Shown: one piece after another, positions 1 to 32,000 of the stretch | How positions within the stretch are numbered: position 1 is the stretch's first letter | Layout: each line of letters begins with the position of its first letter | NCBI RefSeq assembly: GCF_029504745.1 | Contig: NZ_JAQFIQ010000028.1 | Coordinates: forward strand, 1-32,000 | DNA: 32,000 bases | Origin: Breznakia sp. PF5-3 | GTDB taxonomy: Bacteria; Bacillota_I; Bacilli_A; Erysipelotrichales; Erysipelotrichaceae | Direction: 5' to 3' | Program-made: the position numbers and the translations under genes | The notes under the pieces: generated by a model | Databases searched by the model: none | Seen by the model: the letters and a program-made list of their open reading frames with translations, nothing else | Told to the model about the DNA's origin: nothing

Positions 1-121
1 TTTTAACATTTCAAGACAAACCTTAAAGAAGCTCAATTTATTACCTGTTTGTAACGTTTTTTAATACTTTAGGTATTCCTTAGTTGAATTAAGCGAATTA
101 AATTAATCTATTGCTTATAAT

Positions 122-150
122 TTGACATCAATATCATCCTTGCATATACT
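122..150 (+). promoter_or_regulatory. sigma-A-type promoter of copA-csoR
   Basis: TTGACA at 122-127 and TATACT at 145-150, with a 17-nt spacer, 36 nt upstream of the copA ATG. Confidence 0.7.
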
Positions 151-156
151 ATTCAT

Positions 157-173
157 ATACCCCCATGGGGTGT
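157..173 (+). promoter_or_regulatory. CsoR-type operator (GC-rich pseudo-palindrome) between -10 and RBS
   Basis: ATACCCCCATGGGGTGT. The core ACCCC-CAT-GGGGT is a perfect inverted repeat in an otherwise AT-rich leader. CsoR operators in Bacillota are of the TACCC..GGGTA type. A csoR gene lies in the same operon. Confidence 0.7.
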
Positions 174-186
174 TAGGGAGGAAACC

Positions 187-2700
187 ATGAAACAAAAGTT
201 TGATATTACAGGAATGACGTGTTCGGCATGTGCAAATCATGTGGAAAAAGCTGTCAATAAACTTCCTGGTACAAATAATACAAATGTCAATCTGATGCAA
301 AATGTATTACAGATTGATTACGATAACACGCAAACTACCCCTGATGATATAAAGCAGGCTGTTGAACATGCCGGCTATGGAATTTCTGAACAGGGAAAGA
401 TAGAGGTATCTTCAAAAGATAATAAGCTTGAAAAAGCTGCACATGATATGAAGGTGCGTTTAACATTTTCCATAATTTTATTAATTCCACTCATGTATAT
501 CTCTATGGGGCATATGCTAGGTTTACCATTACCTGATTTCTTGTCAGGTTTACACAATGCCATTACATATGCAATGGTTCAATTTTTGATTACCTTAATA
601 ATTATTTATTTGAATCGTTCTTATTTTATTAATGGCTTTCGTGCTTTGATTCATCGTGCACCTAGCATGGATTCTTTAATCGCAATTGGTTCCAGTGCAG
701 CCTTACTTTATGGTATCTATGCAATCATTCAAATGGGTCTAGGTTTAGCTTACCAAGACTGGAACTTAGTTGAGCAATATCATATGGATTTGTACTTTGA
801 GTCTGCTGGTACCATCGTTACATTGATAACCGTAGGAAAATACTTGGAATCTAGATCAAAAGGAAAGACCAATGATGCAATTAAGAAATTAATGGATCTT
901 TCCCCTAAGGTTGCTATCGTTGAACGTAACGGAAAAGAAATGGAAGTAGCAATTGAAGAAGTTGTCAAAGACGATATTATTATTGTGAAAAGTGGAAGTA
1001 CCATTCCTGTTGATGGAGTTATCATTGAAGGATCTGCAACTATCAACGAAGCGGCAATTACAGGAGAAAGTCTTCCTATCGAAAAAACTATCAATGCTAA
1101 TGTTACAGGCGGTACCATCAGCGTGAGCGGTTTCTTTAAAATGCAAGCTACCCGTGTGGGAGAAGATACAACTTTATCACAAATTATAAAACTAGTGGAA
1201 GATGCAAATGCGAGTAAAGCACCAATTGCTAAGCTTGCTGATAAAGTAAGTGGTGTCTTTGTACCAATTGTAATTGCAATTGCAATCATTGCTACAATTA
1301 CTTGGTTACTTCTTGGATATTCTGTTAGCTTTTCTTTATCCATTGGTATTGCTGTTCTAATTATTAGTTGTCCTTGTGCTTTGGGACTAGCTACACCAAC
1401 TGCCATTATGGTAGGAACAGGAAAAGGTGCCGAATATGGTATTTTATTCAAAACTGCGGAAAGCTTAGAGTCAATGAAAAATGCGGAAGTTGTCGTCCTT
1501 GATAAAACAGGAACGGTAACAAAAGGAAAACCCATTGTTACTGATATCGTAGTAAATGATAGTATAAGTGAAAAAGAATTACTACAAATAGCCCTTAATA
1601 TTGAAAATGCTTCTGAACACCCACTTGCGCAAGCAATTAGCACATATGCTAAGGAAAAGAATTTAGAAGCACAAAAATTAGATACATTTGAACAAATTCC
1701 TGGACAAGGTATCAAAGCTTCACAAAATGGAAAACAGTATTTGGCAGGAAACGAAAAAATGATGAAAGCTTTCCAAGTAAATTTAGAAAAATTTTCAGAT
1801 ACTGCTGCGGCAATGGCAAACATTGGTAAAACGCCACTTTATTTTTGTGAAGATAATCATATATTGGGGTTAATTGCTTTAGCTGATACTGTAAAAGAAA
1901 ATAGCAAACAAGCAATTCAAGAATTACAGAATATGGGGATTGATGTTGTTCTTTTAACTGGAGACAACAAAAAGACCGCACAAGCAATTGCTAATCAAGT
2001 TGGTGTGCATACGATAATCTCTGATGTACTTCCTCAAGAAAAAGAAAAACATATACGTGAGATCAAAGCGCAAAATAAACATGTTATTATGGTAGGAGAT
2101 GGAATCAATGATGCTCCTGCACTTGCTAGGGCAGACGTTGGTTTAGCAATTGGTGCTGGGACTGATATTGCAATTGACAGTGCCGATGTTGTATTGATGA
2201 AAAGTGATTTGCTTGATGTTGTAACAGCAATTCAATTATCACATGCAACTATACGTAATATAAAACAAAATTTATTCTGGGCATTTATTTACAATACGAT
2301 AGGAATTCCAATTGCCGCAGGTTTATTTTATCCAGCCTTTAATCTAACACTAAACCCAATGCTTGGATCTGCAGCAATGAGTTTATCATCTTTGTTTGTC
2401 GTATCGAATGCATTGCGATTACGCTTTTTTAAACCGAATACAAACAACCGAATAAAAGTTAAAGCAACAAAAGGAGAAACAAGAGTTATGAAAAAAATTA
2501 TGTATATTGATGGAATGTCATGTAAACATTGTGAAGGACGAGTTAATGAAGCCTTAAATGCAATTGATGGTGTAGATGCTAGTGTAGATCTAGATAATAA
2601 CTTAGCTAATATAACGTTACACAAAGACGTTAGTGATGATACACTTAAAAATGCTGTAGAAGATGCTGGTTACACTGTCACTTCAATCAAAGCAGGATAA
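187..2700 (+). CDS. copA: copper-translocating P1B-type ATPase CopA (837 aa) with N- and C-terminal heavy-metal-associated domains
   Basis: RBS AGGGAGGAAA before the ATG. N-terminal GMTCSACANHVE (HMA CxxC), transmembrane CPC motif (ISCPCALGLATP), DKTGT phosphorylation site, SEHPLA, GDGINDAP, and a second HMA domain GMSCKHCEGRV at the C-terminus. Confidence 0.97.
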   Translation: MKQKFDITGMTCSACANHVEKAVNKLPGTNNTNVNLMQNVLQIDYDNTQTTPDDIKQAVEHAGYGISEQGKIEVSSKDNKLEKAAHDMKVRLTFSIILLIPLMYISMGHMLGLPLPDFLSGLHNAITYAMVQFLITLIIIYLNRSYFINGFRALIHRAPSMDSLIAIGSSAALLYGIYAIIQMGLGLAYQDWNLVEQYHMDLYFESAGTIVTLITVGKYLESRSKGKTNDAIKKLMDLSPKVAIVERNGKEMEVAIEEVVKDDIIIVKSGSTIPVDGVIIEGSATINEAAITGESLPIEKTINANVTGGTISVSGFFKMQATRVGEDTTLSQIIKLVEDANASKAPIAKLADKVSGVFVPIVIAIAIIATITWLLLGYSVSFSLSIGIAVLIISCPCALGLATPTAIMVGTGKGAEYGILFKTAESLESMKNAEVVVLDKTGTVTKGKPIVTDIVVNDSISEKELLQIALNIENASEHPLAQAISTYAKEKNLEAQKLDTFEQIPGQGIKASQNGKQYLAGNEKMMKAFQVNLEKFSDTAAAMANIGKTPLYFCEDNHILGLIALADTVKENSKQAIQELQNMGIDVVLLTGDNKKTAQAIANQVGVHTIISDVLPQEKEKHIREIKAQNKHVIMVGDGINDAPALARADVGLAIGAGTDIAIDSADVVLMKSDLLDVVTAIQLSHATIRNIKQNLFWAFIYNTIGIPIAAGLFYPAFNLTLNPMLGSAAMSLSSLFVVSNALRLRFFKPNTNNRIKVKATKGETRVMKKIMYIDGMSCKHCEGRVNEALNAIDGVDASVDLDNNLANITLHKDVSDDTLKNAVEDAGYTVTSIKAG
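2488..2700 (+). other. in-frame CopZ-like HMA module inside the copA 3' end, with its own SD and ATG
   Basis: AAGGAG at 2471-2476, then ATG at 2488 in the copA frame. It encodes MKKIMYIDGMSCKHCEGRVNEALNAIDGVDASVDLDNNLANITLHKDVSDDTLKNAVEDAGYTVTSIKAG (70 aa, a complete ferredoxin-like HMA fold by pattern). Confidence 0.4.
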
Positions 2701-2703
2701 CTT

Positions 2704-2976
2704 ATGAAAGCTGATAGCAAGCAGGTCAAACGGTTACTAAAAACCGCTAGAGGTCAAATTGATGGTGTTTTAAAAATGATTGATGATGATAAATATTGTA
2801 TTGATATTGTAAATCAAATTATGGCAAGTAGTGCCATCTTAAATAAAGCAACAAAAGAAATATTACATGCTCATATCAATGGATGCATAAAAGAAAGCTT
2901 TGAATCCAATGATGAAGCATTTCAAGAAAAGAAAATTCAAGAGCTTCTATCTGTAATTGATAAGATTGCCAAATAA
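2704..2976 (+). CDS. csoR: CsoR/RcnR-family metal-sensing transcriptional repressor (90 aa)
   Basis: Small all-helical protein with the C...H...C ligand pattern (YCIDI ... HAHINGC). It starts 3 nt after the copA stop. Confidence 0.88.
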   Translation: MKADSKQVKRLLKTARGQIDGVLKMIDDDKYCIDIVNQIMASSAILNKATKEILHAHINGCIKESFESNDEAFQEKKIQELLSVIDKIAK

Positions 2977-3008
2977 AAAGAGATTGATTGTAATCAGTCT
3001 CTTTTTAT
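2977..3008. terminator. bidirectional rho-independent terminator between convergent csoR and rubrerythrin
   Basis: AAAGAGATTGATT (2977-2989) pairs with AATCAGTCTCTTT (2992-3004), with one G-U pair. A-run on the left and T-run on the right. It sits exactly between the two stop codons. Confidence 0.75.
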
Positions 3009-3013
3009 TTATA

Positions 3014-3562
3014 TTATTTGTTTGTAAACTTATCTTCTTCAGGTGCAAATTGAGCTTGTGGGAAACCACACACTGGACAAATACCAGGAGCATCTGTTCC
3101 TTCATGATGATAACCACAAATTGCACATACCCATGTAGTAGGAGCATCTTTTTTAAATACTTTTCCTTCTTCTACATTTTTAAGCAATGCAAGATACCTT
3201 TCCTCATGTCCTTTTTCAATTTTTGCTACTTGTTCCATTTGGAAAGCAATTTTTGTAAAGCCTTCTTCCTTTGCTGTTTCAGCCATGTGTTTATACATGT
3301 CTGTCCATTCATAGTTTTCACCTTCAGCAGCTTGTTTTAAATTATCCGCTGTTGTATGGATATCTCCACCTTGTAAAGCTTTAAACCATAGCTTAGCATG
3401 TTCTTGTTCATTTCTTGCTGTTTCTAAGAAAATATCAGCAATTTGTTCCATACCTTCTTCTTTTGCTTTTTGAGCAAAATAAGTGTATTTGTTTCTTGCC
3501 ATTGATTCCCCAGCAAATGCATCCAATAAATTTTTTTCTGTTTTTGATCCTTTTAAGTCCAT
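3014..3562 (-). CDS. rbr: rubrerythrin (182 aa; diiron four-helix domain plus C-terminal rubredoxin-like CxxC...CxxC)
   Basis: [29 protein letters not shown]..., ExxH motifs ([17 protein letters not shown]), C-terminal CAICGY...CPVCG. Start chosen at ATG 3562, preceded by GGAGGAAAG. The track ORF extends to 3643 but overlaps the upstream gene. Confidence 0.93.
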
Positions 3563-3575
3563 GTTCTTTCCTCCG

Positions 3576-3956
3576 TTATTTGCAATTTCTGCAGACTCCT
3601 TTAAAGATGATATCATGACCATCAATCTTTCCAATAACTTCATTGTCAGATATCGTTTTGTCCAATTCTAATTTGTAAGGTTCATCTAAATCATACAACG
3701 TTTTACATTTTTCGCAATAAAAATGATAATGCGGATTACATGTTTTATCATATACATACCGTTCTTGTGGTAATGCAATTTTCTTTACTTTCTGTAAATC
3801 TTCAAGAATCCCTAAATTGCGATAAACCGTTGCTAGTGATATCTTCTTCTCTTCCTTATTTATATTTTCATAAATCTCTTCTGCACTGACATGTGCATTA
3901 ATGCCTTGCATATATTCAAGAATAAGTTCACGTTGTTTAGAATTTTTATACGTCAT
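3576..3956 (-). CDS. perR: Fur-family regulator, PerR-like (126 aa)
   Basis: Winged-helix N-terminus (RELILEYM..., ATVYRNL), HYHFYCEKC...CRNC zinc site. Start at ATG 3956 preceded by GGGGGTG. The gene is 13 nt upstream of rubrerythrin, which is why I call it PerR rather than Fur or Zur. Confidence 0.72.
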
Positions 3957-3969
3957 AGTCACCCCCAAA

Positions 3970-4043
3970 TTAAGAACTATTCTTATTATAACATATAATT
4001 TCTAGGAATCAATACAAATTAAGAACAATTCTTAATTTGTATT
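3970..4043 (-). promoter_or_regulatory. perR-rbr promoter flanked by two copies of an AAATTAAGAAnnnTTCTTAnT palindrome (candidate PerR boxes)
   Basis: On the - strand: TTGATT (plus 4007-4012), a 16-nt spacer that ends in TG with one base between it and the -10 (TGnTATAAT), then TATAAT (plus 3985-3990). Box 1 is TTAAGAACTATTCTTAT at 3970-3986. Box 2 lies within a perfect 15-3-15 palindrome, AATACAAATTAAGAA-CAA-TTCTTAATTTGTATT, at 4011-4043. Confidence 0.6.
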
Positions 4044-4065
4044 ATCATAAAAAAATATGAATCAA

Positions 4066-4100
4066 ATAAAAAACCTCTCAAGATTCTTACTCAGAGGTTT
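4066..4100 (-). terminator. rho-independent terminator after the signal-peptidase gene
   Basis: On the - strand: AAACCTCTGAGTAAGAATCTTGAGAGGTTT followed by TTTTATTT. Located 28 nt after the lepB stop. Confidence 0.8.
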
Positions 4101-4127
4101 AAAGCTATAACTCATTCATTATTAAAT

Positions 4128-4697
4128 TTATTTAAATATTATAAAAATATCTTTACTGATGATGTCGCCACCTTTAAATGGTCCCAAAATTCTAGAATCT
4201 CTTGATATTCGTCGATTATCACCACACAAAAAATATTCATTATCTCCTAATACAATAGGTCCATAATCAGAAGTAAAATTAATAGCTCCTGCATTTGTTT
4301 GTTCTTTTACATAATCATCATCAAGAAAGTATTCTTCAACTGGATTTCCATTAACATAAAGGATATCATCCCGATATTGTATCGTTTCTCCTGGTAAACC
4401 AACTACTCGTTTAGCAAGATTCTTTTTTTCACTTTCATCATAGACAGTTACAATATCAAAACGTTTTAGTTCACCAAAATGACGATTCACAATTCCCGTC
4501 ACACCTATCTCTCCATCTTCCAATGTTGGATACATGCTATCGCCATTGACATAAATAGGACGAATAACACAAGTAAGTACCAACAAAGTAACAATTGTAA
4601 TTGGAAAAACAAGTTGAAGTATCCTTAAAATTTCAAGTTTTCGGTTGCTCTTTTTAATATCTTTTTTTATTTCTAAAATTCTATTTGATTGTTTCAT
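4128..4697 (-). CDS. lepB: type I signal peptidase (S26 family, Ser-Lys dyad), 189 aa
   Basis: N-terminal TM helix, GDSMYPTL (catalytic Ser box), AKRVVGLPGE (catalytic Lys box), GDNRRISRDSR box E. GGTGATG RBS before the ATG. Confidence 0.9.
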   Translation of the reverse strand: MKQSNRILEIKKDIKKSNRKLEILRILQLVFPITIVTLLVLTCVIRPIYVNGDSMYPTLEDGEIGVTGIVNRHFGELKRFDIVTVYDESEKKNLAKRVVGLPGETIQYRDDILYVNGNPVEEYFLDDDYVKEQTNAGAINFTSDYGPIVLGDNEYFLCGDNRRISRDSRILGPFKGGDIISKDIFIIFK

Positions 4698-4713
4698 ATA
4701 AACATCACCAACC

Positions 4714-5637
4714 TTACCTATTTTTATAACTTCTTTTTCTTTTATATAGTATCATAAATACAATACTTCCTAAAAGCAATATAAGAATATTAATTTTTAT
4801 ACTGTCACCAGTATTTATCTTATTTGTATTTCCATTTATAGGATCATTCACATCAAGTTGTAAACGAAATATAATCTCATCGTCTTCTTTTGCTGTATAC
4901 AATCCTGCATTATCTTCATTTAACGCTTTTATGTCCAAAACATTTCCATCAATAATTTTTTCACTACCACTTGATGCACTTTGAAAGTACCAAGTAACAT
5001 TATGATGTTCACTTACATCTGTTGACTCCATTCCTTGCACTTTGCTCCACATATCTTGTTCATAAACATATGTAGGACTTTCCATAAAACGAAGATCAAC
5101 AAAAAGCGAATCTCCAATATTTTGCCCATGGAAGTATACACCGTTTTGAAGTTGTTCATCTTTTACTTCGATATCATTCACAACTGCATGTAATGCATTT
5201 CCTTCATACATTATAAGTTTTGTAGAAGTATTACCTAAAACCCCTGAAGATAATAAGTTTGCATATTTCTCTGATGATCCATCAGGAACAACAATTTTCT
5301 TCAAATTGCTACAATCCAAAAAGGCATTTTTCCCAATATAATTAATCGTACCAGGAATACTTATCTCTTCTAGTTCTTTACTCCCAAGAAAAGCTTCACT
5401 TTCAATCGATGTCACTGTTCTCTTTTTATACACCTTCGGAATATCCACCTTTGAATCAAAACTCAAATAGCCGATGATTTGATAATCTTCATCAGCCAAT
5501 TGTTGATATTTAAAGTTATGGTCTTTACTAATAGCTCCAGTTGGTGTAGTAATCTGTGATATGCTTACAAAGATAAGCACTAGAAATATAAAAACTAAGA
5601 TTGTCTCCCTTAAAAATACCCTTTTTATTCCTCTCAT
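4714..5637 (-). CDS. surface protein with BspA-type leucine-rich repeats and a C-terminal sorting-like signal (307 aa)
   Basis: Signal/TM peptide. SIESEAFLGSKELEEISIPGTINYIGKNAFLDCSNLKKIVVP is the LRR_5/BspA pattern. The C-terminus is KINTGDS plus a hydrophobic helix plus KRKRSYKNR. The ATG is 3 nt after the upstream stop. Confidence 0.7.
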   Translation of the reverse strand: MRGIKRVFLRETILVFIFLVLIFVSISQITTPTGAISKDHNFKYQQLADEDYQIIGYLSFDSKVDIPKVYKKRTVTSIESEAFLGSKELEEISIPGTINYIGKNAFLDCSNLKKIVVPDGSSEKYANLLSSGVLGNTSTKLIMYEGNALHAVVNDIEVKDEQLQNGVYFHGQNIGDSLFVDLRFMESPTYVYEQDMWSKVQGMESTDVSEHHNVTWYFQSASSGSEKIIDGNVLDIKALNEDNAGLYTAKEDDEIIFRLQLDVNDPINGNTNKINTGDSIKINILILLLGSIVFMILYKRKRSYKNR

Positions 5638-5640
5638 ACA

Positions 5641-6807
5641 CTATTCAGATACAGAATCTGTTGTTGAATTCCCTTCACCTATTTTCATAGTTCCAGAGAT
5701 TTTTGCACCTTTTTCAATGTCAATATAAACAGCAGAAATATCTCCTAAAATCATAGCTTGACTTGAGAAAGAAATATCCGCTTTTGCAGTAACATTTCCT
5801 TCAATAGATCCATTGATTTCCATCGCTCTTGCTTGTACATTTCCTTTCACAAAAGTATCCTCACCAATATAAACGTCATTATTAACATTTATATTACCAA
5901 CAACTTTTCCACTATGTAAATTCAAAGACTGTGCTGTCACATCACCTGTAACAAGTGCATTTTCATCAAATTCAACACTTTTTCCACAAGTAAGATTTCC
6001 TCGAATTTCACCTCTTACAATAAGTGGTGTTTCAACACTCACATTCCCATCAATTACTAAGCCATTTCCAAATACAGAATATTCTTCTGAACTTGATGTT
6101 GAATGCCCCATATTTGCATTATTATCATTAACATTTTCATTATTCAAATCATTGTTATAATCCATTTTTCTTTCCTCCCTGTCAGAAACTACTTTTTCTT
6201 TCTTTATTTCTTTGACCATTGTAGGCTTATACTTTCTATTTGCAAACGAAGTCACTGGGCTCACTTCTTTAACTACCTCTTTTTCTTTCGGTGTATCGTC
6301 AATTGTGTTTACAGGACTAGTAACTTTCTTAATATCTTGTTTTGGATATTTAGACTGAATTAATATTCCTTCAACATCATTATTTAGCGCATATATTTTT
6401 TCACTTTCATTTTCAATGATTTCATTTATATATGCTAACACCGATGTGACATCCCTCAAGTCATAATCATCTAGTGCTTGTTCATTAAGAGATAAAATTA
6501 TCGAATTGCACCCCATTAACATTTCCGATAATGAATTAAATCTACTTTCAATATGTTTTTGTTTTAACAACTCTGAAATTTCTCGATCATGTTTCGATAT
6601 TTCTTTCAGTTGCTCCCACTCTTTTGAAAATAATTTATCGGATAATTCTTCGTAAGCAACTTTAGAAAGTTCTAACTCCTTTATATATTTCGTCTTTAAT
6701 ATTTTGCGAATCAAAAATGTTACTACAAATACTGCAACAAGCAAAATAAGAAGCGTTGCTATAAATGGAACAGAAAAAATATTTACAGCTGCTACAAAAT
6801 TAACCAT
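5641..6807 (-). CDS. membrane-anchored bactofilin-domain (polymer-forming cytoskeletal) protein, 388 aa
   Basis: N-terminal TM helix followed by RKILKTKYIK, a coiled-coil-like region, and an Asn-rich linker. The C-terminal ~130 aa has the beta-helical bactofilin repeat pattern (GNVSVETPLIVRGEIRGNLTCGKSVEFDENALVTGDVTAQSLNLHSGKVVGNINV...GNVTAKADISF...GDISAVYIDIEKGAKISG). RBS AAAGGAGAA. Confidence 0.75.
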   Translation of the reverse strand: MVNFVAAVNIFSVPFIATLLILLVAVFVVTFLIRKILKTKYIKELELSKVAYEELSDKLFSKEWEQLKEISKHDREISELLKQKHIESRFNSLSEMLMGCNSIILSLNEQALDDYDLRDVTSVLAYINEIIENESEKIYALNNDVEGILIQSKYPKQDIKKVTSPVNTIDDTPKEKEVVKEVSPVTSFANRKYKPTMVKEIKKEKVVSDREERKMDYNNDLNNENVNDNNANMGHSTSSSEEYSVFGNGLVIDGNVSVETPLIVRGEIRGNLTCGKSVEFDENALVTGDVTAQSLNLHSGKVVGNINVNNDVYIGEDTFVKGNVQARAMEINGSIEGNVTAKADISFSSQAMILGDISAVYIDIEKGAKISGTMKIGEGNSTTDSVSE

Positions 6808-6841
6808 ATATTCTCCTTTCTTTACTTACTATCATAATTTA

Positions 6842-6867
6842 GTCGCTTAAAAGCCTTTTAAGGTTCA
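6842..6867 (-). promoter_or_regulatory. ECF-type promoter candidate P3 (bactofilin-LRR-lepB operon)
   Basis: On the - strand: TGAACC-TTAAAAGGCTTTTAAG-CGAC (16-nt spacer), ending 34 nt upstream of ATG 6807. Same geometry as the motif upstream of the sigma gene. Confidence 0.55.
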
Positions 6868-7023
6868 CTATTTCCAGTATAAAGTGTATTTTTACCATCA
6901 TTTACCCGAAAAAGCTATGTTCTTTCATGCGAGTGCCCCATAATTATATTAGTCTCTATATACATTATAATATAATTTAAATTATTCGCCCAATCATATT
7001 ATCATTTATATTATAGGTTTTAA

Positions 7024-7059
7024 TATAAAAATATGCAAATACTATTCGTATTTGCATAT
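7024..7059 (-). terminator. rho-independent terminator after the 446-aa gene
   Basis: Perfect 12-bp stem ATATGCAAATAC/GTATTTGCATAT (7031-7059) with a 5-nt loop, followed on the - strand by TTTTTATATT. Confidence 0.8.
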
Positions 7060-7116
7060 CGTAATTTTTCCAAAATATAATATATGTTCAATAAATCATG
7101 TTTCATTTATAAATTT

Positions 7117-8457
7117 TTAAAAATCAATTTCGGCTGTGTAATAGTAATTAATTACTACTGGATCTGTTGATTTTTCCAATACAAAATCTCCACGATCTGC
7201 TCCTTGATAAGAGCTTTCTGTCAAGTCTCCAAATTTATATTTATAGTCTTCAATAACGATTGTTGTTCCTACTTCTAAAGTAACGACTTCTTCTTTATAA
7301 ACTCGATATTCCTCACCAAGACCTTCTGTATCTACCCAGTGGCGAATGATAATATCTTCTGTGTAATAAGTTGCGGCATTTGAGAAAACAACTTTATGGG
7401 TTCCACTTTTCTTTAATTGTGTCGCTTCTTTTCCTTTACAACATGCTTCATTTGTACGGTATCCAACAATGTTTCCATCCTTGAAGTTTGCACTATATGG
7501 ATCCCCAATCAAACCTTGACCATTATAGTAAATTCCTGCAGGTTCAGAATACCATTGATAGTTACCCATATAACACATATTTCTATTTACTGTTGGATAC
7601 ATAGCTGTAACATCAACAGCAACATCATCTGTAACAACCAATCCAGAATTTAAATATATTTCTTGAACCATTGCTCCACAGTATGCTCTTAACATTTGTT
7701 TATCTGCTTGTAATGCTGAAACTCCACTATAGATATTACGTGAAATTCCAGTAATTGAACTACCTGCACCTTCAGCTTGGATATGAGCAATTTGTGTTCT
7801 TGCTCCACAACTTCCACCTTCACCACTAACAGTTGCACCTTTCCACGCATAGATATCTCTGTATGCCCAAATTCCTGTGCTATCAGCTCCTGATGCATAA
7901 CCATATATTGATGCTGAATAATATGGTTTGATATCGTTATAACACCAAATACCATAATTTATTCCATACCCAGAAATTGATCCACCTTCCATTTGAATTT
8001 CGTTATATACACGAATTCCAGCTGTAGTTCCTGTTGCACTAACCGTTCCAACACCATTTTTAGTATATTTAAATGCTTTTAAATGACCACCAACATTAAT
8101 ACCAAATTCATCTGCTGTATTAGCATTCAAAGCTCCACTACCTCTAAACTCTAAGTCTTTTTTTGTATAAATAGAGTTCACATTTACTGGTACTGTATTA
8201 TTTAAATATATTTTTTGATCTCTTGAACTATAAATTACTGCATTTTCATTCAATAAATAAGTTCCTTTTTTAGTTGAAAGAATGTTACTACCATCCTTTT
8301 GTGTTGTTATTGTTGCATCATATCCTTTCAAGTCAATATTTCCACTTAAAACTGCATAGCTTGATGCATCCGCTTTAAATGAAAACGTTAAGACTGAAAA
8401 AACCGAAAAAATACTTAACATCACCATAAAACTTTTAAACATTTTGCGCTTCATCAT
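7117..8457 (-). CDS. secreted repeat protein of unknown function with a MucBP-like C-terminal domain (446 aa from ATG 8457)
   Basis: Signal peptide MMKRKMFKSFMVMLSIFSVFSVLTFSFKADA. Central Gly/Tyr/Trp-rich short repeats (GINYGIWCYNDI, STGIWAYRDIYAW, GIRVYNEIQMEGG) suggest a beta-solenoid. The C-terminal IIIRHWVDTEG...VVINYYYT resembles MucBP. No anchor is present. The track start at 8529 is a TTG that overlaps the putative promoter. Confidence 0.6.
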   Translation of the reverse strand: MMKRKMFKSFMVMLSIFSVFSVLTFSFKADASSYAVLSGNIDLKGYDATITTQKDGSNILSTKKGTYLLNENAVIYSSRDQKIYLNNTVPVNVNSIYTKKDLEFRGSGALNANTADEFGINVGGHLKAFKYTKNGVGTVSATGTTAGIRVYNEIQMEGGSISGYGINYGIWCYNDIKPYYSASIYGYASGADSTGIWAYRDIYAWKGATVSGEGGSCGARTQIAHIQAEGAGSSITGISRNIYSGVSALQADKQMLRAYCGAMVQEIYLNSGLVVTDDVAVDVTAMYPTVNRNMCYMGNYQWYSEPAGIYYNGQGLIGDPYSANFKDGNIVGYRTNEACCKGKEATQLKKSGTHKVVFSNAATYYTEDIIIRHWVDTEGLGEEYRVYKEEVVTLEVGTTIVIEDYKYKFGDLTESSYQGADRGDFVLEKSTDPVVINYYYTAEIDF

Positions 8458-8520
8458 AATTTCTTCATTTCCCTCGCTTTCATATGTATTTTTGGATTTA
8501 TTTACATATATCAAAAGTAT

Positions 8521-8546
8521 GTCGCGCAAGTCCTAAAAAAGGTTTT
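8521..8546 (-). promoter_or_regulatory. weaker ECF-type promoter candidate P4 (446-aa gene)
   Basis: On the - strand: AAAACC-TTTTTTAGGACTTGCG-CGAC, followed by ATAC. It shares GACTTnnGCGnCATAC with the sigma-gene promoter, but its -35 is AAAACC rather than TGAACC. Confidence 0.35.
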
Positions 8547-8635
8547 CTTTTTTCTAAAAAAAGTTGTTTTTTTCATAATTGTTGAACACCTAGTACATAT
8601 ATTAATTTATCATGTTTTCTTTTTTCTTCTTATCG

Positions 8636-8672
8636 ATAAAAAGCAGGTATAAAATATATCATTTATACCTGC
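8636..8672 (-). terminator. rho-independent terminator after the lipoprotein gene
   Basis: GCAGGTATAAA / TTTATACCTGC stem (8643-8672), followed on the - strand by TTTTTATCG. Confidence 0.8.
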
Positions 8673-8688
8673 ATTCATTTATAGCTAT

Positions 8689-9144
8689 TTATTCAATTTT
8701 TCCACAACTATATTCTTCTGCCTCTAATTCTTTTACTAGCTTTTTGATGTTTTTATATTCTTTTATTCCTAATTCTTTAACATCACCTTCACTTGCTTTA
8801 CTTGGATCAATTTCTATTTTCACTGATAATTTCTTTTTCTTCTTATCAACTGAAATATCAAATTCTAACCCTTTTTGCTTTTTGTTTGGATTTATATAGT
8901 CATTCTTATAAAGTTCTTCTAACTCTTCAATTTCATAATCTTCGAACAAGTAATCTGCTAATGCAGCCTCTCTTGTCACGATAATTTTTTCTACTTTTTT
9001 ATCACCATCGTATGTAGCTGTTACTTCGTCTACAATTTCTGATGATCCATAATCCAATTTACAAGTTACTTCTTTCGCTTTGCTTTCGCCTCCGCATCCT
9101 GCTAATACTAGTATTAGACTAAATATCATTACTACTTTTTTCAT
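8689..9144 (-). CDS. small lipoprotein (151 aa), YehR/DUF1307-like by pattern
   Basis: Lipobox LILVLAGC-GGESK. Lys/Glu-rich mature part. RBS GAAGGAGG before the ATG. Confidence 0.6.
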   Translation of the reverse strand: MKKVVMIFSLILVLAGCGGESKAKEVTCKLDYGSSEIVDEVTATYDGDKKVEKIIVTREAALADYLFEDYEIEELEELYKNDYINPNKKQKGLEFDISVDKKKKKLSVKIEIDPSKASEGDVKELGIKEYKNIKKLVKELEAEEYSCGKIE

Positions 9145-9209
9145 CTATAAGCCTCCTTCGCTTCATCTGATGTTATTTTCCTTCCCATAATTTATCATCA
9201 TTAGGAAGC

Positions 9210-9234
9210 AAAGGAATATCTAAGATATTCCTTT
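9210..9234 (-). other. perfect 11-bp hairpin just after the giant gene, without a U-tract
   Basis: AAAGGAATATC-TAA-GATATTCCTTT. On the - strand it is followed by GCTTCCTAATG, so there is no T-run. Confidence 0.5.
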
Positions 9235-9245
9235 CACTCTTATTA

Positions 9246-12200
9246 CTATTCTTCCTCTTCTTTTTTTCTTTTCACTAAGTAAATCACACTCATAAACGAT
9301 ATGATTCCCATTGCGAATAAACTATTTAAATTCGTATCATCACCTGTTGTTACAGCTGTACTTGGTTTTGATACAGTTGGAGGTGTTACAGATGGTTTTC
9401 TTCCTGGTGTTACAGTCACCTTAATCACTGTTGCATATTCTACACCTTCATGTTCAACACTCAACTTCACATCGTATACTCCACCAAGAATTGTACTTCC
9501 CTTAACTACTCTTAAGTGTTCTTGGTGTACAGCTATCGATTCTTTTGTTGGTGCCAATGCCCTAGTTTTTGAATTTATGATTACATCTGCTTCTGACAAT
9601 TCTAATACTTTTGCTTCATTCATGTTTGATGCTTCAGCATGTGAAATTGTGAAATCTTTCGCTGTAATATCTAGAGCTGTTTTCGTTACATTTACATTCA
9701 CTGTAACTTTTGTTGTTGGTTCTTTCACTACATGGAATGTTACTTGATATACACCAGCTTCTCCTATTACATTATGACTCTCTACTTCAACTTTTGCGCT
9801 TGAAAGATCTTTCTTCAACCATGCCTCTGCTTCTGTTAAAGCAATCAATTGATCATTTGTAATTGTTTCTGCTGTGTGTGAGTTTATTGTAATATGGTTT
9901 GCCCCAATATAATATTTATCACCTTTCACAATCACATCTTTTGCTTTTACCTTAATTTTAATAGTTGCTTTTGTATCTTTTTCTTCATCCACATAGAATG
10001 TTGCTGTGTAATCACCTTCAGCCGCCTTAAAGTCTGTTGTTTCCAACTTCACTGTTCCTGCACTCATATCTTTACGTTTGAATGCTTCCGCTTTTGATAA
10101 CTCAATTAATTTTGTATTGTCACTAATTGCTTCTGCTTCTGCTAGTGTCATCACTAAATTGTTGGCAACAATTGTATATTCATCTCCGTGTTCGATAACA
10201 TTTCCATCTTTTACTTTGATTTTGATTGTTGCTTTTGTATCTTTTTCTTCATCCACATAGAATGTTGCTGTGTAGTCACCTTCAGCGGCCTTGAAGTTTG
10301 TTGTTTCAAGTTTTACAGTTCCAGCACTCATATCTTTACGTTTGAATGCTTCTGCTTTTGATAATTTAATTAACTCATTGTTATTTTTAATTGCTTCAGC
10401 TTCTTCCAATGTCATTACTAAATTGTTAGCTCCGATTGTGTATTCATCTCCGTGCTCAATTACATCTTTATCGATTACTTTGATTTTAATCGTTGCTTTT
10501 GTTGCTTTTTCTTCATCTACATAGAACGTTGCTGTATAGTCACCCTTAGCCGCCTTGAAGTTTGTTGTTTCCAACTTCACTGTTCCAGCACTCATATCTT
10601 TGCGCTTGAATGCTTCTGCTTTTGATAACTCAATTAATTTCGTATTGTCACTAATCGCTTTCGCTTCATCTAGTGTCATTACTAAGTTGTTTGCTCCGAT
10701 TGTGTATTCATCTCCGTGCTCGATTACATCTTTATCGATTACTTTGATTTTAATCGTTGCTTTTGTTGCTTTTTCTTCATCTACATAGAATGTTGCTGTG
10801 TAGTCACCTTTCGCTGCTGTAAAGTTTGTTGTTTCAAGTTTTACTGTTCCAGCACTCATATCATCACGATTAATTGCTACAGCTTTTGATAACTCAATTA
10901 ATTTCGTATTGTCAGTGATTGCTTTTGCTTCATCTAATGTCATTACTAAGTTGTTTGCTCCGATTGTATACTTATCTCCATGTTCGATTACATCTTTATC
11001 GATTACTTTGATTTTAATCGTTGCTTTTGTATCTTTTTCTTCATCTACATAGAATGTCGCTGTATAGTTACCTTTCGCTGCTGTAAAGTTTGTTGTTTCC
11101 AGCTTCACTGTTCCCACACTCATATCTTTACGTTTGAATGCTTCTGCTTTTGATAACTCAATCAGTTTTGTATTGTCACTAATTGCTTTCGCTTCATCTA
11201 GTGTCATTACTAAGTTGTTTGCAACTAGTGTATATTTATCTCCGTGTTCAATTACATTTCCATCTTTTACTTTGATCTTAATAGTCACTTTCGTTGCTTT
11301 TTCTTCATCTACATAGAATGTTGCTGTATAGTCACCCTTAGCTGCTGTAAAGTCTGTTGTTTCAAGTTTTACTGTTCCTGCACTCATATCTTTACGTTTG
11401 AATGCTTCTGCTTTTGATAACTCAATCAGTTTCGTATTGTCACTAATTGCTTTCGCTTCATCTAGTGTCATTACTAAGTTGTTTGCTCCAATTGTATACT
11501 TATCTCCGTGTTCGATTACATCTTTATCGATTACTTTGATTTTTACTGTTACTTTCGTTGCTTTTTCTTCATCTACATAGAATGTTGCTGTGTAATCACC
11601 CTTAGCTGCTGTAAAGTTTGTTGTTTCAAGTTTTACTGTTCCTTTGCTTAGGTCTTCTAACTTCCATGCTTCTGCTTTCGCTTTTTTAACTAACTCACTG
11701 TTGTCTGTCATCGCTTTCGCTTCATCGACTGTCATTACAATGTTGCTAGCTACTAGTGTATACTTGTCGCCTTCTTTGATTACATCGCCATCTACTACTT
11801 TCGCGATTGCTTTCACTTCATCTTTTGGATCCGTTGCTGCTTTCACTTTGATAACTACTTCGTAATCTTTGACTTCTGCTTTATATCCACCATTGTCTTT
11901 CACCATCAAGTCTGCACTTGGTACTGGCAATCCTGTTGCGATTGACCATGCTTTTGCTTCTGTCTTTTCTAAGATTTCAGCGTCTGTTCCGGTTACATCA
12001 TCTTTCAAGATTACATAGTTATGTAAGTCATATGCATAATCTTTTCCTACATACAATCCTACTGCTACTACTCTTGATTTCTTAACTGTATTGTAGTCAC
12101 TGTCAGTTACACTGTATTCTACTACATACATTCCTTTTTTCGATGTATCTACAGTTCCTGTTGATATTACTTTACTTGTAATATCTTTATCTTCTTCATC

Positions 12201-15200
12201 GTATGCACTAACTCCATGTTTGTAGTCATATGCATCCCCAATATTTAAACTCATGAATTCTGGATTCACTGTTAATACTGGCGCATTTCCGTTCACTACT
12301 TTTACAGCTACACGAACTTCTGTTGCTGGTTCTTCTGCTACATAGAATGTAACATAGTATGTTCCTACGGTTCCTTCAACATTGTGTGTTTTCACTTTTA
12401 CTGTTCCTGCACTCATGTCTTTACGTTTGAACGCTTCTGCTTTTGTAAGATCAATCAATTGATCATTAGTAATACTTTCGGCAACACTTCTTGTGATTTC
12501 AATGTTGTTAGCTCCGATTGTATACTTATCTCCATGTTCGATTACATCTTTATCGATTACTTTGATTTTAATCGTTGCTTTTGTATCTTTTTCTTCATCT
12601 ACATAGAATGTCGCTGTGTAGTCACCTTTTGCTGCTGTAAAGTTTGTTGTTTCAAGTTTTACTGTTCCTGCACTCATATCATCACGATTAATTGCTACAG
12701 CTTTTGATAACTCAATCAGTTTTGTGTTGTCAGTGATTGCTTTCGCTTCATCGACTGTCATTACTAAGTTGTTAGCTCCGATTGTATACTTATCTCCGTG
12801 TTCGATTACATCTTTATCGATTACTTTGATTTTAATCGCTGCTTTCGTTGCTTTTTCTTCATCTACATAGAATGTTGCTGTGTAGTCTCCATTAGCTGCC
12901 TTGAAGTTTGTTGTTTCAAGTTTTACTGTTCCCACACTCATATCTTTACGTTTGAATGCTTCTGCTTTCGATAACTCAATCAGTTTTGTATTGTCACTAA
13001 CCGCTTTCGCTTCATCTAGTGTCATTACTAAGTTGTTGGCAACGATTGTATATTCATCTCCATGTTCAATGACATTTCCATCTTTTACTTTGATCTTAAT
13101 TGTTACTTTCGTCGCTTTTTCTTCATCCACATAGAATGTTGCTGTGTAGTCACCTTCTGCTGCCTTGAAGTTTGTTGTTTCAAGCTTTACTGTTCCTGCA
13201 CTCATATCTTTACGTTTGAATGCTTCTGCTTTCGATAACTCAATCAGTTTTGTATTGTCACTAACCGCTTTCGCTTCATCTAGTGTCATTACTAAGTTGT
13301 TTGCTCCGATTGTATACTTATCTCCATGTTCGATTACATCTTTATCGATTACTTTGATTTTTACTGTTACTTTCGTTGCTTTTTCTTCATCCACATAGAA
13401 TGTTGCTGTATAGTCTCCCTTAGCTGCTGTAAAGTTTGTTGTTTCAAGTTTTACTGTTCCTTTGCTTAGGTCTTCTAACTTCCATGCTTCCGCTTTCGAT
13501 AACTCAATCAGTTTTGTATTGTCACTAACCGCTTTCGCTTCATCGACTGTCATTACAATGTTGCTAGCTACTAGTGTATACTTGTCTCCTTCTTTGATTA
13601 CATCGCCATCTACTACTTTTGCGATTGCTTTCACTTCATCTTTTGGATCCGTTGCCGCTTTCACTTTGATAACTACTTCATAATCTTTGACTTCTGCCTT
13701 GTATCCACCATTGTCTTTCACCATCAAGTCTGCACTTGGTACTGGCAATCCTGTTGCGATTGACCATGCTTTTGCTTCTGTCTTTTCTAAGATTTCTGCA
13801 TCTGTTCCTGTTACATCATCTTTCAAGATTACATAGTTGTGTAAATCATATGCATAATCTTTTCCTACATACAATCCTACTGCTACTACTCTTGATTTTT
13901 TAACTGTATTGTAGTCACTGTCAGTTACACTGTATTCTACTACATACATTCCTTTTTTCGATGTATCAACAGTTCCTGTTGATATTACTTTACTTGTAAT
14001 ATCTTTATCTTCTTCATCATATGCACTAACTCCATGTTTGTAGTCATATGTATCTCCAATATTTAAACTCATGAATTCTGGATTCACTGTTAATACTGGT
14101 GCATTTCCGTTCACTACTTTTACAGATACACGAACTTCTGTTGCTGGTTCTTCTGCTACATAGAATGTAACATAGTATGTTCCTACGGTTCCTTCAACAT
14201 TGTGTGTTTTCACTTTTACTGTTCCTACACTCATGTCTTTACGTTTGAACGCTTCTGCTTTTGTAAGATCAATCAATTGATCATTAGTAATACTTTCAGC
14301 TACACTTCTTGTAATTTCAATGTTGTTTGCTCCGATTGTATACTTATCTCCGTGCTCGATTACATCTTTATCGATTACTTTAATTTTAATCGTTGCTTTC
14401 GTTGCTTTTTCTTCATCTACATAGAATGTCGCTGTGTAGTCACCCTTAGCTGCTGTAAAGTTTGTTGTTTCAAGCTTTACTGTTCCTGCACTCATGTCTT
14501 TACGTTTGAATGCTTCTGCTTTTGATAACTCAATCAGTTTTGTGTTGTCACTAATTGCTTTCGCTTCATCTAGTGTCATTACTAAGTTGTTTGCTCCGAT
14601 TGTATACTTATCTCCGTGTTCGATTACATCTTTATCGATTACTTTGATTTTAATCGTTGCTTTTGTTGCTTTTTCTTCATCTACATAGAATGTTGCTGTA
14701 TAGTCACCCTTAGCTGCGGCAAAGTTTGTTGTTTCAAGTTTTACTGTTCCTTTGCTTAGGTCTTCTAACTTCCATGCTTCTGCTTTCGCTTTGCCTACTA
14801 ACTCACTGTTGTCTGTCATCGCTTTCGCTTCATCGACTGTCATTACAATGTTGCTAGCTACTAGTGTATACTTGTCACCTTCTTTGATTACATCGCCATC
14901 TACTACTTTCGCAATTGCTTTCACTTCATCTTTTGGATCTGTTGCTGCTTTTGCTTTGATAACTACTTCGTAATCTTTGACTTCTGCTTTATATCCACCA
15001 TTGTCTTTTACCATGATTTCCGATTGTGCAAGTTTTAAACCTGTTTTCGTTGACCATGCTTCTACTTCTGTCTTTTCTAAGATTTCTGCGTCTGTTCCTG
15101 TTACATCATCTTTCAAGATTACATAGTTGTGTAAATCATATGCATAATCTTTTCCTACATACAATCCTACTGCTACTACTCTTGATTTTTTAACTATATT

Positions 15201-18200
15201 GTAGTCACTGTCAGTTACACTGTATTCTACTACATACATTCCTTTTTTCGATGTATCTACAGTTCCTGTTGATATTACTTTACTTGTAATATCTTTATCT
15301 TCTTCATCGTATGCACTAACTCCATATTTGTAGTCATATGCATCTCCAATATTTAAACTCATGAATTCTGGATTCACTGTTAATACTGGTGCATTTCCAT
15401 TAATTACAGTTACTTTAACTTTTACAGTTGTTGATGGATTTTCTTTCACTTGGAAAATAGCATAGTATGAAGTTGAAGTGGTATCAGTTCCGATATTTGC
15501 TTCTTTTACTTCTACTGCTACTGTACTAAAGTCTTTTACTTTCCATCCTTCTGCATTACCCCAATCAATTAAATTATTATTTGTATAATTTTCTGCTTGG
15601 CTTCTTGTAATTGTAATGTTATTTGCTCCAATTGCATAATGTTCTTCTGATGTTAATTCATCTTTTTTCATTACTTTAATTGTAATTGTTGCTTTTGTTG
15701 CTTTTTCTTCATCCACATAGAATGTTGCTGTATAAGTACCTTCAGCTGCCTTGAAATCTGTTGTTTCAAGTTTTACTGTTCCAGCACTCATATCATCACG
15801 ATTAATTGCTACAGCTTTTGATAACTCAATCAGCTTCGTATTGTCAGTGATTGCTTTCGCTTGCTCAACATTCATTACTAAGTTATTAGCTCCGATTGTA
15901 TATTTGCTTCCTGTTTCAATCACATGCTTATCGATTACTTTGATTTTAATCGTTGCTTTCGTTGCTTTTTCTTCATCTACATAGAATGTCGCTGTGTAGT
16001 CACCCTTAGCTGCTGTAAAGTTTGTTGTTTCAAGCTTTACTGTTCCTGCACTCATGTCTTTACGTTTGAATGCTTCTGCTTTTGATAACTCAATCAGTTT
16101 TGTATTGTCACTAATTGCTTTCGCTTCATCTAGTGTCATTACTAAGTTGTTTGCAACTAGTGTATATTTATCTCCGTGTTCAATGACATTTCCATCTTTT
16201 ACTTTGATCTTAATCGTTACTTTCGTCGCTTTTTCTTCATCCACATAGAATGTTGCTGTGTAGTCACCTTCTGCTGCCTTGAAGTTTGTTGTTTCAAGTT
16301 TTACTGTTCCAGCACTCATATCTTTACGTTTGAATGCTTCTGCTTTTGATAACTCAATCAGTTTCGTATTGTCACTAATTGCTTTCGCTTCATCTAGTGT
16401 CATTACTAAGTTGTTTGCTCCAATTGTATACTTATCTCCGTGTTCGATTACATCTTTATCAATTACTTTGATTTTTACTGTTACTTTCGTTGCTTTTTCT
16501 TCATCTACATAGAATGTTGCTGTATAGTCTCCCTTAGCTGCTGTAAAGTTTGTTGTTTCAAGTTTTACTGTTCCTTTGCTTAGGTCTTCTAACTTCCATG
16601 CTTCTGCTTTCGCTTTTTTAACTAACTCACTGTTGTCTGTCATCGCTTTCGCTTCATCGACTGTCATTACAATGTTGCTAGCTACTAGTGTATACTTGTC
16701 GCCTTCTTTGATTACATCGCCATCTACTACTTTCGCGATTGCTTTCACTTCATCTTTTGGATCCGTTGCCGCTTTCACTTTGATAACTACTTCATAATCT
16801 TTGACTTCTGCTTTATATCCACCATTGTCTTTCACCATCAAGTCTGCACTTGGTATTGGCAGTCCTGTTGCGATTGACCATGCTTTTGCTTCTGTCTTTT
16901 CTAAGATTTCAGCATCTGTTCCGGTTACATCATCTTTCAAGATTACATAGTTATGTAAGTCATATGCATAATCTTTTCCTACATACAATCCTACTGCTAC
17001 TACTCTTGATTTCTTAACTGTATTGTAGTCACTGTCAGTTACACTGTATTCTACTACATACATTCCTTTTTTCGATGTATCTACAGTTCCTGTTGATATT
17101 ACTTTACTTGTAATATCCTTATCTTCTTCATCGTATGCACTAACTCCATGTTTGTAGTCATATACATCCCCAATATTTAAACTCATGAATTCTGGATTCA
17201 CTGTTAATACTGGCGCATTTCCGTTCACTACTTTTACAGCTACACGAACTTCTGTTGCTGGTTCTTCTGCTACATAGAATGTAACATAGTATGTTCCTAC
17301 GGTTCCTTCAACATTGTGTGTTTTCACTTTTACAGTTCCTGCACTCATGTCTTTACGTTTGAACGCTTCTGCTTTTGTAAGATCAATCAATTGATCATTA
17401 GTAATACTTTCGGCAACACTTCTTGTGATTTCAATGTTGTTTGCTCCGATTGTATACTTATCTCCATGTTCGATTACATCTTTATCGATTACTTTGATTT
17501 TTACTGTTACTTTCGTTGCTTTTTCTTCATCCACATAGAATGTCGCTGTGTAGTCACCTTTCGCTGCTGTAAAGTTTGTTGTTTCAAGTTTTACTGTTCC
17601 TGCACTCATATCTTTACGTTTGAATGCTTCTGCTTTCGATAACTCAATCAGTTTCGTATTGTCACTAATTGCTTTCGCTTCATCTAGTGTCATTACTAAG
17701 TTATTTGCTCCGATTGTGTATTCATCTCCGTGTTCGATTACATCTTTATCGATTACTTTGATTTTAATCGTTGCCTTTGTTGCTTTTTCTTCATCTACAT
17801 AGAATGTCGCTGTGTAGTCACCTTTCGCTGCTGTAAAGTTTGTTGCTTCAAGTTTTACTGTTCCTGCACTCATGTCTTTACGTTTGAATGCTTCTGCTTT
17901 TGATAACTCAATTAATTTCGTATTGTCACTAACCGCTTTCGCTTCATCTAGTGTCATTACTAAGTTGTTAGCTCCGATTGTATACTTATCTCCGTGTTCG
18001 ATTACATCTTTATCGATTACTTTGATTTTTACTGTTACTTTCGTTGCTTTTTCTTCATCCACATAGAATGTTGCTGTGTAGTCTCCCTTAGCTGCTGTAA
18101 AGTTTGTTGTTTCAAGTTTTACTGTTCCTTTGCTTAGGTCTTCTAACTTCCATGCTTCTGCTTTCGCTTTTTTAACTAACTCATTGTTGTCTGTCATCGC

Positions 18201-21200
18201 TTTCGCTTCATCGACTGTCATTACAATGTTGCTAGCTACTAGTGTATACTTGTCGCCTTCTTTGATTACATCGCCATCTACTACTTTCGCAATTGCTTTC
18301 ACTTCATCTTTTGGATCTGTTGCTGCTTTTGCTTTGATAACTACTTCGTAATCTTTGACTTCTGCTTTATATCCACCATTGTCTTTTACCATGATTTCCG
18401 ATTGTGCAAGTTTTAAACCTGTTTTCGTTGACCATGCTTCTACTTCTGTCTTTTCTAAGATTTCAGCATCTGTTCCGGTTACATCATCTTTCAAGATTAC
18501 ATAGTTATGTAAGTCATATGCATAATCTTTTCCTACATACAATCCTACTGCTACTACTCTTGATTTCTTAACTGTATTGTAGTCACTGTCAGTTACACTG
18601 TATTCTACTACATACATTCCTTTTTTCGATGTATCTACAGTTCCTGTTGATATTACTTTACTTGTAATATCTTTATCTTCTTCATCGTATGCACTAACTC
18701 CATGTTTGTAGTCATATGCATCCCCAATATTTAAACTCATGAATTCTGGATTCACTGTTAATACTGGTGCATTTCCATTAATTACAGTTACTTTAACTTT
18801 TACAGTTGTTGATGGATGTTCTTTCACTTGGTAAACAACATAATAATCTGTTGAAGTAGTATCAGTTCCAATATTCGCTTCTTTCACTTCTACTGCTACT
18901 GTACTAAAGTCTTTTACTTTCCATCCTTCTGCATTACCCCAATTAATTAAATTATCATTTGTATAATTTTCTGCTTGGCTTCTTGTAATTGTAATGTTAT
19001 TTGCTCCAATTGCATAATGATCTTCTGATGTTAATTCATCTTTCTTCATTACTTTAATTGTAATTGTTGCTTTTGTATCTTTTTCTTCATCTACATAGAA
19101 TGTTGCTGTATAAGTACCTTCTGCTGCTTTGAAATCTGTTGTTTCAAGTTTTACTGTTCCTGCACTCATATCATCACGATTAATTGCTACAGCTTTTGAT
19201 AACTCAATCAGTTTTGTGTTGTCAGTGATTGCTTTCGCTTGCTCAACATTCATCACTAAGTTATTAGCTCCGATTGTATATTTGCTACCTGTTTCAATCA
19301 CATGCTTGTCGATTACTTTGATTTTAATCGTTGCTTTTGTTGCTTTTTCTTCATCTACATAGAATATCGCTGTATAGTCACCCTTAGCTGCTGTAAAGTT
19401 TGTTGTTTCAAGTTTTACTGTTCCTGCACTCATGTCTTTACGTTTGAATGCTTCTGCTTTTGATAACTCAATCAGTTTTGTATTGTCACTAATTGCTTTC
19501 GCTTCATCTAGTGTCATTACTAAGTTGTTTGCAACTAGTGTATATTTATCTCCGTGTTCAATGACATTTCCATCTTTTACTTTGATCTTAATAGTTACTT
19601 TCGTTGCTTTTTCTTCATCTACATAGAATGTTGCTGTGTAGTCACCTTCAGCTGCCTTGAAGTTTGTTGTTTCAAGTTTTACTGTTCCAGCACTCATATC
19701 TTTACGTTTGAATGCTTCTGCTTTTGATAACTCAATCAGTTTTGTATTGTCACTAATCGCTTTCGCTTCATCTAGTGTCATTACTAAGTTGTTTGCTCCG
19801 ATTGTATACTTATCTCCGTGTTCGATTACATCTTTATCGATTACTTTGATTTTTACTGTTACTTTCGTTGCTTTTTCTTCATCCACATAGAATGTCGCTG
19901 TATAGTCTCCCTTAGCTGCTGTAAAGTTTGTTGTTTCAAGTTTTACTGTTCCTTTGCTTAGGTCTTCTAACTTCCATGCTTCTGCTTTCGCTTTTTTAAC
20001 TAACTCACTGTTGTCTGTCATCGCTTTCGCTTCATCGACTGTCATTACAATGTTGCTAGCTACTAGTGTATACTTGTCGCCTTCTTTGATTACATCGCCA
20101 TCTACTACTTTCGCGATTGCTTTCACTTCATCTTTTGGATCCGTTGCTGCTTTCACTTTGATAACTACTTCGTAATCTTTGACTTCTGCTTTATATCCAC
20201 CATTGTCTTTCACCATCAAGTCTGCACTTGGTATTGGCAGTCCTGTTGCGATTGACCATGCTTTTGCTTCTGTCTTTTCTAAGATTTCAGCATCTGTTCC
20301 GGTTACATCATCTTTCAAGATTACATAGTTATGTAAGTCATATGCATAATCTTTTCCTACATACAATCCTACTGCTACTACTCTTGATTTCTTAACTGTA
20401 TTGTAGTCACTGTCAGTTACACTGTATTCTACTACATACATTCCTTTTTTCGATGTATCTACAGTTCCTGTTGATATTACTTTACTTGTAATATCTTTAT
20501 CTTCTTCATCATATGCACTAACTCCATGTTTGTAGTCATATGCATCCCCAATATTTAAACTCATGAATTCTGGATTCACTGTTAATACTGGTGCTTTTCC
20601 ATTAATTACGTTTACATCTACCGTTGCTTTTACACTTGGATCTGCATCTACCTTGAAAGTCGCTTTATATAATGATGCAACTCCCTTTACAGTATGTGTA
20701 TCTAAGGATACTGCTACTTCACTACGATCAGATCTCTTCCATCCTTTCGCACCTGTCAACGATTTTAATTCTGTCGCTGCATATGTTGCATTATCTTCGA
20801 TTTTCTTTGCTTCACCTAAGCGAATCTCAATATGGTTTGCTCCTATGATATATTCATCATTTACTTCTACTACATCATATGGTAATACTTCAAAGGTTAC
20901 TTCTTTTGTGATAGTTTCTTCTTTTCCTACACTAAAGACTACCTTATATTCTCCAGCTTCTGCTTTATATCCACCTTTTGATTTAACTTTTACAGGTGTT
21001 TCTGTACCTAAAGATGTATCGATTGCTTTCGCTTTCGCTAAATTAATAAAGTCTTGATCATCTACTACTAATTTAGCATTATCTAACCCGATGATTACAT
21101 CATTTGCACTAATCGTATATAACACTTTTTGAACAATCACTTTCGTTGCTGCTTTAAAAGTAGCATCGTGATAATCTTTTGTTGCTACTGGATTTTTATT

Positions 21201-23771
21201 TCCATTTGCATCTGTTAGGAAAATTTGAACTACATCATTTTCTTTTAATGTTGTTCCTGCAGGGAATGTATAATTCCAAGTATTATCATCATTAATTGTT
21301 CCTTCATTCCCCATTTCAACGCCGTTTAAAGTAACTGTTAATTTTACTGGCTTATCATTATTATGAATAGCATCCAATTCCCATGTTCCTTCTAGCTTAT
21401 TTCCATTTGTATATAATGTGTTTGTTACTGTTACTGGTAATGGAGGTGTTACATCACTTACCGTAACCTTGCCCACTAAAATATCTTCTGCATTCGCAAC
21501 ATGACGCTTTGAAGAAGTTGGATCTTCATCTCCACGCCAAGCTTCCAACACTTCATATGTTGAACCTGGTGTTAAAAATTCATTTAATGGAACTGTATAC
21601 ATCCCACCACGAGGTTCTTCACCATATACTGCTAATCCTGGATTATCATTATCTTTACCAATCGTTTTGGCATAATATGTATTTTGTGTTCCATCTGCTT
21701 TTACTTCTAAAATTTTCACATACACTTCATCTGTCCATGCATCCCTACCATTAAGATCTAAACCTTCTGGTACTCTTGCATGACCAAAAATACTCTTATC
21801 CGCATTTTCTGGGTTTCTCAACTCATCAATTATTGGTGTTGCATTATTTCCACTAATACGTGTATATCCTGCCATTCCTGTACTACCAAATGATGCTGCA
21901 CCACTATTGAAGTCAGGATCTGATGAATTTGCTATTGTAGTAAAGTTTTGACCCGTTAAACTATAGTCAATTAAAACCCAACTTTTCCATGGGTTACCAT
22001 CTACATTAGCTCCTTTTTTCCACACAGCTACATCTGAATTAATAGATTCTAGCTTTGAAGTTGATCCATTTGTTGTTCTAAATACACTTCCTCCACCAGA
22101 ACGGTTGTTTACAAAGTCATAATACAAAATATTTTCGGCATGAAAATCTAGATTTCTACCATTAATTACTGCTGCATCAGCTCCTGCTGTATTACCTTCA
22201 ACAATAAAGATTGCTCCATTTGTTGCATTAATGGTTGCATCAGAAGCATCCATATCCAAAGCACATCCATTTTCTGCAATAATTGATATTGCACTATTTT
22301 TACCATCTACTGAAAACGATGCAGATGATGCTGATTGATATTGAATAGCTTGGTTTCTTGCATCTGAGTTTCCATCCCTTGGTGTTCCATCACCTGCATT
22401 TTGAACTAATACCTGACTACCACCAGATACCTTAAATGCATTTCCATCTCCAAAGAAACGAATCGCTGGTGCGCGACTTCCTTCTTCTTTAACTATCTTT
22501 ACATTCGCTTGATTTGTTACATTAAAAGTTTGGTTACCAACATATCTAAATCGAATTGTTGCACCATAGGTATTATGACCATCTTTTGAGTATAAATTCA
22601 AATTTGATCCAGCACCATCTACGTTAAATTCTCCGCCTCCAGTAACCTGTTGAATAAGAGCTGGCATTGCTCCTTTACTGTTAACCGTTAAGCTTGAGCC
22701 TGAATTTACATAAATCCCTGATGCTTCATTTCCGGCAATCGTTGAACCACAAATAACAACAACTCCACCATCATCTCCACTTGAAGATCCTGTTGATTCA
22801 ATATTTACATGAGAATTATCTTCCACTTTAAATTGAACTCTATTTTGAGTAGTTGAACTTGAATTATTATTAGCAAAAATTGCTTGTTCAGTACCTGTAT
22901 TTATATTTAATGTTGAACCTCCTAATACCTCTAAACCTGTTACTGCTTTTGTACTTGCTACAGGATTTAGACGAATAAGTCCTGCACCAGTATTAGTACT
23001 CAAGTTTACAGTAGCTCCATCTTTAATATATATATAACGTGTATAAATCATTTCATTATAAGTACTTGTTGGCATTAGCCAATTCACTGTACCTGTAAAG
23101 TTAATAACACTGTTTCTTGCCGTTACTAACCTACTGTCACTACTTGATCCATTACTAACATTATGGAAATTAATATTCCAGTTAGCATCATCGGTTTCTG
23201 CAGCAACAACATAATTTGCTCCACTTCTTTGAATCACAATATTTGATAACGTAAATTGTGATGGCGTTGACGCCGTTGCTAACACGAAACTATTTCTTGT
23301 AACGGTTGTAAAATCTAGAGTGAACCCATTACCATCTATTATCAAATTACGATTGACTTCAGGCAAATCATTTGCTGATGCCGTACTACCATCTCTGGTA
23401 ATATGTTTCGTAAATTTAATATGAGAAACATTGCTATCGCTCATAGCAGCTTTTAAAGTAGTCCAATCGCTTACTTCAACTGTTGCTGCTCTTGGTTTCG
23501 CGTCAAAAGTAGAAACATCCTGTGGAGGCGTTTCTTCTTGTTCTGTTTCTTCACTTGTATCTTCTTCTTGAGGCTCTTCTTCAACCTCTGAAGGCTCTTC
23601 TACCTCTTCTTCTGGACTGACATCTTCTGTTATGACATCATCTGCATCAGCAGTTAATAACACATCGCCGACTAAAGATGATACACCTAAAGACGTAAAT
23701 GTCAGTAAAAAACAAAGCATAACTGTGAACAGTGTTTTCTGTTTTTTCCAGAAATTCTTCTTTTTACTCAT
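9246..23771 (-). CDS. giant (4,841 aa) modular cell-surface adhesin-like protein
   Basis: Uninterrupted 14,526-nt ORF with AGGAGGAGGG RBS.
- Signal peptide MSKKKNFWKKQKTLFTVMLCFLLTFTSLGVSSLVG.
- Acidic E/P/T linker.
- About 550 aa rich in N/G/S/T with beta-solenoid-like periodicity (pectate-lyase-like adhesive-domain pattern, e.g. VSDWTTLKAAMSDSNVSHIKF).
- Ig-like region.
- Then 6 DUF5011-like domains interleaved with 88-aa modules.
- Pro-rich stalk PGRKPSVTPPTVSKPS, then AVTTGD, a hydrophobic helix and KRKKEEEE. Confidence 0.95.
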   Translation of the reverse strand: MSKKKNFWKKQKTLFTVMLCFLLTFTSLGVSSLVGDVLLTADADDVITEDVSPEEEVEEPSEVEEEPQEEDTSEETEQEETPPQDVSTFDAKPRAATVEVSDWTTLKAAMSDSNVSHIKFTKHITRDGSTASANDLPEVNRNLIIDGNGFTLDFTTVTRNSFVLATASTPSQFTLSNIVIQRSGANYVVAAETDDANWNINFHNVSNGSSSDSRLVTARNSVINFTGTVNWLMPTSTYNEMIYTRYIYIKDGATVNLSTNTGAGLIRLNPVASTKAVTGLEVLGGSTLNINTGTEQAIFANNNSSSTTQNRVQFKVEDNSHVNIESTGSSSGDDGGVVVICGSTIAGNEASGIYVNSGSSLTVNSKGAMPALIQQVTGGGEFNVDGAGSNLNLYSKDGHNTYGATIRFRYVGNQTFNVTNQANVKIVKEEGSRAPAIRFFGDGNAFKVSGGSQVLVQNAGDGTPRDGNSDARNQAIQYQSASSASFSVDGKNSAISIIAENGCALDMDASDATINATNGAIFIVEGNTAGADAAVINGRNLDFHAENILYYDFVNNRSGGGSVFRTTNGSTSKLESINSDVAVWKKGANVDGNPWKSWVLIDYSLTGQNFTTIANSSDPDFNSGAASFGSTGMAGYTRISGNNATPIIDELRNPENADKSIFGHARVPEGLDLNGRDAWTDEVYVKILEVKADGTQNTYYAKTIGKDNDNPGLAVYGEEPRGGMYTVPLNEFLTPGSTYEVLEAWRGDEDPTSSKRHVANAEDILVGKVTVSDVTPPLPVTVTNTLYTNGNKLEGTWELDAIHNNDKPVKLTVTLNGVEMGNEGTINDDNTWNYTFPAGTTLKENDVVQIFLTDANGNKNPVATKDYHDATFKAATKVIVQKVLYTISANDVIIGLDNAKLVVDDQDFINLAKAKAIDTSLGTETPVKVKSKGGYKAEAGEYKVVFSVGKEETITKEVTFEVLPYDVVEVNDEYIIGANHIEIRLGEAKKIEDNATYAATELKSLTGAKGWKRSDRSEVAVSLDTHTVKGVASLYKATFKVDADPSVKATVDVNVINGKAPVLTVNPEFMSLNIGDAYDYKHGVSAYDEEDKDITSKVISTGTVDTSKKGMYVVEYSVTDSDYNTVKKSRVVAVGLYVGKDYAYDLHNYVILKDDVTGTDAEILEKTEAKAWSIATGLPIPSADLMVKDNGGYKAEVKDYEVVIKVKAATDPKDEVKAIAKVVDGDVIKEGDKYTLVASNIVMTVDEAKAMTDNSELVKKAKAEAWKLEDLSKGTVKLETTNFTAAKGDYTATFYVDEEKATKVTVKIKVIDKDVIEHGDKYTIGANNLVMTLDEAKAISDNTKLIELSKAEAFKRKDMSAGTVKLETTNFKAAEGDYTATFYVDEEKATKVTIKIKVKDGNVIEHGDKYTLVANNLVMTLDEAKAISDNTKLIELSKAEAFKRKDMSAGTVKLETTNFTAAKGDYTAIFYVDEEKATKATIKIKVIDKHVIETGSKYTIGANNLVMNVEQAKAITDNTKLIELSKAVAINRDDMSAGTVKLETTDFKAAEGTYTATFYVDEEKDTKATITIKVMKKDELTSEDHYAIGANNITITRSQAENYTNDNLINWGNAEGWKVKDFSTVAVEVKEANIGTDTTSTDYYVVYQVKEHPSTTVKVKVTVINGNAPVLTVNPEFMSLNIGDAYDYKHGVSAYDEEDKDITSKVISTGTVDTSKKGMYVVEYSVTDSDYNTVKKSRVVAVGLYVGKDYAYDLHNYVILKDDVTGTDAEILEKTEVEAWSTKTGLKLAQSEIMVKDNGGYKAEVKDYEVVIKAKAATDPKDEVKAIAKVVDGDVIKEGDKYTLVASNIVMTVDEAKAMTDNNELVKKAKAEAWKLEDLSKGTVKLETTNFTAAKGDYTATFYVDEEKATKVTVKIKVIDKDVIEHGDKYTIGANNLVMTLDEAKAVSDNTKLIELSKAEAFKRKDMSAGTVKLEATNFTAAKGDYTATFYVDEEKATKATIKIKVIDKDVIEHGDEYTIGANNLVMTLDEAKAISDNTKLIELSKAEAFKRKDMSAGTVKLETTNFTAAKGDYTATFYVDEEKATKVTVKIKVIDKDVIEHGDKYTIGANNIEITRSVAESITNDQLIDLTKAEAFKRKDMSAGTVKVKTHNVEGTVGTYYVTFYVAEEPATEVRVAVKVVNGNAPVLTVNPEFMSLNIGDVYDYKHGVSAYDEEDKDITSKVISTGTVDTSKKGMYVVEYSVTDSDYNTVKKSRVVAVGLYVGKDYAYDLHNYVILKDDVTGTDAEILEKTEAKAWSIATGLPIPSADLMVKDNGGYKAEVKDYEVVIKVKAATDPKDEVKAIAKVVDGDVIKEGDKYTLVASNIVMTVDEAKAMTDNSELVKKAKAEAWKLEDLSKGTVKLETTNFTAAKGDYTATFYVDEEKATKVTVKIKVIDKDVIEHGDKYTIGANNLVMTLDEAKAISDNTKLIELSKAEAFKRKDMSAGTVKLETTNFKAAEGDYTATFYVDEEKATKVTIKIKVKDGNVIEHGDKYTLVANNLVMTLDEAKAISDNTKLIELSKAEAFKRKDMSAGTVKLETTNFTAAKGDYTATFYVDEEKATKATIKIKVIDKHVIETGSKYTIGANNLVMNVEQAKAITDNTKLIELSKAVAINRDDMSAGTVKLETTDFKAAEGTYTATFYVDEEKATKATITIKVMKKDELTSEEHYAIGANNITITRSQAENYTNNNLIDWGNAEGWKVKDFSTVAVEVKEANIGTDTTSTSYYAIFQVKENPSTTVKVKVTVINGNAPVLTVNPEFMSLNIGDAYDYKYGVSAYDEEDKDITSKVISTGTVDTSKKGMYVVEYSVTDSDYNIVKKSRVVAVGLYVGKDYAYDLHNYVILKDDVTGTDAEILEKTEVEAWSTKTGLKLAQSEIMVKDNGGYKAEVKDYEVVIKAKAATDPKDEVKAIAKVVDGDVIKEGDKYTLVASNIVMTVDEAKAMTDNSELVGKAKAEAWKLEDLSKGTVKLETTNFAAAKGDYTATFYVDEEKATKATIKIKVIDKDVIEHGDKYTIGANNLVMTLDEAKAISDNTKLIELSKAEAFKRKDMSAGTVKLETTNFTAAKGDYTATFYVDEEKATKATIKIKVIDKDVIEHGDKYTIGANNIEITRSVAESITNDQLIDLTKAEAFKRKDMSVGTVKVKTHNVEGTVGTYYVTFYVAEEPATEVRVSVKVVNGNAPVLTVNPEFMSLNIGDTYDYKHGVSAYDEEDKDITSKVISTGTVDTSKKGMYVVEYSVTDSDYNTVKKSRVVAVGLYVGKDYAYDLHNYVILKDDVTGTDAEILEKTEAKAWSIATGLPVPSADLMVKDNGGYKAEVKDYEVVIKVKAATDPKDEVKAIAKVVDGDVIKEGDKYTLVASNIVMTVDEAKAVSDNTKLIELSKAEAWKLEDLSKGTVKLETTNFTAAKGDYTATFYVDEEKATKVTVKIKVIDKDVIEHGDKYTIGANNLVMTLDEAKAVSDNTKLIELSKAEAFKRKDMSAGTVKLETTNFKAAEGDYTATFYVDEEKATKVTIKIKVKDGNVIEHGDEYTIVANNLVMTLDEAKAVSDNTKLIELSKAEAFKRKDMSVGTVKLETTNFKAANGDYTATFYVDEEKATKAAIKIKVIDKDVIEHGDKYTIGANNLVMTVDEAKAITDNTKLIELSKAVAINRDDMSAGTVKLETTNFTAAKGDYTATFYVDEEKDTKATIKIKVIDKDVIEHGDKYTIGANNIEITRSVAESITNDQLIDLTKAEAFKRKDMSAGTVKVKTHNVEGTVGTYYVTFYVAEEPATEVRVAVKVVNGNAPVLTVNPEFMSLNIGDAYDYKHGVSAYDEEDKDITSKVISTGTVDTSKKGMYVVEYSVTDSDYNTVKKSRVVAVGLYVGKDYAYDLHNYVILKDDVTGTDAEILEKTEAKAWSIATGLPVPSADLMVKDNGGYKAEVKDYEVVIKVKAATDPKDEVKAIAKVVDGDVIKEGDKYTLVASNIVMTVDEAKAMTDNSELVKKAKAEAWKLEDLSKGTVKLETTNFTAAKGDYTATFYVDEEKATKVTVKIKVIDKDVIEHGDKYTIGANNLVMTLDEAKAISDNTKLIELSKAEAFKRKDMSAGTVKLETTDFTAAKGDYTATFYVDEEKATKVTIKIKVKDGNVIEHGDKYTLVANNLVMTLDEAKAISDNTKLIELSKAEAFKRKDMSVGTVKLETTNFTAAKGNYTATFYVDEEKDTKATIKIKVIDKDVIEHGDKYTIGANNLVMTLDEAKAITDNTKLIELSKAVAINRDDMSAGTVKLETTNFTAAKGDYTATFYVDEEKATKATIKIKVIDKDVIEHGDEYTIGANNLVMTLDEAKAISDNTKLIELSKAEAFKRKDMSAGTVKLETTNFKAAKGDYTATFYVDEEKATKATIKIKVIDKDVIEHGDEYTIGANNLVMTLEEAEAIKNNNELIKLSKAEAFKRKDMSAGTVKLETTNFKAAEGDYTATFYVDEEKDTKATIKIKVKDGNVIEHGDEYTIVANNLVMTLAEAEAISDNTKLIELSKAEAFKRKDMSAGTVKLETTDFKAAEGDYTATFYVDEEKDTKATIKIKVKAKDVIVKGDKYYIGANHITINSHTAETITNDQLIALTEAEAWLKKDLSSAKVEVESHNVIGEAGVYQVTFHVVKEPTTKVTVNVNVTKTALDITAKDFTISHAEASNMNEAKVLELSEADVIINSKTRALAPTKESIAVHQEHLRVVKGSTILGGVYDVKLSVEHEGVEYATVIKVTVTPGRKPSVTPPTVSKPSTAVTTGDDTNLNSLFAMGIISFMSVIYLVKRKKEEEE
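9400..21125 (-). repeat. in-frame coding repeat array: about 39 copies of an 88-aa (264-nt) module plus 6 DUF5011-like domains
   Basis: The canonical module is VIDKDVIEHGDKYTIGANNLVMTLDEAKAISDNTKLIELSKAEAFKRKDMSAGTVKLETTNFTAAKGDYTATFYVDEEKATKVTVKIK (24 close copies, 6 unit-terminal variants, 6 linker variants, 3 flanking divergent copies). DUF5011-like copies are anchored by the EFMSLN Met codons at 20564, 18740, 17186, 15362, 14072 and 12254. Their spacings are 1824, 1554, 1824, 1290 and 1818 nt. Confidence 0.9.
14070..20564 (-). repeat. near-identical higher-order tandem duplication (3,378-nt unit followed by a 3,114-nt unit)
   Basis: Antisense track ORFs at 15751, 16054, 16279 and 16576 are 100% identical in translation to those at 19129, 19432, 19657 and 19954. 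The offset is exactly 3,378 nt. The second unit is shorter by exactly 264 nt, which is one module. Confidence 0.9.
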
Positions 23772-23852
23772 TTAATACCCTCCTCCTATTGGCTTTTATT
23801 CAAGCAAATATCACACATATGAAAAATCAATTTTCATAATGAGTATCGGTAA

Positions 23853-23878
23853 GACGCATAAGTCAAAATTCAGGTTCA
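23853..23878 (-). promoter_or_regulatory. ECF-type promoter candidate P2 (giant adhesin gene)
   Basis: On the - strand: TGAACC-TGAATTTTGACTTATG-CGTC (16-nt spacer), followed by TTAC. Located 25 nt after the LRR-gene stop and about 80 nt upstream of ATG 23771. It shares TGAAC...TGACTTAnGCGTCnTAC with P1. Confidence 0.6.
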
Positions 23879-23903
23879 TTATTTTTTAAAAAAATTGAAA
23901 AAT

Positions 23904-26579
23904 TTATTGTAAACCTTCAAGATTGCGTTTTTTCCAAAATTTGCATAATAAACAGCCACTTAAACTAAGTAAAAATAAATTGAATTCTATCCTTTCACCA
24001 TGTCTATCTCCTGCGGAAACAACTGCCTTGCTAAGGGTTTCATTCTCACTTTGCATTGACTTGCTTTTTCCACCAGCGATACTCATAGCATTCTTCGCAT
24101 CAACAACCACCTCTACAGAAAGTTCACCTTCTATAGAATTCCCTGAATAGTCTTGTGCGATCGCTGAAAAAGTTAACTTAAAGACACCTCCTTCTATGTT
24201 GACTTCATTTATTTTTTTTAGTTGTTTTTCATTTACTTTTATAATATTGTCATTACTTTTTTCGTCCAGTTTATGATATATCTTAATTTCCGCTTCCCCA
24301 ATAGCATCTTCTGCTTGTAAAGCTTTCGCTTCATCATACGTCAGATGTATATTTCTACCTGAAATTATCATTTCCTCATTTGGTCCAATTGGATATGTAT
24401 TATTACCATAAACGGTTACTGTAACTTTTTTACTTACTTCATAGTTGTTTGCTTTTATTGTATATAGCAGTTCAAACACACCACCTTGTGATGATACATT
24501 TTTAATCTGCTGCCATTGTTCTTCATGTATGCCAATACTACTACCAACATCAGCAAATCCACTTATTTGTCCATCGGTTGTTCGTTTCATCAAAAATGAG
24601 CGAACGTTAGATTTACTTATTGCTTGACTCTTTGTTAAGCTTTGCACTTCATCATATGTAAATTGCAGATTATCTGCACCAATTACTAGATTTGATAAAC
24701 TATCCATAACACTATTTCTATTTGTTATTAATACTTGAATTGTTTTTGTTCCTTTTTTACCATCCTTATTTATTGCTTCATAATTAACATCATAGATTCC
24801 AATAGCATTAAATTCTGCATTCCCATTCTTAAGTGCATAATGAATATCATCATAATCAATTGCTTGTTTTATTGGTTCTGCACCAATAGTATCCTGTGCC
24901 TTTAACCAATATGCATCCACACGATTTCGAATACTATAATCTATATTCGTATTTCCCAGTTCATATTTTTGTGGTTTCGCAAGAATTACAGGCTGACCAT
25001 GAACTTTTATTTTTCTTTGATATGTTGCACTATAGCCTTCTGTATCTTCGATTGAATAGGTCACTTGATAAGTCCCTGCTTTTTTATTGTTAATATTCGT
25101 AGATGCAACCTCAACATCACTTGTAATATCATTTCCTAAGATATCGTATGCTTTCACATCTTTCATCAAATCATATGTATCGCCTACGTATAATTCTATG
25201 TCATTTGCTGTAAAGCTTGGTTCTTCCCACCAAATAATCGGTTGGGTTACTTCTCCAACATACCATGTATCATCACCAAAATAATTTAATGAATATTGAT
25301 AAACATCATCGGCAGTTGGATCTAGTGTTAATTCAATTGATTCATATGTTTGTCCATCTATTGTCATTGGAATTGTATTCCCATAACGATCTTTCACAAT
25401 TGATGTAACTATAACCTTTCCAGTTGCTTTATCACCAATTAATGAAGTCTCATTTGTATAGCGTTGACCCTGATTATTGTTTGGATCTTGATATGGATCT
25501 GCATCAGAATTATGTCTTACATAAACAACAGCAGAAACATTCGCTAACGCTGATAAATCCGTAACATGATTGTTATTAAGCCAAATTGCTGCATTTCCAT
25601 TTGTAGTAATTGTTGCTAATGGTGATATATCCGTAATATTGTTATTAGATAACTGCAATATATTAATCTTTGTAAGATTTGATAAAGGCGTGATATCGGT
25701 AATATTGTTATGATTTAATATAAGTCGCTTAGCATCTGTATAATGTTCAAAAATACTAATATCTGTAATATTGTTATTTTGAAAATGAAATACTACTTCT
25801 GGAATACAATCTGTTATTGGCAAAGTATTTAAATCATCATCATCAATGCCATTATTATTAAACATAATTTGCTCATCCAAATTTGGAAACCTAGAAGCTG
25901 TTAAAATTGAAAAATCATGAATCTCATTGGTTCCTGTGTTCCAATTATTAAATTCCATCTGAGATAAATATGGATAAACAGTATTGCGCATTGGCTCTAA
26001 ACTTTTAATATTGTGATCATTCAAATAAATATAACGTAGTGAAGTCATATACTCAATCCCTTGAAGATCACGAATACGTTTAGTAGGATTATTTTCAATA
26101 TAATAAATACTATCTACCTGTCCCAAATCCTCGATTGTGAAATTGCTATCTAAACCCTTTTCAAACACTAGGTAATTATAAAAGTTAATATCTGGAACAA
26201 GATCAATCCCTGTAGCAGCACGAGTAGAAATTTGCTTTTGGATTTCTGTAATTTGAATTTCTTGTGTTGCCTTAGTTACCTTATTATCCATTTCATAAGT
26301 AATTGTTAAAGTATATACACCATTTTCTTCAATGATAATAGTAGGATCATTTATATCTAAAATAGTATCTTCAAATACAAGTTCACGAATTCCATATGTT
26401 TGTATTGCTTCTTTCGAGATGTTAATCTTAGCTCTTTGATTATGCAACTCATAGAAAGTAGTATATGTTAACGTAAAATTCTCATCTGCATCAGCTTCAT
26501 TTAAAAGTACAAAACAACTAATTAGTAAATATGAAAACACGATACATATAAATTTTACAAAATTTTGTTTATACCTCAT
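23904..26579 (-). CDS. internalin-like LRR surface protein (891 aa from ATG 26579)
   Basis: Signal peptide MRYKQNFVKFICIVFSYLLISCFVLLNEADA with GAAGG RBS. About 22-aa LRRs (LILNHNNITDITPLSNLTKINILQLSNNNITDISPLATI...LNNNHVTDLSALANV). A DUF5011/Big-like domain (FTANDIELYVGDTYDLMKDVKAYDILGNDITSDVEVASTNINNKKAGTYQVTYSIED). Two modules related to the giant protein's 88-aa module. The C-terminus is VVSAGD plus a hydrophobic segment plus KKRN. Confidence 0.8.
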   Translation of the reverse strand: MRYKQNFVKFICIVFSYLLISCFVLLNEADADENFTLTYTTFYELHNQRAKINISKEAIQTYGIRELVFEDTILDINDPTIIIEENGVYTLTITYEMDNKVTKATQEIQITEIQKQISTRAATGIDLVPDINFYNYLVFEKGLDSNFTIEDLGQVDSIYYIENNPTKRIRDLQGIEYMTSLRYIYLNDHNIKSLEPMRNTVYPYLSQMEFNNWNTGTNEIHDFSILTASRFPNLDEQIMFNNNGIDDDDLNTLPITDCIPEVVFHFQNNNITDISIFEHYTDAKRLILNHNNITDITPLSNLTKINILQLSNNNITDISPLATITTNGNAAIWLNNNHVTDLSALANVSAVVYVRHNSDADPYQDPNNNQGQRYTNETSLIGDKATGKVIVTSIVKDRYGNTIPMTIDGQTYESIELTLDPTADDVYQYSLNYFGDDTWYVGEVTQPIIWWEEPSFTANDIELYVGDTYDLMKDVKAYDILGNDITSDVEVASTNINNKKAGTYQVTYSIEDTEGYSATYQRKIKVHGQPVILAKPQKYELGNTNIDYSIRNRVDAYWLKAQDTIGAEPIKQAIDYDDIHYALKNGNAEFNAIGIYDVNYEAINKDGKKGTKTIQVLITNRNSVMDSLSNLVIGADNLQFTYDEVQSLTKSQAISKSNVRSFLMKRTTDGQISGFADVGSSIGIHEEQWQQIKNVSSQGGVFELLYTIKANNYEVSKKVTVTVYGNNTYPIGPNEEMIISGRNIHLTYDEAKALQAEDAIGEAEIKIYHKLDEKSNDNIIKVNEKQLKKINEVNIEGGVFKLTFSAIAQDYSGNSIEGELSVEVVVDAKNAMSIAGGKSKSMQSENETLSKAVVSAGDRHGERIEFNLFLLSLSGCLLCKFWKKRNLEGLQ

Positions 26580-27759
26580 TACGCACAACCTTCTTTCTCT
26601 TTTGATAGTATAGATAAATAAGTACAATCAATAATGATATAATAAATGGAATTGCACTAATCAACAGTTTGAATGGAAAAGATTTTTCGGCATTAATTTT
26701 AAGTTTAGTAAAAAAATCAATATAGAATCTCTCAGGCGAAGAAACTATTTTACTATCATATTCTGTGTATATACTTCCTTCAATGATTTTATCCACACGA
26801 TAGGATAATCCTGATTTTGATATTTCATCCTTTTGGTACAATGCATACACAACTGTATCCTCTGTGATATCATGCAAATCTTCCGACCACCCTAAAAATG
26901 TATTATTATTTTTCTTCGGTCCTGCAATGGCTTCACCATCATCTCCATAATTTACAAAAGTTTGATAATAAAGTTCATTATCTACATAATATGAAACACG
27001 ATATTGCTTAATCACAAATGTAGCATATAAATTCATTGATTTTTTTATCTTTTCGCCATTATAAAAAAAACCTTTTCCATCTAACTGTGTATTAAAGCCA
27101 AGAAAACGATATCCTTTTTTCGAAACAAGTGGAGTATCTACTACTTGATTATTTTTCACCTTTATTTGTTTCAACAATATCGTTCCATCATAGAAATTAA
27201 CTGTATGAGTTGTATTATTGAATCCAAACTTTCCTCGAAACGCATGTTCATAGGTTTCGCTTTTATCACCCATGGTAATTTCACTAGATAATATTTTCAT
27301 ATCTACACTGATTTTATCTCGTGAAGACCCGATTGTCATAACTTCTAAATCATAAGTTGTTTTCGTACTATTTAAAGCAATCGCTTTTCCATTATTGAGA
27401 TAAGAAGTATATTCATCCTGTGAAGCATTACGACCATTAATTTTTAATACTCCCTTATAATAATCTTTAAATTTGATACCTTCTTTTTCTATAAATAAAA
27501 TTTTAGAGTCAACCACTCCTGAATGATTCACTACATTCATTGTAATTTTAACAGTTGATCCATAAGGAACATCTGTAGTACTCTCTAGGCTATATGCCTG
27601 TCCTGAAGCAGATATTACTTTAGCACTTGAAGATAGTGACAAATCAAAGTAAACCTCTTTTGCTTCCACGCTAAAAATACCAGTGAGTAAACTAAACACC
27701 ACTGATATCGTTAACACTGCAAATGTTACTACCTTTCTTATTGTCCCTGTCTTATTCAT
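26569..27759 (-). CDS. membrane protein with two InlB-B / Listeria-Bacteroides (Flg_new) repeats (396 aa from ATG 27759)
   Basis: Signal peptide MNKTGTIRKVVTFAVLTISVVFSLLTGIFSVEA. HTVNFYDG...KKGYRFLGFNTQLDGKG...NLYATF and YRVSYYVDNE...NNTFLGWSEDLHDITEDTVVYALY fit the repeat pattern. C-terminal TM helix plus QKRKK. The alternative TTG start at 27777 lacks an SD. The stop overlaps the next ATG by 11 nt. Confidence 0.75.
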   Translation of the reverse strand: MNKTGTIRKVVTFAVLTISVVFSLLTGIFSVEAKEVYFDLSLSSSAKVISASGQAYSLESTTDVPYGSTVKITMNVVNHSGVVDSKILFIEKEGIKFKDYYKGVLKINGRNASQDEYTSYLNNGKAIALNSTKTTYDLEVMTIGSSRDKISVDMKILSSEITMGDKSETYEHAFRGKFGFNNTTHTVNFYDGTILLKQIKVKNNQVVDTPLVSKKGYRFLGFNTQLDGKGFFYNGEKIKKSMNLYATFVIKQYRVSYYVDNELYYQTFVNYGDDGEAIAGPKKNNNTFLGWSEDLHDITEDTVVYALYQKDEISKSGLSYRVDKIIEGSIYTEYDSKIVSSPERFYIDFFTKLKINAEKSFPFKLLISAIPFIISLLIVLIYLYYQKRKKVVRNEV

Positions 27760-27766
27760 ATTCGCC

Positions 27767-29086
27767 CTAACTTTCAATATTCACTATATAAGAAATCATA
27801 TTTCCTGATTTATCATAAATAGTTACATAAACCTCTCCTTCAAATTCTTTTTTTATTTCGCCATTTTTTGGAATTGCTATTTTCTCTTCTTTATACAAAA
27901 TATAAGATGAAGCATAATTTAGCCCTAAACCTTCATCTTTTAATTTGACTGATAAAGTTCCATCTTCATAACCAATATCAACCATCTCTGGTGCTTTTTT
28001 ATCAATATTGTCAATCGATATTTTTTGAATATCCTCAGCAACTTTGATTGTATAATCACCATTTCTTTCAACTTGGAATGATAAAACATCATTCTGGATA
28101 TCAAAAGCAATCGCTTCCTTTCCTTGTTTTACATTAACTTTAGATTTCTCAACATTCTTATTTAACTTTGCTTTTACTTCAATTTTCTTATTTGTTGGTT
28201 CTTGATAATAACTTATATCTAGAATTTGTGGTGTCTCTGTATTCAAGTTTTGATATACCACATAACTTCCTGCAGCTCCTAATCCAAGGATTCCTACAAG
28301 TGCCGCTTTTGCTATATCAGATATAAAATTACCTCCTATCGCCGCTGCTGGAACAACCACAGATGCGGCATTGGATCCAGAATGAATAATTTTGTTATAG
28401 ATTTCAGTCGCTCCACTCGTAGACATCTTATTTTTTTGAATAATGTCAGCAAACAATCGATATGCGAATGGGGTAAACGTAAACCCGAAATACTTAGCTG
28501 GAGAATATCCTCGTTCTGCTAATCCAGGTTTAATAACTTTCCTAATTCTTCTAAGTCTTGTTTTTACTGTACCTTCTGGTATCTTTAGTATATAGGCAAT
28601 CTCATTAATTGATAGCCCTTCATAATACTTCAACATCCCGACTTCAAAAAACTTATCAGAAAGTTGATTAAGTTCTGATTTAATCGCATCATAAACTTCT
28701 TTACTTTCTACTTCGTGTACTTGATCATTATCAACACGAATAATTTCTTCTAAATTTGTCTCTTCGTTTAAATCAACTTGTTTTGATCGTTTACGGTAAA
28801 GCGATTGTGAACGATTAAACGCAATCGTGAAAAGCCAAGAATGAAAAGCTTTATTAGACTTTAAAACTTGGATATTTTCAAATACATTCACAAATGTTTC
28901 CTGTACAATTTCTTCTGCATCTGCTGCATTCTTCATCAACTTCAAACCAAAGTAATAAATCGAGTCCCGATAAAAATCATATATCACATTAAATGCTTCA
29001 ATATCACCATTACGAAAACGTTCGATATATTCAACATCGATTTCTCTTCGATTTCCTGTTTTTTTATACTCTTTCTTGGATTTCAT
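27767..29086 (-). CDS. ECF-type sigma-70 family factor fused to a TM segment and a C-terminal extracytoplasmic domain (439 aa)
   Basis: Region 2 at aa ~25-98 (AEEIVQETFVNVFENI..., FHSWLFTIAFNRSQSLYRKR). Region 4 at aa ~138-187 (LSINEIAYILKIPEGTVKTRLRRIRKVI). Hydrophobic segment at aa ~241-278 (IAKAALVGILGLGAAGSYVVY). A beta-rich tail of 160 aa follows. No region 3 and no stop codon between the parts. Confidence 0.85.
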   Translation of the reverse strand: MKSKKEYKKTGNRREIDVEYIERFRNGDIEAFNVIYDFYRDSIYYFGLKLMKNAADAEEIVQETFVNVFENIQVLKSNKAFHSWLFTIAFNRSQSLYRKRSKQVDLNEETNLEEIIRVDNDQVHEVESKEVYDAIKSELNQLSDKFFEVGMLKYYEGLSINEIAYILKIPEGTVKTRLRRIRKVIKPGLAERGYSPAKYFGFTFTPFAYRLFADIIQKNKMSTSGATEIYNKIIHSGSNAASVVVPAAAIGGNFISDIAKAALVGILGLGAAGSYVVYQNLNTETPQILDISYYQEPTNKKIEVKAKLNKNVEKSKVNVKQGKEAIAFDIQNDVLSFQVERNGDYTIKVAEDIQKISIDNIDKKAPEMVDIGYEDGTLSVKLKDEGLGLNYASSYILYKEEKIAIPKNGEIKKEFEGEVYVTIYDKSGNMISYIVNIES

Positions 29087-29115
29087 AAAGTATCGCCCCC
29101 ATCCACTTCATGTAT

Positions 29116-29141
29116 GACGCTTAAGTCAGCGAAAAAGTTCA
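29116..29141 (-). promoter_or_regulatory. ECF-type promoter candidate P1 (autoregulatory, sigma operon)
   Basis: On the - strand: TGAACT-TTTTCGCTGACTTAAG-CGTC (16-nt spacer), followed by ATAC, ending 29 nt upstream of ATG 29086. It lies directly downstream of the terminator that insulates it from grcA. Confidence 0.6.
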
Positions 29142-29179
29142 CTTTCTTCATACTATTTATAACAAAAATACTTACTTAT

Positions 29180-29230
29180 AATAAAAAATGTTGTAACTTG
29201 CTATTTTTTCGTAATGAATTACAACATTTT
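29180..29230 (-). terminator. rho-independent terminator after the GrcA-like gene
   Basis: AAAATGTTGTAA (29185-29196) pairs with TTACAACATTTT (29219-29230). On the - strand the stem runs into TTTTTTATTAT. Confidence 0.7.
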
Positions 29231-29237
29231 CCTTAAT

Positions 29238-29471
29238 TTACATACCTGCATGCATAGTACGATGTATTACATCATCTTGCTGTTCTTTGGTAAGTTTATT
29301 AAAATTCACAGCATATCCAGATACTCGAATTGTTAATTGAGGATACTTCTCTGGATTTTTTTGAGCATCTAATAATATTTCTCGATTAAATACATTTACA
29401 TTCAAATGATGCCCACCACTTGCTGCATATCCATCAATCATTGTTACCAAATTACTAATACGATCTTTCAT
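29238..29471 (-). CDS. grcA: autonomous glycyl-radical cofactor (GrcA/YfiD-like), 77 aa
   Basis: [54 protein letters not shown] is collinear with the C-terminal glycyl-radical segment of pyruvate formate-lyase, including the RVSGYAV radical-Gly motif. Confidence 0.85.
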
Positions 29472-29552
29472 AAGTATACCAACCTTTCTATTGCTTATAC
29501 CTATGTATAATATAACGCATCTATGTTGTAATGATAAACTATTTGCCCAGAA

Positions 29553-30407
29553 TTATAATTCTTTAAAATATTGAATAGCCAAACACCCAAGCCCTGTATG
29601 AACACCAACTACACTAACAAGCTTAATTAAATCATAATTCGCCTTAGGGAAAGCCGCCTTATACTTTTCAATCAATGCTCTTGCAGCTTCTTCTGCAACC
29701 ACGTGAGCAACTGTGATACTGTACCCTTCACCTTCACCAAAAATCTCTTTTTTCATAATCTCCAATGTTGTATCCAAAGCTTTACTCATTGTTCTTACTT
29801 TATCAAGAACATCTATCTTCCCATTGGTTTTTTTATTAATTTCCAATATTGGTTTAATCTTCAATAAACCTCCTAGTGTTGCAGCAAAAGGCGTTAACCT
29901 TCCTCCACGTCTTAAATGATTAAGATCATTAGGAACTAATAATGTATTTGTTGAATTACATATTTGTGAAAGAATTTGTTTAATCTCATCAATAGACTTT
30001 CCTTCTTCATATAATTCTTTGGCACGAACAACCATATATTTTTCAACCATTGCTGTAACATGATTATCAAAATAATCAAAATTGATTCCCACTTCTTTTG
30101 CTGTCATTTCCATTGCATCAATTGTGCCACTTAACCCCTTGCAAATAGGAACTGCAAAAATCATATCATATCCTTCATTTTTTAAACGATTAAATAAGTC
30201 TTCAATTTTCCCCAATGGAGCTAAAGACGTTTTCATCATTTTTCCTTTTTCCATTAAATCATATACTTGATCAACATTGATATCTTCATTTTCTAGCAAT
30301 GAAACATCATCATATGATATCTGTAACGGAACACTAAAACAACCTAATTTTTCTACCTCATCAACACTTAAGCCAGTACCGCTATCTGTAACAAATGCAA
30401 CTTTCAT
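29553..30407 (-). CDS. degV: DegV/FakB-family fatty-acid-binding protein (284 aa)
   Basis: MKVAFVTDSGTGL..., TSLAPLG, RGGRLTPFAATLGGLLKIKPIL, VVGVHTGLGCLAIQY. Confidence 0.9.
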   Translation of the reverse strand: MKVAFVTDSGTGLSVDEVEKLGCFSVPLQISYDDVSLLENEDINVDQVYDLMEKGKMMKTSLAPLGKIEDLFNRLKNEGYDMIFAVPICKGLSGTIDAMEMTAKEVGINFDYFDNHVTAMVEKYMVVRAKELYEEGKSIDEIKQILSQICNSTNTLLVPNDLNHLRRGGRLTPFAATLGGLLKIKPILEINKKTNGKIDVLDKVRTMSKALDTTLEIMKKEIFGEGEGYSITVAHVVAEEAARALIEKYKAAFPKANYDLIKLVSVVGVHTGLGCLAIQYFKEL

Positions 30408-30419
30408 AAGTTGATCCTC

Positions 30420-31268
30420 CTATACCTTCTTAATATATTGTAATCCTAGACATCCAACTCCTGTATGAACAGAAATCACAGGCCCTATAAACCCAAACAC
30501 ATTATCATTATTTGGATATTTACCAAAATATAAATCTCTTAATTCTTCAGCTGTTTCTTTTGCATCAGTATGTAAGACGACCACTTCATAATCATCCATA
30601 ATTCCTTCATCTGCAAATGTATCAACTGCCATTTTCATAGCTTTGCTCATGGTTCTAACTTTTGAAAAAGTATCTATTTTACCTTCACTTGTTTTGTTTA
30701 ATTTTAAAACTGGTTTAATCTTCAACATTCCACCTAATGCTGCAGCTAAAGGCGTTAATCGCCCCCCTCGCTTTAAATGATCTAAATCATCTGGAATAAT
30801 CAATGTATTACTATTTTCAATACTATTATTTAAACGTTCTAAAATTTCTTCTAAATCTTTTCCTTCATCTACCAATTGTTTTGCAGCTTTTGCAATATAT
30901 TGTTGAATATAACAAGTCGTATGACATTCTATGCAAGTCAAATCAAAATCATTATTATCTGCCAACATTTTCACATTCTGCATCGTGCTTGATAACCCAC
31001 TTGTAAGAGGAACAAAAATCCCATGATCATATCCTTCTTTTTTTAATTTATGAAATAAATCTTCCACCATACCTACTGGTGGAAGTGATGTTTTCATCAT
31101 CTTGCCATCACGGATCATCTGAAATATTTCTTCACAAGTCGTATCGTATCCATCTAAATATACTTGTTCATCATCAATGATCTGCAATGGCAAAAAATGA
31201 ATGCCCATCGCTTCTGCCTGATCTTTATTCAATCCACTACCACTATCTGTAATTACTGCAATTTTCAT
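30420..31268 (-). CDS. degV: DegV/FakB-family fatty-acid-binding protein (282 aa)
   Basis: MKIAVITDSGSGL..., TSLPPVG, RGGRLTPLAAALGGMLKIKPVL, VISVHTGVGCLGLQY. Located 12 nt from the next paralog. Confidence 0.9.
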   Translation of the reverse strand: MKIAVITDSGSGLNKDQAEAMGIHFLPLQIIDDEQVYLDGYDTTCEEIFQMIRDGKMMKTSLPPVGMVEDLFHKLKKEGYDHGIFVPLTSGLSSTMQNVKMLADNNDFDLTCIECHTTCYIQQYIAKAAKQLVDEGKDLEEILERLNNSIENSNTLIIPDDLDHLKRGGRLTPLAAALGGMLKIKPVLKLNKTSEGKIDTFSKVRTMSKAMKMAVDTFADEGIMDDYEVVVLHTDAKETAEELRDLYFGKYPNNDNVFGFIGPVISVHTGVGCLGLQYIKKV

Positions 31269-31286
31269 ATATTTACGCTCCTAATT

Positions 31287-32000
31287 TTAAATTTTTAATG
31301 TTGATTGTATGGCAACACATCCCAATCCGCCATGACATGTAAGTACGGATGGCAATTCATTAATTTCACATTCAATATCATCAAATACCGCTTTCAGCAT
31401 TTTTTCTGCCTGTAATGCTCCCTTTGCATTATCTGCATGAAGTATATAAAGTTTATTCGTCAATGAATTCACATTCAAATCCCTAAACTTATCTACACAA
31501 AGTTGAATAACTTTTCCCTCTGTTCGTGCCATACCAAAACGATCAACTACACTACCATCTTCTTTTAAATATAAAAGTGGTTTAATTTTTAATAATGATG
31601 CCATATTGGCAGCAAGTGGTGAAACTCTTCCACCTTTCTTTAATTGTGTAAGCGTTTCAGGATATAAAAAGGAAAATTGGTTTTGATATTTCATATCTAA
31701 CATCTTTAATATTTCTATAATATCTTTTCCTTCATTCGCCATTTCTTTAGCACGGATGGCTCCATCCATAATTGGTGCACCGACACTACGGGTATCAACA
31801 ATATAAACATTATCCATTTCTAACTGCTTTTTCACCATATGAAAAGTATGATTTGTTCCACTTAAATCACTCGAACAAGTTAATACAATAATCGCATCAT
31901 AATTTTCAGTTTTCCATTTTTCCATTAATTCTGTAACATACCCAACACTTGGTTGACTAGTAGTAGGAACCAATCCTTCTCTAAGCTTTTCATAAAGGAC
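31287..32000 (-). CDS. degV: DegV/FakB-family protein, 5' end outside the window (partial)
   Basis: TSQPSVGY, KGGRVSPLAANMASLLKIKPLL, TCHGGLGCVAIQ. The frame stays open from 31973 to 32000 (..VLYEKLREGLVPTT). The track start at 31973 is an internal TTG. Confidence 0.85.
   Translation of the reverse strand, partial: VLYEKLREGLVPTTSQPSVGYVTELMEKWKTENYDAIIVLTCSSDLSGTNHTFHMVKKQLEMDNVYIVDTRSVGAPIMDGAIRAKEMANEGKDIIEILKMLDMKYQNQFSFLYPETLTQLKKGGRVSPLAANMASLLKIKPLLYLKEDGSVVDRFGMARTEGKVIQLCVDKFRDLNVNSLTNKLYILHADNAKGALQAEKMLKAVFDDIECEINELPSVLTCHGGLGCVAIQSTLKI

Follow-up and report, generated by a model that had tools for sequence, protein, structure and literature searches.

The stretch of DNA analysed here (hereafter the window; 32,000 nt from Breznakia sp. 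PF5-3, GCF_029504745.1 NZ_JAQFIQ010000028.1:1-32000) derives from a Breznakia species of the Erysipelotrichales and carries on its - strand a surface-protein island of ~25 kb (4128-29141), which includes a gene for a sigma factor. This raises the question of whether the island is governed by a regulator that it encodes itself. It appears to be under the control of its own ECF-type sigma factor, and the best reading, which we consider probable, is that of a putative autoregulated, membrane-tethered ECF sigma driving a local surface-protein regulon, with the release of the sigma domain proposed by analogy.

The putatively membrane-tethered sigma factor

The 439-aa sigma factor (27767..29086, - strand) was analysed with Pfam, NCBIfam, AF2, Foldseek and hydropathy profiles, and fits the ECF (group 4) sigma-70 proteins: it possesses the sigma2 and sigma4 domains alone and matches ECF profiles (Pfam: Sigma70_r2, aa 38-102; Sigma70_r4_2, aa 134-183; Sigma70_ECF; TIGR02937 ECF superfamily model: 85.8 bits, cut-off 42.9). 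SigW is the best NCBIfam match, and the best structures reported by Foldseek are SigW (5wuq, top), AlgU, sigmaE and SigH. The protein stays below every NCBIfam equivalog cut-off, including those of the SigW models NF007223 (114.5 vs 209 bits) and TIGR02948 (104.8 vs 243 bits). Its sigma core of ~190 aa (sigma2 at ~aa 20-102, sigma4 at ~130-190) is followed by a helical linker of ~65 aa (190-257), a single Gly/Ala-rich TM helix (~258-280) and an ectodomain of ~155 aa (285-439), which has no match in Pfam and is modeled by AF2 as all-beta, with two domains resembling Ig-like beta sandwiches (pLDDT ~90); across aa 196-283 the pLDDT is <50. The sigma factor carries no N-terminal signal peptide and is predicted to have its N-terminus inside and its C-terminus outside, so that the C-terminal extension, with its TM helix and putative extracytoplasmic domain, would have the topology of hybrid ECFs. 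Clustering of the family at 50% identity gives at least 150 clusters; in 151 members the tether consists of Lys/Arg followed by an uncharged stretch (median length 23 aa, median KD15 peak 2.15), and in some members the TM helix is weakly hydrophobic (KD19 peak 1.3-1.5).

The linker has no Pfam match even at E <= 5, a Cys/His motif and Zn-finger residues are absent from aa 186-285, and neither a FecR N-terminal domain nor a zinc-finger ZAS domain is recognisable between sigma4 and the membrane (Pfam, residue check). A separate cognate anti-sigma gene adjoining the sigma gene was not found; its place is occupied by the fused extension of sigma. The original prediction called the system "one-component", a label that is not established, for in 10 loci the sigma gene is immediately followed by that of a conserved 402-aa membrane protein or its orthologue. 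In the window, this +1 partner (26569..27777, - strand; weak Pfam match to Flg_new) begins with a signal peptide and has a TM anchor at its C-terminus; it lacks a cytoplasmic N-terminal domain, and Pfam and NCBIfam report no anti-sigma match for it.

Promoter motif and transcription units of the island

A search with the degenerate pattern WRAACY-N16-CGWC recovered exactly the four copies, of the same geometry and all on the - strand, that had been proposed as promoters of the island. All of them are intergenic, and 29-81 nt separate the end of CGWC from the start codon that follows. P1 (TGAACT-N16-CGTC-ATAC; 29116..29141) is a putative autoregulatory ECF promoter 29 nt before the start codon of the sigma gene, and its AAC in the -35 and its CGT-type -10 bear out the geometry suggested for ECF autoregulation. 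P2 (TGAACC-N16-CGTC-TTAC; 23853..23878) is a putative promoter 81 nt before the giant adhesin gene, and P3 (TGAACC-N16-CGAC-TAAA; 6842..6867) another, 34 nt before a bactofilin-LRR-signal peptidase operon. P4 (AAAACC-N16-CGAC-ATAC; 8521..8546) is a weaker putative variant, located 63 nt before the gene of a 446-aa protein, as measured to the ATG at 8457, the start that yields this length; its AAAACC -35 variant recurs in two related loci (L089 6568 and L091 5527). The motif agrees in form with the published Bacillus ECF promoters, whose -35 contains AAC and is followed by a T-tract, and whose -10 contains CGT, CGAC or CGTC (PMC5758882). As had been noticed earlier, P1 and P2 have TGACTTAnGCGTCnTAC in common in the spacer and discriminator, and P1 and P3 share TTAAGCG; P4 and P1 additionally have GACTT-N3-CGAC-ATAC in common.

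The gene identities proposed for the island (sigma, adhesin, LRR, bactofilin and signal peptidase I) are upheld by Pfam and NCBIfam; all features of this paragraph lie on the - strand. The +1 partner is followed by a 907-aa surface protein with LRR and Ig-like domains (23904..26627; Pfam LRR_4 and Bact_surface_Ig-like) and a C-terminal TM anchor, whose start is likely the ATG giving MRYKQNF. No terminator was found between this gene and P2, and read-through from P1 is therefore possible. The giant adhesin (4841 aa; 9246..23771) exhibits a pectate-lyase-like head, Ig-like repeats, 264-bp tandem repeats and a C-terminus with a TM segment and a basic tail; LPXTG is absent from it. The gene of a 151-aa lipoprotein (8689..9144) has no motif of its own upstream according to the PWM scan (see below) and probably shares a transcript with the adhesin gene, the unit being closed by an intrinsic-terminator-like hairpin (8643..8672). 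A second such hairpin (7030..7060) lies 3' of the gene of the 446-aa secreted protein (7117..8457; weak match to Cthe_2159, no assigned function). The two hairpins divide the units, and therefore P4 and P3 head units of their own. The unit headed by P3 encodes a 388-aa bactofilin with an N-terminal TM segment (5641..6807; Pfam Bactofilin, 3.5e-25), a 307-aa BspA-type LRR surface protein with a C-terminal TM anchor (4714..5637) and an accessory copy of type I signal peptidase of 189 aa (4128..4697; Pfam Peptidase_S26, 2.2e-38; TIGR02227 above cut-off), besides which the window contains no protease genes.

The motif in related loci

By chance, 0.33 matches to WRAACY-N16-CGWC would be expected in the window, and none of 100 shuffles reached four; this statistic is weak by itself, as the sites were already known when the pattern was drawn up, and independent tests of the motif were therefore made. 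A PWM built from 13 sites in other loci, with the window left out, reported P3 (score: 24.6), P2 (20.9), P1 (16.8) and P4 (13.2), in this order, as the best four among 63,918 window positions. A blind dyad search in 10 non-window loci identified GAACC-N17-GTCT as the best dyad (p = 2.8e-9; next unrelated dyad: p = 1.4e-4). The prospective scan of four loci absent from the training set (L091-L094) placed the best matches upstream of sigma or of adjacent surface-protein genes. Across 13 loci, the pattern TGAACN-N16-NRWCWWA has 28 matches (expected: 3.8 +/- 2.1), of which 23 are intergenic, with intergenic DNA amounting to 8% of the sequence. Judged from these sequence comparisons, the motif is real. 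It is very improbable that P1-P4 have no promoter function and simply reflect chance, a post hoc choice of pattern or the duplication of a single intergenic cassette. The degenerate pattern was indeed composed with the sites in view, and the spacer sequence common to P1 and P2 could reflect duplication; however, the window-free PWM places P1-P4 in ranks 1-4, the same motif emerges from blind discovery in other loci, every site lies on the coding strand 29-125 nt before a start codon, and orthologous sites differ in their spacers, the information content being concentrated in the -35 and -10 blocks. The PWM, the prospective scan, the 13-locus count and the blind dyad search already largely refute this explanation.

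The conservation of the motif at orthologous loci, which the original prediction had left to be checked, was observed in 11 of 13 related loci, upstream of sigma orthologues (29-59% identity) and of neighboring surface-protein genes. Sites equivalent to P1 precede the sigma operon in L081, L083, L085, L087, L088 and L090-L093, those equivalent to P2 precede large adhesin genes in L081, L083, L085, L090 and L091, and P3 has a counterpart at L081 7222 (TGAACC-N16-CGAC-TAAC). In L094, the site before sigma is weak (score: 10.8), and the strong one is found on a divergent gene encoding a 1207-aa protein. The scan of L001, from a Coprobacillaceae MAG, revealed no strong site and at most a possible CAAACT variant, and that of L090 revealed no motif at its bactofilin operon. 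The gene order sigma, +1 partner, LRR protein, giant adhesin is kept across loci, the LRR and Ig-like gene being syntenic in L081, L083, L090 and L091. Bactofilin orthologues are found in L081 and L090, and the bactofilin-LRR-signal peptidase trio is linked to sigma in the window and in these two loci; in L081 the signal peptidase gene lies directly upstream of sigma, in one operon. The trio was not seen in the examined DNA of most other loci and is therefore not a core of the module.

The -10 tetramers vary by locus (CAAC, GAAC, TGTC or CG[TA]C) and are more alike within than between loci, to a degree reached in none of 20,000 permutations; two paralogues of one genome (L083 and L089) have different motifs. 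These results bear on the possibility that a genuine ECF promoter is present but is read by another, SigW/X/M/V-like ECF sigma, the tethered sigma being a member of the regulon or a co-reader. The ECF sigmas of B. subtilis do overlap in the AAC / CGTC promoters that they recognise (PMC5758882), the motif of the window comes near this generic consensus, and the core of the tethered sigma is SigW-like. Against this, the motif stays with the sigma gene where the genomic surroundings are unrelated and precedes the sigma gene itself in most loci, its -10 tetramer is locus-specific rather than uniform, and the two paralogues have distinct motifs, which makes a foreign reader unlikely. Via this comparative genomics, we infer that P1-P4 belong to the tethered sigma; the motif may also exist beyond the island or serve another ECF sigma. 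Altogether, the idea of an ECF promoter held up in the comparative tests (occurrence in 11 of 13 loci, blind dyad, information content and co-variation of the -10 with the locus), and the predicted local gene switch of the Breznakia island, whose promoter type is also found in related bacteria, is well supported at the level of sequence.

Proposed mechanism

We propose that promoters of the form TGAACC-N16-CG[TA]C-[TA][TA]A would be read by RNA polymerase bearing the tethered sigma. P1 would drive the sigma gene, the 402-aa membrane partner and the LRR protein, leading to positive autoregulation, P2 the 4841-aa adhesin and the lipoprotein, P4 the 446-aa secreted protein, and P3 the membrane-anchored bactofilin, the BspA-type LRR protein and the accessory signal peptidase I. 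By analogy, a surface or envelope cue could be sensed by the ectodomain, alone or jointly with the +1 partner, whereupon the tether would be cut at site 1 outside the membrane and then by a RasP/RseP-type site-2 protease in the Gly/Ala-rich helix, and this cleavage would free the sigma domain. The signal peptidase could most simply process the burst of co-induced secreted proteins; a comparable case is SipW in the tapA-sipW-tasA operon of B. subtilis.

Proteolytic release is presumed from characterised hybrids. The tethered sigma might instead never be released, and either work at the membrane as an active subunit of the holoenzyme, transcribing the neighboring genes of secreted proteins near the translocon, or be a permanently inactive decoy. 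The linker without a recognisable anti-sigma domain, its length of ~65 aa, in principle sufficient to reach RNAP, and the local nature of all targets, which encode membrane or secreted proteins, are compatible with such an arrangement. We nevertheless regard it as improbable, since the Gly/Ala-rich TM helix resembles the substrates of site-2 proteases, which are helix-destabilised TM segments, and since characterised sigma/anti-sigma hybrids, e.g. IutY, require proteolytic release (PMC8999054, PMC5411451).

Comparison with known systems

The SigW, SigX, SigM and SigV proteins of B. subtilis provide the closest sequence and structure matches of the core (5wuq), and Bacillus ECF promoters share with the island the tGAAC-type -35, the ~16 nt spacing, the CGTC/CGAC -10, the T-tract and autoregulation (PMC5758882). 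However, these sigmas are untethered and are restrained by anti-sigma proteins of their own (RsiW and others), and their regulons comprise stress responses rather than adhesins. In the RsiV/SigV and RsiP/SigP systems, signal peptidase acts as the site-1 protease (PMC4183432, PMC8844934); they thus resemble the island in connecting a type I signal peptidase with a Firmicutes ECF cascade, here as an accessory copy in the putative regulon. In contrast to these cases, a role of the island peptidase in processing co-induced secreted proteins would be simpler than cleavage of sigma, and the peptidase is not seen in the examined DNA of most family loci. The SigI/RsgI systems of Clostridium thermocellum are similar, as compared by description, in their multiple paralogous sigma modules with extracellular sensing domains and in locus-specific promoters driving genes for large extracellular protein assemblies (PMC4711584), but SigI does not belong to the ECF sigmas, and its anti-sigma, RsgI, is a protein of its own.

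The original prediction regarded the module as not belonging to any described system. This does not hold for its general type, which is already known from sigma factors with membrane-spanning extensions (IutY, ECF48/52/53, ECF263): ECF sigmas whose C-terminus is fused to a membrane-spanning extension have been described as a class (PMC8999054, PMC7826278). Of this particular sigma family we found no description, and the main text of PMC7826278 makes no mention of a Firmicutes ECF group with a single-TM, Ig-like extension. The described hybrids include IutY of Pseudomonas putida (ECF243) and the actinobacterial ECF48/52/53, e.g. SCO4117 (PMC8999054, PMC5411451, PMC5826349), and sigma/anti-sigma hybrids are activated through regulated proteolysis (PMC8999054). 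The Breznakia sigma shares with them an ECF core with a predicted C-terminal membrane-spanning extension and a putative extracytoplasmic sensory part, the lack of a separate canonical anti-sigma gene, and regulated proteolysis of the tether as the expected route of activation. It differs from them in having no detectable FecR-like or zinc-finger domain between sigma4 and the TM helix, in its ectodomain of paired Ig-like beta sandwiches without a Pfam match, in the conserved +1 membrane partner, in its host, a Gram-positive gut bacterium of the Erysipelotrichales, and in its putative regulon, a giant-adhesin island instead of genes for iron uptake or development.

Putative promoter motif at the unit heads of the island

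The pattern WRAACY-N16-CGWC, devised in the original prediction from the window sequence, has exactly four matches in the window, all on the minus strand: P1 (29141-29116) upstream of the gene for the 439-aa sigma factor, P2 (23878-23853) upstream of the giant adhesin gene, P4 (8546-8521) upstream of the gene for a 446-aa secreted protein, and P3 (6867-6842) upstream of the bactofilin operon (0.33 matches expected; four matches in 0 of 100 shuffles). Reading of the sequence also bore out the predicted identities beyond the pattern, namely TGACTTAnGCGTCnTAC in P1 and P2 and TTAAGCG in P1 and P3, and additionally revealed GACTT-N3-CGAC-ATAC common to P4 and P1. All four sites lie in intergenic gaps, with a start codon 29-81 nt downstream of each, and terminator-like hairpins at 8672-8643 and 7060-7030 set apart the units headed by P4 and P3, which indicates that the proposed anatomy of four unit heads is right. 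A scan for sigma-70-type promoters gave counts equal to the shuffle expectation, and none of the four unit heads has a convincing housekeeping promoter. Nor did an Rfam scan of the window detect riboswitches or any other known RNA within the leaders, hence control of the adhesin by, for example, a c-di-GMP riboswitch is not indicated.

Since the pattern was designed post hoc, we used evidence independent of the window, from 13 loci encoding full-length homologues of the sigma factor (24-59% identity; labeled L001 and L081-L095 where they need to be told apart). A scan of a genome collection with the full-length alignment was dominated by generic ECF sigmas, the sole true family member being L001, from a Coprobacillaceae MAG. 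The two-block motif was discernible by eye upstream of the sigma operon and of neighboring large surface-protein genes in six loci (L081, L083, L085, L087, L088 and L090). When all 63,918 positions of the window were scored with a 42-nt position weight matrix trained solely on 13 non-window sites, the four highest scores belonged to P3 (24.6), P2 (20.9), P1 (16.8) and P4 (13.2), the next-best match (score: 10.8) falling within a coding region. Most of the information content resides in the two blocks (-35 and -10), with no conservation of the spacers. The matrix was also applied prospectively to four loci obtained after it had been built. Its best matches were found at 117 and 316, upstream of the sigma gene, and at 5527, upstream of the adhesin gene, in L091; upstream of the small gene preceding the sigma gene in L092; upstream of the corresponding small gene and of the sigma gene itself (4373) in L093; and upstream of a divergent gene for a 1207-aa protein in L094. 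Conservation of the motif at orthologous loci, a check named in the original prediction, was observed both by eye and with the matrix.

In 195,859 bp of sequence, covering 13 loci in total (the window plus the 12 related loci other than L095), there are 28 occurrences of TGAACN-N16-NRWCWWA, compared to 3.8 +/- 2.1 in shuffles; 23 of them are in the intergenic 8% of the sequence, always adjoining a sigma cluster. In a blind search, 44,665 spaced dyads were enumerated for intergenic sequence from 10 non-window loci; the outliers were GAACC-N17-GTCT (p = 2.8e-9) and the reverse-strand form of the same motif, with the next dyad at 1.4e-4. By these computational tests the motif is real and conserved, and it has the form of an ECF-type promoter at four local unit heads. 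Exceptions are L001, which has no strong site and two weak CAAACT-N16-xxACTA candidates, and L090, whose bactofilin operon lacks the motif.

Good matches to the motif were also found downstream of the gene that directly follows the sigma gene (hereafter the +1 gene) in L092 (6140), L093 (7152), L088 (12812) and L087 (15042). No long ORF lies behind the sites in L092 and L093 (in the latter merely an ORF of 34 aa), and these two may be left over from an adhesin gene that has been lost, or may serve small unannotated products as promoters; in L088 and L087 the sequence examined stops shortly past the site. In L083, TGGAACC-N15-CGTC (~3000-3092) precedes a cluster of genes for 510-aa and 1031-aa (Big_3) surface proteins adjoining the sigma island; as its spacing differs, another ECF sigma may read it.

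Probable recognition of the motif by the adjacent sigma factor

We infer from comparison of sequences that the adjacent sigma reads the motif and autoregulates, because the motif accompanies the sigma gene in chromosomal contexts that are otherwise unrelated, is usually present ahead of the sigma operon itself, has a locus-specific -10 element, and differs between paralogs. The -10 tetramer is CG[TA]C in the window, L081 and L091, CAAC at two sites of L083, GAAC at two sites of L090, and TGTC in L087, L088, L092, L093 and L094. Identity of the -10 within loci is 3.39/4 compared to 2.53 with permuted site labels, and none of 20,000 permutations reached the observed value (2 of 20,000 if the TGTC clade, whose members are closely related, is counted as a single locus). 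The paralogs L083 and L089, encoded in one genome (GCA_029504775.1), have different motifs. ECF sigmas of Bacillus can overlap on CGTC promoters (PMC5758882).

In the TGTC clade, genes for proteins of 111-117 aa are located just upstream of the sigma gene (L087, 9504-9857; L088, 8586-8930; L092, 2916-3251; L093, 3065-3403), each with its own strong motif-bearing promoter. Their products match only sigma4 and the linker that follows it (sigma residues 129-234, 29% identity) and could serve as decoys for the tethered sigma or regulate it. L095 encodes a distant family member (24% identity), whose gene overlaps an upstream histidine-kinase gene within an operon with genes of a LytTR-type two-component system, with a sortase gene nearby; its own motif, TCT(A)CGTCTTTnTATATGA, is common to two downstream units (6380-6490 and 10740-10830).

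The apparently tethered sigma factor and its family

The 439-aa sigma (29086-27767, minus strand; Pfam Sigma70_r2, r4_2 and Sigma70_ECF) is 100% identical, as rounded by BLASTP and with two residue differences in the alignment, to a protein assigned by NCBI to "unclassified Breznakia" (Erysipelotrichales). Its core is closest to SigW (Foldseek: 5wuq, 33% identity), with a score for the NCBIfam SigW model (114 bits) below the cut-off of 209, which identifies it as an ECF sigma and not as a SigW ortholog. The AF2 model, based on 18 sequences, shows mostly moderate to good confidence for sigma2 and sigma4, low confidence for residues 196-283 (linker and transmembrane region; helices 206-218, 223-240 and 258-280), and pLDDT ~90 for residues 285-439, which are all-beta and resemble tandem Ig/FN3 domains. 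The linker and the ectodomain gave no Pfam match even at the relaxed threshold of E <= 5.

When 1.84 billion cluster representatives were searched with a profile, at least 150 full-length relatives reached the threshold of E <= 1e-52, and 1434 that of E <= 1e-30. The family comprises at least 150 clusters at 50% identity, mostly from metagenome assemblies, to which a second homolog search with a broader alignment added next to nothing, Breznakia remaining the sole taxon named. Among 151 relatives, a Lys or Arg residue is followed by an uncharged stretch (median length 23 residues, median KD15 peak 2.15), a pattern that fits a single-pass N-in/C-out anchor, often Gly/Ala-rich. That the hydrophobic segment is instead a cleavable element resembling a signal peptide appears improbable, as the uncharged stretch of ~23 aa across the family fits a transmembrane anchor. 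The analysis shows that the protein combines an ECF core with a hydrophobic anchor that is conserved and a C-terminal beta domain that is folded, and that synteny is conserved. Orthologs of the +1 gene are present in 10 loci, so two proteins may make up the sensory unit. Homology of the sensor to the adhesin was also considered and is without support: BLASTP comparison of the sigma ectodomain with all island and neighboring proteins revealed no similarity.

The island and its flanks

The co-directional minus-strand island is flanked by a GrcA-like ORF and DegV genes on one side and by a PerR/rubrerythrin pair on the other. Following the sigma gene are those encoding the 402-aa membrane protein, i.e. 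the +1 partner (27777-26569; weak Flg_new match, signal peptide and C-terminal transmembrane anchor), a 907-aa LRR/Ig protein (26627-23904; LRR_4, Bact_surface_Ig-like), the 4841-aa adhesin (23771-9246; Ig-like repeats, pectate-lyase-like head, 264-bp tandem repeats), a 151-aa lipoprotein (9144-8689), the 446-aa secreted protein (8457-7117), a 388-aa bactofilin with an N-terminal transmembrane segment (6807-5641; Bactofilin, 3.5e-25), a 307-aa BspA-type LRR protein (5637-4714; LRR_5), and signal peptidase I (4697-4128; Peptidase_S26, 2.2e-38; TIGR02227 above cut-off). NCBIfam gave no match for the +1 protein or the 446-aa protein. None of the island surface proteins has an LPXTG motif, and the 402-aa, 907-aa, adhesin and 307-aa LRR proteins carry a C-terminal hydrophobic segment followed by basic residues, so their anchoring appears to be sortase-independent.

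The adhesin gene contains, at 9947-19953, several arrays of the 264-bp (88-aa) repeats with 81-87% identity; such arrays are liable to copy-number variation and assembly collapse. Directly upstream of P1 lies a 77-aa GrcA/YfiD-like ORF (29238-29471, minus strand) with an RVSGYAV motif, followed by a long-loop hairpin with a T-run; past this ORF are three tandem DegV-family paralogs (the GrcA-DegV stretch comprising 29238-29471 and 29553-31973). The left flank (187-3968) encodes a copper P-type ATPase (plus strand) with heavy-metal-binding domains at both termini, and a Fur/PerR-like regulator with rubrerythrin (minus strand); these genes bear no relation to the island and mark its boundary.

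Possible mechanism and significance

The C-terminal domain would be located outside the cell, where it would sense a cue, and regulated proteolysis would free the sigma domain, as happens in IutY and has been proposed for ECF48/52/53 (PMC8999054, PMC5411451). For the accessory signal peptidase, the simplest role would be to process the co-induced secreted proteins. Site-1 proteases for RsiV and RsiP are signal peptidases (PMC4183432, PMC8844934), and in L081 the peptidase and sigma genes are immediate neighbors, the peptidase gene being upstream, with a 45-nt gap devoid of the motif between them; given this precedent and gene order, a feed-forward role of the peptidase is conceivable but unsupported. 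We regard it as rather unlikely that the tether is part of a self-amplifying proteolytic switch or, alternatively, is never cut at all. In the first version, the sigma-controlled peptidase would act as the site-1 protease for the juxtamembrane segment of the sigma itself, and induction would feed forward on its release. In the second, the sigma would be active while membrane-bound and would couple the transcription of adjacent genes for secreted proteins to the translocon, and the Ig-like ectodomain together with the +1 partner would report contact with adhesin or surface. Either version, if true, would represent a new mode of ECF control, for an unstudied family of at least 150 clusters.

Giant adhesins and surface proteins with LRRs probably influence how gut bacteria attach to hosts and particles; to our knowledge, next to nothing has been described of their regulation in Erysipelotrichales. 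The module described here is a compact putative circuit with one sigma, four promoters and a defined output, whose promoter code is directly apparent from comparative data. The large unannotated family, with its single-pass tether, Ig-like ectodomain and lack of a recognizable anti-sigma domain, offers a tractable case for studying how a membrane-attached sigma is switched on. The lineage-specific -10 variants CGWC, CAAC, GAAC and TGTC provide a natural set of possibly orthogonal sigma/promoter pairs.

Comparison with known systems

The original prediction did not recognize the module as a described system. This holds for the sigma family, of which our literature searches found no description, but not for the class: ECF sigmas with regulatory extensions are already described, including membrane-spanning ones in ECF263, ECF48/52/53 and IutY (PMC7826278, PMC8999054). 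The family identified here differs from these in that no anti-sigma domain is recognizable, the ectodomain is Ig-like, the host is a gut bacterium of the Firmicutes, a +1 partner is conserved, and the putative regulon is a giant-adhesin island.

Follow-up and report, generated by a model that had tools for sequence, protein, structure and literature searches.

A predicted ECF-type promoter of a bactofilin-LRR-signal peptidase operon and its probable place in the regulon of a sigma-fusion protein in Breznakia

The operon that encodes a bactofilin-domain protein, an LRR protein and a type I signal peptidase in Breznakia sp. PF5-3 is preceded by a predicted ECF-type promoter (P3), which is probably read by a 439-aa sigma-fusion protein encoded in the same 32,000-nt stretch of DNA (hereafter the window) or by another member of its family, so that the operon and the sigma-adhesin genes would belong to one regulon. 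The first-pass annotation had suggested that this regulon reaches beyond the contiguous sigma operon, and the suggestion is supported, at the sequence level, by the statistics of the motif, its recurrence throughout the sigma family, the footprint seen in orthologous upstream regions and the synteny of the genes concerned.

P3 and the bactofilin operon

The window has a GC content of about 33% and belongs to Erysipelotrichales, its proteins being identical to NCBI entries assigned to unclassified Breznakia; all genes from 29086 down to 4128 are on the minus strand. P3 and the operon behind it comprise the following features.

7060..7030, minus strand: intrinsic terminator of the preceding 470-aa gene (fold -15.5 kcal/mol, z = -5.5, 0/200 shuffles as stable)
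6868..6839, minus strand: P3, predicted ECF-type promoter GTGAACC-N16-CGACTAA (sequence, exact pattern, matrix rank, orthologous conservation)
6868..6862, minus strand: P3 -35 element, GTGAACC
6861..6846, minus strand: P3 spacer, 16 nt
6845..6839, minus strand: P3 -10 element, CGACTAA (CGAC core 6845..6842)
6819..6813, minus strand: ribosome-binding site AAAGGAG, 5 nt before the ATG at 6807
6807..5641, minus strand: gene 1, 388-aa bactofilin-domain protein (PF04519, 88.5 bits vs cut-off 27.9)
5637..4714, minus strand: gene 2, 307-aa BspA-type LRR protein (PF13306, 45.7 bits)
4697..4128, minus strand: gene 3, type I signal peptidase, S26 (PF10502, 132 bits; TIGR02227, 113.9 bits vs cut-off 47)
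4100..4063, minus strand: intrinsic terminator ending the triad operon (fold -16.9 kcal/mol, z = -3.3, stem followed by UUUUUUAUUU)

The 33-mer from which the analysis started, GTGAACCTTAAAAGGCTTTTAAGCGACTAAATT, is present on the minus strand, though at 6868..6836 and not at 6870..6838, where it had been placed (a shift of 2 nt). The distance to the gene had been given correctly, since exactly 34 nt (6841..6808) separate the CGAC core from the ATG at 6807, and the expected ribosome-binding site is there. Two orthologous loci (L001 and L003, see below) carry an identical stretch around this site, AAGAAAGGAGA, and alignment of the orthologues points to the ATG at 6807 as the true start of the bactofilin gene. 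P3 fits the classical ECF architecture (AAC in the -35 element, CGT/CGA in the -10 element, a spacer of 16-17 nt), and an ECF sigma gene, presumably the cognate one, with the same motif upstream is present in the window (29086..27767, promoter P1).

The bactofilin protein has a transmembrane helix at its N-terminus, then a coiled/low-complexity linker, and the bactofilin domain at its C-terminus (residues ~250-374), which the positive-inside rule would place in the cytoplasm. The 307-aa LRR protein has a signal/anchor at the N-terminus and a transmembrane anchor at the C-terminus, and the translation of the signal peptidase contains the Ser/Lys catalytic boxes GDSMYPT and KRVVGLPGE. The strong terminator at 7060..7030 insulates the operon from the preceding gene, and hence the bactofilin operon needs a promoter of its own. 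No Rfam match was obtained anywhere in the window, so that no riboswitch or leader RNA accounts for the 310-nt intergenic region.

Copies of the motif in the window and in the sigma family

The sigma operon, the genes between it and the bactofilin operon, and two further copies of the motif are arranged as follows.

29142..29113, minus strand: P1, GTGAACT-N16-CGTCATA, 29 nt before the sigma gene (pattern match)
29086..27767, minus strand: 439-aa ECF sigma-fusion (Pfam Sigma70_r2, r4_2, ECF)
27777..26569, minus strand: 402-aa secreted, C-terminally anchored partner, weak Flg_new (Listeria-Bacteroides repeat)
26627..23904, minus strand: 907-aa LRR/Ig surface protein
23879..23850, minus strand: P2, ATGAACC-N16-CGTCTTA, before the 4841-aa adhesin gene (second-best window site by matrix)
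23771..9246, minus strand: 4841-aa adhesin
9144..8689, minus strand: lipoprotein
8529..7117, minus strand: 470-aa secreted protein

P1, presumably the autoregulatory promoter of the sigma operon, shares with P3 the exact 16-nt spacer and the TTAAGCG stretch, both as originally described (GTGAACT-N16-CGTC, 29142..29116). With the family matrix it scores lower (10 bits), and its -10 element, CGTCATAC, reappears as CGACATAC before the sigma orthologue of locus L093, both being of the CG(T/A)CATAC type. The copy of the motif that had been reported 17 kb from P3 corresponds to P2, whose positional counterpart in L001, ATGAACC-N16-CATCTTA, likewise precedes an adhesin gene. The -10 core is CGAC in P3 and CGTC in P1 and P2.

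Two more sites were seen in the window. A candidate fourth family promoter, P4 (GAAAACC-N16-CGACATAC, 8547..8517, minus strand), lies about 60 nt before the likely ATG (~8457) of the gene for the 470-aa secreted protein, just past a terminator (8672..8643); its matrix score is low (~7 bits) because its -35 element is AAAAC. The P4 sequence GACTTgcGCGaCATAC is close to GACTTaaGCGtCATAC of P1, and in L093 GAAAACC-N16-CGTCTTAC is found before the adhesin gene and TGAACT-N16-CGACATAC before the sigma gene. The other site, TTGAACAT-N15-CGACTTAT (25750..25720, minus strand, ~12 bits), is the fourth exact match to TGAAC-N17-CGAC; it is inside the gene of the 907-aa LRR/Ig protein and may be an internal promoter or just a chance occurrence.

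Several features of the surrounding genes were also observed. The composition of the adhesin gene is strongly skewed (AT skew to -0.4), and antisense ORFs of 107-108 aa recur in it at regular spacing (12384, 14202, 17316), hinting at long internal repeats. Just upstream of P1 there is a small ORF of ~77 aa (29470..29238, minus strand) that looks, from its C-terminal end, like a possible stand-alone glycyl-radical (GrcA/YfiD-like) domain. Judging from translations only, the flanking genes of the window look ordinary, with a Fur/PerR-like regulator overlapping a rubrerythrin-like gene at 3014..3968 and three tandem DegV-like paralogues at 29553..31973.

The sigma-fusion family comprises about 18 full-length members, from Breznakia isolates and metagenome contigs. 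Five further loci of the family were compared, namely L087 (Breznakia sp. PF5-3), L088 (B. pachnodae) and the metagenomic contigs L089, L090 and L093. In all five the bipartite motif occurs 30-80 nt before the sigma gene and recurs before the neighboring large surface-protein genes, and in some of them it also precedes a small gene located before the sigma gene. The gapless alignment of 17 family sites yields the consensus aAAAaa-(A/G)TGAACC-N16-(C/T)G(T/A)CTAA, the spacing being identical in 17/17 sites; many of them have a T-tract adjoining the -35 element. Sites of the paralogous loci differ mainly in the -10 element, which is CAACTAA in L087, CGTCTAA in L088 and TGTCTAA in L089/L090, and L093, with a sigma 49% identical to the one studied here, has both CGAC and CGTC sites before its sigma gene.

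The small gene just before sigma in L089 (9504..9857) and L090 (8586..8930) encodes a protein of 114-117 aa with no Pfam match and has a strong family promoter of its own (16-20 bits), being a putative conserved regulon member. The search of genome contigs with the sigma alignment returned mostly generic ECF sigmas of unrelated phyla; its only full-length relative was L007 (a Coprobacillaceae MAG), where no convincing motif was found.

Statistical significance of the motif

The pattern TGAAC-N17-CGWC has four exact matches in the window, while 0.155 are expected (26-fold enrichment), and three or more matches were reached in 0/1000 Markov shuffles. All four matches are on the minus (coding) strand, and three of the four lie at most 120 nt upstream of a gene start (P1 of the sigma gene, P2 of the adhesin gene, P3 of the bactofilin gene), the share of strand-positions that qualify being 3.2%. 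When one mismatch is allowed, no enrichment is seen in the window (7 vs 5.9), so that it is the exact sites that carry the signal, and only exact or matrix tests are informative.

With a matrix built from the ten sites of the paralogous loci L087-L090, none of which is orthologous to P3, P3 scores 19.35 bits and ranks first among the 64,000 window positions, P2 ranking second; the maximum of 1.2% of 500 random 32-kb windows equals or exceeds this score. When the orthologous sites, likewise from outside the window, are included, P3 scores 23.7 bits, which is reached by 0/200 nulls, and again ranks first, with P2 second. In the leave-one-locus-out scan (~173 kb, both strands) P3, with 20.3 bits, is again the top site of the window, and all matches of at least 14 bits are intergenic and co-oriented with the next gene, sitting 30-80 nt before sigma, adhesin, small-protein or bactofilin genes.

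These numbers bear on the simplest alternative, a functionless chance resemblance in AT-rich intergenic DNA. The motif is short, its one-mismatch form is as frequent as expected, and the 1.2% of random windows mentioned above do reach the score of P3. Against this, the exact matches are not only enriched but biased in strand and position, P3 has the right distance and orientation to its gene, the two promoter blocks are conserved in three lineages against diverged flanks, and the operon is syntenic with the sigma gene (see below), so we regard mere coincidence as exceedingly improbable.

Conservation of P3 in orthologous loci

The homologue search yields only six close homologues of the bactofilin protein, and no relatives turned up in the metagenome contigs searched with the bactofilin alignment. 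An orthologue of P3 is found in L001 and L002 (the Erysipelotrichaceae bacterium MTC7 lineage) and in L003 and L004 (another Breznakia), where AAAAGTGAACCTAAAAGTCGTyTTGTrCGACTAAyTTATTAT stands upstream of the bactofilin gene at the same distance from the ATG as in P3; the encoded bactofilin proteins are 45-49% identical to that of the window.

In the anchored comparison the -35 block AGTGAACCT of the window coincides with that of both L001 and L003 in 9/9 positions, and the -10 block GCGACTAA in 8/8 and 7/8 positions, respectively. The 15-nt spacer between them retains 8/15 and 6/15 positions and the 79 nt upstream 41% and 35% identity, the flanks thus being at the background level. Two blocks kept within diverged spacer and flanks (35-53%) look like the footprint of a two-block promoter rather than general conservation of the region.

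The P3 orthologue is carried by three independent lineages only. The motif is absent upstream of the bactofilin orthologues in L005 (43% bactofilin identity, no sigma gene nearby) and in L091 and L092 (36% identity), and thus ECF control of the triad would be lineage-specific. In the two latter loci the triad follows a large surface-protein gene; it is associated with big surface proteins more widely than with ECF control.

The region has additional symmetries. The spacer of P3 forms a perfect palindrome, CTTAAAAG-G-CTTTTAAG (6862..6846); L001 (9950..9966) and L003 (5730..5746) have a different dyad, AGTCG-N7-CGACT, overlapping the -10 element. Moreover, the -35 element of P3-type promoters is followed by an A-tract, while most family sites have a T-tract. 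These dyads and the A-tract could be an operator of a second regulator, a DNA-bending feature or a coincidence. The RNA fold of the P3 region and the 5' UTR is not significant (z = 0.44), and for this reason the reading of the P3 dyad as an attenuator was rejected.

If the block were such an operator of a dimeric regulator, or some other cis element, the operon might be transcribed chiefly from a sigma-A promoter farther upstream. There is a candidate, TTTGCA-18-TATAAT at 7039..7010, which matches the consensus in 10/12 positions about 200 nt before the ATG, and L001 has a comparable site ~210 nt upstream. However, sigma-A-like matches occur in the AT-rich window at the frequency expected by chance (38 vs 32.9 +/- 5.5), the one at 7039..7010 overlaps the terminator stem, the search of the 1.2 kb preceding the L003 orthologue gave none on the coding strand, and the upstream sequence is unconserved. 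As for an operator, the dyads differ in sequence between the lineages while the two ECF hexamer blocks are kept, the same blocks stand before unrelated genes in the paralogous loci, which an operon-specific operator does not explain, and the 5' region has neither significant RNA structure nor an Rfam match. Altogether, transcription mainly from sigma-A is very unlikely, though the site at 7039..7010 might still act as a second promoter.

Synteny of the triad with the sigma gene

In L001-L004 the bactofilin-LRR-signal peptidase triad is located directly upstream of the sigma gene, which independently backs the link, proposed in the first-pass annotation, of the bactofilin and the signal peptidase to the sigma-adhesin genes. 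The 45-nt gap between the triad and the sigma gene in these relatives contains no family motif and no hairpin, and there is no match of at least 11.5 bits between the P3 orthologue and the sigma gene, so the P3 orthologue is the sole family-type promoter able to serve the sigma gene there. Since it heads the sigma-containing cluster, it is presumed to be the autoregulatory sigma promoter in the relatives.

The genes for bactofilin, LRR protein, signal peptidase, sigma, partner, LRR/Ig protein and adhesin form a single cluster in the relatives (L001 10001..21167, L002; L003 5783..8829), and the gene order after the sigma gene is the same as in the window in L001, L002, L087, L088, L089 and L093. 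In the window the triad is found downstream of the adhesin gene, with two extra genes, those of the lipoprotein and the 470-aa protein, in between. By gene order, P3 is the counterpart of the presumed autoregulatory sigma promoter of the relatives, a rearrangement in this genome having split the cluster into two parts, both with a copy of the promoter, of which the triad keeps the ancestral-type one. In L093 the sigma block is also split from the triad and has its own promoter(s).

The same comparison helps to decide which sigma factor reads P3. It may be a real ECF-type promoter read mainly by a paralogous sigma encoded elsewhere, with the triad in an overlapping or different regulon. Indeed, Breznakia genomes encode several sigma-fusion paralogues (P0017, P0020, P0030) with 29-42% identity, their sites differ mainly in the -10 element, and P3 deviates from P1 and P2 by one base there; in B. 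subtilis, single -10 bases (CGAC, CGTA, CGTC) switch which ECF sigma reads a site, discriminating sigma-X, which uses CGAC, from sigma-W, which uses TGAAAC/CGTA (PMC5758882). The difference between CGAC in P3 and CGTC in P1 and P2 is therefore a real caveat. It is softened by the orthologous clusters, since CGACTAA is the only family-type promoter before the sigma orthologue of L001-L004 (59% identity), which would mean that CGAC is read by this orthologue group, and by L093, where both cores precede the sigma gene; the conserved linkage of the triad with this sigma orthologue also argues for cognate control. Hence a paralogous sigma as the main reader seems unlikely. All sequence-level predictions of the promoter reading that were put to test held, which supports P3 as a promoter of the family type.

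The sigma-fusion protein

In the 439-aa protein an ECF core (residues 1-190) is joined by a linker to a transmembrane segment (~255-285), beyond which comes a tandem Ig-like ectodomain (288-437); the N-terminus is predicted to be inside and the C-terminus outside. The solved structure closest to the core is that of B. subtilis SigW (E = 1e-23), and Foldseek also finds it SigW-like; SigW gives the best NCBIfam match as well. The protein was nevertheless not assigned to SigW, as its scores are below the equivalog cut-offs (NF007223, 114.5 bits vs 209; TIGR02948, 104.8 bits vs 243).

The family alignment displays the conserved linker motif GYxPxKYFSFxFTP, followed by the hydrophobic segment (~255-285) and a C-terminal domain of 150 aa. 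AF2 models residues 288-437 as a confident all-beta structure (pLDDT ~90), identified by Foldseek as tandem Ig-like. Residues 190-255 have no Pfam match and a pLDDT of 25-39, and the AF2 model is not usable for the linker and the transmembrane region (pLDDT <40).

Pfam detects no RsiW-type zf-HC2 anti-sigma factor encoded directly downstream of the sigma gene. The 402-aa protein encoded there was considered for this role and rejected, having a signal peptide, a short cytoplasmic tail and no anti-sigma domain.

Throughout the family the transmembrane segment (~255-290) contains a cluster of small residues (G/A/S/T, e.g. GLGAAGS), with aromatic residues after it at the outer end. The cluster is reminiscent of the c-region of a signal peptide or of a helix-destabilizing site of intramembrane proteolysis.

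Comparison with known ECF systems

The family sites resemble B. subtilis promoters of sigma-W/X/M/V (ECF30-type; TGAAAC-N16-CGTA, CGAC, CGTC) in the invariant AAC of the -35 element, CGT/CGA of the -10 element and the spacing of 16-17 nt, as well as in the autoregulatory copy before the sigma operon and the T-tract adjoining the -35 element in many sites. Unlike in B. subtilis, the -35 element is TGAACC instead of TGAAAC, the -10 element extends to C(G/A)(T/A)CTAA, and in P3 and its orthologues the tract following the -35 element consists of A and not of T. The sigma itself differs from SigW of Bacillus in scoring below the equivalog cut-off and in having no RsiW-type zf-HC2 anti-sigma factor downstream.

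The domain organization, an ECF core followed by a C-terminal membrane segment and an extracytoplasmic sensory domain, with no separate anti-sigma factor, is like that of IutY of Pseudomonas putida (ECF243) and SCO4117 of Streptomyces coelicolor (ECF52), sigma/anti-sigma hybrids that are thought or have been shown to need proteolytic release (PMC8999054, PMC5826349). The differences are the phylum, here Bacillota (Erysipelotrichales), the ectodomain, here tandem Ig-like, the lack of a FecR-like or zinc-finger anti-sigma domain detectable by Pfam in the sigma-fusion, and the predicted targets, here giant adhesins and the bactofilin-LRR-signal peptidase module.

In the sigma-V/RsiV system of B. 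subtilis and the sigma-P/RsiP system of B. thuringiensis a type I signal peptidase makes the site-1 cut (PMC4183432, PMC8844934). The sigma-fusion resembles the substrates of these systems in its predicted type-II orientation (N in, C out). In those systems, however, the protein that is cut is a separate anti-sigma factor and the enzymes are housekeeping signal peptidases, whereas here a dedicated signal peptidase gene is predicted to be under an ECF-type promoter. It may simply be that this peptidase processes the co-regulated secreted proteins.

Proposed regulation and its significance

The sequence evidence carries the sites as far as promoters of the family type; binding of the motif by this particular sigma, the start site, co-expression of the genes and activation of the tethered sigma are what we infer beyond that. 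P3 would be read by the SigW-like ECF domain of the sigma-fusion encoded 22 kb upstream, or by a sigma of the same family, with region 4 contacting the -35 element GTGAACC and region 2 the -10 element CGACTAA across the 16-nt spacer. Transcription would start a few nucleotides past the -10 element, at ~6835..6831, about 25-30 nt before the ATG.

A surface signal would free the sigma domain from the membrane, most likely by proteolytic release, and RNA polymerase with the freed sigma would then read P1 (its own operon), P2 (the giant adhesin) and P3, and perhaps also the fourth site, P4, ahead of the 470-aa gene. The entire 25-kb block would then form one regulon for surface remodeling. Its output would be adhesins together with a membrane-anchored bactofilin facing the cytoplasm, the LRR protein and a dedicated signal peptidase, which plausibly processes the co-induced secreted proteins.

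The triad may also be a part of the regulon switch and not just its cargo, an idea that we hold to be unlikely. In that case site-1 cleavage of the sigma-fusion, within its signal-anchor-like transmembrane segment, would be the task of the type I signal peptidase, release of the sigma domain would afterwards fall to a site-2 protease, and the membrane-anchored bactofilin would be a cytoplasmic scaffold localizing the machinery. The peptidase gene being under the sigma's own promoter, this would result in positive feedback and an all-or-none display of the giant adhesin. Any role of the signal peptidase in cutting the sigma-fusion is, however, pure conjecture.

The literature search found no study of this system or of transcription in this organism, and the combination of a sigma with Ig-like ectodomains, giant adhesins and the bactofilin-LRR-signal peptidase module is apparently uncharacterized so far. 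As a promoter P3 is an ordinary one of the ECF type, and its value is in the regulon content and in the evidence of a split cluster with the promoter copies kept. The consensus (A/G)TGAACC-N16-(C/T)G(T/A)CTAA may be used for genome-wide prediction of the regulon in Breznakia and its relatives. If read as proposed, P3 would define a compact regulon in an uncultivated-type gut lineage of Erysipelotrichales (insect-gut Breznakia), where a one-component tethered ECF sigma with Ig-like ectodomains controls, besides giant adhesins, a membrane-anchored bactofilin, a private signal peptidase and an LRR protein. Such a regulon would tie a cytoskeletal-type protein to the regulated display of surface proteins, and it would offer a sigma-fusion from a Gram-positive bacterium in which the route of activation, perhaps by way of the signal peptidase, could be dissected.

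Follow-up and report, generated by a model that had tools for sequence, protein, structure and literature searches.

Results

A single open reading frame encodes a modular surface protein of 4,841 residues

Positions 9246..23771 on the minus strand of the window (the whole 32,000-nt stretch of Breznakia sp. PF5-3 DNA that was analysed) are occupied, according to the ORF listing, by one open reading frame that starts with ATG, encodes 4,841 aa and contains no stop codon other than the terminal one. The gene accounts for 14,526 of the 32,000 nt (45.4%), and a good Shine-Dalgarno sequence, AGGAGG, lies 8 nt 5' of its ATG. An initial annotation, made from the sequence alone, had given the protein this same length and assigned the gene 45% of the window; translation bears out both, without an internal stop, and the architecture proposed there holds almost to the residue when examined by HMM searches and structure prediction. 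The product, of ~528 kDa and 4,841 aa, is a real surface protein of an insect-gut-type Firmicute, and its parts are as follows, from the N-terminus to the C-terminus.

23643..23771, minus strand: signal peptide region, aa 1-43 (sequence reading and hydropathy)
23520..23642, minus strand: acidic linker, aa 44-84 (51% D+E)
22017..23486, minus strand: predicted beta-helix (beta-solenoid) head, aa ~96-585 (Pfam, AlphaFold2, Foldseek)
21120..21866, minus strand: two to three predicted Ig-like beta-sandwich domains, aa ~636-884 (AlphaFold2, moderate confidence)
20604..21119, minus strand: two divergent modules, modA (aa 885-971) and modB (aa 972-1056) (module HMM)
18780..20603, minus strand: super-unit 1, DUF5011, divergent linker module and 5 modules, aa 1057-1664
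17226..18779, minus strand: super-unit 2, DUF5011, linker module and 4 modules, aa 1665-2182
15402..17225, minus strand: super-unit 3, DUF5011, linker module and 5 modules, aa 2183-2790
14112..15401, minus strand: super-unit 4, DUF5011, linker module and 3 modules, aa 2791-3220
12294..14111, minus strand: super-unit 5, DUF5011, linker module and 5 modules, aa 3221-3826
9669..12293, minus strand: super-unit 6, DUF5011, linker module and 8 modules, aa 3827-4701
9402..9668, minus strand: last module, divergent, aa 4702-4790 (module profile)
9249..9401, minus strand: Pro-rich spacer and candidate sorting signal with AVTTGD, a hydrophobic segment (aa 4815-4833) and KRKKEEEE (TIGR01167, hydropathy)

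Strongly hydrophobic 19-aa windows are found at aa 12-39 and aa 4815-4833 only. The first of these lies in the candidate signal peptide, in which a basic n-region and a hydrophobic core are followed by A-D-A ahead of the acidic stretch. The candidate signal peptide, the acidic linker and the N/G/S/T-rich region that had been read from the translation are all recovered, the last with an N/G/S/T content of 42% across aa 96-640 versus 27% protein-wide.

The head is predicted to be a beta-helix

A Pfam scan places PF20585 (Pectate_lyase_5), a family described as a putative pectate lyase-like adhesive domain, on aa 97-209 (58.2 bits, cutoff 24.3). AlphaFold2 models aa ~96-585 as a series of short strands, for the most part with pLDDT above 80 and with low-confidence stretches too. 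Foldseek matches of the head model include the binding regions of the Lactobacillus reuteri serine-rich repeat proteins (SRRP-BR), 5ny0 (second in the list, E 3.6e-4) and 5nxk (TMt 0.55 for 5nxk_C), which rank best among the beta-helical entries on that list; the phage tailspike 6nw9 is one of the weak matches. The resemblance to SRRP-BR is modest (TMt 0.34-0.55, identity 13-15%), and we note that multi-domain models used as Foldseek queries give low global TM scores. At the sequence level, a profile search of solved structures matched the head to none of the beta-helices, and at E <= 0.01 the giant protein matched no Pfam family of catalytic pectate lyases or glycosidases. Distant taxa have retained the head, with invariant motifs and 30-40% identity, which argues that it is the selected functional part of the protein.

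Between head and stalk, the AlphaFold2 strands of aa ~636-884 have pLDDT of about 40-85. The first Foldseek match of this region is the Bap C region 7dm0 (E 1e-5), followed by the BIg domains of SiiE, and a profile match to 7dm0_A was also obtained (E 1.8e-4). The beta-solenoid head of the initial annotation is supported by the PF20585 match, the AlphaFold2 beta-helix and the Foldseek resemblance to SRRP-BR, and its two Ig-like stretches correspond, with moderate confidence, to the two to three domains modelled here.

The stalk is built from super-units of DUF5011 domains and an 88-aa module

Six matches to PF16403 (Bact_surface_Ig-like, formerly DUF5011; 208.9 bits, cutoff 27) begin at aa 1057, 1665, 2183, 2791, 3221 and 3827, and these domains are true members of that family. 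They are followed by 5, 4, 5, 3, 5 and 8 canonical in-register copies of an 88-aa module, 30 in all. Weaker copies comprise six "linker" copies and one at the C-terminus, the latter of a type also found twice in the neighbouring 907-aa protein, while modA (37.5 bits) and modB (68.1 bits) are clear matches to the module HMM 5' of the super-units; a profile built on diverse copies gives a total of 39. Six DUF5011-like domains and about 39 modules, grouped in just this way, had been proposed at the outset. The 86-aa linker proposed with them is likewise present six times but is not a separate type: its predicted fold is that of the 88-aa module, and with its profile match it is better described as a divergent copy of that module.

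The module repeats are distinct coding copies, neither noise nor simple duplicates. Across all 30 in-register copies the median pairwise nucleotide identity is 78%, and 24 canonical modules give a dN/dS of 0.16 at a median dS of 0.64. At the scale of whole super-units the similarity can be far higher, with super-units 1 and 3 being 97.2% identical over 1,824 nt.

The AlphaFold2 model of aa 1057-1406 (DUF5011, linker and two modules; pLDDT 94.3, pTM 0.83) consists of four beta-sandwiches with short strands between them; for the 88-aa module the prediction, of high confidence, is an Ig-like sandwich that carries a short helical insert. In Foldseek, the stalk matches tandem Ig-like arrays of surface proteins, namely SbsB, Sap, InlK, cadherins, RTX adhesin repeats, Rib and Big_3. 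The module is distantly related to DUF5011 (hhalign E 4e-5 over the full length, probability 69%): it shares its strand order, and in its C-terminal half the pattern G-x-Y-x-V-x-F/Y-x-V ... V-x-V, with DUF5011 and Big_3 (PF07523) domains such as 2KPN of Bacillus cereus and ZmpB (7JS4) of Clostridium perfringens. Unlike them, it has two short helices in place of the loop from strand 2 to strand 3, and it is missed by the PF16403 and PF07523 models, the former giving no match to a single module even at E <= 1.

Scans of the whole protein, of its homologues and of single modules placed the module in no Pfam or NCBIfam family. The summed weak matches to GBS_Bsp-like, Semenogelin, B1, DUF1775 and Ribophorin_II_2nd came without any individual matching stretch, and we rejected them as repeat-amplified noise. 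An exhaustive search of representatives with the module profile found 1,151 protein clusters, many with giant members; at least 34 proteins of more than 4,000 aa are among the best-scoring module-family representatives that passed the filter. The identical profile found nothing in a word-indexed database of 5.8 billion proteins, and since the exhaustive search recovered so many clusters, we attribute this null to a failure of sensitivity rather than to rarity. Over 1,332 copies, only hydrophobic core positions, Gly and Tyr are conserved, as would be expected of a structural stalk domain, and an isopeptide or catalytic signature was ruled out on the same grounds.

The C-terminal tail resembles an LPXTG-type sorting signal

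When the tail is scanned in isolation, the TIGR01167 LPXTG_anchor model matches with 19.9 bits, above its cutoff of 15.9; it is not listed in the NCBIfam scan of the whole protein. The tail has the hydrophobic segment and basic C-terminus of such signals, but the literal L-P-x-T-G pentapeptide is replaced by AVTTG(D), which has no L-P. The Pro-rich, sorting-like tail of the initial annotation is accordingly LPXTG-type by HMM and departs from the type in these two residues. Orthologues in Breznakia carry G-V-S-T-G-D and have in common the motif V-[ST]-T-G-D-x-T-N, the spacing that separates it from the helix, and a basic C-terminal end; one of them is named an LPXTG-motif cell wall-anchored protein by NCBI. 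The tails of neighbouring surface proteins do not reach the TIGR01167 cutoff (VVSAGD, no match; KINTGD, 11.7 versus 15.9). Family members carry canonical LPXTG or x-x-T-G-D signals at their C-termini, and many have plain transmembrane tails that lack any T-G motif. No sortase was found by Pfam among the nine neighbouring ORFs.

Relatives in Breznakia and beyond

An uncharacterised 5,054-aa protein already deposited for Breznakia pachnodae (WP_370872564.1 / MDQ0362440.1; P0166), encoded on a 275-kb contig and annotated, automatically only, as "immunoglobulin-like domain-containing protein", is the orthologue of the giant protein. The two share a near-identical signal peptide, the acidic linker, the beta-helix head, modA and modB, super-units of DUF5011, linker and modules with 39 module matches, and a Pro-rich tail with V-S-T-G-D, a transmembrane helix and a basic end. 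They differ in how the modules are apportioned, with eight super-units in B. pachnodae (2, 2, 2, 2, 2, 4, 5 and 9 modules) and six here (5, 4, 5, 3, 5 and 8). Two partial Breznakia sp. proteins (P0022, P0037) have stalks ~50% identical to that of the giant protein. In a Coprobacillaceae MAG (L002) the contig ends within the repeats of the relative, whose gene comes straight after a homologue of the lipoprotein gene. Relatives of the organism inhabit the guts of plant-fibre-digesting insects.

The gene lies in a conserved surface-protein cluster

The initial annotation had called the giant gene the obvious effector of an island, a description that the locus does not bear out. No tRNA was found in the window by a tRNA scan and nothing by an Rfam scan, no mobile-element Pfam family (integrase, transposase) was found among the nine neighbouring ORFs scanned, and GC content is 0.32-0.37 within the gene versus 0.28-0.36 in the flanks, with no clear shift. 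The neighbouring genes are kept together in Erysipelotrichaceae bacterium MTC7 (L003), and the locus has the look of a conserved cluster of surface-protein genes on the chromosome, not of a mobile island. Two features 5' of the gene may bear on its regulation.

23849..23878, minus strand: ECF-type promoter-like motif TGAACC-N16-CGTCTTAC (pattern search)
27767..29086, minus strand: candidate regulator, an ECF-type sigma factor with one transmembrane helix (aa 254-272) and a C-terminal ectodomain

The motif lies ~78 nt 5' of the ATG of the giant gene. The sigma protein matches the Pfam families Sigma70_r2, r4_2 and Sigma70_ECF, its transmembrane helix being identified by hydropathy, and its gene is preceded by a motif (29112-29141) that matches that of the giant gene. 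The pattern GAAC-N15-18-CGTC, fixed a priori, matches only before these two genes; it is the only independent test, since refinement of the "strict" pattern drew on the same sites that this pattern then describes. The motif is also kept 5' of the orthologue in L003 and was not found 5' of that in L002. Past the giant gene, the hairpin at 9210-9234 has no T-run on the coding strand, and we rejected it as an intrinsic terminator; the downstream lipoprotein gene may therefore be co-transcribed with the giant gene.

Discussion

We consider it likely that the giant protein is a Sec-exported, surface-anchored fibrillar adhesin and that the scheme of head, stalk, anchor and regulation outlined here is right as a whole. 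Fibrillar adhesins, as described by Monzon, Bateman and colleagues (PMC8286594, PMC9210967), combine an anchor, a stalk of tandem repeats and a terminal adhesive domain, and the giant protein has the same plan. Its stalk consists of 39 modules and six PF16403 domains that AlphaFold2 renders as consecutive beta-sandwiches; its putative adhesive domain scores well above the PF20585 cutoff, with an SRRP-BR-like predicted fold in support; and its anchor exceeds the TIGR01167 cutoff and has a transmembrane segment and a basic tail. The protein differs from catalogued fibrillar adhesins in that its stalk module lies outside Pfam and NCBIfam. Although large, it is essentially ordinary within this known class, and our findings leave current understanding standing; its adhesive function is suggested by resemblance in family and fold.

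The signal peptide would be cleaved off on export and the LPXTG-type signal (AVTTGD, hydrophobic helix, KRKK) would retain the protein at the membrane, after which a sortase would most probably join it to peptidoglycan. The rod would comprise ~47 beta-sandwich domains (39 modules, six DUF5011 domains and the two to three further Ig-like domains). Ig-like domains are typically 3.5-4.5 nm long, which would give the rod a length of roughly 170-210 nm and display the ~490-residue N-terminal beta-helix far off the wall. By analogy to L. reuteri SRRP-BR, its best beta-helical match in Foldseek, the head would recognise a surface ligand, either a polysaccharide or another polyanion, probably in an arthropod gut; it probably works as SRRP-BR does, with a polyanionic glycan bound along the solenoid face. 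SRRP-BR is known to bind polygalacturonic acid and epithelium (PMC5866549), and SRRP-like beta-solenoids are a recognised class of adhesive domain in fibrillar adhesins (PMC9210967). Transcription probably begins at the ECF-type promoter, and the conserved motif common to both genes suggests that the sigma factor tethered to the membrane, whose gene lies two genes upstream, may recognise this promoter. The repeats probably originated by duplication of whole super-units, DUF5011 domain and modules together, and are kept by purifying selection.

Two parts of this account are open to a different reading without loss of the whole. It is possible, if rather unlikely, that the protein is not linked by sortase and that its C-terminal helix is simply a membrane tail anchor to which the T-G-D is incidental. 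The missing L and P, the lack of a sortase among the nine neighbouring ORFs, the sub-threshold tails of the neighbouring surface proteins and the plain transmembrane tails of many family members would all fit this possibility; against it, the giant tail exceeds a curated LPXTG_anchor cutoff, its motif, spacing and basic end are kept in Breznakia orthologues, and NCBI names one of these a wall-anchored protein. We think it unlikely, somewhat more so than tail anchoring, that the architecture is right but that the repeat count and the length of 4,841 aa arise from collapse or expansion of near-identical repeats during assembly. The gene holds 290 exact repeat pairs of at least 40 nt, the longest of 325 nt, apart from the near-identity of super-units 1 and 3, and all repeat offsets are in frame, so that a wrong join would stay invisible. 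The exact protein is recorded for one assembly only (GCA_029504715.1; a literature search with the accession gave no matches), and the Coprobacillaceae contig does break off inside its repeats. However, most module copies are too distinct in sequence (median 78% nucleotide identity, dS 0.64) to be duplicates made by an assembler, the gene sits on a single contig with unique sequence at either side, and the B. pachnodae orthologue also totals 39 modules. The copy number could nonetheless reflect mis-assembly and is provisional.

The function of the protein might also be construed differently. Like proteins of the Bap/Esp/SasG/Aap type, it might serve in biofilm formation or auto-aggregation, with homophilic stalk repeats joining cells and the head in a secondary role. 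The repeats are indeed tandem and highly similar, the number of super-units differs between the two Breznakia species, both Foldseek and profile searches liken the Ig-like domains that follow the head to the Bap C region, and L. reuteri SRRP is required for biofilm formation (PMC5866549). We nevertheless regard this as improbable, given that no Bap, G5, E-repeat or Rib family is among the Pfam matches and that the head, conserved in distant taxa, seems to be the selected part, although biofilm and head-adhesion roles may coexist. More improbable still is a surface-tethered polysaccharide-degrading enzyme, that is, a beta-helix lyase or hydrolase borne on a long stalk. The right-handed beta-helix, the pectate-lyase-like fold to which the Pfam name points, the tailspike match and the plant-fibre-digesting hosts of the organism's relatives would be in keeping with an enzyme, but the Pfam scan matched no catalytic family at E <= 0.01, the best beta-helical Foldseek matches are non-enzymatic binding regions, and PF20585 is itself described as an adhesive domain.

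The fibrillar-adhesin assignment invites comparison with two known groups. The L. reuteri SRRP binding region (5NY0 / 5NXK) is, as the head here is predicted to be, a right-handed beta-solenoid adhesive domain towards the N-terminus of a protein anchored in a Gram-positive wall. The giant protein, by contrast, has no serine-rich repeats in its translation and no KxYKxGKxW signal peptide, its stalk consists of folded Ig-like domains rather than glycosylated serine-rich repeats, and no SecA2, SecY2, Asp or Gtf family was found by Pfam among the nine neighbouring ORFs scanned; with an identity of only 13-15%, it falls outside the SRRP family. The giant repeat adhesins of Gram-positive cocci (SasG/Aap, Ebh and the Rib/alpha-like proteins) likewise form long rods of near-identical tandem repeats with sortase-type anchoring, and their copy number differs among strains, a feature to which the giant protein may be likened, but their repeat folds (G5-E, FIVAR-GA and Rib) are unrelated to its stalk, and Pfam matches none of them in it.

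On a broader view, insect-gut Erysipelotrichales may possess a conserved and self-contained "surface appendage" module with the giant adhesin as its main cargo; we judge this composite proposal quite unlikely to hold in all its parts, though less so than either alternative function. The membrane-tethered ECF sigma factor, with its Ig-like ectodomain as sensor, would activate three transcription units through the TGAACC-N16-CG(T/A)C promoter, with elements at 29112, 23849 and 6838. One unit would comprise the sigma gene and those of two accessory surface proteins. Another would encode the giant adhesin, which might share its transcript with the lipoprotein and a beta-helix protein of 470 aa. 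The remaining one would combine a bactofilin anchored in the membrane, an LRR protein of the BspA type and a dedicated type I signal peptidase. Positioning of the adhesin at a defined cell site, and its processing, would fall to the bactofilin and the peptidase, and, as a separate part of the proposal, the helix-bearing 88-aa Ig-like module would be an uncatalogued family of more than 1,100 protein clusters.

An adhesin of 0.5 MDa extending some 0.2 µm out from the wall would likely be a main determinant of where the bacterium positions itself in the gut of its host, which is probably an arthropod. The conserved neighbourhood of sigma factor, bactofilin and signal peptidase, together with the common motif, makes a directly testable regulon for expression of the adhesin. 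We also note that a model of its own for the 88-aa module, which is abundant and absent from Pfam and NCBIfam, would better annotate thousands of giant proteins that are now labelled no further than "DUF5011" or "hypothetical".

Anatomy of the giant gene

We have found that the giant gene is a single minus-strand ORF (9246..23771) of 4,841 aa that takes up 45.4% of the window, begins with an ATG preceded by a strong Shine-Dalgarno sequence, and is free of the internal stops that the initial annotation had regarded as a possible mark of an assembly artefact. An identical 4,841-aa product is called on contig JAQFIO010000027.1 (assembly GCA_029504715.1), nearly all of which corresponds to the window. 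A Pfam search recovered the domains that had been proposed by eye:

aa 97-209: PF20585 Pectate_lyase_5, putative pectate lyase-like adhesive domain
starts at aa 1057, 1665, 2183, 2791, 3221 and 3827: PF16403 Bact_surface_Ig-like (formerly DUF5011), six copies

An HMM made from the 88-aa unit of the protein detected 30 in-register modules in groups of 5, 4, 5, 3, 5 and 8. Upstream of the first DUF5011 domain it found two further clear copies (aa 885 and 972), and it matched the six 'linker' segments and the final segment ahead of the tail more weakly; a profile from diverse copies raised the total to 39. These are exactly the counts of the initial annotation, which read a real gene correctly and with care; its acidic linker (Asp+Glu make up 51% of aa 44-84) and N/G/S/T-rich region (42% of aa 96-640) are likewise borne out by composition. 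Strong hydrophobicity is confined to two windows, the signal peptide, through which the protein would be exported, and aa 4815-4833.

Predicted structure of head and stalk

In the head model (aa 85-884, pLDDT 75), short strands follow one another in a long series over about aa 96-585, and two or three beta-sandwiches of lower confidence come after them. In Foldseek searches the helix of the head matches the binding regions of L. reuteri SRRP (5NY0; 5NXK, TMt 0.55), and the sandwiches after it match the Bap C region and SiiE BIg domains; a profile search also found Bap C (E 1.8e-4), in agreement with the structural result.

We modelled part of the stalk (aa 1057-1406; DUF5011, 'linker' and two modules) in AlphaFold2 with an alignment of orthologous super-units, and all four units are predicted to be beta-sandwiches (pLDDT 94.3, pTM 0.83). 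Strand order is alike in the module and DUF5011, but in the module strands 2 and 3 are separated by two short helices. The 86-aa segment that had been described as a linker has the element order of the module and is therefore better regarded as a divergent module. The stalk model matches tandem Ig-like arrays of surface proteins as well as Big_3 (2KPN, TMt 0.74; Foldseek), and in profile-profile comparison the module aligns with DUF5011 over nearly its full length (E 4e-5). A PDB profile search with the module matched only the C-terminal half of ZmpB and Big_3 Ig-like domains, and no Pfam family covers the module in any of the nine homologues scanned. Across 1,332 distinct modules only core hydrophobic positions and Ala8, Gly58, Tyr60 and Val80 are conserved, a pattern that marks a structural domain. 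With about 47 domains at 3.5-4.5 nm each, the protein would form a long rod.

Relatives of the head and the module

A search with the head alone returned few proteins: a partial protein, 68% identical and broken off inside the repeats, from a Coprobacillaceae MAG, and others at 35-38% identity with C-terminal halves of other kinds. By genome scan the head family occurs in Erysipelotrichaceae bacterium MTC7, Bacillus australimaris, Lacticaseibacillus brantae, many termite-gut Coriobacteriia and Eggerthellaceae MAGs, and the insect-associated enterococci E. termitis, E. spodopteracolus, E. entomosocium and E. innesii. We note that the family is strikingly concentrated in insect- and termite-gut bacteria, Breznakia relatives included (loci L002-L025). 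This host distribution hints that the head might bind an arthropod-gut ligand.

The profile of the module matched 1,151 clusters (50% identity) when the threshold was set at E <= 1e-3, and 149 when it was set at E <= 1e-30. Among them are many giants, 4,000-7,440 aa in length and matched in 20-49 stretches each. Named members include proteins of Breznakia, Bacilli, Clostridia, Family XIII, Coriobacteriia and Actinomycetes, annotated as no more than 'DUF5011 domain-containing' or 'immunoglobulin-like'. The same profile that yielded the 1,151 clusters in an exhaustive search found nothing in a word-indexed protein search, which calls for caution in word-indexed searching with short repeat-domain queries. 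The nearest full-length relative, WP_370872564.1 of Breznakia pachnodae (5,054 aa, on a 275-kb contig), shares the signal peptide, head, tail and the two divergent modules modA and modB that precede the first DUF5011 domain, and it too has 39 module matches; its super-units follow another plan, there being eight of them, with 2, 2, 2, 2, 2, 4, 5 and 9 modules.

Age and copy number of the repeats

Nucleotide identity among all 30 in-register modules has a median of 78% (range 36-99%), and the 24 canonical modules have a dN/dS of 0.16 at a median dS of 0.64; the copies are thus old, distinct and under purifying selection. First modules of different super-units are 89-99% identical to one another, the terminal modules fall into three types, and between super-units 1 and 3 identity reaches 97.2% across 1,824 nt; judged by the pattern of identities, the unit of duplication is the whole super-unit. 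Any repeat join in the gene would stay in frame. Because exact repeats reach 325 nt and two of the super-units are so similar, the number of super-units cannot be taken as proven before long reads are available.

Probable cell-surface anchoring and adhesin class

Scanned alone, the last 61 residues score 19.9 bits against TIGR01167 (LPXTG_anchor, NCBIfam; cutoff 15.9), but the pentapeptide is AVTTG, and the similar tails of two neighbouring proteins fall below the cutoff, so that sortase linkage is likely rather than certain. Breznakia orthologues carry GVSTGD at this position, one of them being named an LPXTG-motif protein by NCBI, and the best members of the family end in canonical LPXTG, x-x-T-G-D variants or a plain TM segment. 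The two neighbours (23904-26627 and 4714-5637, both minus strand) have VVSAGD and KINTGD, respectively, in front of a C-terminal TM helix and basic tail. Together with AVTTGD these share an x-x-(T/A)-G-D motif that may be a lineage-specific degenerate sortase signal.

In operational terms, a fibrillar adhesin is a protein with an anchor to the cell surface, a stalk of repeats and an adhesive domain at its end (PMC8286594, PMC9210967). The giant protein fits this definition, with a putative anchor, a repeat stalk and, at its end, an adhesive domain that is of the SRRP-like beta-solenoid class. Its head probably works, by analogy, like that of SRRP; the protein lacks Ser-rich repeats, however, and is therefore not an SRRP, and no accessory Sec genes were found by Pfam among nine neighbouring ORFs. 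It shares with SasG/Aap a rod of near-identical repeats, although the repeat fold is unrelated. The gene is thus of a known kind, with a deposited orthologue, and the novelty is modest: an uncatalogued stalk module, which is a helix-bearing derivative of the DUF5011/Big_3 fold, and a conserved surface-protein cluster that is apparently sigma-controlled.

A conserved surface-protein cluster

The giant gene is fourth in a series on the minus strand:

27767-29086, minus: ECF-type sigma factor fused to a TM helix and ectodomain
second, minus: Flg_new/InlB-B-repeat TM protein
23904-26627, minus: LRR and DUF5011 protein with two modules of C-terminal type
9246..23771, minus: giant gene
fifth, minus: lipoprotein
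7117-8529, minus: secreted beta-helix-like protein, 470 aa
5641-6807, minus: membrane-anchored bactofilin
eighth, minus: BspA-type LRR protein
ninth, minus: signal peptidase I

In MTC7 one strand carries bactofilin, BspA, signal peptidase I, sigma, Flg_new, LRR-Ig and giant genes (locus L003, 1890-9610). Compared with the window (4128-8529; 23904-29086), the block from bactofilin through BspA-LRR to signal peptidase I and the block from sigma to giant are joined in the opposite order; the two blocks are thus conserved but permuted. Between them the window adds the lipoprotein and the 470-aa protein. The description of this region as an island finds no support, because the window has no tRNA or Rfam match and no clear GC shift, and Pfam found no mobile-element family among the nine neighbouring ORFs scanned.

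Upstream of the giant gene lies TGAACC-N16-CGTCTTAC, one of only two window sites of the generic ECF pattern GAAC-N15-18-CGTC (0.88 matches expected in the whole window); the other is correctly oriented and lies 26 nt ahead of the sigma gene. The bactofilin gene is preceded by a third site that differs slightly (CGAC). The refined motif, TGAAC(C/T)-N16-CG(T/A)C(T/A)(T/A)A, occurs as follows:

29112-29141, minus: ECF-type promoter-like motif close upstream of the sigma gene
23849-23878, minus: ECF-type promoter-like motif close upstream of the giant gene
6838-6867, minus: ECF-type promoter-like motif close upstream of the bactofilin gene
L003 1871-1900 and 9614-9643: same motif ahead of the bactofilin and giant orthologues in MTC7

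This motif was fitted to its own sites, and the tests of it are the first generic search and the cross-species conservation only. The arrangement suggests that the sigma, giant and bactofilin genes head three transcription units of one regulon, in which expression of the giant gene would depend on the sigma factor.

We also note several features of the neighbouring genes. In the sigma protein (439 aa; 59% identity to its L003 homologue), ECF regions 2 and 4 (aa ~20-185) are fused to a single TM helix (aa 254-272) and, at the C-terminus, to an ectodomain of ~165 aa that is rich in beta structure; the protein effectively amounts to a sigma/anti-sigma sensor in one polypeptide. The bactofilin has an N-terminal membrane anchor (aa 1-40), a long low-complexity middle and PF04519 at aa 299-374, and its gene apparently shares an operon with those for a surface LRR protein and a dedicated type I signal peptidase. 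The 907-aa ORF at 23904-26627 contains LRR_4, one DUF5011 domain and two C-terminal modules of the giant's last-module family; it is 891 aa in the GenBank record, and since an ORF beginning at the listed TTG shares 59 nt with the upstream gene, the true start is probably an internal ATG (MRYKQNF...). The 470-aa protein matches Cthe_2159 (carbohydrate-binding beta-helix) weakly (21 bits, below cutoff) and may be a second, small beta-helix surface protein of the cluster.

Upstream of the cluster (29553-31973, minus) are three tandem ORFs, two of ~283 aa and a third, near the window end, listed as 228 aa; 29553-30407 clearly matches the DegV family, and by sequence the others resemble DegV paralogues. 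Lastly, judged by ORF translations alone, 187-3968 seems to encode a CopA-type copper ATPase and a CsoR-like repressor on the plus strand and, on the minus strand, rubrerythrin-like and Fur/PerR-like proteins; the last two ORFs as listed share 68 nt, so that the rubrerythrin start is probably a downstream ATG.

Follow-up and report, generated by a model that had tools for sequence, protein, structure and literature searches.

The 14.5-kb gene for a giant surface protein of Breznakia sp. PF5-3 is in all likelihood directly preceded by an ECF-type promoter that matches the one in front of an ECF sigma factor gene of the same cluster, and transcription would start at this site. To judge from the DNA, the site (P_giant) is very probably the second promoter of this alternative sigma factor, encoded 5 kb upstream. 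Breznakia belongs to the Erysipelotrichales and lives in the insect gut, and to our knowledge there has been no genetics in this genus so far. The window analysed is a stretch of 32,000 nt (contig NZ_JAQFIQ010000028.1). The genes concerned, taken from the open reading frames of the window, are all on the minus strand and are given below in the direction of transcription, together with the two strong sites.

Upstream of the sigma gene, minus strand: three DegV genes and a 77-aa glycyl-radical (GrcA-like) gene
Between the GrcA-like gene side and the sigma gene, minus strand: gap of 151 nt
29143..29112, minus strand: P_sig, AGTGAACTTTTTCGCTGACTTAAGCGTCATAC, presumed autoregulatory promoter of the sigma operon (motif, matrix rank 2)
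27767..29086, minus strand: ECF sigma factor, 439 aa (Pfam, TIGR02937, AlphaFold2, Foldseek, hydropathy)
26569..27777, minus strand: membrane or surface protein, 402 aa, or 396 aa in the NCBI gene call (Flg_new, synteny)
23904..26627, minus strand: internalin-like surface protein with LRR and Ig-like domains, 907-aa ORF, or 891 aa in the NCBI gene call (Pfam)
23772-23903, minus strand: gap of 132 nt, from the LRR gene stop (23904) to the giant gene ATG (23771)
23880..23849, minus strand: P_giant, AATGAACCTGAATTTTGACTTATGCGTCTTAC, ECF-type promoter-like site (motif, matrix rank 1)
9246..23771, minus strand: giant repetitive surface protein, 4841 aa, 14,526 nt
After the giant gene, minus strand: lipoprotein, 151 aa
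7117..8466, minus strand: secreted protein, 449-470 aa, from the probable ATG
4128..6807, minus strand: trio of co-oriented genes for a bactofilin, an LRR_5 protein and an S26 signal peptidase I (Pfam)

The length of 132 nt given for the gap in the first-pass annotation agrees with these gene boundaries. The 402-aa protein has a Listeria-Bacteroides repeat (Flg_new; 25 bits, slightly under the cut-off of 27) and a C-terminal transmembrane anchor, and a gene of this type comes next after the sigma gene in every case. The LRR protein matches Pfam LRR_4 and Bact_surface_Ig-like; internalin models were also matched, with scores below their cut-offs. The giant protein begins with a signal peptide, contains a pectate-lyase-like region as well as Ig-like repeats, and ends in a transmembrane segment with a basic tail. 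The trio encodes a bactofilin-domain protein of 388 aa, a BspA-type LRR_5 protein of 307 aa and an S26 signal peptidase I of 189 aa (TIGR02227, 113.9 bits for a cut-off of 47), and it adjoins the sigma module in two related loci (L083 and L097) too. The sigma protein is identical to a record in Breznakia sp. assembly GCA_029504715.1 (contig JAQFIO010000027); the NCBI label of its protein cluster is "unclassified Breznakia".

Both strong sites consist of TGAAC as the -35 element, a spacer of 17 nt and a -10 block. In P_giant (the reverse complement of 23849-23880), these elements are TGAAC at 23878..23874 and CGTCTTAC at 23856..23849; in P_sig (the reverse complement of 29112-29143), they are TGAAC at 29141..29137 and CGTCATAC at 29119..29112, with 25 nt between the 3' end of the site and the sigma ATG (29086). 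Transcription from P_giant is predicted to start near 23846-23842, which would give a 5' UTR of ~72-75 nt. The two 32-mers are identical at 22 of 32 positions, rather than at 20 as originally counted. ECF promoters have a conserved AAC at -35 and a group-specific -10, and a T-tract beside the -35 often contributes to them (PMC5758882). P_giant has the AAC, the CGT-type -10 and the fixed spacing of ~16-17 nt of this rule, a second copy of it precedes the cognate sigma gene, and it is conserved at the orthologous position in related genomes. P_giant and P_sig both have a T-rich stretch after the -35, reflected in columns 10-13 of the weight matrix described below, and their common form (AAC, CGTC, T-rich after the -35) counts in favour of an ECF promoter.

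The 17-mer block shared by the two sites (TGACTTANGCGTCNTAC) occurs exactly twice in the window, at P_giant and at P_sig, for 0.01 expected occurrences, and two occurrences were reached in none of 100 shuffles. The looser pattern GAAC-N15-19-CGTC is also found exactly twice, at the same sites, both times with N17 and on the coding strand, although this count alone is not rare (at least two matches in 30 of 100 shuffles). A weight matrix of 31 nt was built from 18 sites of nine other loci, with no window sites in its training set. When the window was scanned with it (~64,000 positions, both strands), P_giant ranked first (24.2 bits) and P_sig second (19.8 bits), the next best match reaching 14.3 bits; among 500 first-order Markov random windows, 24.2 bits was never reached and 19.8 bits was reached in 0.8%. 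It could be argued that P_giant is a chance match or a relic in A+T-rich DNA, with the giant gene transcribed by read-through or from an unrecognised sigma-A promoter only, and the frequency of the bare pattern would fit such a view. The rarity of the 17-mer, the two top ranks with an independent matrix and the absence of a 24.2-bit score from the random windows speak against it, and only a very slight chance is left to this explanation. The first-pass annotation had placed a promoter like the sigma gene's own directly before the giant gene, and these ranks support this, as do the conservation of the site in 10 modules and its co-variation with the sigma factor.

A protein search yielded 17 further full-length relatives of the sigma factor, mostly from Breznakia and metagenomes (420-450 aa, 29-59% identity, query coverage of at least 94%). 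The loci compared were the contigs of these relatives and one Coprobacillaceae MAG (L003), the one useful locus among the matches listed from a scan of a genome collection with generic region-2 peptide patterns, which also gave at least 79 unrelated ECF loci. A metagenome scan with the C-terminal extension of five sequences gave 600 pattern matches, with no relative among them. The gene order sigma factor, Flg_new-type protein of ~390-480 aa, LRR protein (not always present) and very large surface protein is found in L083, L085, L086, L089, L097 and L003; L091, L093 and L095 have shortened forms of the module, and the synteny of sigma and target is retained in all modules. With the window, this makes 10 modules, the sigma factors of which are only ~30-59% identical. 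In each of them, (T)GAAC-N17-xxxCTAAx is found once before the sigma operon and once directly before the large surface-protein gene (the internal site, thus present in L083, L085, L086, L089, L091, L093, L095, L097 and L003 as in the window). All 20 sites have exactly 17 nt between the AAC and the 8-mer, and each is unique in its own locus. Retention of the paired site at such low protein identity is a further argument against a chance match. The first-pass annotation had proposed aligning the gap across related strains. The sole other record of the species (L002) is identical to the window over the 5.6 kb compared (23701-29300), and is thus uninformative about conservation of the gap.

The sites in the other loci were first chosen by eye, which may inflate the similarity within pairs; a leave-one-locus-out matrix scan of every locus on both strands therefore served as a control, which offsets this bias in part. 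The two sites were the top two matches in five of the 10 loci (window, L083, L086, L089 and L091). They ranked second and third in L085 and L093, after another intergenic coding-strand site of the same type, and first and third in L095. The scan gives a weak result in L097 (ranks 1 and 6) and does not recover the sites of L003, which score 3-5 bits and have TCAAAC as their -35 block. With the full matrix, 31 matches in 13 loci reach at least 12.5 bits, and 28 of them are intergenic sites upstream of a gene and on the coding strand; among the matches are untrained sites in L085, L093, L098, L099 and L100, all intergenic and correctly oriented. The 3' end of the motif lies 3-150 nt upstream of the earliest possible start codon of the next long ORF.

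The gap before the giant gene had been described as devoid of a terminator and of a convincing sigma-A -35/-10 pair, and both descriptions hold. A pattern scan found no terminator-like site in 23772-23903, the RNA of the gap folds no better than shuffles (z = -0.16), and the stretch from the stop codon to the motif contains a single weak A/T hairpin (-5.9 kcal/mol). A consensus scan listed no sigma-70-type match on the minus strand inside 23772-23903, the nearest being at 23973..23945, within the LRR gene; this simple scan is insensitive to extended -10 promoters. The first-pass annotation had the giant gene driven by read-through as well as by a start of its own; read-through from the LRR gene is plausible, given the absence of a terminator, and both this possibility and the insensitivity of the scan are points on the side of transcription without P_giant. 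In the window and its closer relatives, the upstream stop codon is up to 42 nt from the internal site or overlaps it, and only weak A/T hairpins are found between the two. The upstream gene and the internal site are separated in L091 and L093 by a strong hairpin, rich in G+C and with a T-run (-26.5 and -19.2 kcal/mol for the folded segments), so the big gene there must rely on that site. Such a hairpin in these two loci, with weak ones elsewhere, indicates that the internal promoter is kept whether or not read-through is possible, and its presence behind a terminator argues once more against a chance match or relic. No Rfam families were matched across the whole window, and a reading of the gap as a riboswitch or leader RNA was dropped, as the RNA structure was not significant either. 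A possibly conserved element of the 5' UTR of the giant genes, GTGTG(A/G)T, was seen in four loci (the window, L083, L085, L003) and is absent from L086, L089 and L097.

The -10 blocks vary from module to module, as follows.

Window: P_sig CGTCATAC, P_giant CGTCTTAC, i.e. CGTC(T/A)TAC
L085: CGTCTTAC twice
L089: CGTCTAAC and TATCTAAC
L086: CAACTAAT twice
L097: GAACTAAT and GAACTAAC, with GAACTAA in both
L093: TGTCTAAA and AGTCTAAA, i.e. (T/A)GTCTAAA
L091: TGTCTAAT and TGTCTAAA

The mean identity within modules was compared with that between modules, with permutation of the partners. The -10 blocks are identical at 7.6 of 10 positions within modules and at 5.7 of 10 between them (p = 0.0003), the -35 blocks at 6.3 of 8 and 5.1 of 8, respectively (p = 0.003), whereas the same comparison for the spacer gave p = 0.05. 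As the -10 differs between modules and agrees within each of them, promoter and sigma factor appear to co-vary. A similarity that is greater within than between modules is what is expected if each sigma factor reads both sites of its own module, and it argues against a shared, unrelated regulator. An alignment inspected by eye showed no clear rule by which residues of the sigma2 loop that precedes the FHSW motif would correspond to the -10 variants.

The co-variation bears on two further explanations. The ECF-type promoter might be real and yet be read mainly by another ECF sigma factor, either one of the paralogues within the family or a housekeeping factor of the SigW/SigM kind. There are several paralogues of the fused sigma in Breznakia genomes, including P0004 and P0017 in GCA_029504775.1; as these have similar motifs, a paralogue could also read P_giant. 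The sites of the L095 paralogue (AAAC-N17-CGTC(C/T)) resemble those of the window, and CGTC promoters in B. subtilis are read by more than one ECF sigma factor (PMC5758882). This is nevertheless improbable, because both promoter blocks, -10 and -35, change from module to module along with the adjacent sigma, because the internal site matches the sigma-upstream site of its own module every time (as with CAACTAAT in L086 and GAACTAA in L097) and because sigma and target stay together in all modules. Alternatively, the shared block TGACTTAnGCGTC could be the operator of a DNA-binding repressor or activator of both units, rather than a -35/-10 pair. The identity in the window does run into the spacer (TGACTTA before GCGTC), which is unusual for a purely bipartite promoter, and a similar GACTT is found in a third site (8547..8517). 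Across modules, though, only the two blocks at their fixed distance of 17 nt are conserved, as the borderline value for the spacer indicates. The motif is, moreover, asymmetric, always on the coding strand and within 150 nt of the next long ORF, it has the canonical ECF signature (AAC followed by CGTC), and the sigma gene is the only regulator gene conserved in the module. An operator is, thus, highly improbable, and a promoter read by the adjacent sigma factor is the preferred reading.

P_giant and P_sig are probably not the only sites of this type in the window. The picture of two sites in the first-pass annotation stands for the pair itself, but not for their number, which is probably four, given the third and fourth matches of the matrix scan.

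8547..8517, minus strand: candidate third promoter, GAAAACCTTTTTTAGGACTTGCGCGACATAC, with the probable ATG of the 449-470-aa secreted protein ~50-60 nt further downstream
6868..6838, minus strand: candidate fourth promoter, GTGAACCTTAAAAGGCTTTTAAGCGACTAAA, with 30 nt between its end and the bactofilin gene

The site at 6868..6838 is the third-best match (14.3 bits, with 0.25 expected by chance) and that at 8547..8517 the fourth-best (12.1 bits, with ~1 expected by chance), and neither is significant by score alone. The latter is intergenic and on the coding strand, after a terminator-like hairpin. Coding-strand positions within 150 nt upstream of a gene start are estimated to make up ~3.5% of the total (~15 genes x 150 nt / 64,000), so that ~0.03 chance matches would be expected in such positions, for the two observed. 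In L083, a site of 20.8 bits is found at the matching position before the homologous bactofilin gene, in an operon for a bactofilin, a 306-aa protein, an S26 peptidase, the sigma factor, an Flg_new protein, an LRR protein and a giant protein. The positions of the two weaker sites and the L083 bactofilin site make a regulon of about four promoters likely, with the extra two as candidates, and this regulon probably reaches the bactofilin/LRR/signal-peptidase operon. What links the signal peptidase to the regulon is a single weak site in the window, together with a single strong one in L083.

The protein encoded by 29086..27767 is an ECF (group 4) factor of the sigma-70 family according to its domains, a curated model and its fold. 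It matches Pfam Sigma70_r2 (44.3 bits, cut-off 24), Sigma70_r4_2 (35.1, cut-off 25.7) and Sigma70_ECF (28.3, cut-off 21.1), and the NCBIfam model TIGR02937 for sigma70-ECF (85.8, cut-off 42.9), with no Pfam match to sigma-70 region 1 or region 3 at E <= 0.01. In the structural model, the linker between sigma2 and sigma4 is short, the helices of sigma2 ending at about residue 103 and sigma4 beginning at about 121. SigW equivalog models score best for this protein, though far under their cut-offs (NF007223, 114.5 bits for a cut-off of 209, and TIGR02948, 104.8 for 243.1), and it was not accepted as a SigW orthologue. Sigma2 and sigma4 together occupy residues ~18-190; next come a helical linker, a single transmembrane helix and a pair of Ig-like beta domains. 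In the AlphaFold2 model, made from 18 sequences (mean pLDDT 68), the linker (196-283) is helical and poorly defined (pLDDT below 50), and residues 288-439 are all-beta (pLDDT ~90). The only strongly hydrophobic stretch of the protein is at residues 254-280 (19-mer mean Kyte-Doolittle 1.66). In Foldseek searches of the PDB, the N-terminal part matched B. subtilis SigW best (5wuq, E = 1e-8, 33% identity), followed by AlgU, SigH, RpoE and SigL; the C-terminal part matched tandem Ig-like domains. No anti-sigma domain (ZAS, RskA or FecR type, or zinc finger) was matched in Pfam between sigma4 and the membrane helix at E <= 0.01, although a divergent one may have escaped detection. The C-terminal 249 residues, when searched against 1.84 billion representatives, matched 98 proteins, nearly all of them of 415-465 aa and matched at ~180-440, and this uniformity of length and position points to a coherent family of sigma-TM-Ig fusions. 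The Ig-like unit also occurs as repeats in a few giant proteins elsewhere (P0043, P0093, P0111, P0130). Homology of the ectodomain to the adhesins under its control was considered and rejected; BLASTP against the giant, LRR and Flg_new proteins of the window gave nothing significant, and a profile comparison with the N-terminus of the LRR protein reached a probability of 12% only.

These elements suggest the following mechanism. RNA polymerase carrying the sigma factor would recognise 23880..23849 as a promoter, and the same sigma factor would recognise the near-identical P_sig before its own gene; once active, it would thus raise its own synthesis and that of the two surface proteins encoded downstream. 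As the gap contains no terminator, transcripts from P_sig could in principle run into the giant gene. From P_giant, the sigma factor would raise transcription of the 14.5-kb gene independently, and this internal start may top up a message that is very long, distal and probably poorly processive. Through the two weaker sites, it may also drive the genes for the 449-470-aa secreted protein and the bactofilin/LRR/signal-peptidase operon. Since sigma2-sigma4, a membrane helix and an extracytoplasmic Ig-like pair are combined in one polypeptide, its activity is most likely controlled by regulated proteolysis, which would detach the sigma part and let it leave the membrane, in the manner of the sigma/anti-sigma hybrids already known. 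A more far-reaching proposal joins these features, and is, taken as a whole, rather unlikely. According to this proposal, the sigma-TM-Ig-Ig polypeptide would serve as a sensor of events at the cell surface, for instance contact or the condition of the adhesin layer, and proteolysis would then release it, possibly aided by the co-regulated S26 signal peptidase, by analogy with RsiV, which is cleaved by signal peptidase. About four promoters, forming a regulon with positive feedback, would then be driven by the freed sigma, and their products would build a surface apparatus of giant adhesins. The first three bases of the -10 (CGT, CAA, GAA, TGT) would have come to differ between paralogous modules, such that several mutually insulated sigma/promoter pairs could share one genome. 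If true, this would provide a natural set of orthogonal ECF switches in the Erysipelotrichales.

ECF sigma factors are usually autoregulated and encoded beside their targets, and it is routine to predict their promoters from the DNA upstream of the sigma gene (PMC7826278). For an ECF sigma factor to have an autoregulatory promoter, matched by another on a target gene nearby, is a textbook design, and the principle is not new. The family to which this sigma factor belongs is membrane-anchored and little known, from insect-gut Erysipelotrichales, and no description of it was found; a literature search combining Erysipelotrichales, ECF sigma factors and adhesins returned no paper. What goes beyond routine is a conserved module in an undescribed sigma family, with module-wise -10 specificities and a probable extension to the bactofilin/LRR/signal-peptidase operon. 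The sites would provide a regulatory map for a 25-kb surface-protein cluster of Breznakia, with one sigma factor, about four promoters and the giant adhesin as the main output, and would fix a promoter code, (T)GAAC-N17-xxxCTAAx, for the ~100 representative clusters of sigma-TM-Ig fusions. The module-specific -10 variants would be natural examples of shifts in ECF promoter specificity, which are of practical interest for orthogonal expression switches.

Several known systems share features with this one. The promoters of E. coli sigma-E (RpoE) have the form GGAACTT-N16-TCnAA. They have GAAC followed by T/C-rich bases at -35, as here, the -10 of the present family (GTCTAA) resembles their TCAAA/TCTGA type, and RpoE structures are among the best fold matches; the phylum, the regulation (by a separate anti-sigma factor, RseA, in the case of RpoE) and the regulon are all different. 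In the tapA-sipW-tasA operon of B. subtilis, a dedicated signal peptidase is encoded together with the matrix proteins that it processes. An S26 signal peptidase I gene is likewise linked here to genes for large secreted or surface proteins, and is perhaps co-regulated with them, although SipW is of the archaeal/ER type, whereas the enzyme of the window matches the bacterial type (TIGR02227).

The closest likeness in promoters is to those of SigW, SigX and SigM of B. subtilis (tGAAAC-N16-17-CGTA/CGTC/CGAC), in which the -10 is CGTA for SigW, CGTC for SigM and SigX, and CGAC for the SigX autoregulatory promoter (PMC5758882). The window sites share with them the AAC, the CGTC and the T-rich stretch after the -35, there is in both cases one copy before the sigma gene with more before targets (PMC5758882), and SigW is nearest to the sigma2-sigma4 part in both sequence and fold. 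The -10 of the present family is longer (xxxCTAAx), with its first three bases dependent on the module, and the targets are giant adhesin-like proteins rather than genes for envelope stress and detoxification. ECF sigma factors fused to a membrane-spanning C-terminal extension are represented by IutY (ECF243) of Pseudomonas putida and SCO4117 (ECF52) of Streptomyces coelicolor, and activation by proteolysis is thought or has been shown to occur in hybrids of this type (PMC8999054). They too combine an N-terminal ECF sigma factor, a transmembrane segment and an extracytoplasmic C-terminal domain in one polypeptide, with no recognisable separate anti-sigma gene (PMC8999054). Unlike theirs, the linker of the window sigma has no zinc-finger or other anti-sigma domain detected by Pfam, its ectodomain consists of two Ig-like domains rather than a FecR-like or carbohydrate-binding domain, and its host belongs to the Erysipelotrichales (Bacillota); for these reasons, it is kept out of the ECF243 and ECF52 groups. 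By analogy, the window sigma probably works in the same way as the IutY and SCO4117 hybrids.

The sigma factor operon of the window lies immediately downstream of three DegV-family genes and a gene for a GrcA/YfiD-like protein, with an A/T-rich hairpin carrying a T-run (about 29226..29176) between the latter gene and the operon. The putative ECF promoter of the sigma gene has an extended -10-like element about 10 nt ahead of its -35 block.

29238-31973, minus strand: tandem array of three DegV-family genes, then a stand-alone glycyl-radical domain protein of 77 aa (GrcA/YfiD-like)
29151-29158, minus strand: extended -10-like element TGTTATAAA (TGnTATAAT with one mismatch)

This element could provide basal sigma-A-dependent expression of the sigma factor, or it may be a chance match, given the highly A+T-rich DNA. 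In a related locus, L085, the sigma promoter is preceded at a distance of 200 nt by a strong additional ECF-type site (116-146, ATGAACTATTTTTCCCTTTTGTGCGACATAC, 20.8 bits), with no ORF in the interval between the two; the -10 block of this additional site, GCGACATAC, is the same as that of the candidate site at 8547..8517 in the window.

Four other related loci, from one subclade, have a conserved ORF of 111-117 aa upstream of the sigma gene.

L091, 9504-9857: 111-117-aa ORF
L093, 8586-8930: 111-117-aa ORF
L098, 2916-3251: 111-117-aa ORF
L099, 3065-3403: 111-117-aa ORF

The encoded protein is similar to sigma region 4 (..MPVKYKxxALLWYFEExT..DIxNILNIPEEIVEIRIxKVES..), and the top promoter match of each locus (19.8-23.2 bits) lies in front of this ORF, which has no counterpart in the window.

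The sigma/adhesin module is accompanied by a trio of genes encoding a bactofilin-domain protein, a protein of roughly 300 aa (an LRR_5 protein in the window) and an S26 signal peptidase I. A candidate promoter site of the module type precedes the trio in both the window and L083.

Window, 4128-6807, minus strand: trio, downstream of the module
L083, 7283-9955: trio, upstream of the module and co-oriented
L097, 173-2488: trio, divergent from the module

At their C-termini, the module's surface proteins share a motif, after which come a hydrophobic segment and then a basic tail; this looks like a non-LPXTG sorting signal.

Window, 9246-9400, minus strand: giant protein C-terminus, AVTTGDD
Window, 23904-24020, minus strand: LRR protein C-terminus, AVVSAGD
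L083, about 14900-14958: surface protein end, ATVAAGD
L086, about 15040-15104: surface protein end, ASVAAGD

The giant gene (9246-23771, minus strand) is composed of long, almost identical protein repeats, with blocks of several hundred residues each present 4-5 times and few substitutions between copies; assembly collapse or expansion, and differences in length from strain to strain, are therefore likely.

Comparison of the window's own surface proteins with the Ig-like unit from the ectodomain of the sigma factor gave no significant match. Elsewhere, this unit is present in 6-15 repeats in giant proteins matched by the C-terminal 249 residues of the sigma factor.

P0043, 4494 aa: repeats of the Ig-like unit
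P0093, 2438 aa: repeats of the Ig-like unit
P0111, 1632 aa: repeats of the Ig-like unit
P0130, 3035 aa: repeats of the Ig-like unit

Follow-up and report, generated by a model that had tools for sequence, protein, structure and literature searches.

The window analyzed here, i.e., a 32,000-nucleotide stretch from Breznakia sp. PF5-3, contains a gene that joins an extracytoplasmic function (ECF) sigma factor to a predicted transmembrane (TM) segment and an Ig-like ectodomain. The genes that matter for its interpretation all lie on the same strand:

27767..29086, minus strand: sigma-fusion gene (ECF sigma, helical linker, TM segment, tandem Ig-like ectodomain), 439 aa, from a single ORF and domain searches
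26569..27759, minus strand: partner gene, 396 aa from its ATG, with a signal peptide, an ectodomain, a C-terminal TM segment and a short basic tail
23904..26579, minus strand: LRR/Ig-like surface protein, ~890 aa, with Pfam LRR_4 and Bact_surface_Ig-like
9246..23771, minus strand: giant surface protein, 4841 aa, with a signal peptide, a pectate-lyase-like adhesive domain, Ig-like repeats and a C-terminal TM anchor
4128..4697, minus strand: type I signal peptidase (S26; Pfam Peptidase_S26, E 2.2e-38)

The sigma-fusion gene is one unbroken ORF with an ATG start, and the cluster of proteins 100% identical to its product is annotated as "RNA polymerase sigma factor [unclassified Breznakia]". In the protein, regions 2 and 4 of the ECF sigma come first, and behind them lie a conserved helical segment of ~55 aa, a hydrophobic segment and two Ig-like modules, which correspond to the following features (AF2, AlphaFold2; KD, Kyte-Doolittle):

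28778..28999, minus strand: sigma region 2 (aa 30-103), from Pfam, AF2 and Foldseek
28514..28705, minus strand: sigma region 4 (aa 128-191), from Pfam and AF2
28355..28513, minus strand: conserved cytoplasmic helical segment (aa 192-244), from conservation and AF2; a candidate cis-acting inhibitory element
28250..28315, minus strand: predicted single TM segment (aa 258-279, IAKAALVGILGLGAAGSYVVYQ, Gly/Ala-rich), from KD and the family charge pattern
28013..28225, minus strand: Ig-like beta-sandwich module 1 (aa 288-358), from AF2 and Foldseek
27770..28006, minus strand: NIDKxxP junction and Ig-like module 2 (aa 361-439), from AF2 and a profile search

By its regions 2 and 4, without regions 1 or 3, the protein is an ECF (group 4) member of the sigma-70 family. 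Pfam Sigma70_r2 matched aa 38-102 (E 1.6e-11) and Sigma70_r4_2 matched aa 134-183 (E 1.1e-8); Sigma70_ECF was matched by the sigma part as well, and no region 3 match was found in the 439-aa protein with Pfam or NCBIfam. The score for the NCBIfam sigma70-ECF superfamily model, TIGR02937, was 85.8 bits, above the cutoff of 42.9. Region 2 was modelled as helices with pLDDT of 92-96 and matched SigW, AlgU and sigmaE in Foldseek searches, and the pLDDT of region 4 was 77-95. The closest sigma domain with a solved structure is that of Bacillus subtilis SigW, which was the best match in both NCBIfam and Foldseek (31-33% identity to 5wuq/5wur). However, SigW is a stand-alone sigma factor held by a separate ZAS anti-sigma factor, RsiW, and the window protein scored far below the cutoffs of the SigW equivalog models NF007223 (114.5 bits vs 209) and TIGR02948 (104.8 vs 243.1). 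The layout that the first-pass annotation had proposed, i.e., sigma2-sigma4, a linker, one TM segment and two extracytoplasmic beta-sandwich modules, was borne out. In particular, its reading of the C-terminal part as two small beta-sandwich modules agrees with the AF2 structure, in which aa 288-358 and 367-437 form two seven-stranded beta-sandwiches with block pLDDT of 95-98. Both matched tandem Ig/FnIII pairs in Foldseek searches, and the region of module 2 carries the motifs D-x4-(I)DY-x-(K)SY and YD-x2-GN.

A fusion of this kind could stem from an error in assembly or sequencing, or be a pseudogene, with a frameshift merging two ordinary genes, one for a sigma factor and one for an anti-sigma factor; nothing was found in favor of this, and its likelihood is negligible. 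We detected 17 further full-length homologues with 29-59% identity, covering 94-98% of the query, and ~57 more full-length representatives of 50%-identity clusters with the same architecture, and this conserved fusion rules the artefact out. Independent assemblies and metagenomes contain the same unbroken architecture at identities between 100% and ~21%, and conservation runs through the junction between the sigma part and the C-terminal part. The comparison of close relatives for fused versus split genes, which had been suggested as a check, gave the fusion throughout these 17 + ~57 proteins and no split sigma/anti-sigma version among them. All named family members are from Breznakia. Breznakia sp. 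PF5-3 has at least 4 paralogues, and B. pachnodae has 2. A scan of genome contigs with the full-length alignment, in which the patterns derived from sigma region 2 and generic ECF sigmas dominated, recovered a single true member, a fusion encoded in a Coprobacillaceae MAG. Searches of the literature on membrane-tethered, membrane-anchored or transmembrane sigma factors and on Firmicutes hybrids returned no description of the family, and no Firmicutes group combining a single TM segment with an Ig-like extension appears in the main text of the ECF classification paper. The family is sizeable and apparently undescribed.

The hydrophobic stretch had been placed at aa ~241-278. The stretch is real, with the best KD 19-mer at aa 254-272 (score 1.66, near the customary 1.6 cutoff), but it is weaker and narrower than proposed: aa 241-257 are gapped and little conserved among relatives, and the conserved hydrophobic core consists of K260 and ~19 residues (aa 258-279). 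The simple biological-scale sum for this segment was +4.3 kcal/mol. Relatives of the window protein have unmistakable TM segments, and a KD score of at least 1.6 was found at the same alignment position in 55/74 family members and of at least 2.0 in 28/74, with some scores above 3. Thus, the window protein itself has a borderline segment, but across the family, judged by the alignment, the segment is clearly transmembrane. In the 74 members, the mean number of K/R is 1.77 before the segment vs 0.85 after it, and that of D/E is 0.57 vs 1.97. By the positive-inside rule, these flanking charges indicate that the sigma part is inside and the Ig part is outside, a topology that we infer with good support. 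If the stretch were not a membrane helix, the beta-sandwich would be a cytoplasmic regulatory extension, similar to those of ECF41/ECF42; we regard this as very improbable. Marginal KD scores of the window protein and several close homologues (1.3-1.7), their positive insertion free-energy sums and the AF2 pLDDT below 50 over aa 244-282 would fit such a reading; it is contradicted by the family-wide KD scores, by the flanking charges and by the occurrence of homologous modules as repeats in signal-peptide-bearing surface proteins. Furthermore, in the stand-alone relatives P0103 and P0120, a short N-terminus is joined to a strong TM segment and the Ig2 modules, which also speaks against a cytoplasmic location. 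No SnoaL-like or TPR extension of the ECF41/42 type was found in the 439-aa protein with Pfam.

The relationship of the ectodomain to surface proteins was seen in an exhaustive HMMER search, in which the ectodomain profile (aa 280-439) matched 885 proteins at E <= 1e-3. Giant multi-repeat proteins were among the best 150 of the 885 matches, and of 61 Met-starting giants, 54 have a signal-peptide-like N-terminus. For example, P0042 matched the family profile with E 1e-73 and contains 19 OmpL47-type repeat stretches (NCBIfam, E 5e-81) and a Pfam BiPBP_C match (E 1.3e-24). In a direct search, the window ectodomain itself had no match to the OmpL47-type or BiPBP_C models at E <= 10, and its only other direct matches were FlgD_ig at 0.041 and the unrelated TIGR02452; the profile yielded nothing significant against PDB sequences. 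By profile similarity, the Ig modules are homologous to repeats of signal-peptide-bearing giant surface proteins. The idea that the ectodomain is a copy of a module of the adjacent adhesin was rejected, as the family HMM matched only the sigma gene when run against the cluster proteins and in a six-frame scan of the window.

The first-pass annotation had described a linker of ~50 aa between region 4 and the hydrophobic stretch. The linker is present; a passive spacer is not what was found, with aa 192-218 conserved (1.71 bits of information content vs 1.38 for the sigma2-sigma4 loop) and with helices modelled beside a closed sigma2/sigma4 arrangement. The segment after sigma4 carries the motif G-x-x-P-x-K-Y-x-S-x4-P-x5-F, and the pLDDT of helices 196-199, 204-218 and 223-244 was 71-83 with 74 sequences in the alignment vs 34-39 with 18. 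Known anti-sigma domains (ZAS, FecR, RskA, DUF4179 etc.) were not found in the linker with Pfam and NCBIfam: aa 190-260 had no Pfam or NCBIfam match at E <= 0.1 / 0.01, zf-HC2 (Pfam) was unmatched, and the absence of Cys from aa 190-260 means that there is no ZAS motif. The deep-alignment AF2 model resembles the sigma chains of anti-sigma complexes, namely 5uxx_C (TMt 0.73, rmsd 4.2 A), 4cxf_A (0.72) and 5wur_A (0.69), and is unlike holoenzyme-bound ECF sigmas (TMt 0.33-0.43, rmsd 21-27 A), a comparison to be read with the tendency of AlphaFold to give the closed form for isolated ECF sigmas anyway. The modelled closed sigma2/sigma4 state is inhibited-like, and the linker may be a built-in inhibitory element of the sigma factor.

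We also considered whether an anti-sigma factor is encoded next to the sigma gene. The partner gene starts 7 nt past the sigma stop codon, and its ectodomain contains Listeria-Bacteroides (Flg_new / InlB B-repeat) repeats; against the PDB, its profile had just one match, to an InlB B-repeat (E 0.007). Pfam and NCBIfam searches found no anti-sigma domain in the partner protein, and in particular no cytoplasmic one, so the earlier statement that no separate anti-sigma gene follows holds for this neighbor with its signal peptide and C-terminal TM segment. Partner homologues with 27-35% identity lie directly 3' of the sigma fusion in the related loci L001, L003 and L008, and L011 has a 393-aa ORF at the corresponding place, a candidate partner by its position; the gene is absent from the paralogue loci L006, L091 and L092. 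The ATG of the LRR/Ig-like gene overlaps the end of the partner gene by 11 nt, which places the two genes in one operon. Gene order in L003 matches that of the window for the LRR/Ig-like surface protein. A large surface-protein gene lies directly downstream in every paralogue locus examined, and the gene for the 4841-aa surface protein is presumed to be the main target of the sigma fusion.

Promoter motifs point to the same genes. SigW recognizes promoters with a GAAC-type -35 and a CGT-type -10 element, similar to the motif found in the window:

29116..29141, minus strand: ECF-type promoter motif P1, TGAAC-N17-CGTC, ending 29 nt upstream of the sigma ATG
23853..23878, minus strand: ECF-type promoter motif P2, TGAAC-N17-CGTC, in the intergenic stretch that precedes the giant ORF
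6842..6867, minus strand: possible third promoter, TGAACC-N16-CGAC, with one mismatch, 34 nt upstream of the next genes

Exact TGAAC-N17-CGTC occurs twice in the 32-kb window vs 0.11 expected, and both copies are intergenic and on the coding strand, one upstream of the sigma operon and the other upstream of the giant gene. The P1 motif is conserved in front of orthologues and paralogues of the sigma gene, namely in L001, L003, L006, L008 and L092, and analogous second copies precede the downstream large gene in L001, L003, L006, L008, L091 and L093. The sigma-proximal and target-proximal motifs share their variants within a locus: both are ...TCAACTAAT in L003, AAAC-N17-CGTC in L006, TGAACGA...GTCTAAA in L008, and TAGAACG...TTTCGTCATA in L093. 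Paired, locus-specific promoter variants thus co-vary across related loci. The possible third promoter precedes genes for a bactofilin-domain membrane protein, a BspA-LRR protein and the signal peptidase, and its CGAC -10 variant is also present in the L092 sigma promoter; it should be noted that one-mismatch matches overall are at chance level (5 found vs 3.1 expected). A generic scan for sigma-70 promoters and terminators was likewise at chance level and uninformative. On this motif evidence, the sigma fusion is presumed to be autoregulated via P1, and it seems to activate both its own gene and the neighboring giant surface-protein genes. The paired promoters, which were absent from the first-pass annotation, are the strongest functional evidence obtained here.

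Sigma factors fused to TM segments are already known. In IutY of Pseudomonas putida, a sigma/anti-sigma hybrid, sequential proteolysis by Prc and then RseP frees the sigma domain (PMC5411451, PMC8999054). In ECF48, ECF52 and ECF53, the C-terminal extension has TM helices and an extracytoplasmic part, and proteolytic activation has been proposed (PMC8999054). Accordingly, the earlier statement that ECF sigmas with C-terminal extensions are catalogued is correct, with the TM-fused ECF48/53/263 on record (PMC8999054), and the statement that TM-tethered ones are essentially uncharacterised mechanistically does not hold in view of IutY and of SCO4117 (ECF52), which has been partly studied (PMC5411451, PMC8999054). 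IutY (ECF243) and the window protein are alike in that one chain contains a cytoplasmic ECF sigma, a single TM segment and an extracytoplasmic domain, and neither has a separate anti-sigma gene. They differ in that IutY is proteobacterial, with a FecR-type anti-sigma domain, a signal from a TonB-dependent receptor and a role in siderophore uptake, whereas in the window protein neither FecR nor any other known type of anti-sigma domain was recognised, the ectodomain is Ig-like, the cell lacks an outer membrane and the apparent targets are giant adhesin genes. The ECF48/52/53 proteins, e.g., SCO4117 of Streptomyces coelicolor, also combine an ECF sigma with a long C-terminal extension containing TM segments; however, that extension bears a ZAS-like zinc-finger anti-sigma domain, and ECF52 adds a Pro-rich region and a carbohydrate-binding domain, whereas the window protein comes from a different phylum, has a different ectodomain and lacks the ZAS-like HxxxCxxC motif behind sigma4.

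We put the probability at roughly 55% that the product of the gene is a sigma factor that signals across the membrane within a single polypeptide, i.e., an IutY-like sigma/anti-sigma hybrid that would be freed by regulated proteolysis. The layout would be a cytoplasmic N-terminal ECF sigma, then the conserved helical segment (~55 aa) and one TM helix, with both Ig-like modules at the cell surface. In the resting state, tethering to the membrane would keep the sigma factor inactive, and the helices next to sigma4 probably add inhibition by stabilising the closed sigma2/sigma4 conformation. The trigger would be an extracytoplasmic event on the Ig-like ectodomain, such as contact with a ligand or surface, or an altered interaction with the co-transcribed partner protein or the adhesin. 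Regulated proteolysis would then involve a site-1 cut outside the membrane, followed by cleavage by an intramembrane site-2 protease. The freed sigma factor would bring RNA polymerase to TGAAC-N17-CGTC promoters: the promoter of its own operon would provide positive feedback, the second would serve the 4841-aa adhesin gene, and the third may serve a downstream accessory operon ending in the signal peptidase. Autoinhibition, the nature of the signal and proteolytic release are proposed here by analogy with IutY and RsiV/RsiW.

Proteolytic release and action at the membrane had been named as the two options for a tethered sigma factor, and we consider these the right ones. Under the second option, the sigma factor would work uncleaved, staying tethered and recruiting RNA polymerase to the membrane beside the secretion machinery, so that transcription, translation and export of the adhesin would be coupled; regulation would come from conformational or oligomeric changes relayed through the TM segment, similar to ToxR/CadC-type regulators. 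The long cytoplasmic stretch that separates sigma4 from the TM segment (median 62 aa, consistent in length across the family) would give the necessary reach, very large exported targets are encoded immediately adjacent, and the Gly/Ala-rich TM segment has small-xxx-small motifs (GILGLGAAG), typical of helix-helix packing. No dedicated site-1 or site-2 protease partner was identified for the sigma fusion, which is also consistent with action at the membrane. Conversely, IutY, the sole experimentally studied TM-fused ECF, needs proteolytic release, literature searches turned up no sigma factor known to work while anchored to the membrane, and the modelled closed sigma2/sigma4 state clashes with core binding, so that a tethered sigma factor would still need an activating step. 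We consider action at the membrane unlikely.

In another reading, the protein would be a pro-sigma factor with an internal signal-anchor, constitutively cut after the hydrophobic segment by a type I signal peptidase, possibly the S26 enzyme of the cluster. The Ig-like domain would be shed, the remnant would be cleared by a site-2 protease like a signal peptide, and control would be mainly transcriptional or would act through ligand-gated access to the signal peptidase site, as in sigmaV-RsiV. Proteins of the Breznakia clade have a short hydrophobic core with small residues behind it (LGLGAAG-S), an arrangement resembling the h/c-region of a signal peptide. Yet many family members have a long, strongly hydrophobic TM segment with no obvious A-x-A site, and by inspection such a site after the TM segment is not consistent across the family. 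Catalytically competent S26 genes recur beside the loci: the one in the window (4128-4697) has the catalytic Ser and Lys motifs GDSMYPT and KRVVGLPGE, one is present in L091, and one in L093 lies directly upstream of the sigma fusion, between it and a stand-alone TM-Ig2 gene, in a cluster whose first gene has a sigma-type promoter motif upstream. However, the S26 gene of L091 has pilin-like neighbors (FctA, DUF7601), and this points instead to a role in adhesin or pilus assembly. Signal peptidase acts as the site-1 protease for RsiV; this precedent favors a cut of the same kind here. RsiV differs in being a separate anti-sigma factor with a lysozyme-binding domain; cleavage by a type I signal peptidase and then by a site-2 protease is what the two systems possibly share, with the S26 link here being one of gene neighborhood alone. 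RIP of RsiV is the subject of PMC9044953. Overall, we consider constitutive cleavage quite unlikely, and the S26 peptidase of the cluster is a speculative candidate for the processing enzyme.

Several of these ideas can be combined in a bolder reading. The sigma factor might be a surface-assembly checkpoint, in which the Ig ectodomain, of the same repeat type as modules of giant adhesins elsewhere, would sense occupancy by the adhesin or partner, or host contact, with the cluster signal peptidase as a gated site-1 protease, and/or with the sigma factor remaining tethered, so that, for the 14.5-kb adhesin gene, transcription would begin at the membrane and be directly coupled to export. This is a distinctly doubtful proposal. 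If true, the several orthogonal paralogues of a genome, which differ in their promoter variant, would give every giant adhesin locus a one-component sigma switch of its own.

Self-sensing ECF fusions are the most compact transmembrane route to RNA polymerase, and only the Gram-negative IutY has been dissected. The present family is a tractable Gram-positive counterpart, with a compact, confidently modelled ectodomain, no recognisable anti-sigma domain, an apparent regulon adjoining the gene, and several paralogues per genome with co-varying promoter variants. It could be used for studying how a tethered sigma factor is kept inactive and released, may supply orthogonal one-protein sensor/sigma switches, and gives a hint at how insect-gut Erysipelotrichales time the production of costly surface adhesins of up to 4841 aa. 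The SigI/RsgI systems of cellulolytic clostridia are similar in having multiple paralogous sensor/sigma modules per genome, extracellular binding modules on the membrane component, and large extracellular proteins as the targets of each module; one of the Breznakia paralogue loci even encodes dockerin-bearing proteins. They differ in that SigI is non-ECF and RsgI, which carries an RsgI_N anti-sigma domain, is made separately, whereas a single chain contains both sigma and sensor here.

The window has a GC content of about 33% and a strong strand bias, and the sigma fusion (27767..29086, reverse strand) is a real ORF of 439 aa with an ATG start. Pfam places Sigma70_r2 at aa 38-102 and Sigma70_r4_2 at aa 134-183. 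Among NCBIfam models, the cutoff was reached solely by the general sigma70-ECF model, and scores against the specific models (best: SigW and others) were far under their cutoffs. The 100%-identity band contains a protein labelled 'RNA polymerase sigma factor [unclassified Breznakia]'. In the AlphaFold2 model, built from a 74-sequence alignment (mean pLDDT 82.5), the helices of sigma2 and sigma4 (pLDDT 77-96) are joined by a disordered loop, and are followed by helices 196-199, 204-218 and 223-244 (pLDDT 71-83, versus 34-39 with 18 sequences), a low-confidence stretch at aa 244-282 that includes the hydrophobic segment, and two seven-stranded beta-sandwiches at aa 288-358 and 367-437 (pLDDT 95-98). 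In Foldseek, ECF sigmas were the matches for the N-terminal part, and generic tandem Ig/FnIII pairs those for the C-terminal part. The architecture read in the first-pass annotation, i.e., sigma2, sigma4, linker, TM segment and a pair of beta-sandwiches, is correct.

Another 17 full-length homologues, 420-450 aa long and 29-59% identical over 94-98% of the query, keep the whole architecture. When the C-terminal 160 aa served as the query of an exhaustive HMMER search, 885 proteins were retrieved at E <= 1e-3; about half of the best 150 are 410-465 aa long with the module at the extreme C-terminus, and the shorter matches are mostly the same protein with a truncated N-terminus. Sigma2-sigma4, a conserved post-sigma4 motif, the hydrophobic segment and both modules were found in 60/60 retrieved proteins of 410-465 aa. 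Named family members come exclusively from the insect-gut genus Breznakia (Erysipelotrichales): strain PF5-3 has at least four paralogues and B. pachnodae two. The fusion is also present in one Coprobacillaceae MAG. A frameshift artefact as the origin of the fusion is excluded by this conservation across homologues.

Membrane topology was assessed by hydropathy (KD) and an insertion-energy sum. Judged from the window protein by itself, the segment is borderline: the best 19-mer has a KD of 1.66, and the simple energy sum is unfavourable. Across the family, the hydropathy maximum has a constant position (median 62 residues past sigma4), with KD >= 1.6 in 55/74 proteins, >= 2.0 in 28/74 and > 3 in some; K/R prevail on the flank toward sigma and D/E toward the Ig modules. 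The ectodomain profile (aa 280-439) also matches giants of 1000-4500 aa with 5-32 repeats. Of these giants, 61 begin with Met, and 54 of the 61 have a signal-peptide-like N-terminus; one giant, P0042, is composed of OmpL47-type modules and has a Pfam BiPBP_C match. There are also stand-alone TM-Ig2 proteins without a sigma domain, P0103 (L093:667-1311) and P0120 (L094:6001-6615), in which a short N-terminus and a strong TM precede the same tandem modules. Taken together, this evidence makes a single-pass topology, sigma inside and Ig outside, a well-supported prediction. At L093 a DUF1307 lipoprotein gene comes first, followed by TM-Ig2, the S26 signal peptidase and the sigma-TM-Ig2 fusion. 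The ectodomain of the stand-alone protein shares 34% identity with that of the adjoining fusion, and the stand-alone protein may act as a decoy or co-sensor.

TM-fused ECFs are already known, namely IutY/ECF243 and ECF48/52/53 with ZAS-like domains (PMC8999054), and ECF263 with 5-7 TM helices; the earlier statement that tethered ECF sigmas are essentially uncharacterised mechanistically was overstated, since IutY, a Pseudomonas putida sigma/anti-sigma hybrid, has been dissected. This family lacks the domains that define the first two groups: unlike IutY/ECF243 it has no FecR domain, and unlike ECF48/52/53 it has no ZAS domain, nor any Cys in the linker (aa 190-260 of the window protein). Its sigma core resembles SigW at the superfamily level only. 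Its extension is one TM plus two Ig-like modules of surface-repeat type, and searches of the accessible literature turned up no account of such a family.

The genes of the cluster are as follows.

27767..29086 (-): sigma fusion
26569..27759 (-): partner gene, 396 aa, beginning 7 nt past the sigma stop codon; type I membrane protein with signal peptide, Listeria-Bacteroides/InlB-B-type repeats, C-terminal TM and short basic tail
23904..26579 (-): LRR/Ig surface protein gene, its start overlapped 11 nt by the partner gene end
9246..23771 (-): giant, 4841 aa, after a gap of ~130 nt; signal peptide, pectate-lyase-like adhesive domain, Ig-like repeats, C-terminal TM
Farther downstream: DUF1307-like lipoprotein, Cthe_2159-like protein, bactofilin-domain membrane protein, BspA-LRR protein, S26 signal peptidase
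S26 type I signal peptidases: window 4128-4697 (-); L091:3318-3860; L093:1319-1894; Ser and Lys catalytic motifs intact

The partner protein contains no cytoplasmic anti-sigma domain. Among related loci, L001 and L003 have the same order (sigma fusion, partner of ~390-480 aa, large surface protein); in L008 and L011 the fusion is followed by a partner-sized ORF, after which the contig or ORF listing ends; in L006, L091, L092 and L093 a large surface-protein gene comes directly after the fusion.

The sigma ATG is preceded by TGAAC-N17-CGTC (29116..29141, -), a classic ECF-type -35/-10 pair, and a second exact copy (23853..23878, -) lies in the intergenic gap before the giant ORF. These two copies in the window compare with 0.11 expected, and two were reached in 1/100 shuffles. 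One-mismatch copies are at chance level (5 versus 3.1 expected); evidence is weaker for one of them (CGAC), 34 nt upstream of the bactofilin-LRR-signal peptidase genes, as a candidate promoter. TGAAC-N17-CGAC also occurs within the LRR protein coding region (25724-25749, -), probably by chance, an internal promoter being the alternative. The two-site layout is repeated in related loci, where sites within one locus are more alike than sites between loci.

Promoter motifs at related loci (sigma gene/operon; downstream large gene)
L001: TGAACC...CGTCTAAC; TGAACC...TATCTAAC
L003: ...TCAACTAAT; ...TCAACTAAT
L006: TAAAC-N17-CGTC; AAAAC-N17-CGTC
L008: TGAACGA...TGTCTAAA; TGAACGA...AGTCTAAA
L093: TAGAACG...TTTCGTCATA; TAGAACG...TTTCGTCATA

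Such co-variation would be expected if the sigma paralogues were autoregulated and orthogonal to one another, with each controlling the adhesin locus next to it, and this is what we infer from the sequences; giant adhesins appear to be the targets.

The post-sigma4 segment, G-x-x-P-x-K-Y-x-S-x4-P-x5-F, is more conserved than the inter-domain loop (1.71 versus 1.38 bits). The modelled sigma2/sigma4 superposes on sigmas from anti-sigma complexes (EcfG-NepR 5uxx, TMt 0.73, 4.2 A; CnrH-CnrY 4cxf, TMt 0.72; SigW-RsiW 5wur, TMt 0.69) and not on holoenzyme-bound sigmas (TMt 0.33-0.43, 21-27 A). These results are consistent with a short inhibitory element that acts in cis, comparable to CnrY/NepR, although AlphaFold may prefer the closed form anyway. 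Activation would most likely proceed through regulated proteolysis (probability of roughly 0.55), by analogy with IutY, the sole TM-fused ECF dissected so far, which is released by Prc and RseP (PMC5411451; PMC8999054). That the fusion acts while still tethered is a less likely alternative. A signal-peptidase-driven pro-sigma pathway, slightly less probable still, is suggested by S26 genes, catalytically competent by their motifs, that recur inside or beside sigma/adhesin clusters (window, L091, L093); at L093 the S26 gene lies between the stand-alone TM-Ig2 paralogue and the fusion, and a sigma-type promoter motif is upstream of the cluster's first gene. The S26 enzymes may serve either dedicated export or assembly of the giants or processing of the sigma fusion.

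Several minor observations concern the neighbouring genes. The window lipoprotein (8689-9144, -) is homologous to DUF1307 lipoproteins (31% identity, E 6e-12), which recur in these clusters: in L003, L093 and L094 their genes directly precede a sigma fusion or a TM-Ig2 gene. The bactofilin-domain protein (5641-6807, -; 388 aa, TM N-terminal, bactofilin domain C-terminal) is preceded by a sigma-type promoter-like motif at 6867-6842; at L010 a bactofilin gene is near an unrelated OmpL47-repeat giant. The surface proteins encoded at 9246-23771, 23904-26579 and 4714-5637 end in [T/A]-G-D, 5-8 residues, a TM and a basic tail (VTTGDDTN..., VSAGDRHG..., INTGDSIK...); none of these three has LPXTG, and the motif may act as a sorting or anchoring signal of a non-canonical type. 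A G-rich element (GGGGGCGA / GAGGGCGA / AGGGCAA) lies 5-9 nt ahead of the sigma and partner start codons (window 29087-29105 and 27760-27775; upstream of the sigma ATG in L003, L006, L091 and L093) and looks like an extended Shine-Dalgarno common to these loci. Immediately upstream of the sigma gene, three tandem DegV/FakB-like fatty-acid-binding paralogues (29553-31973, -) and a GrcA3-like autonomous glycyl-radical cofactor gene (29238-29471, -; 149 bits, just below the cutoff of 158) are probably unrelated to it. At the cluster's far end, a copper-type P1B ATPase with two HMA domains (187-2700, +) and a rubrerythrin (3014-3643, -) are ordinary housekeeping context.
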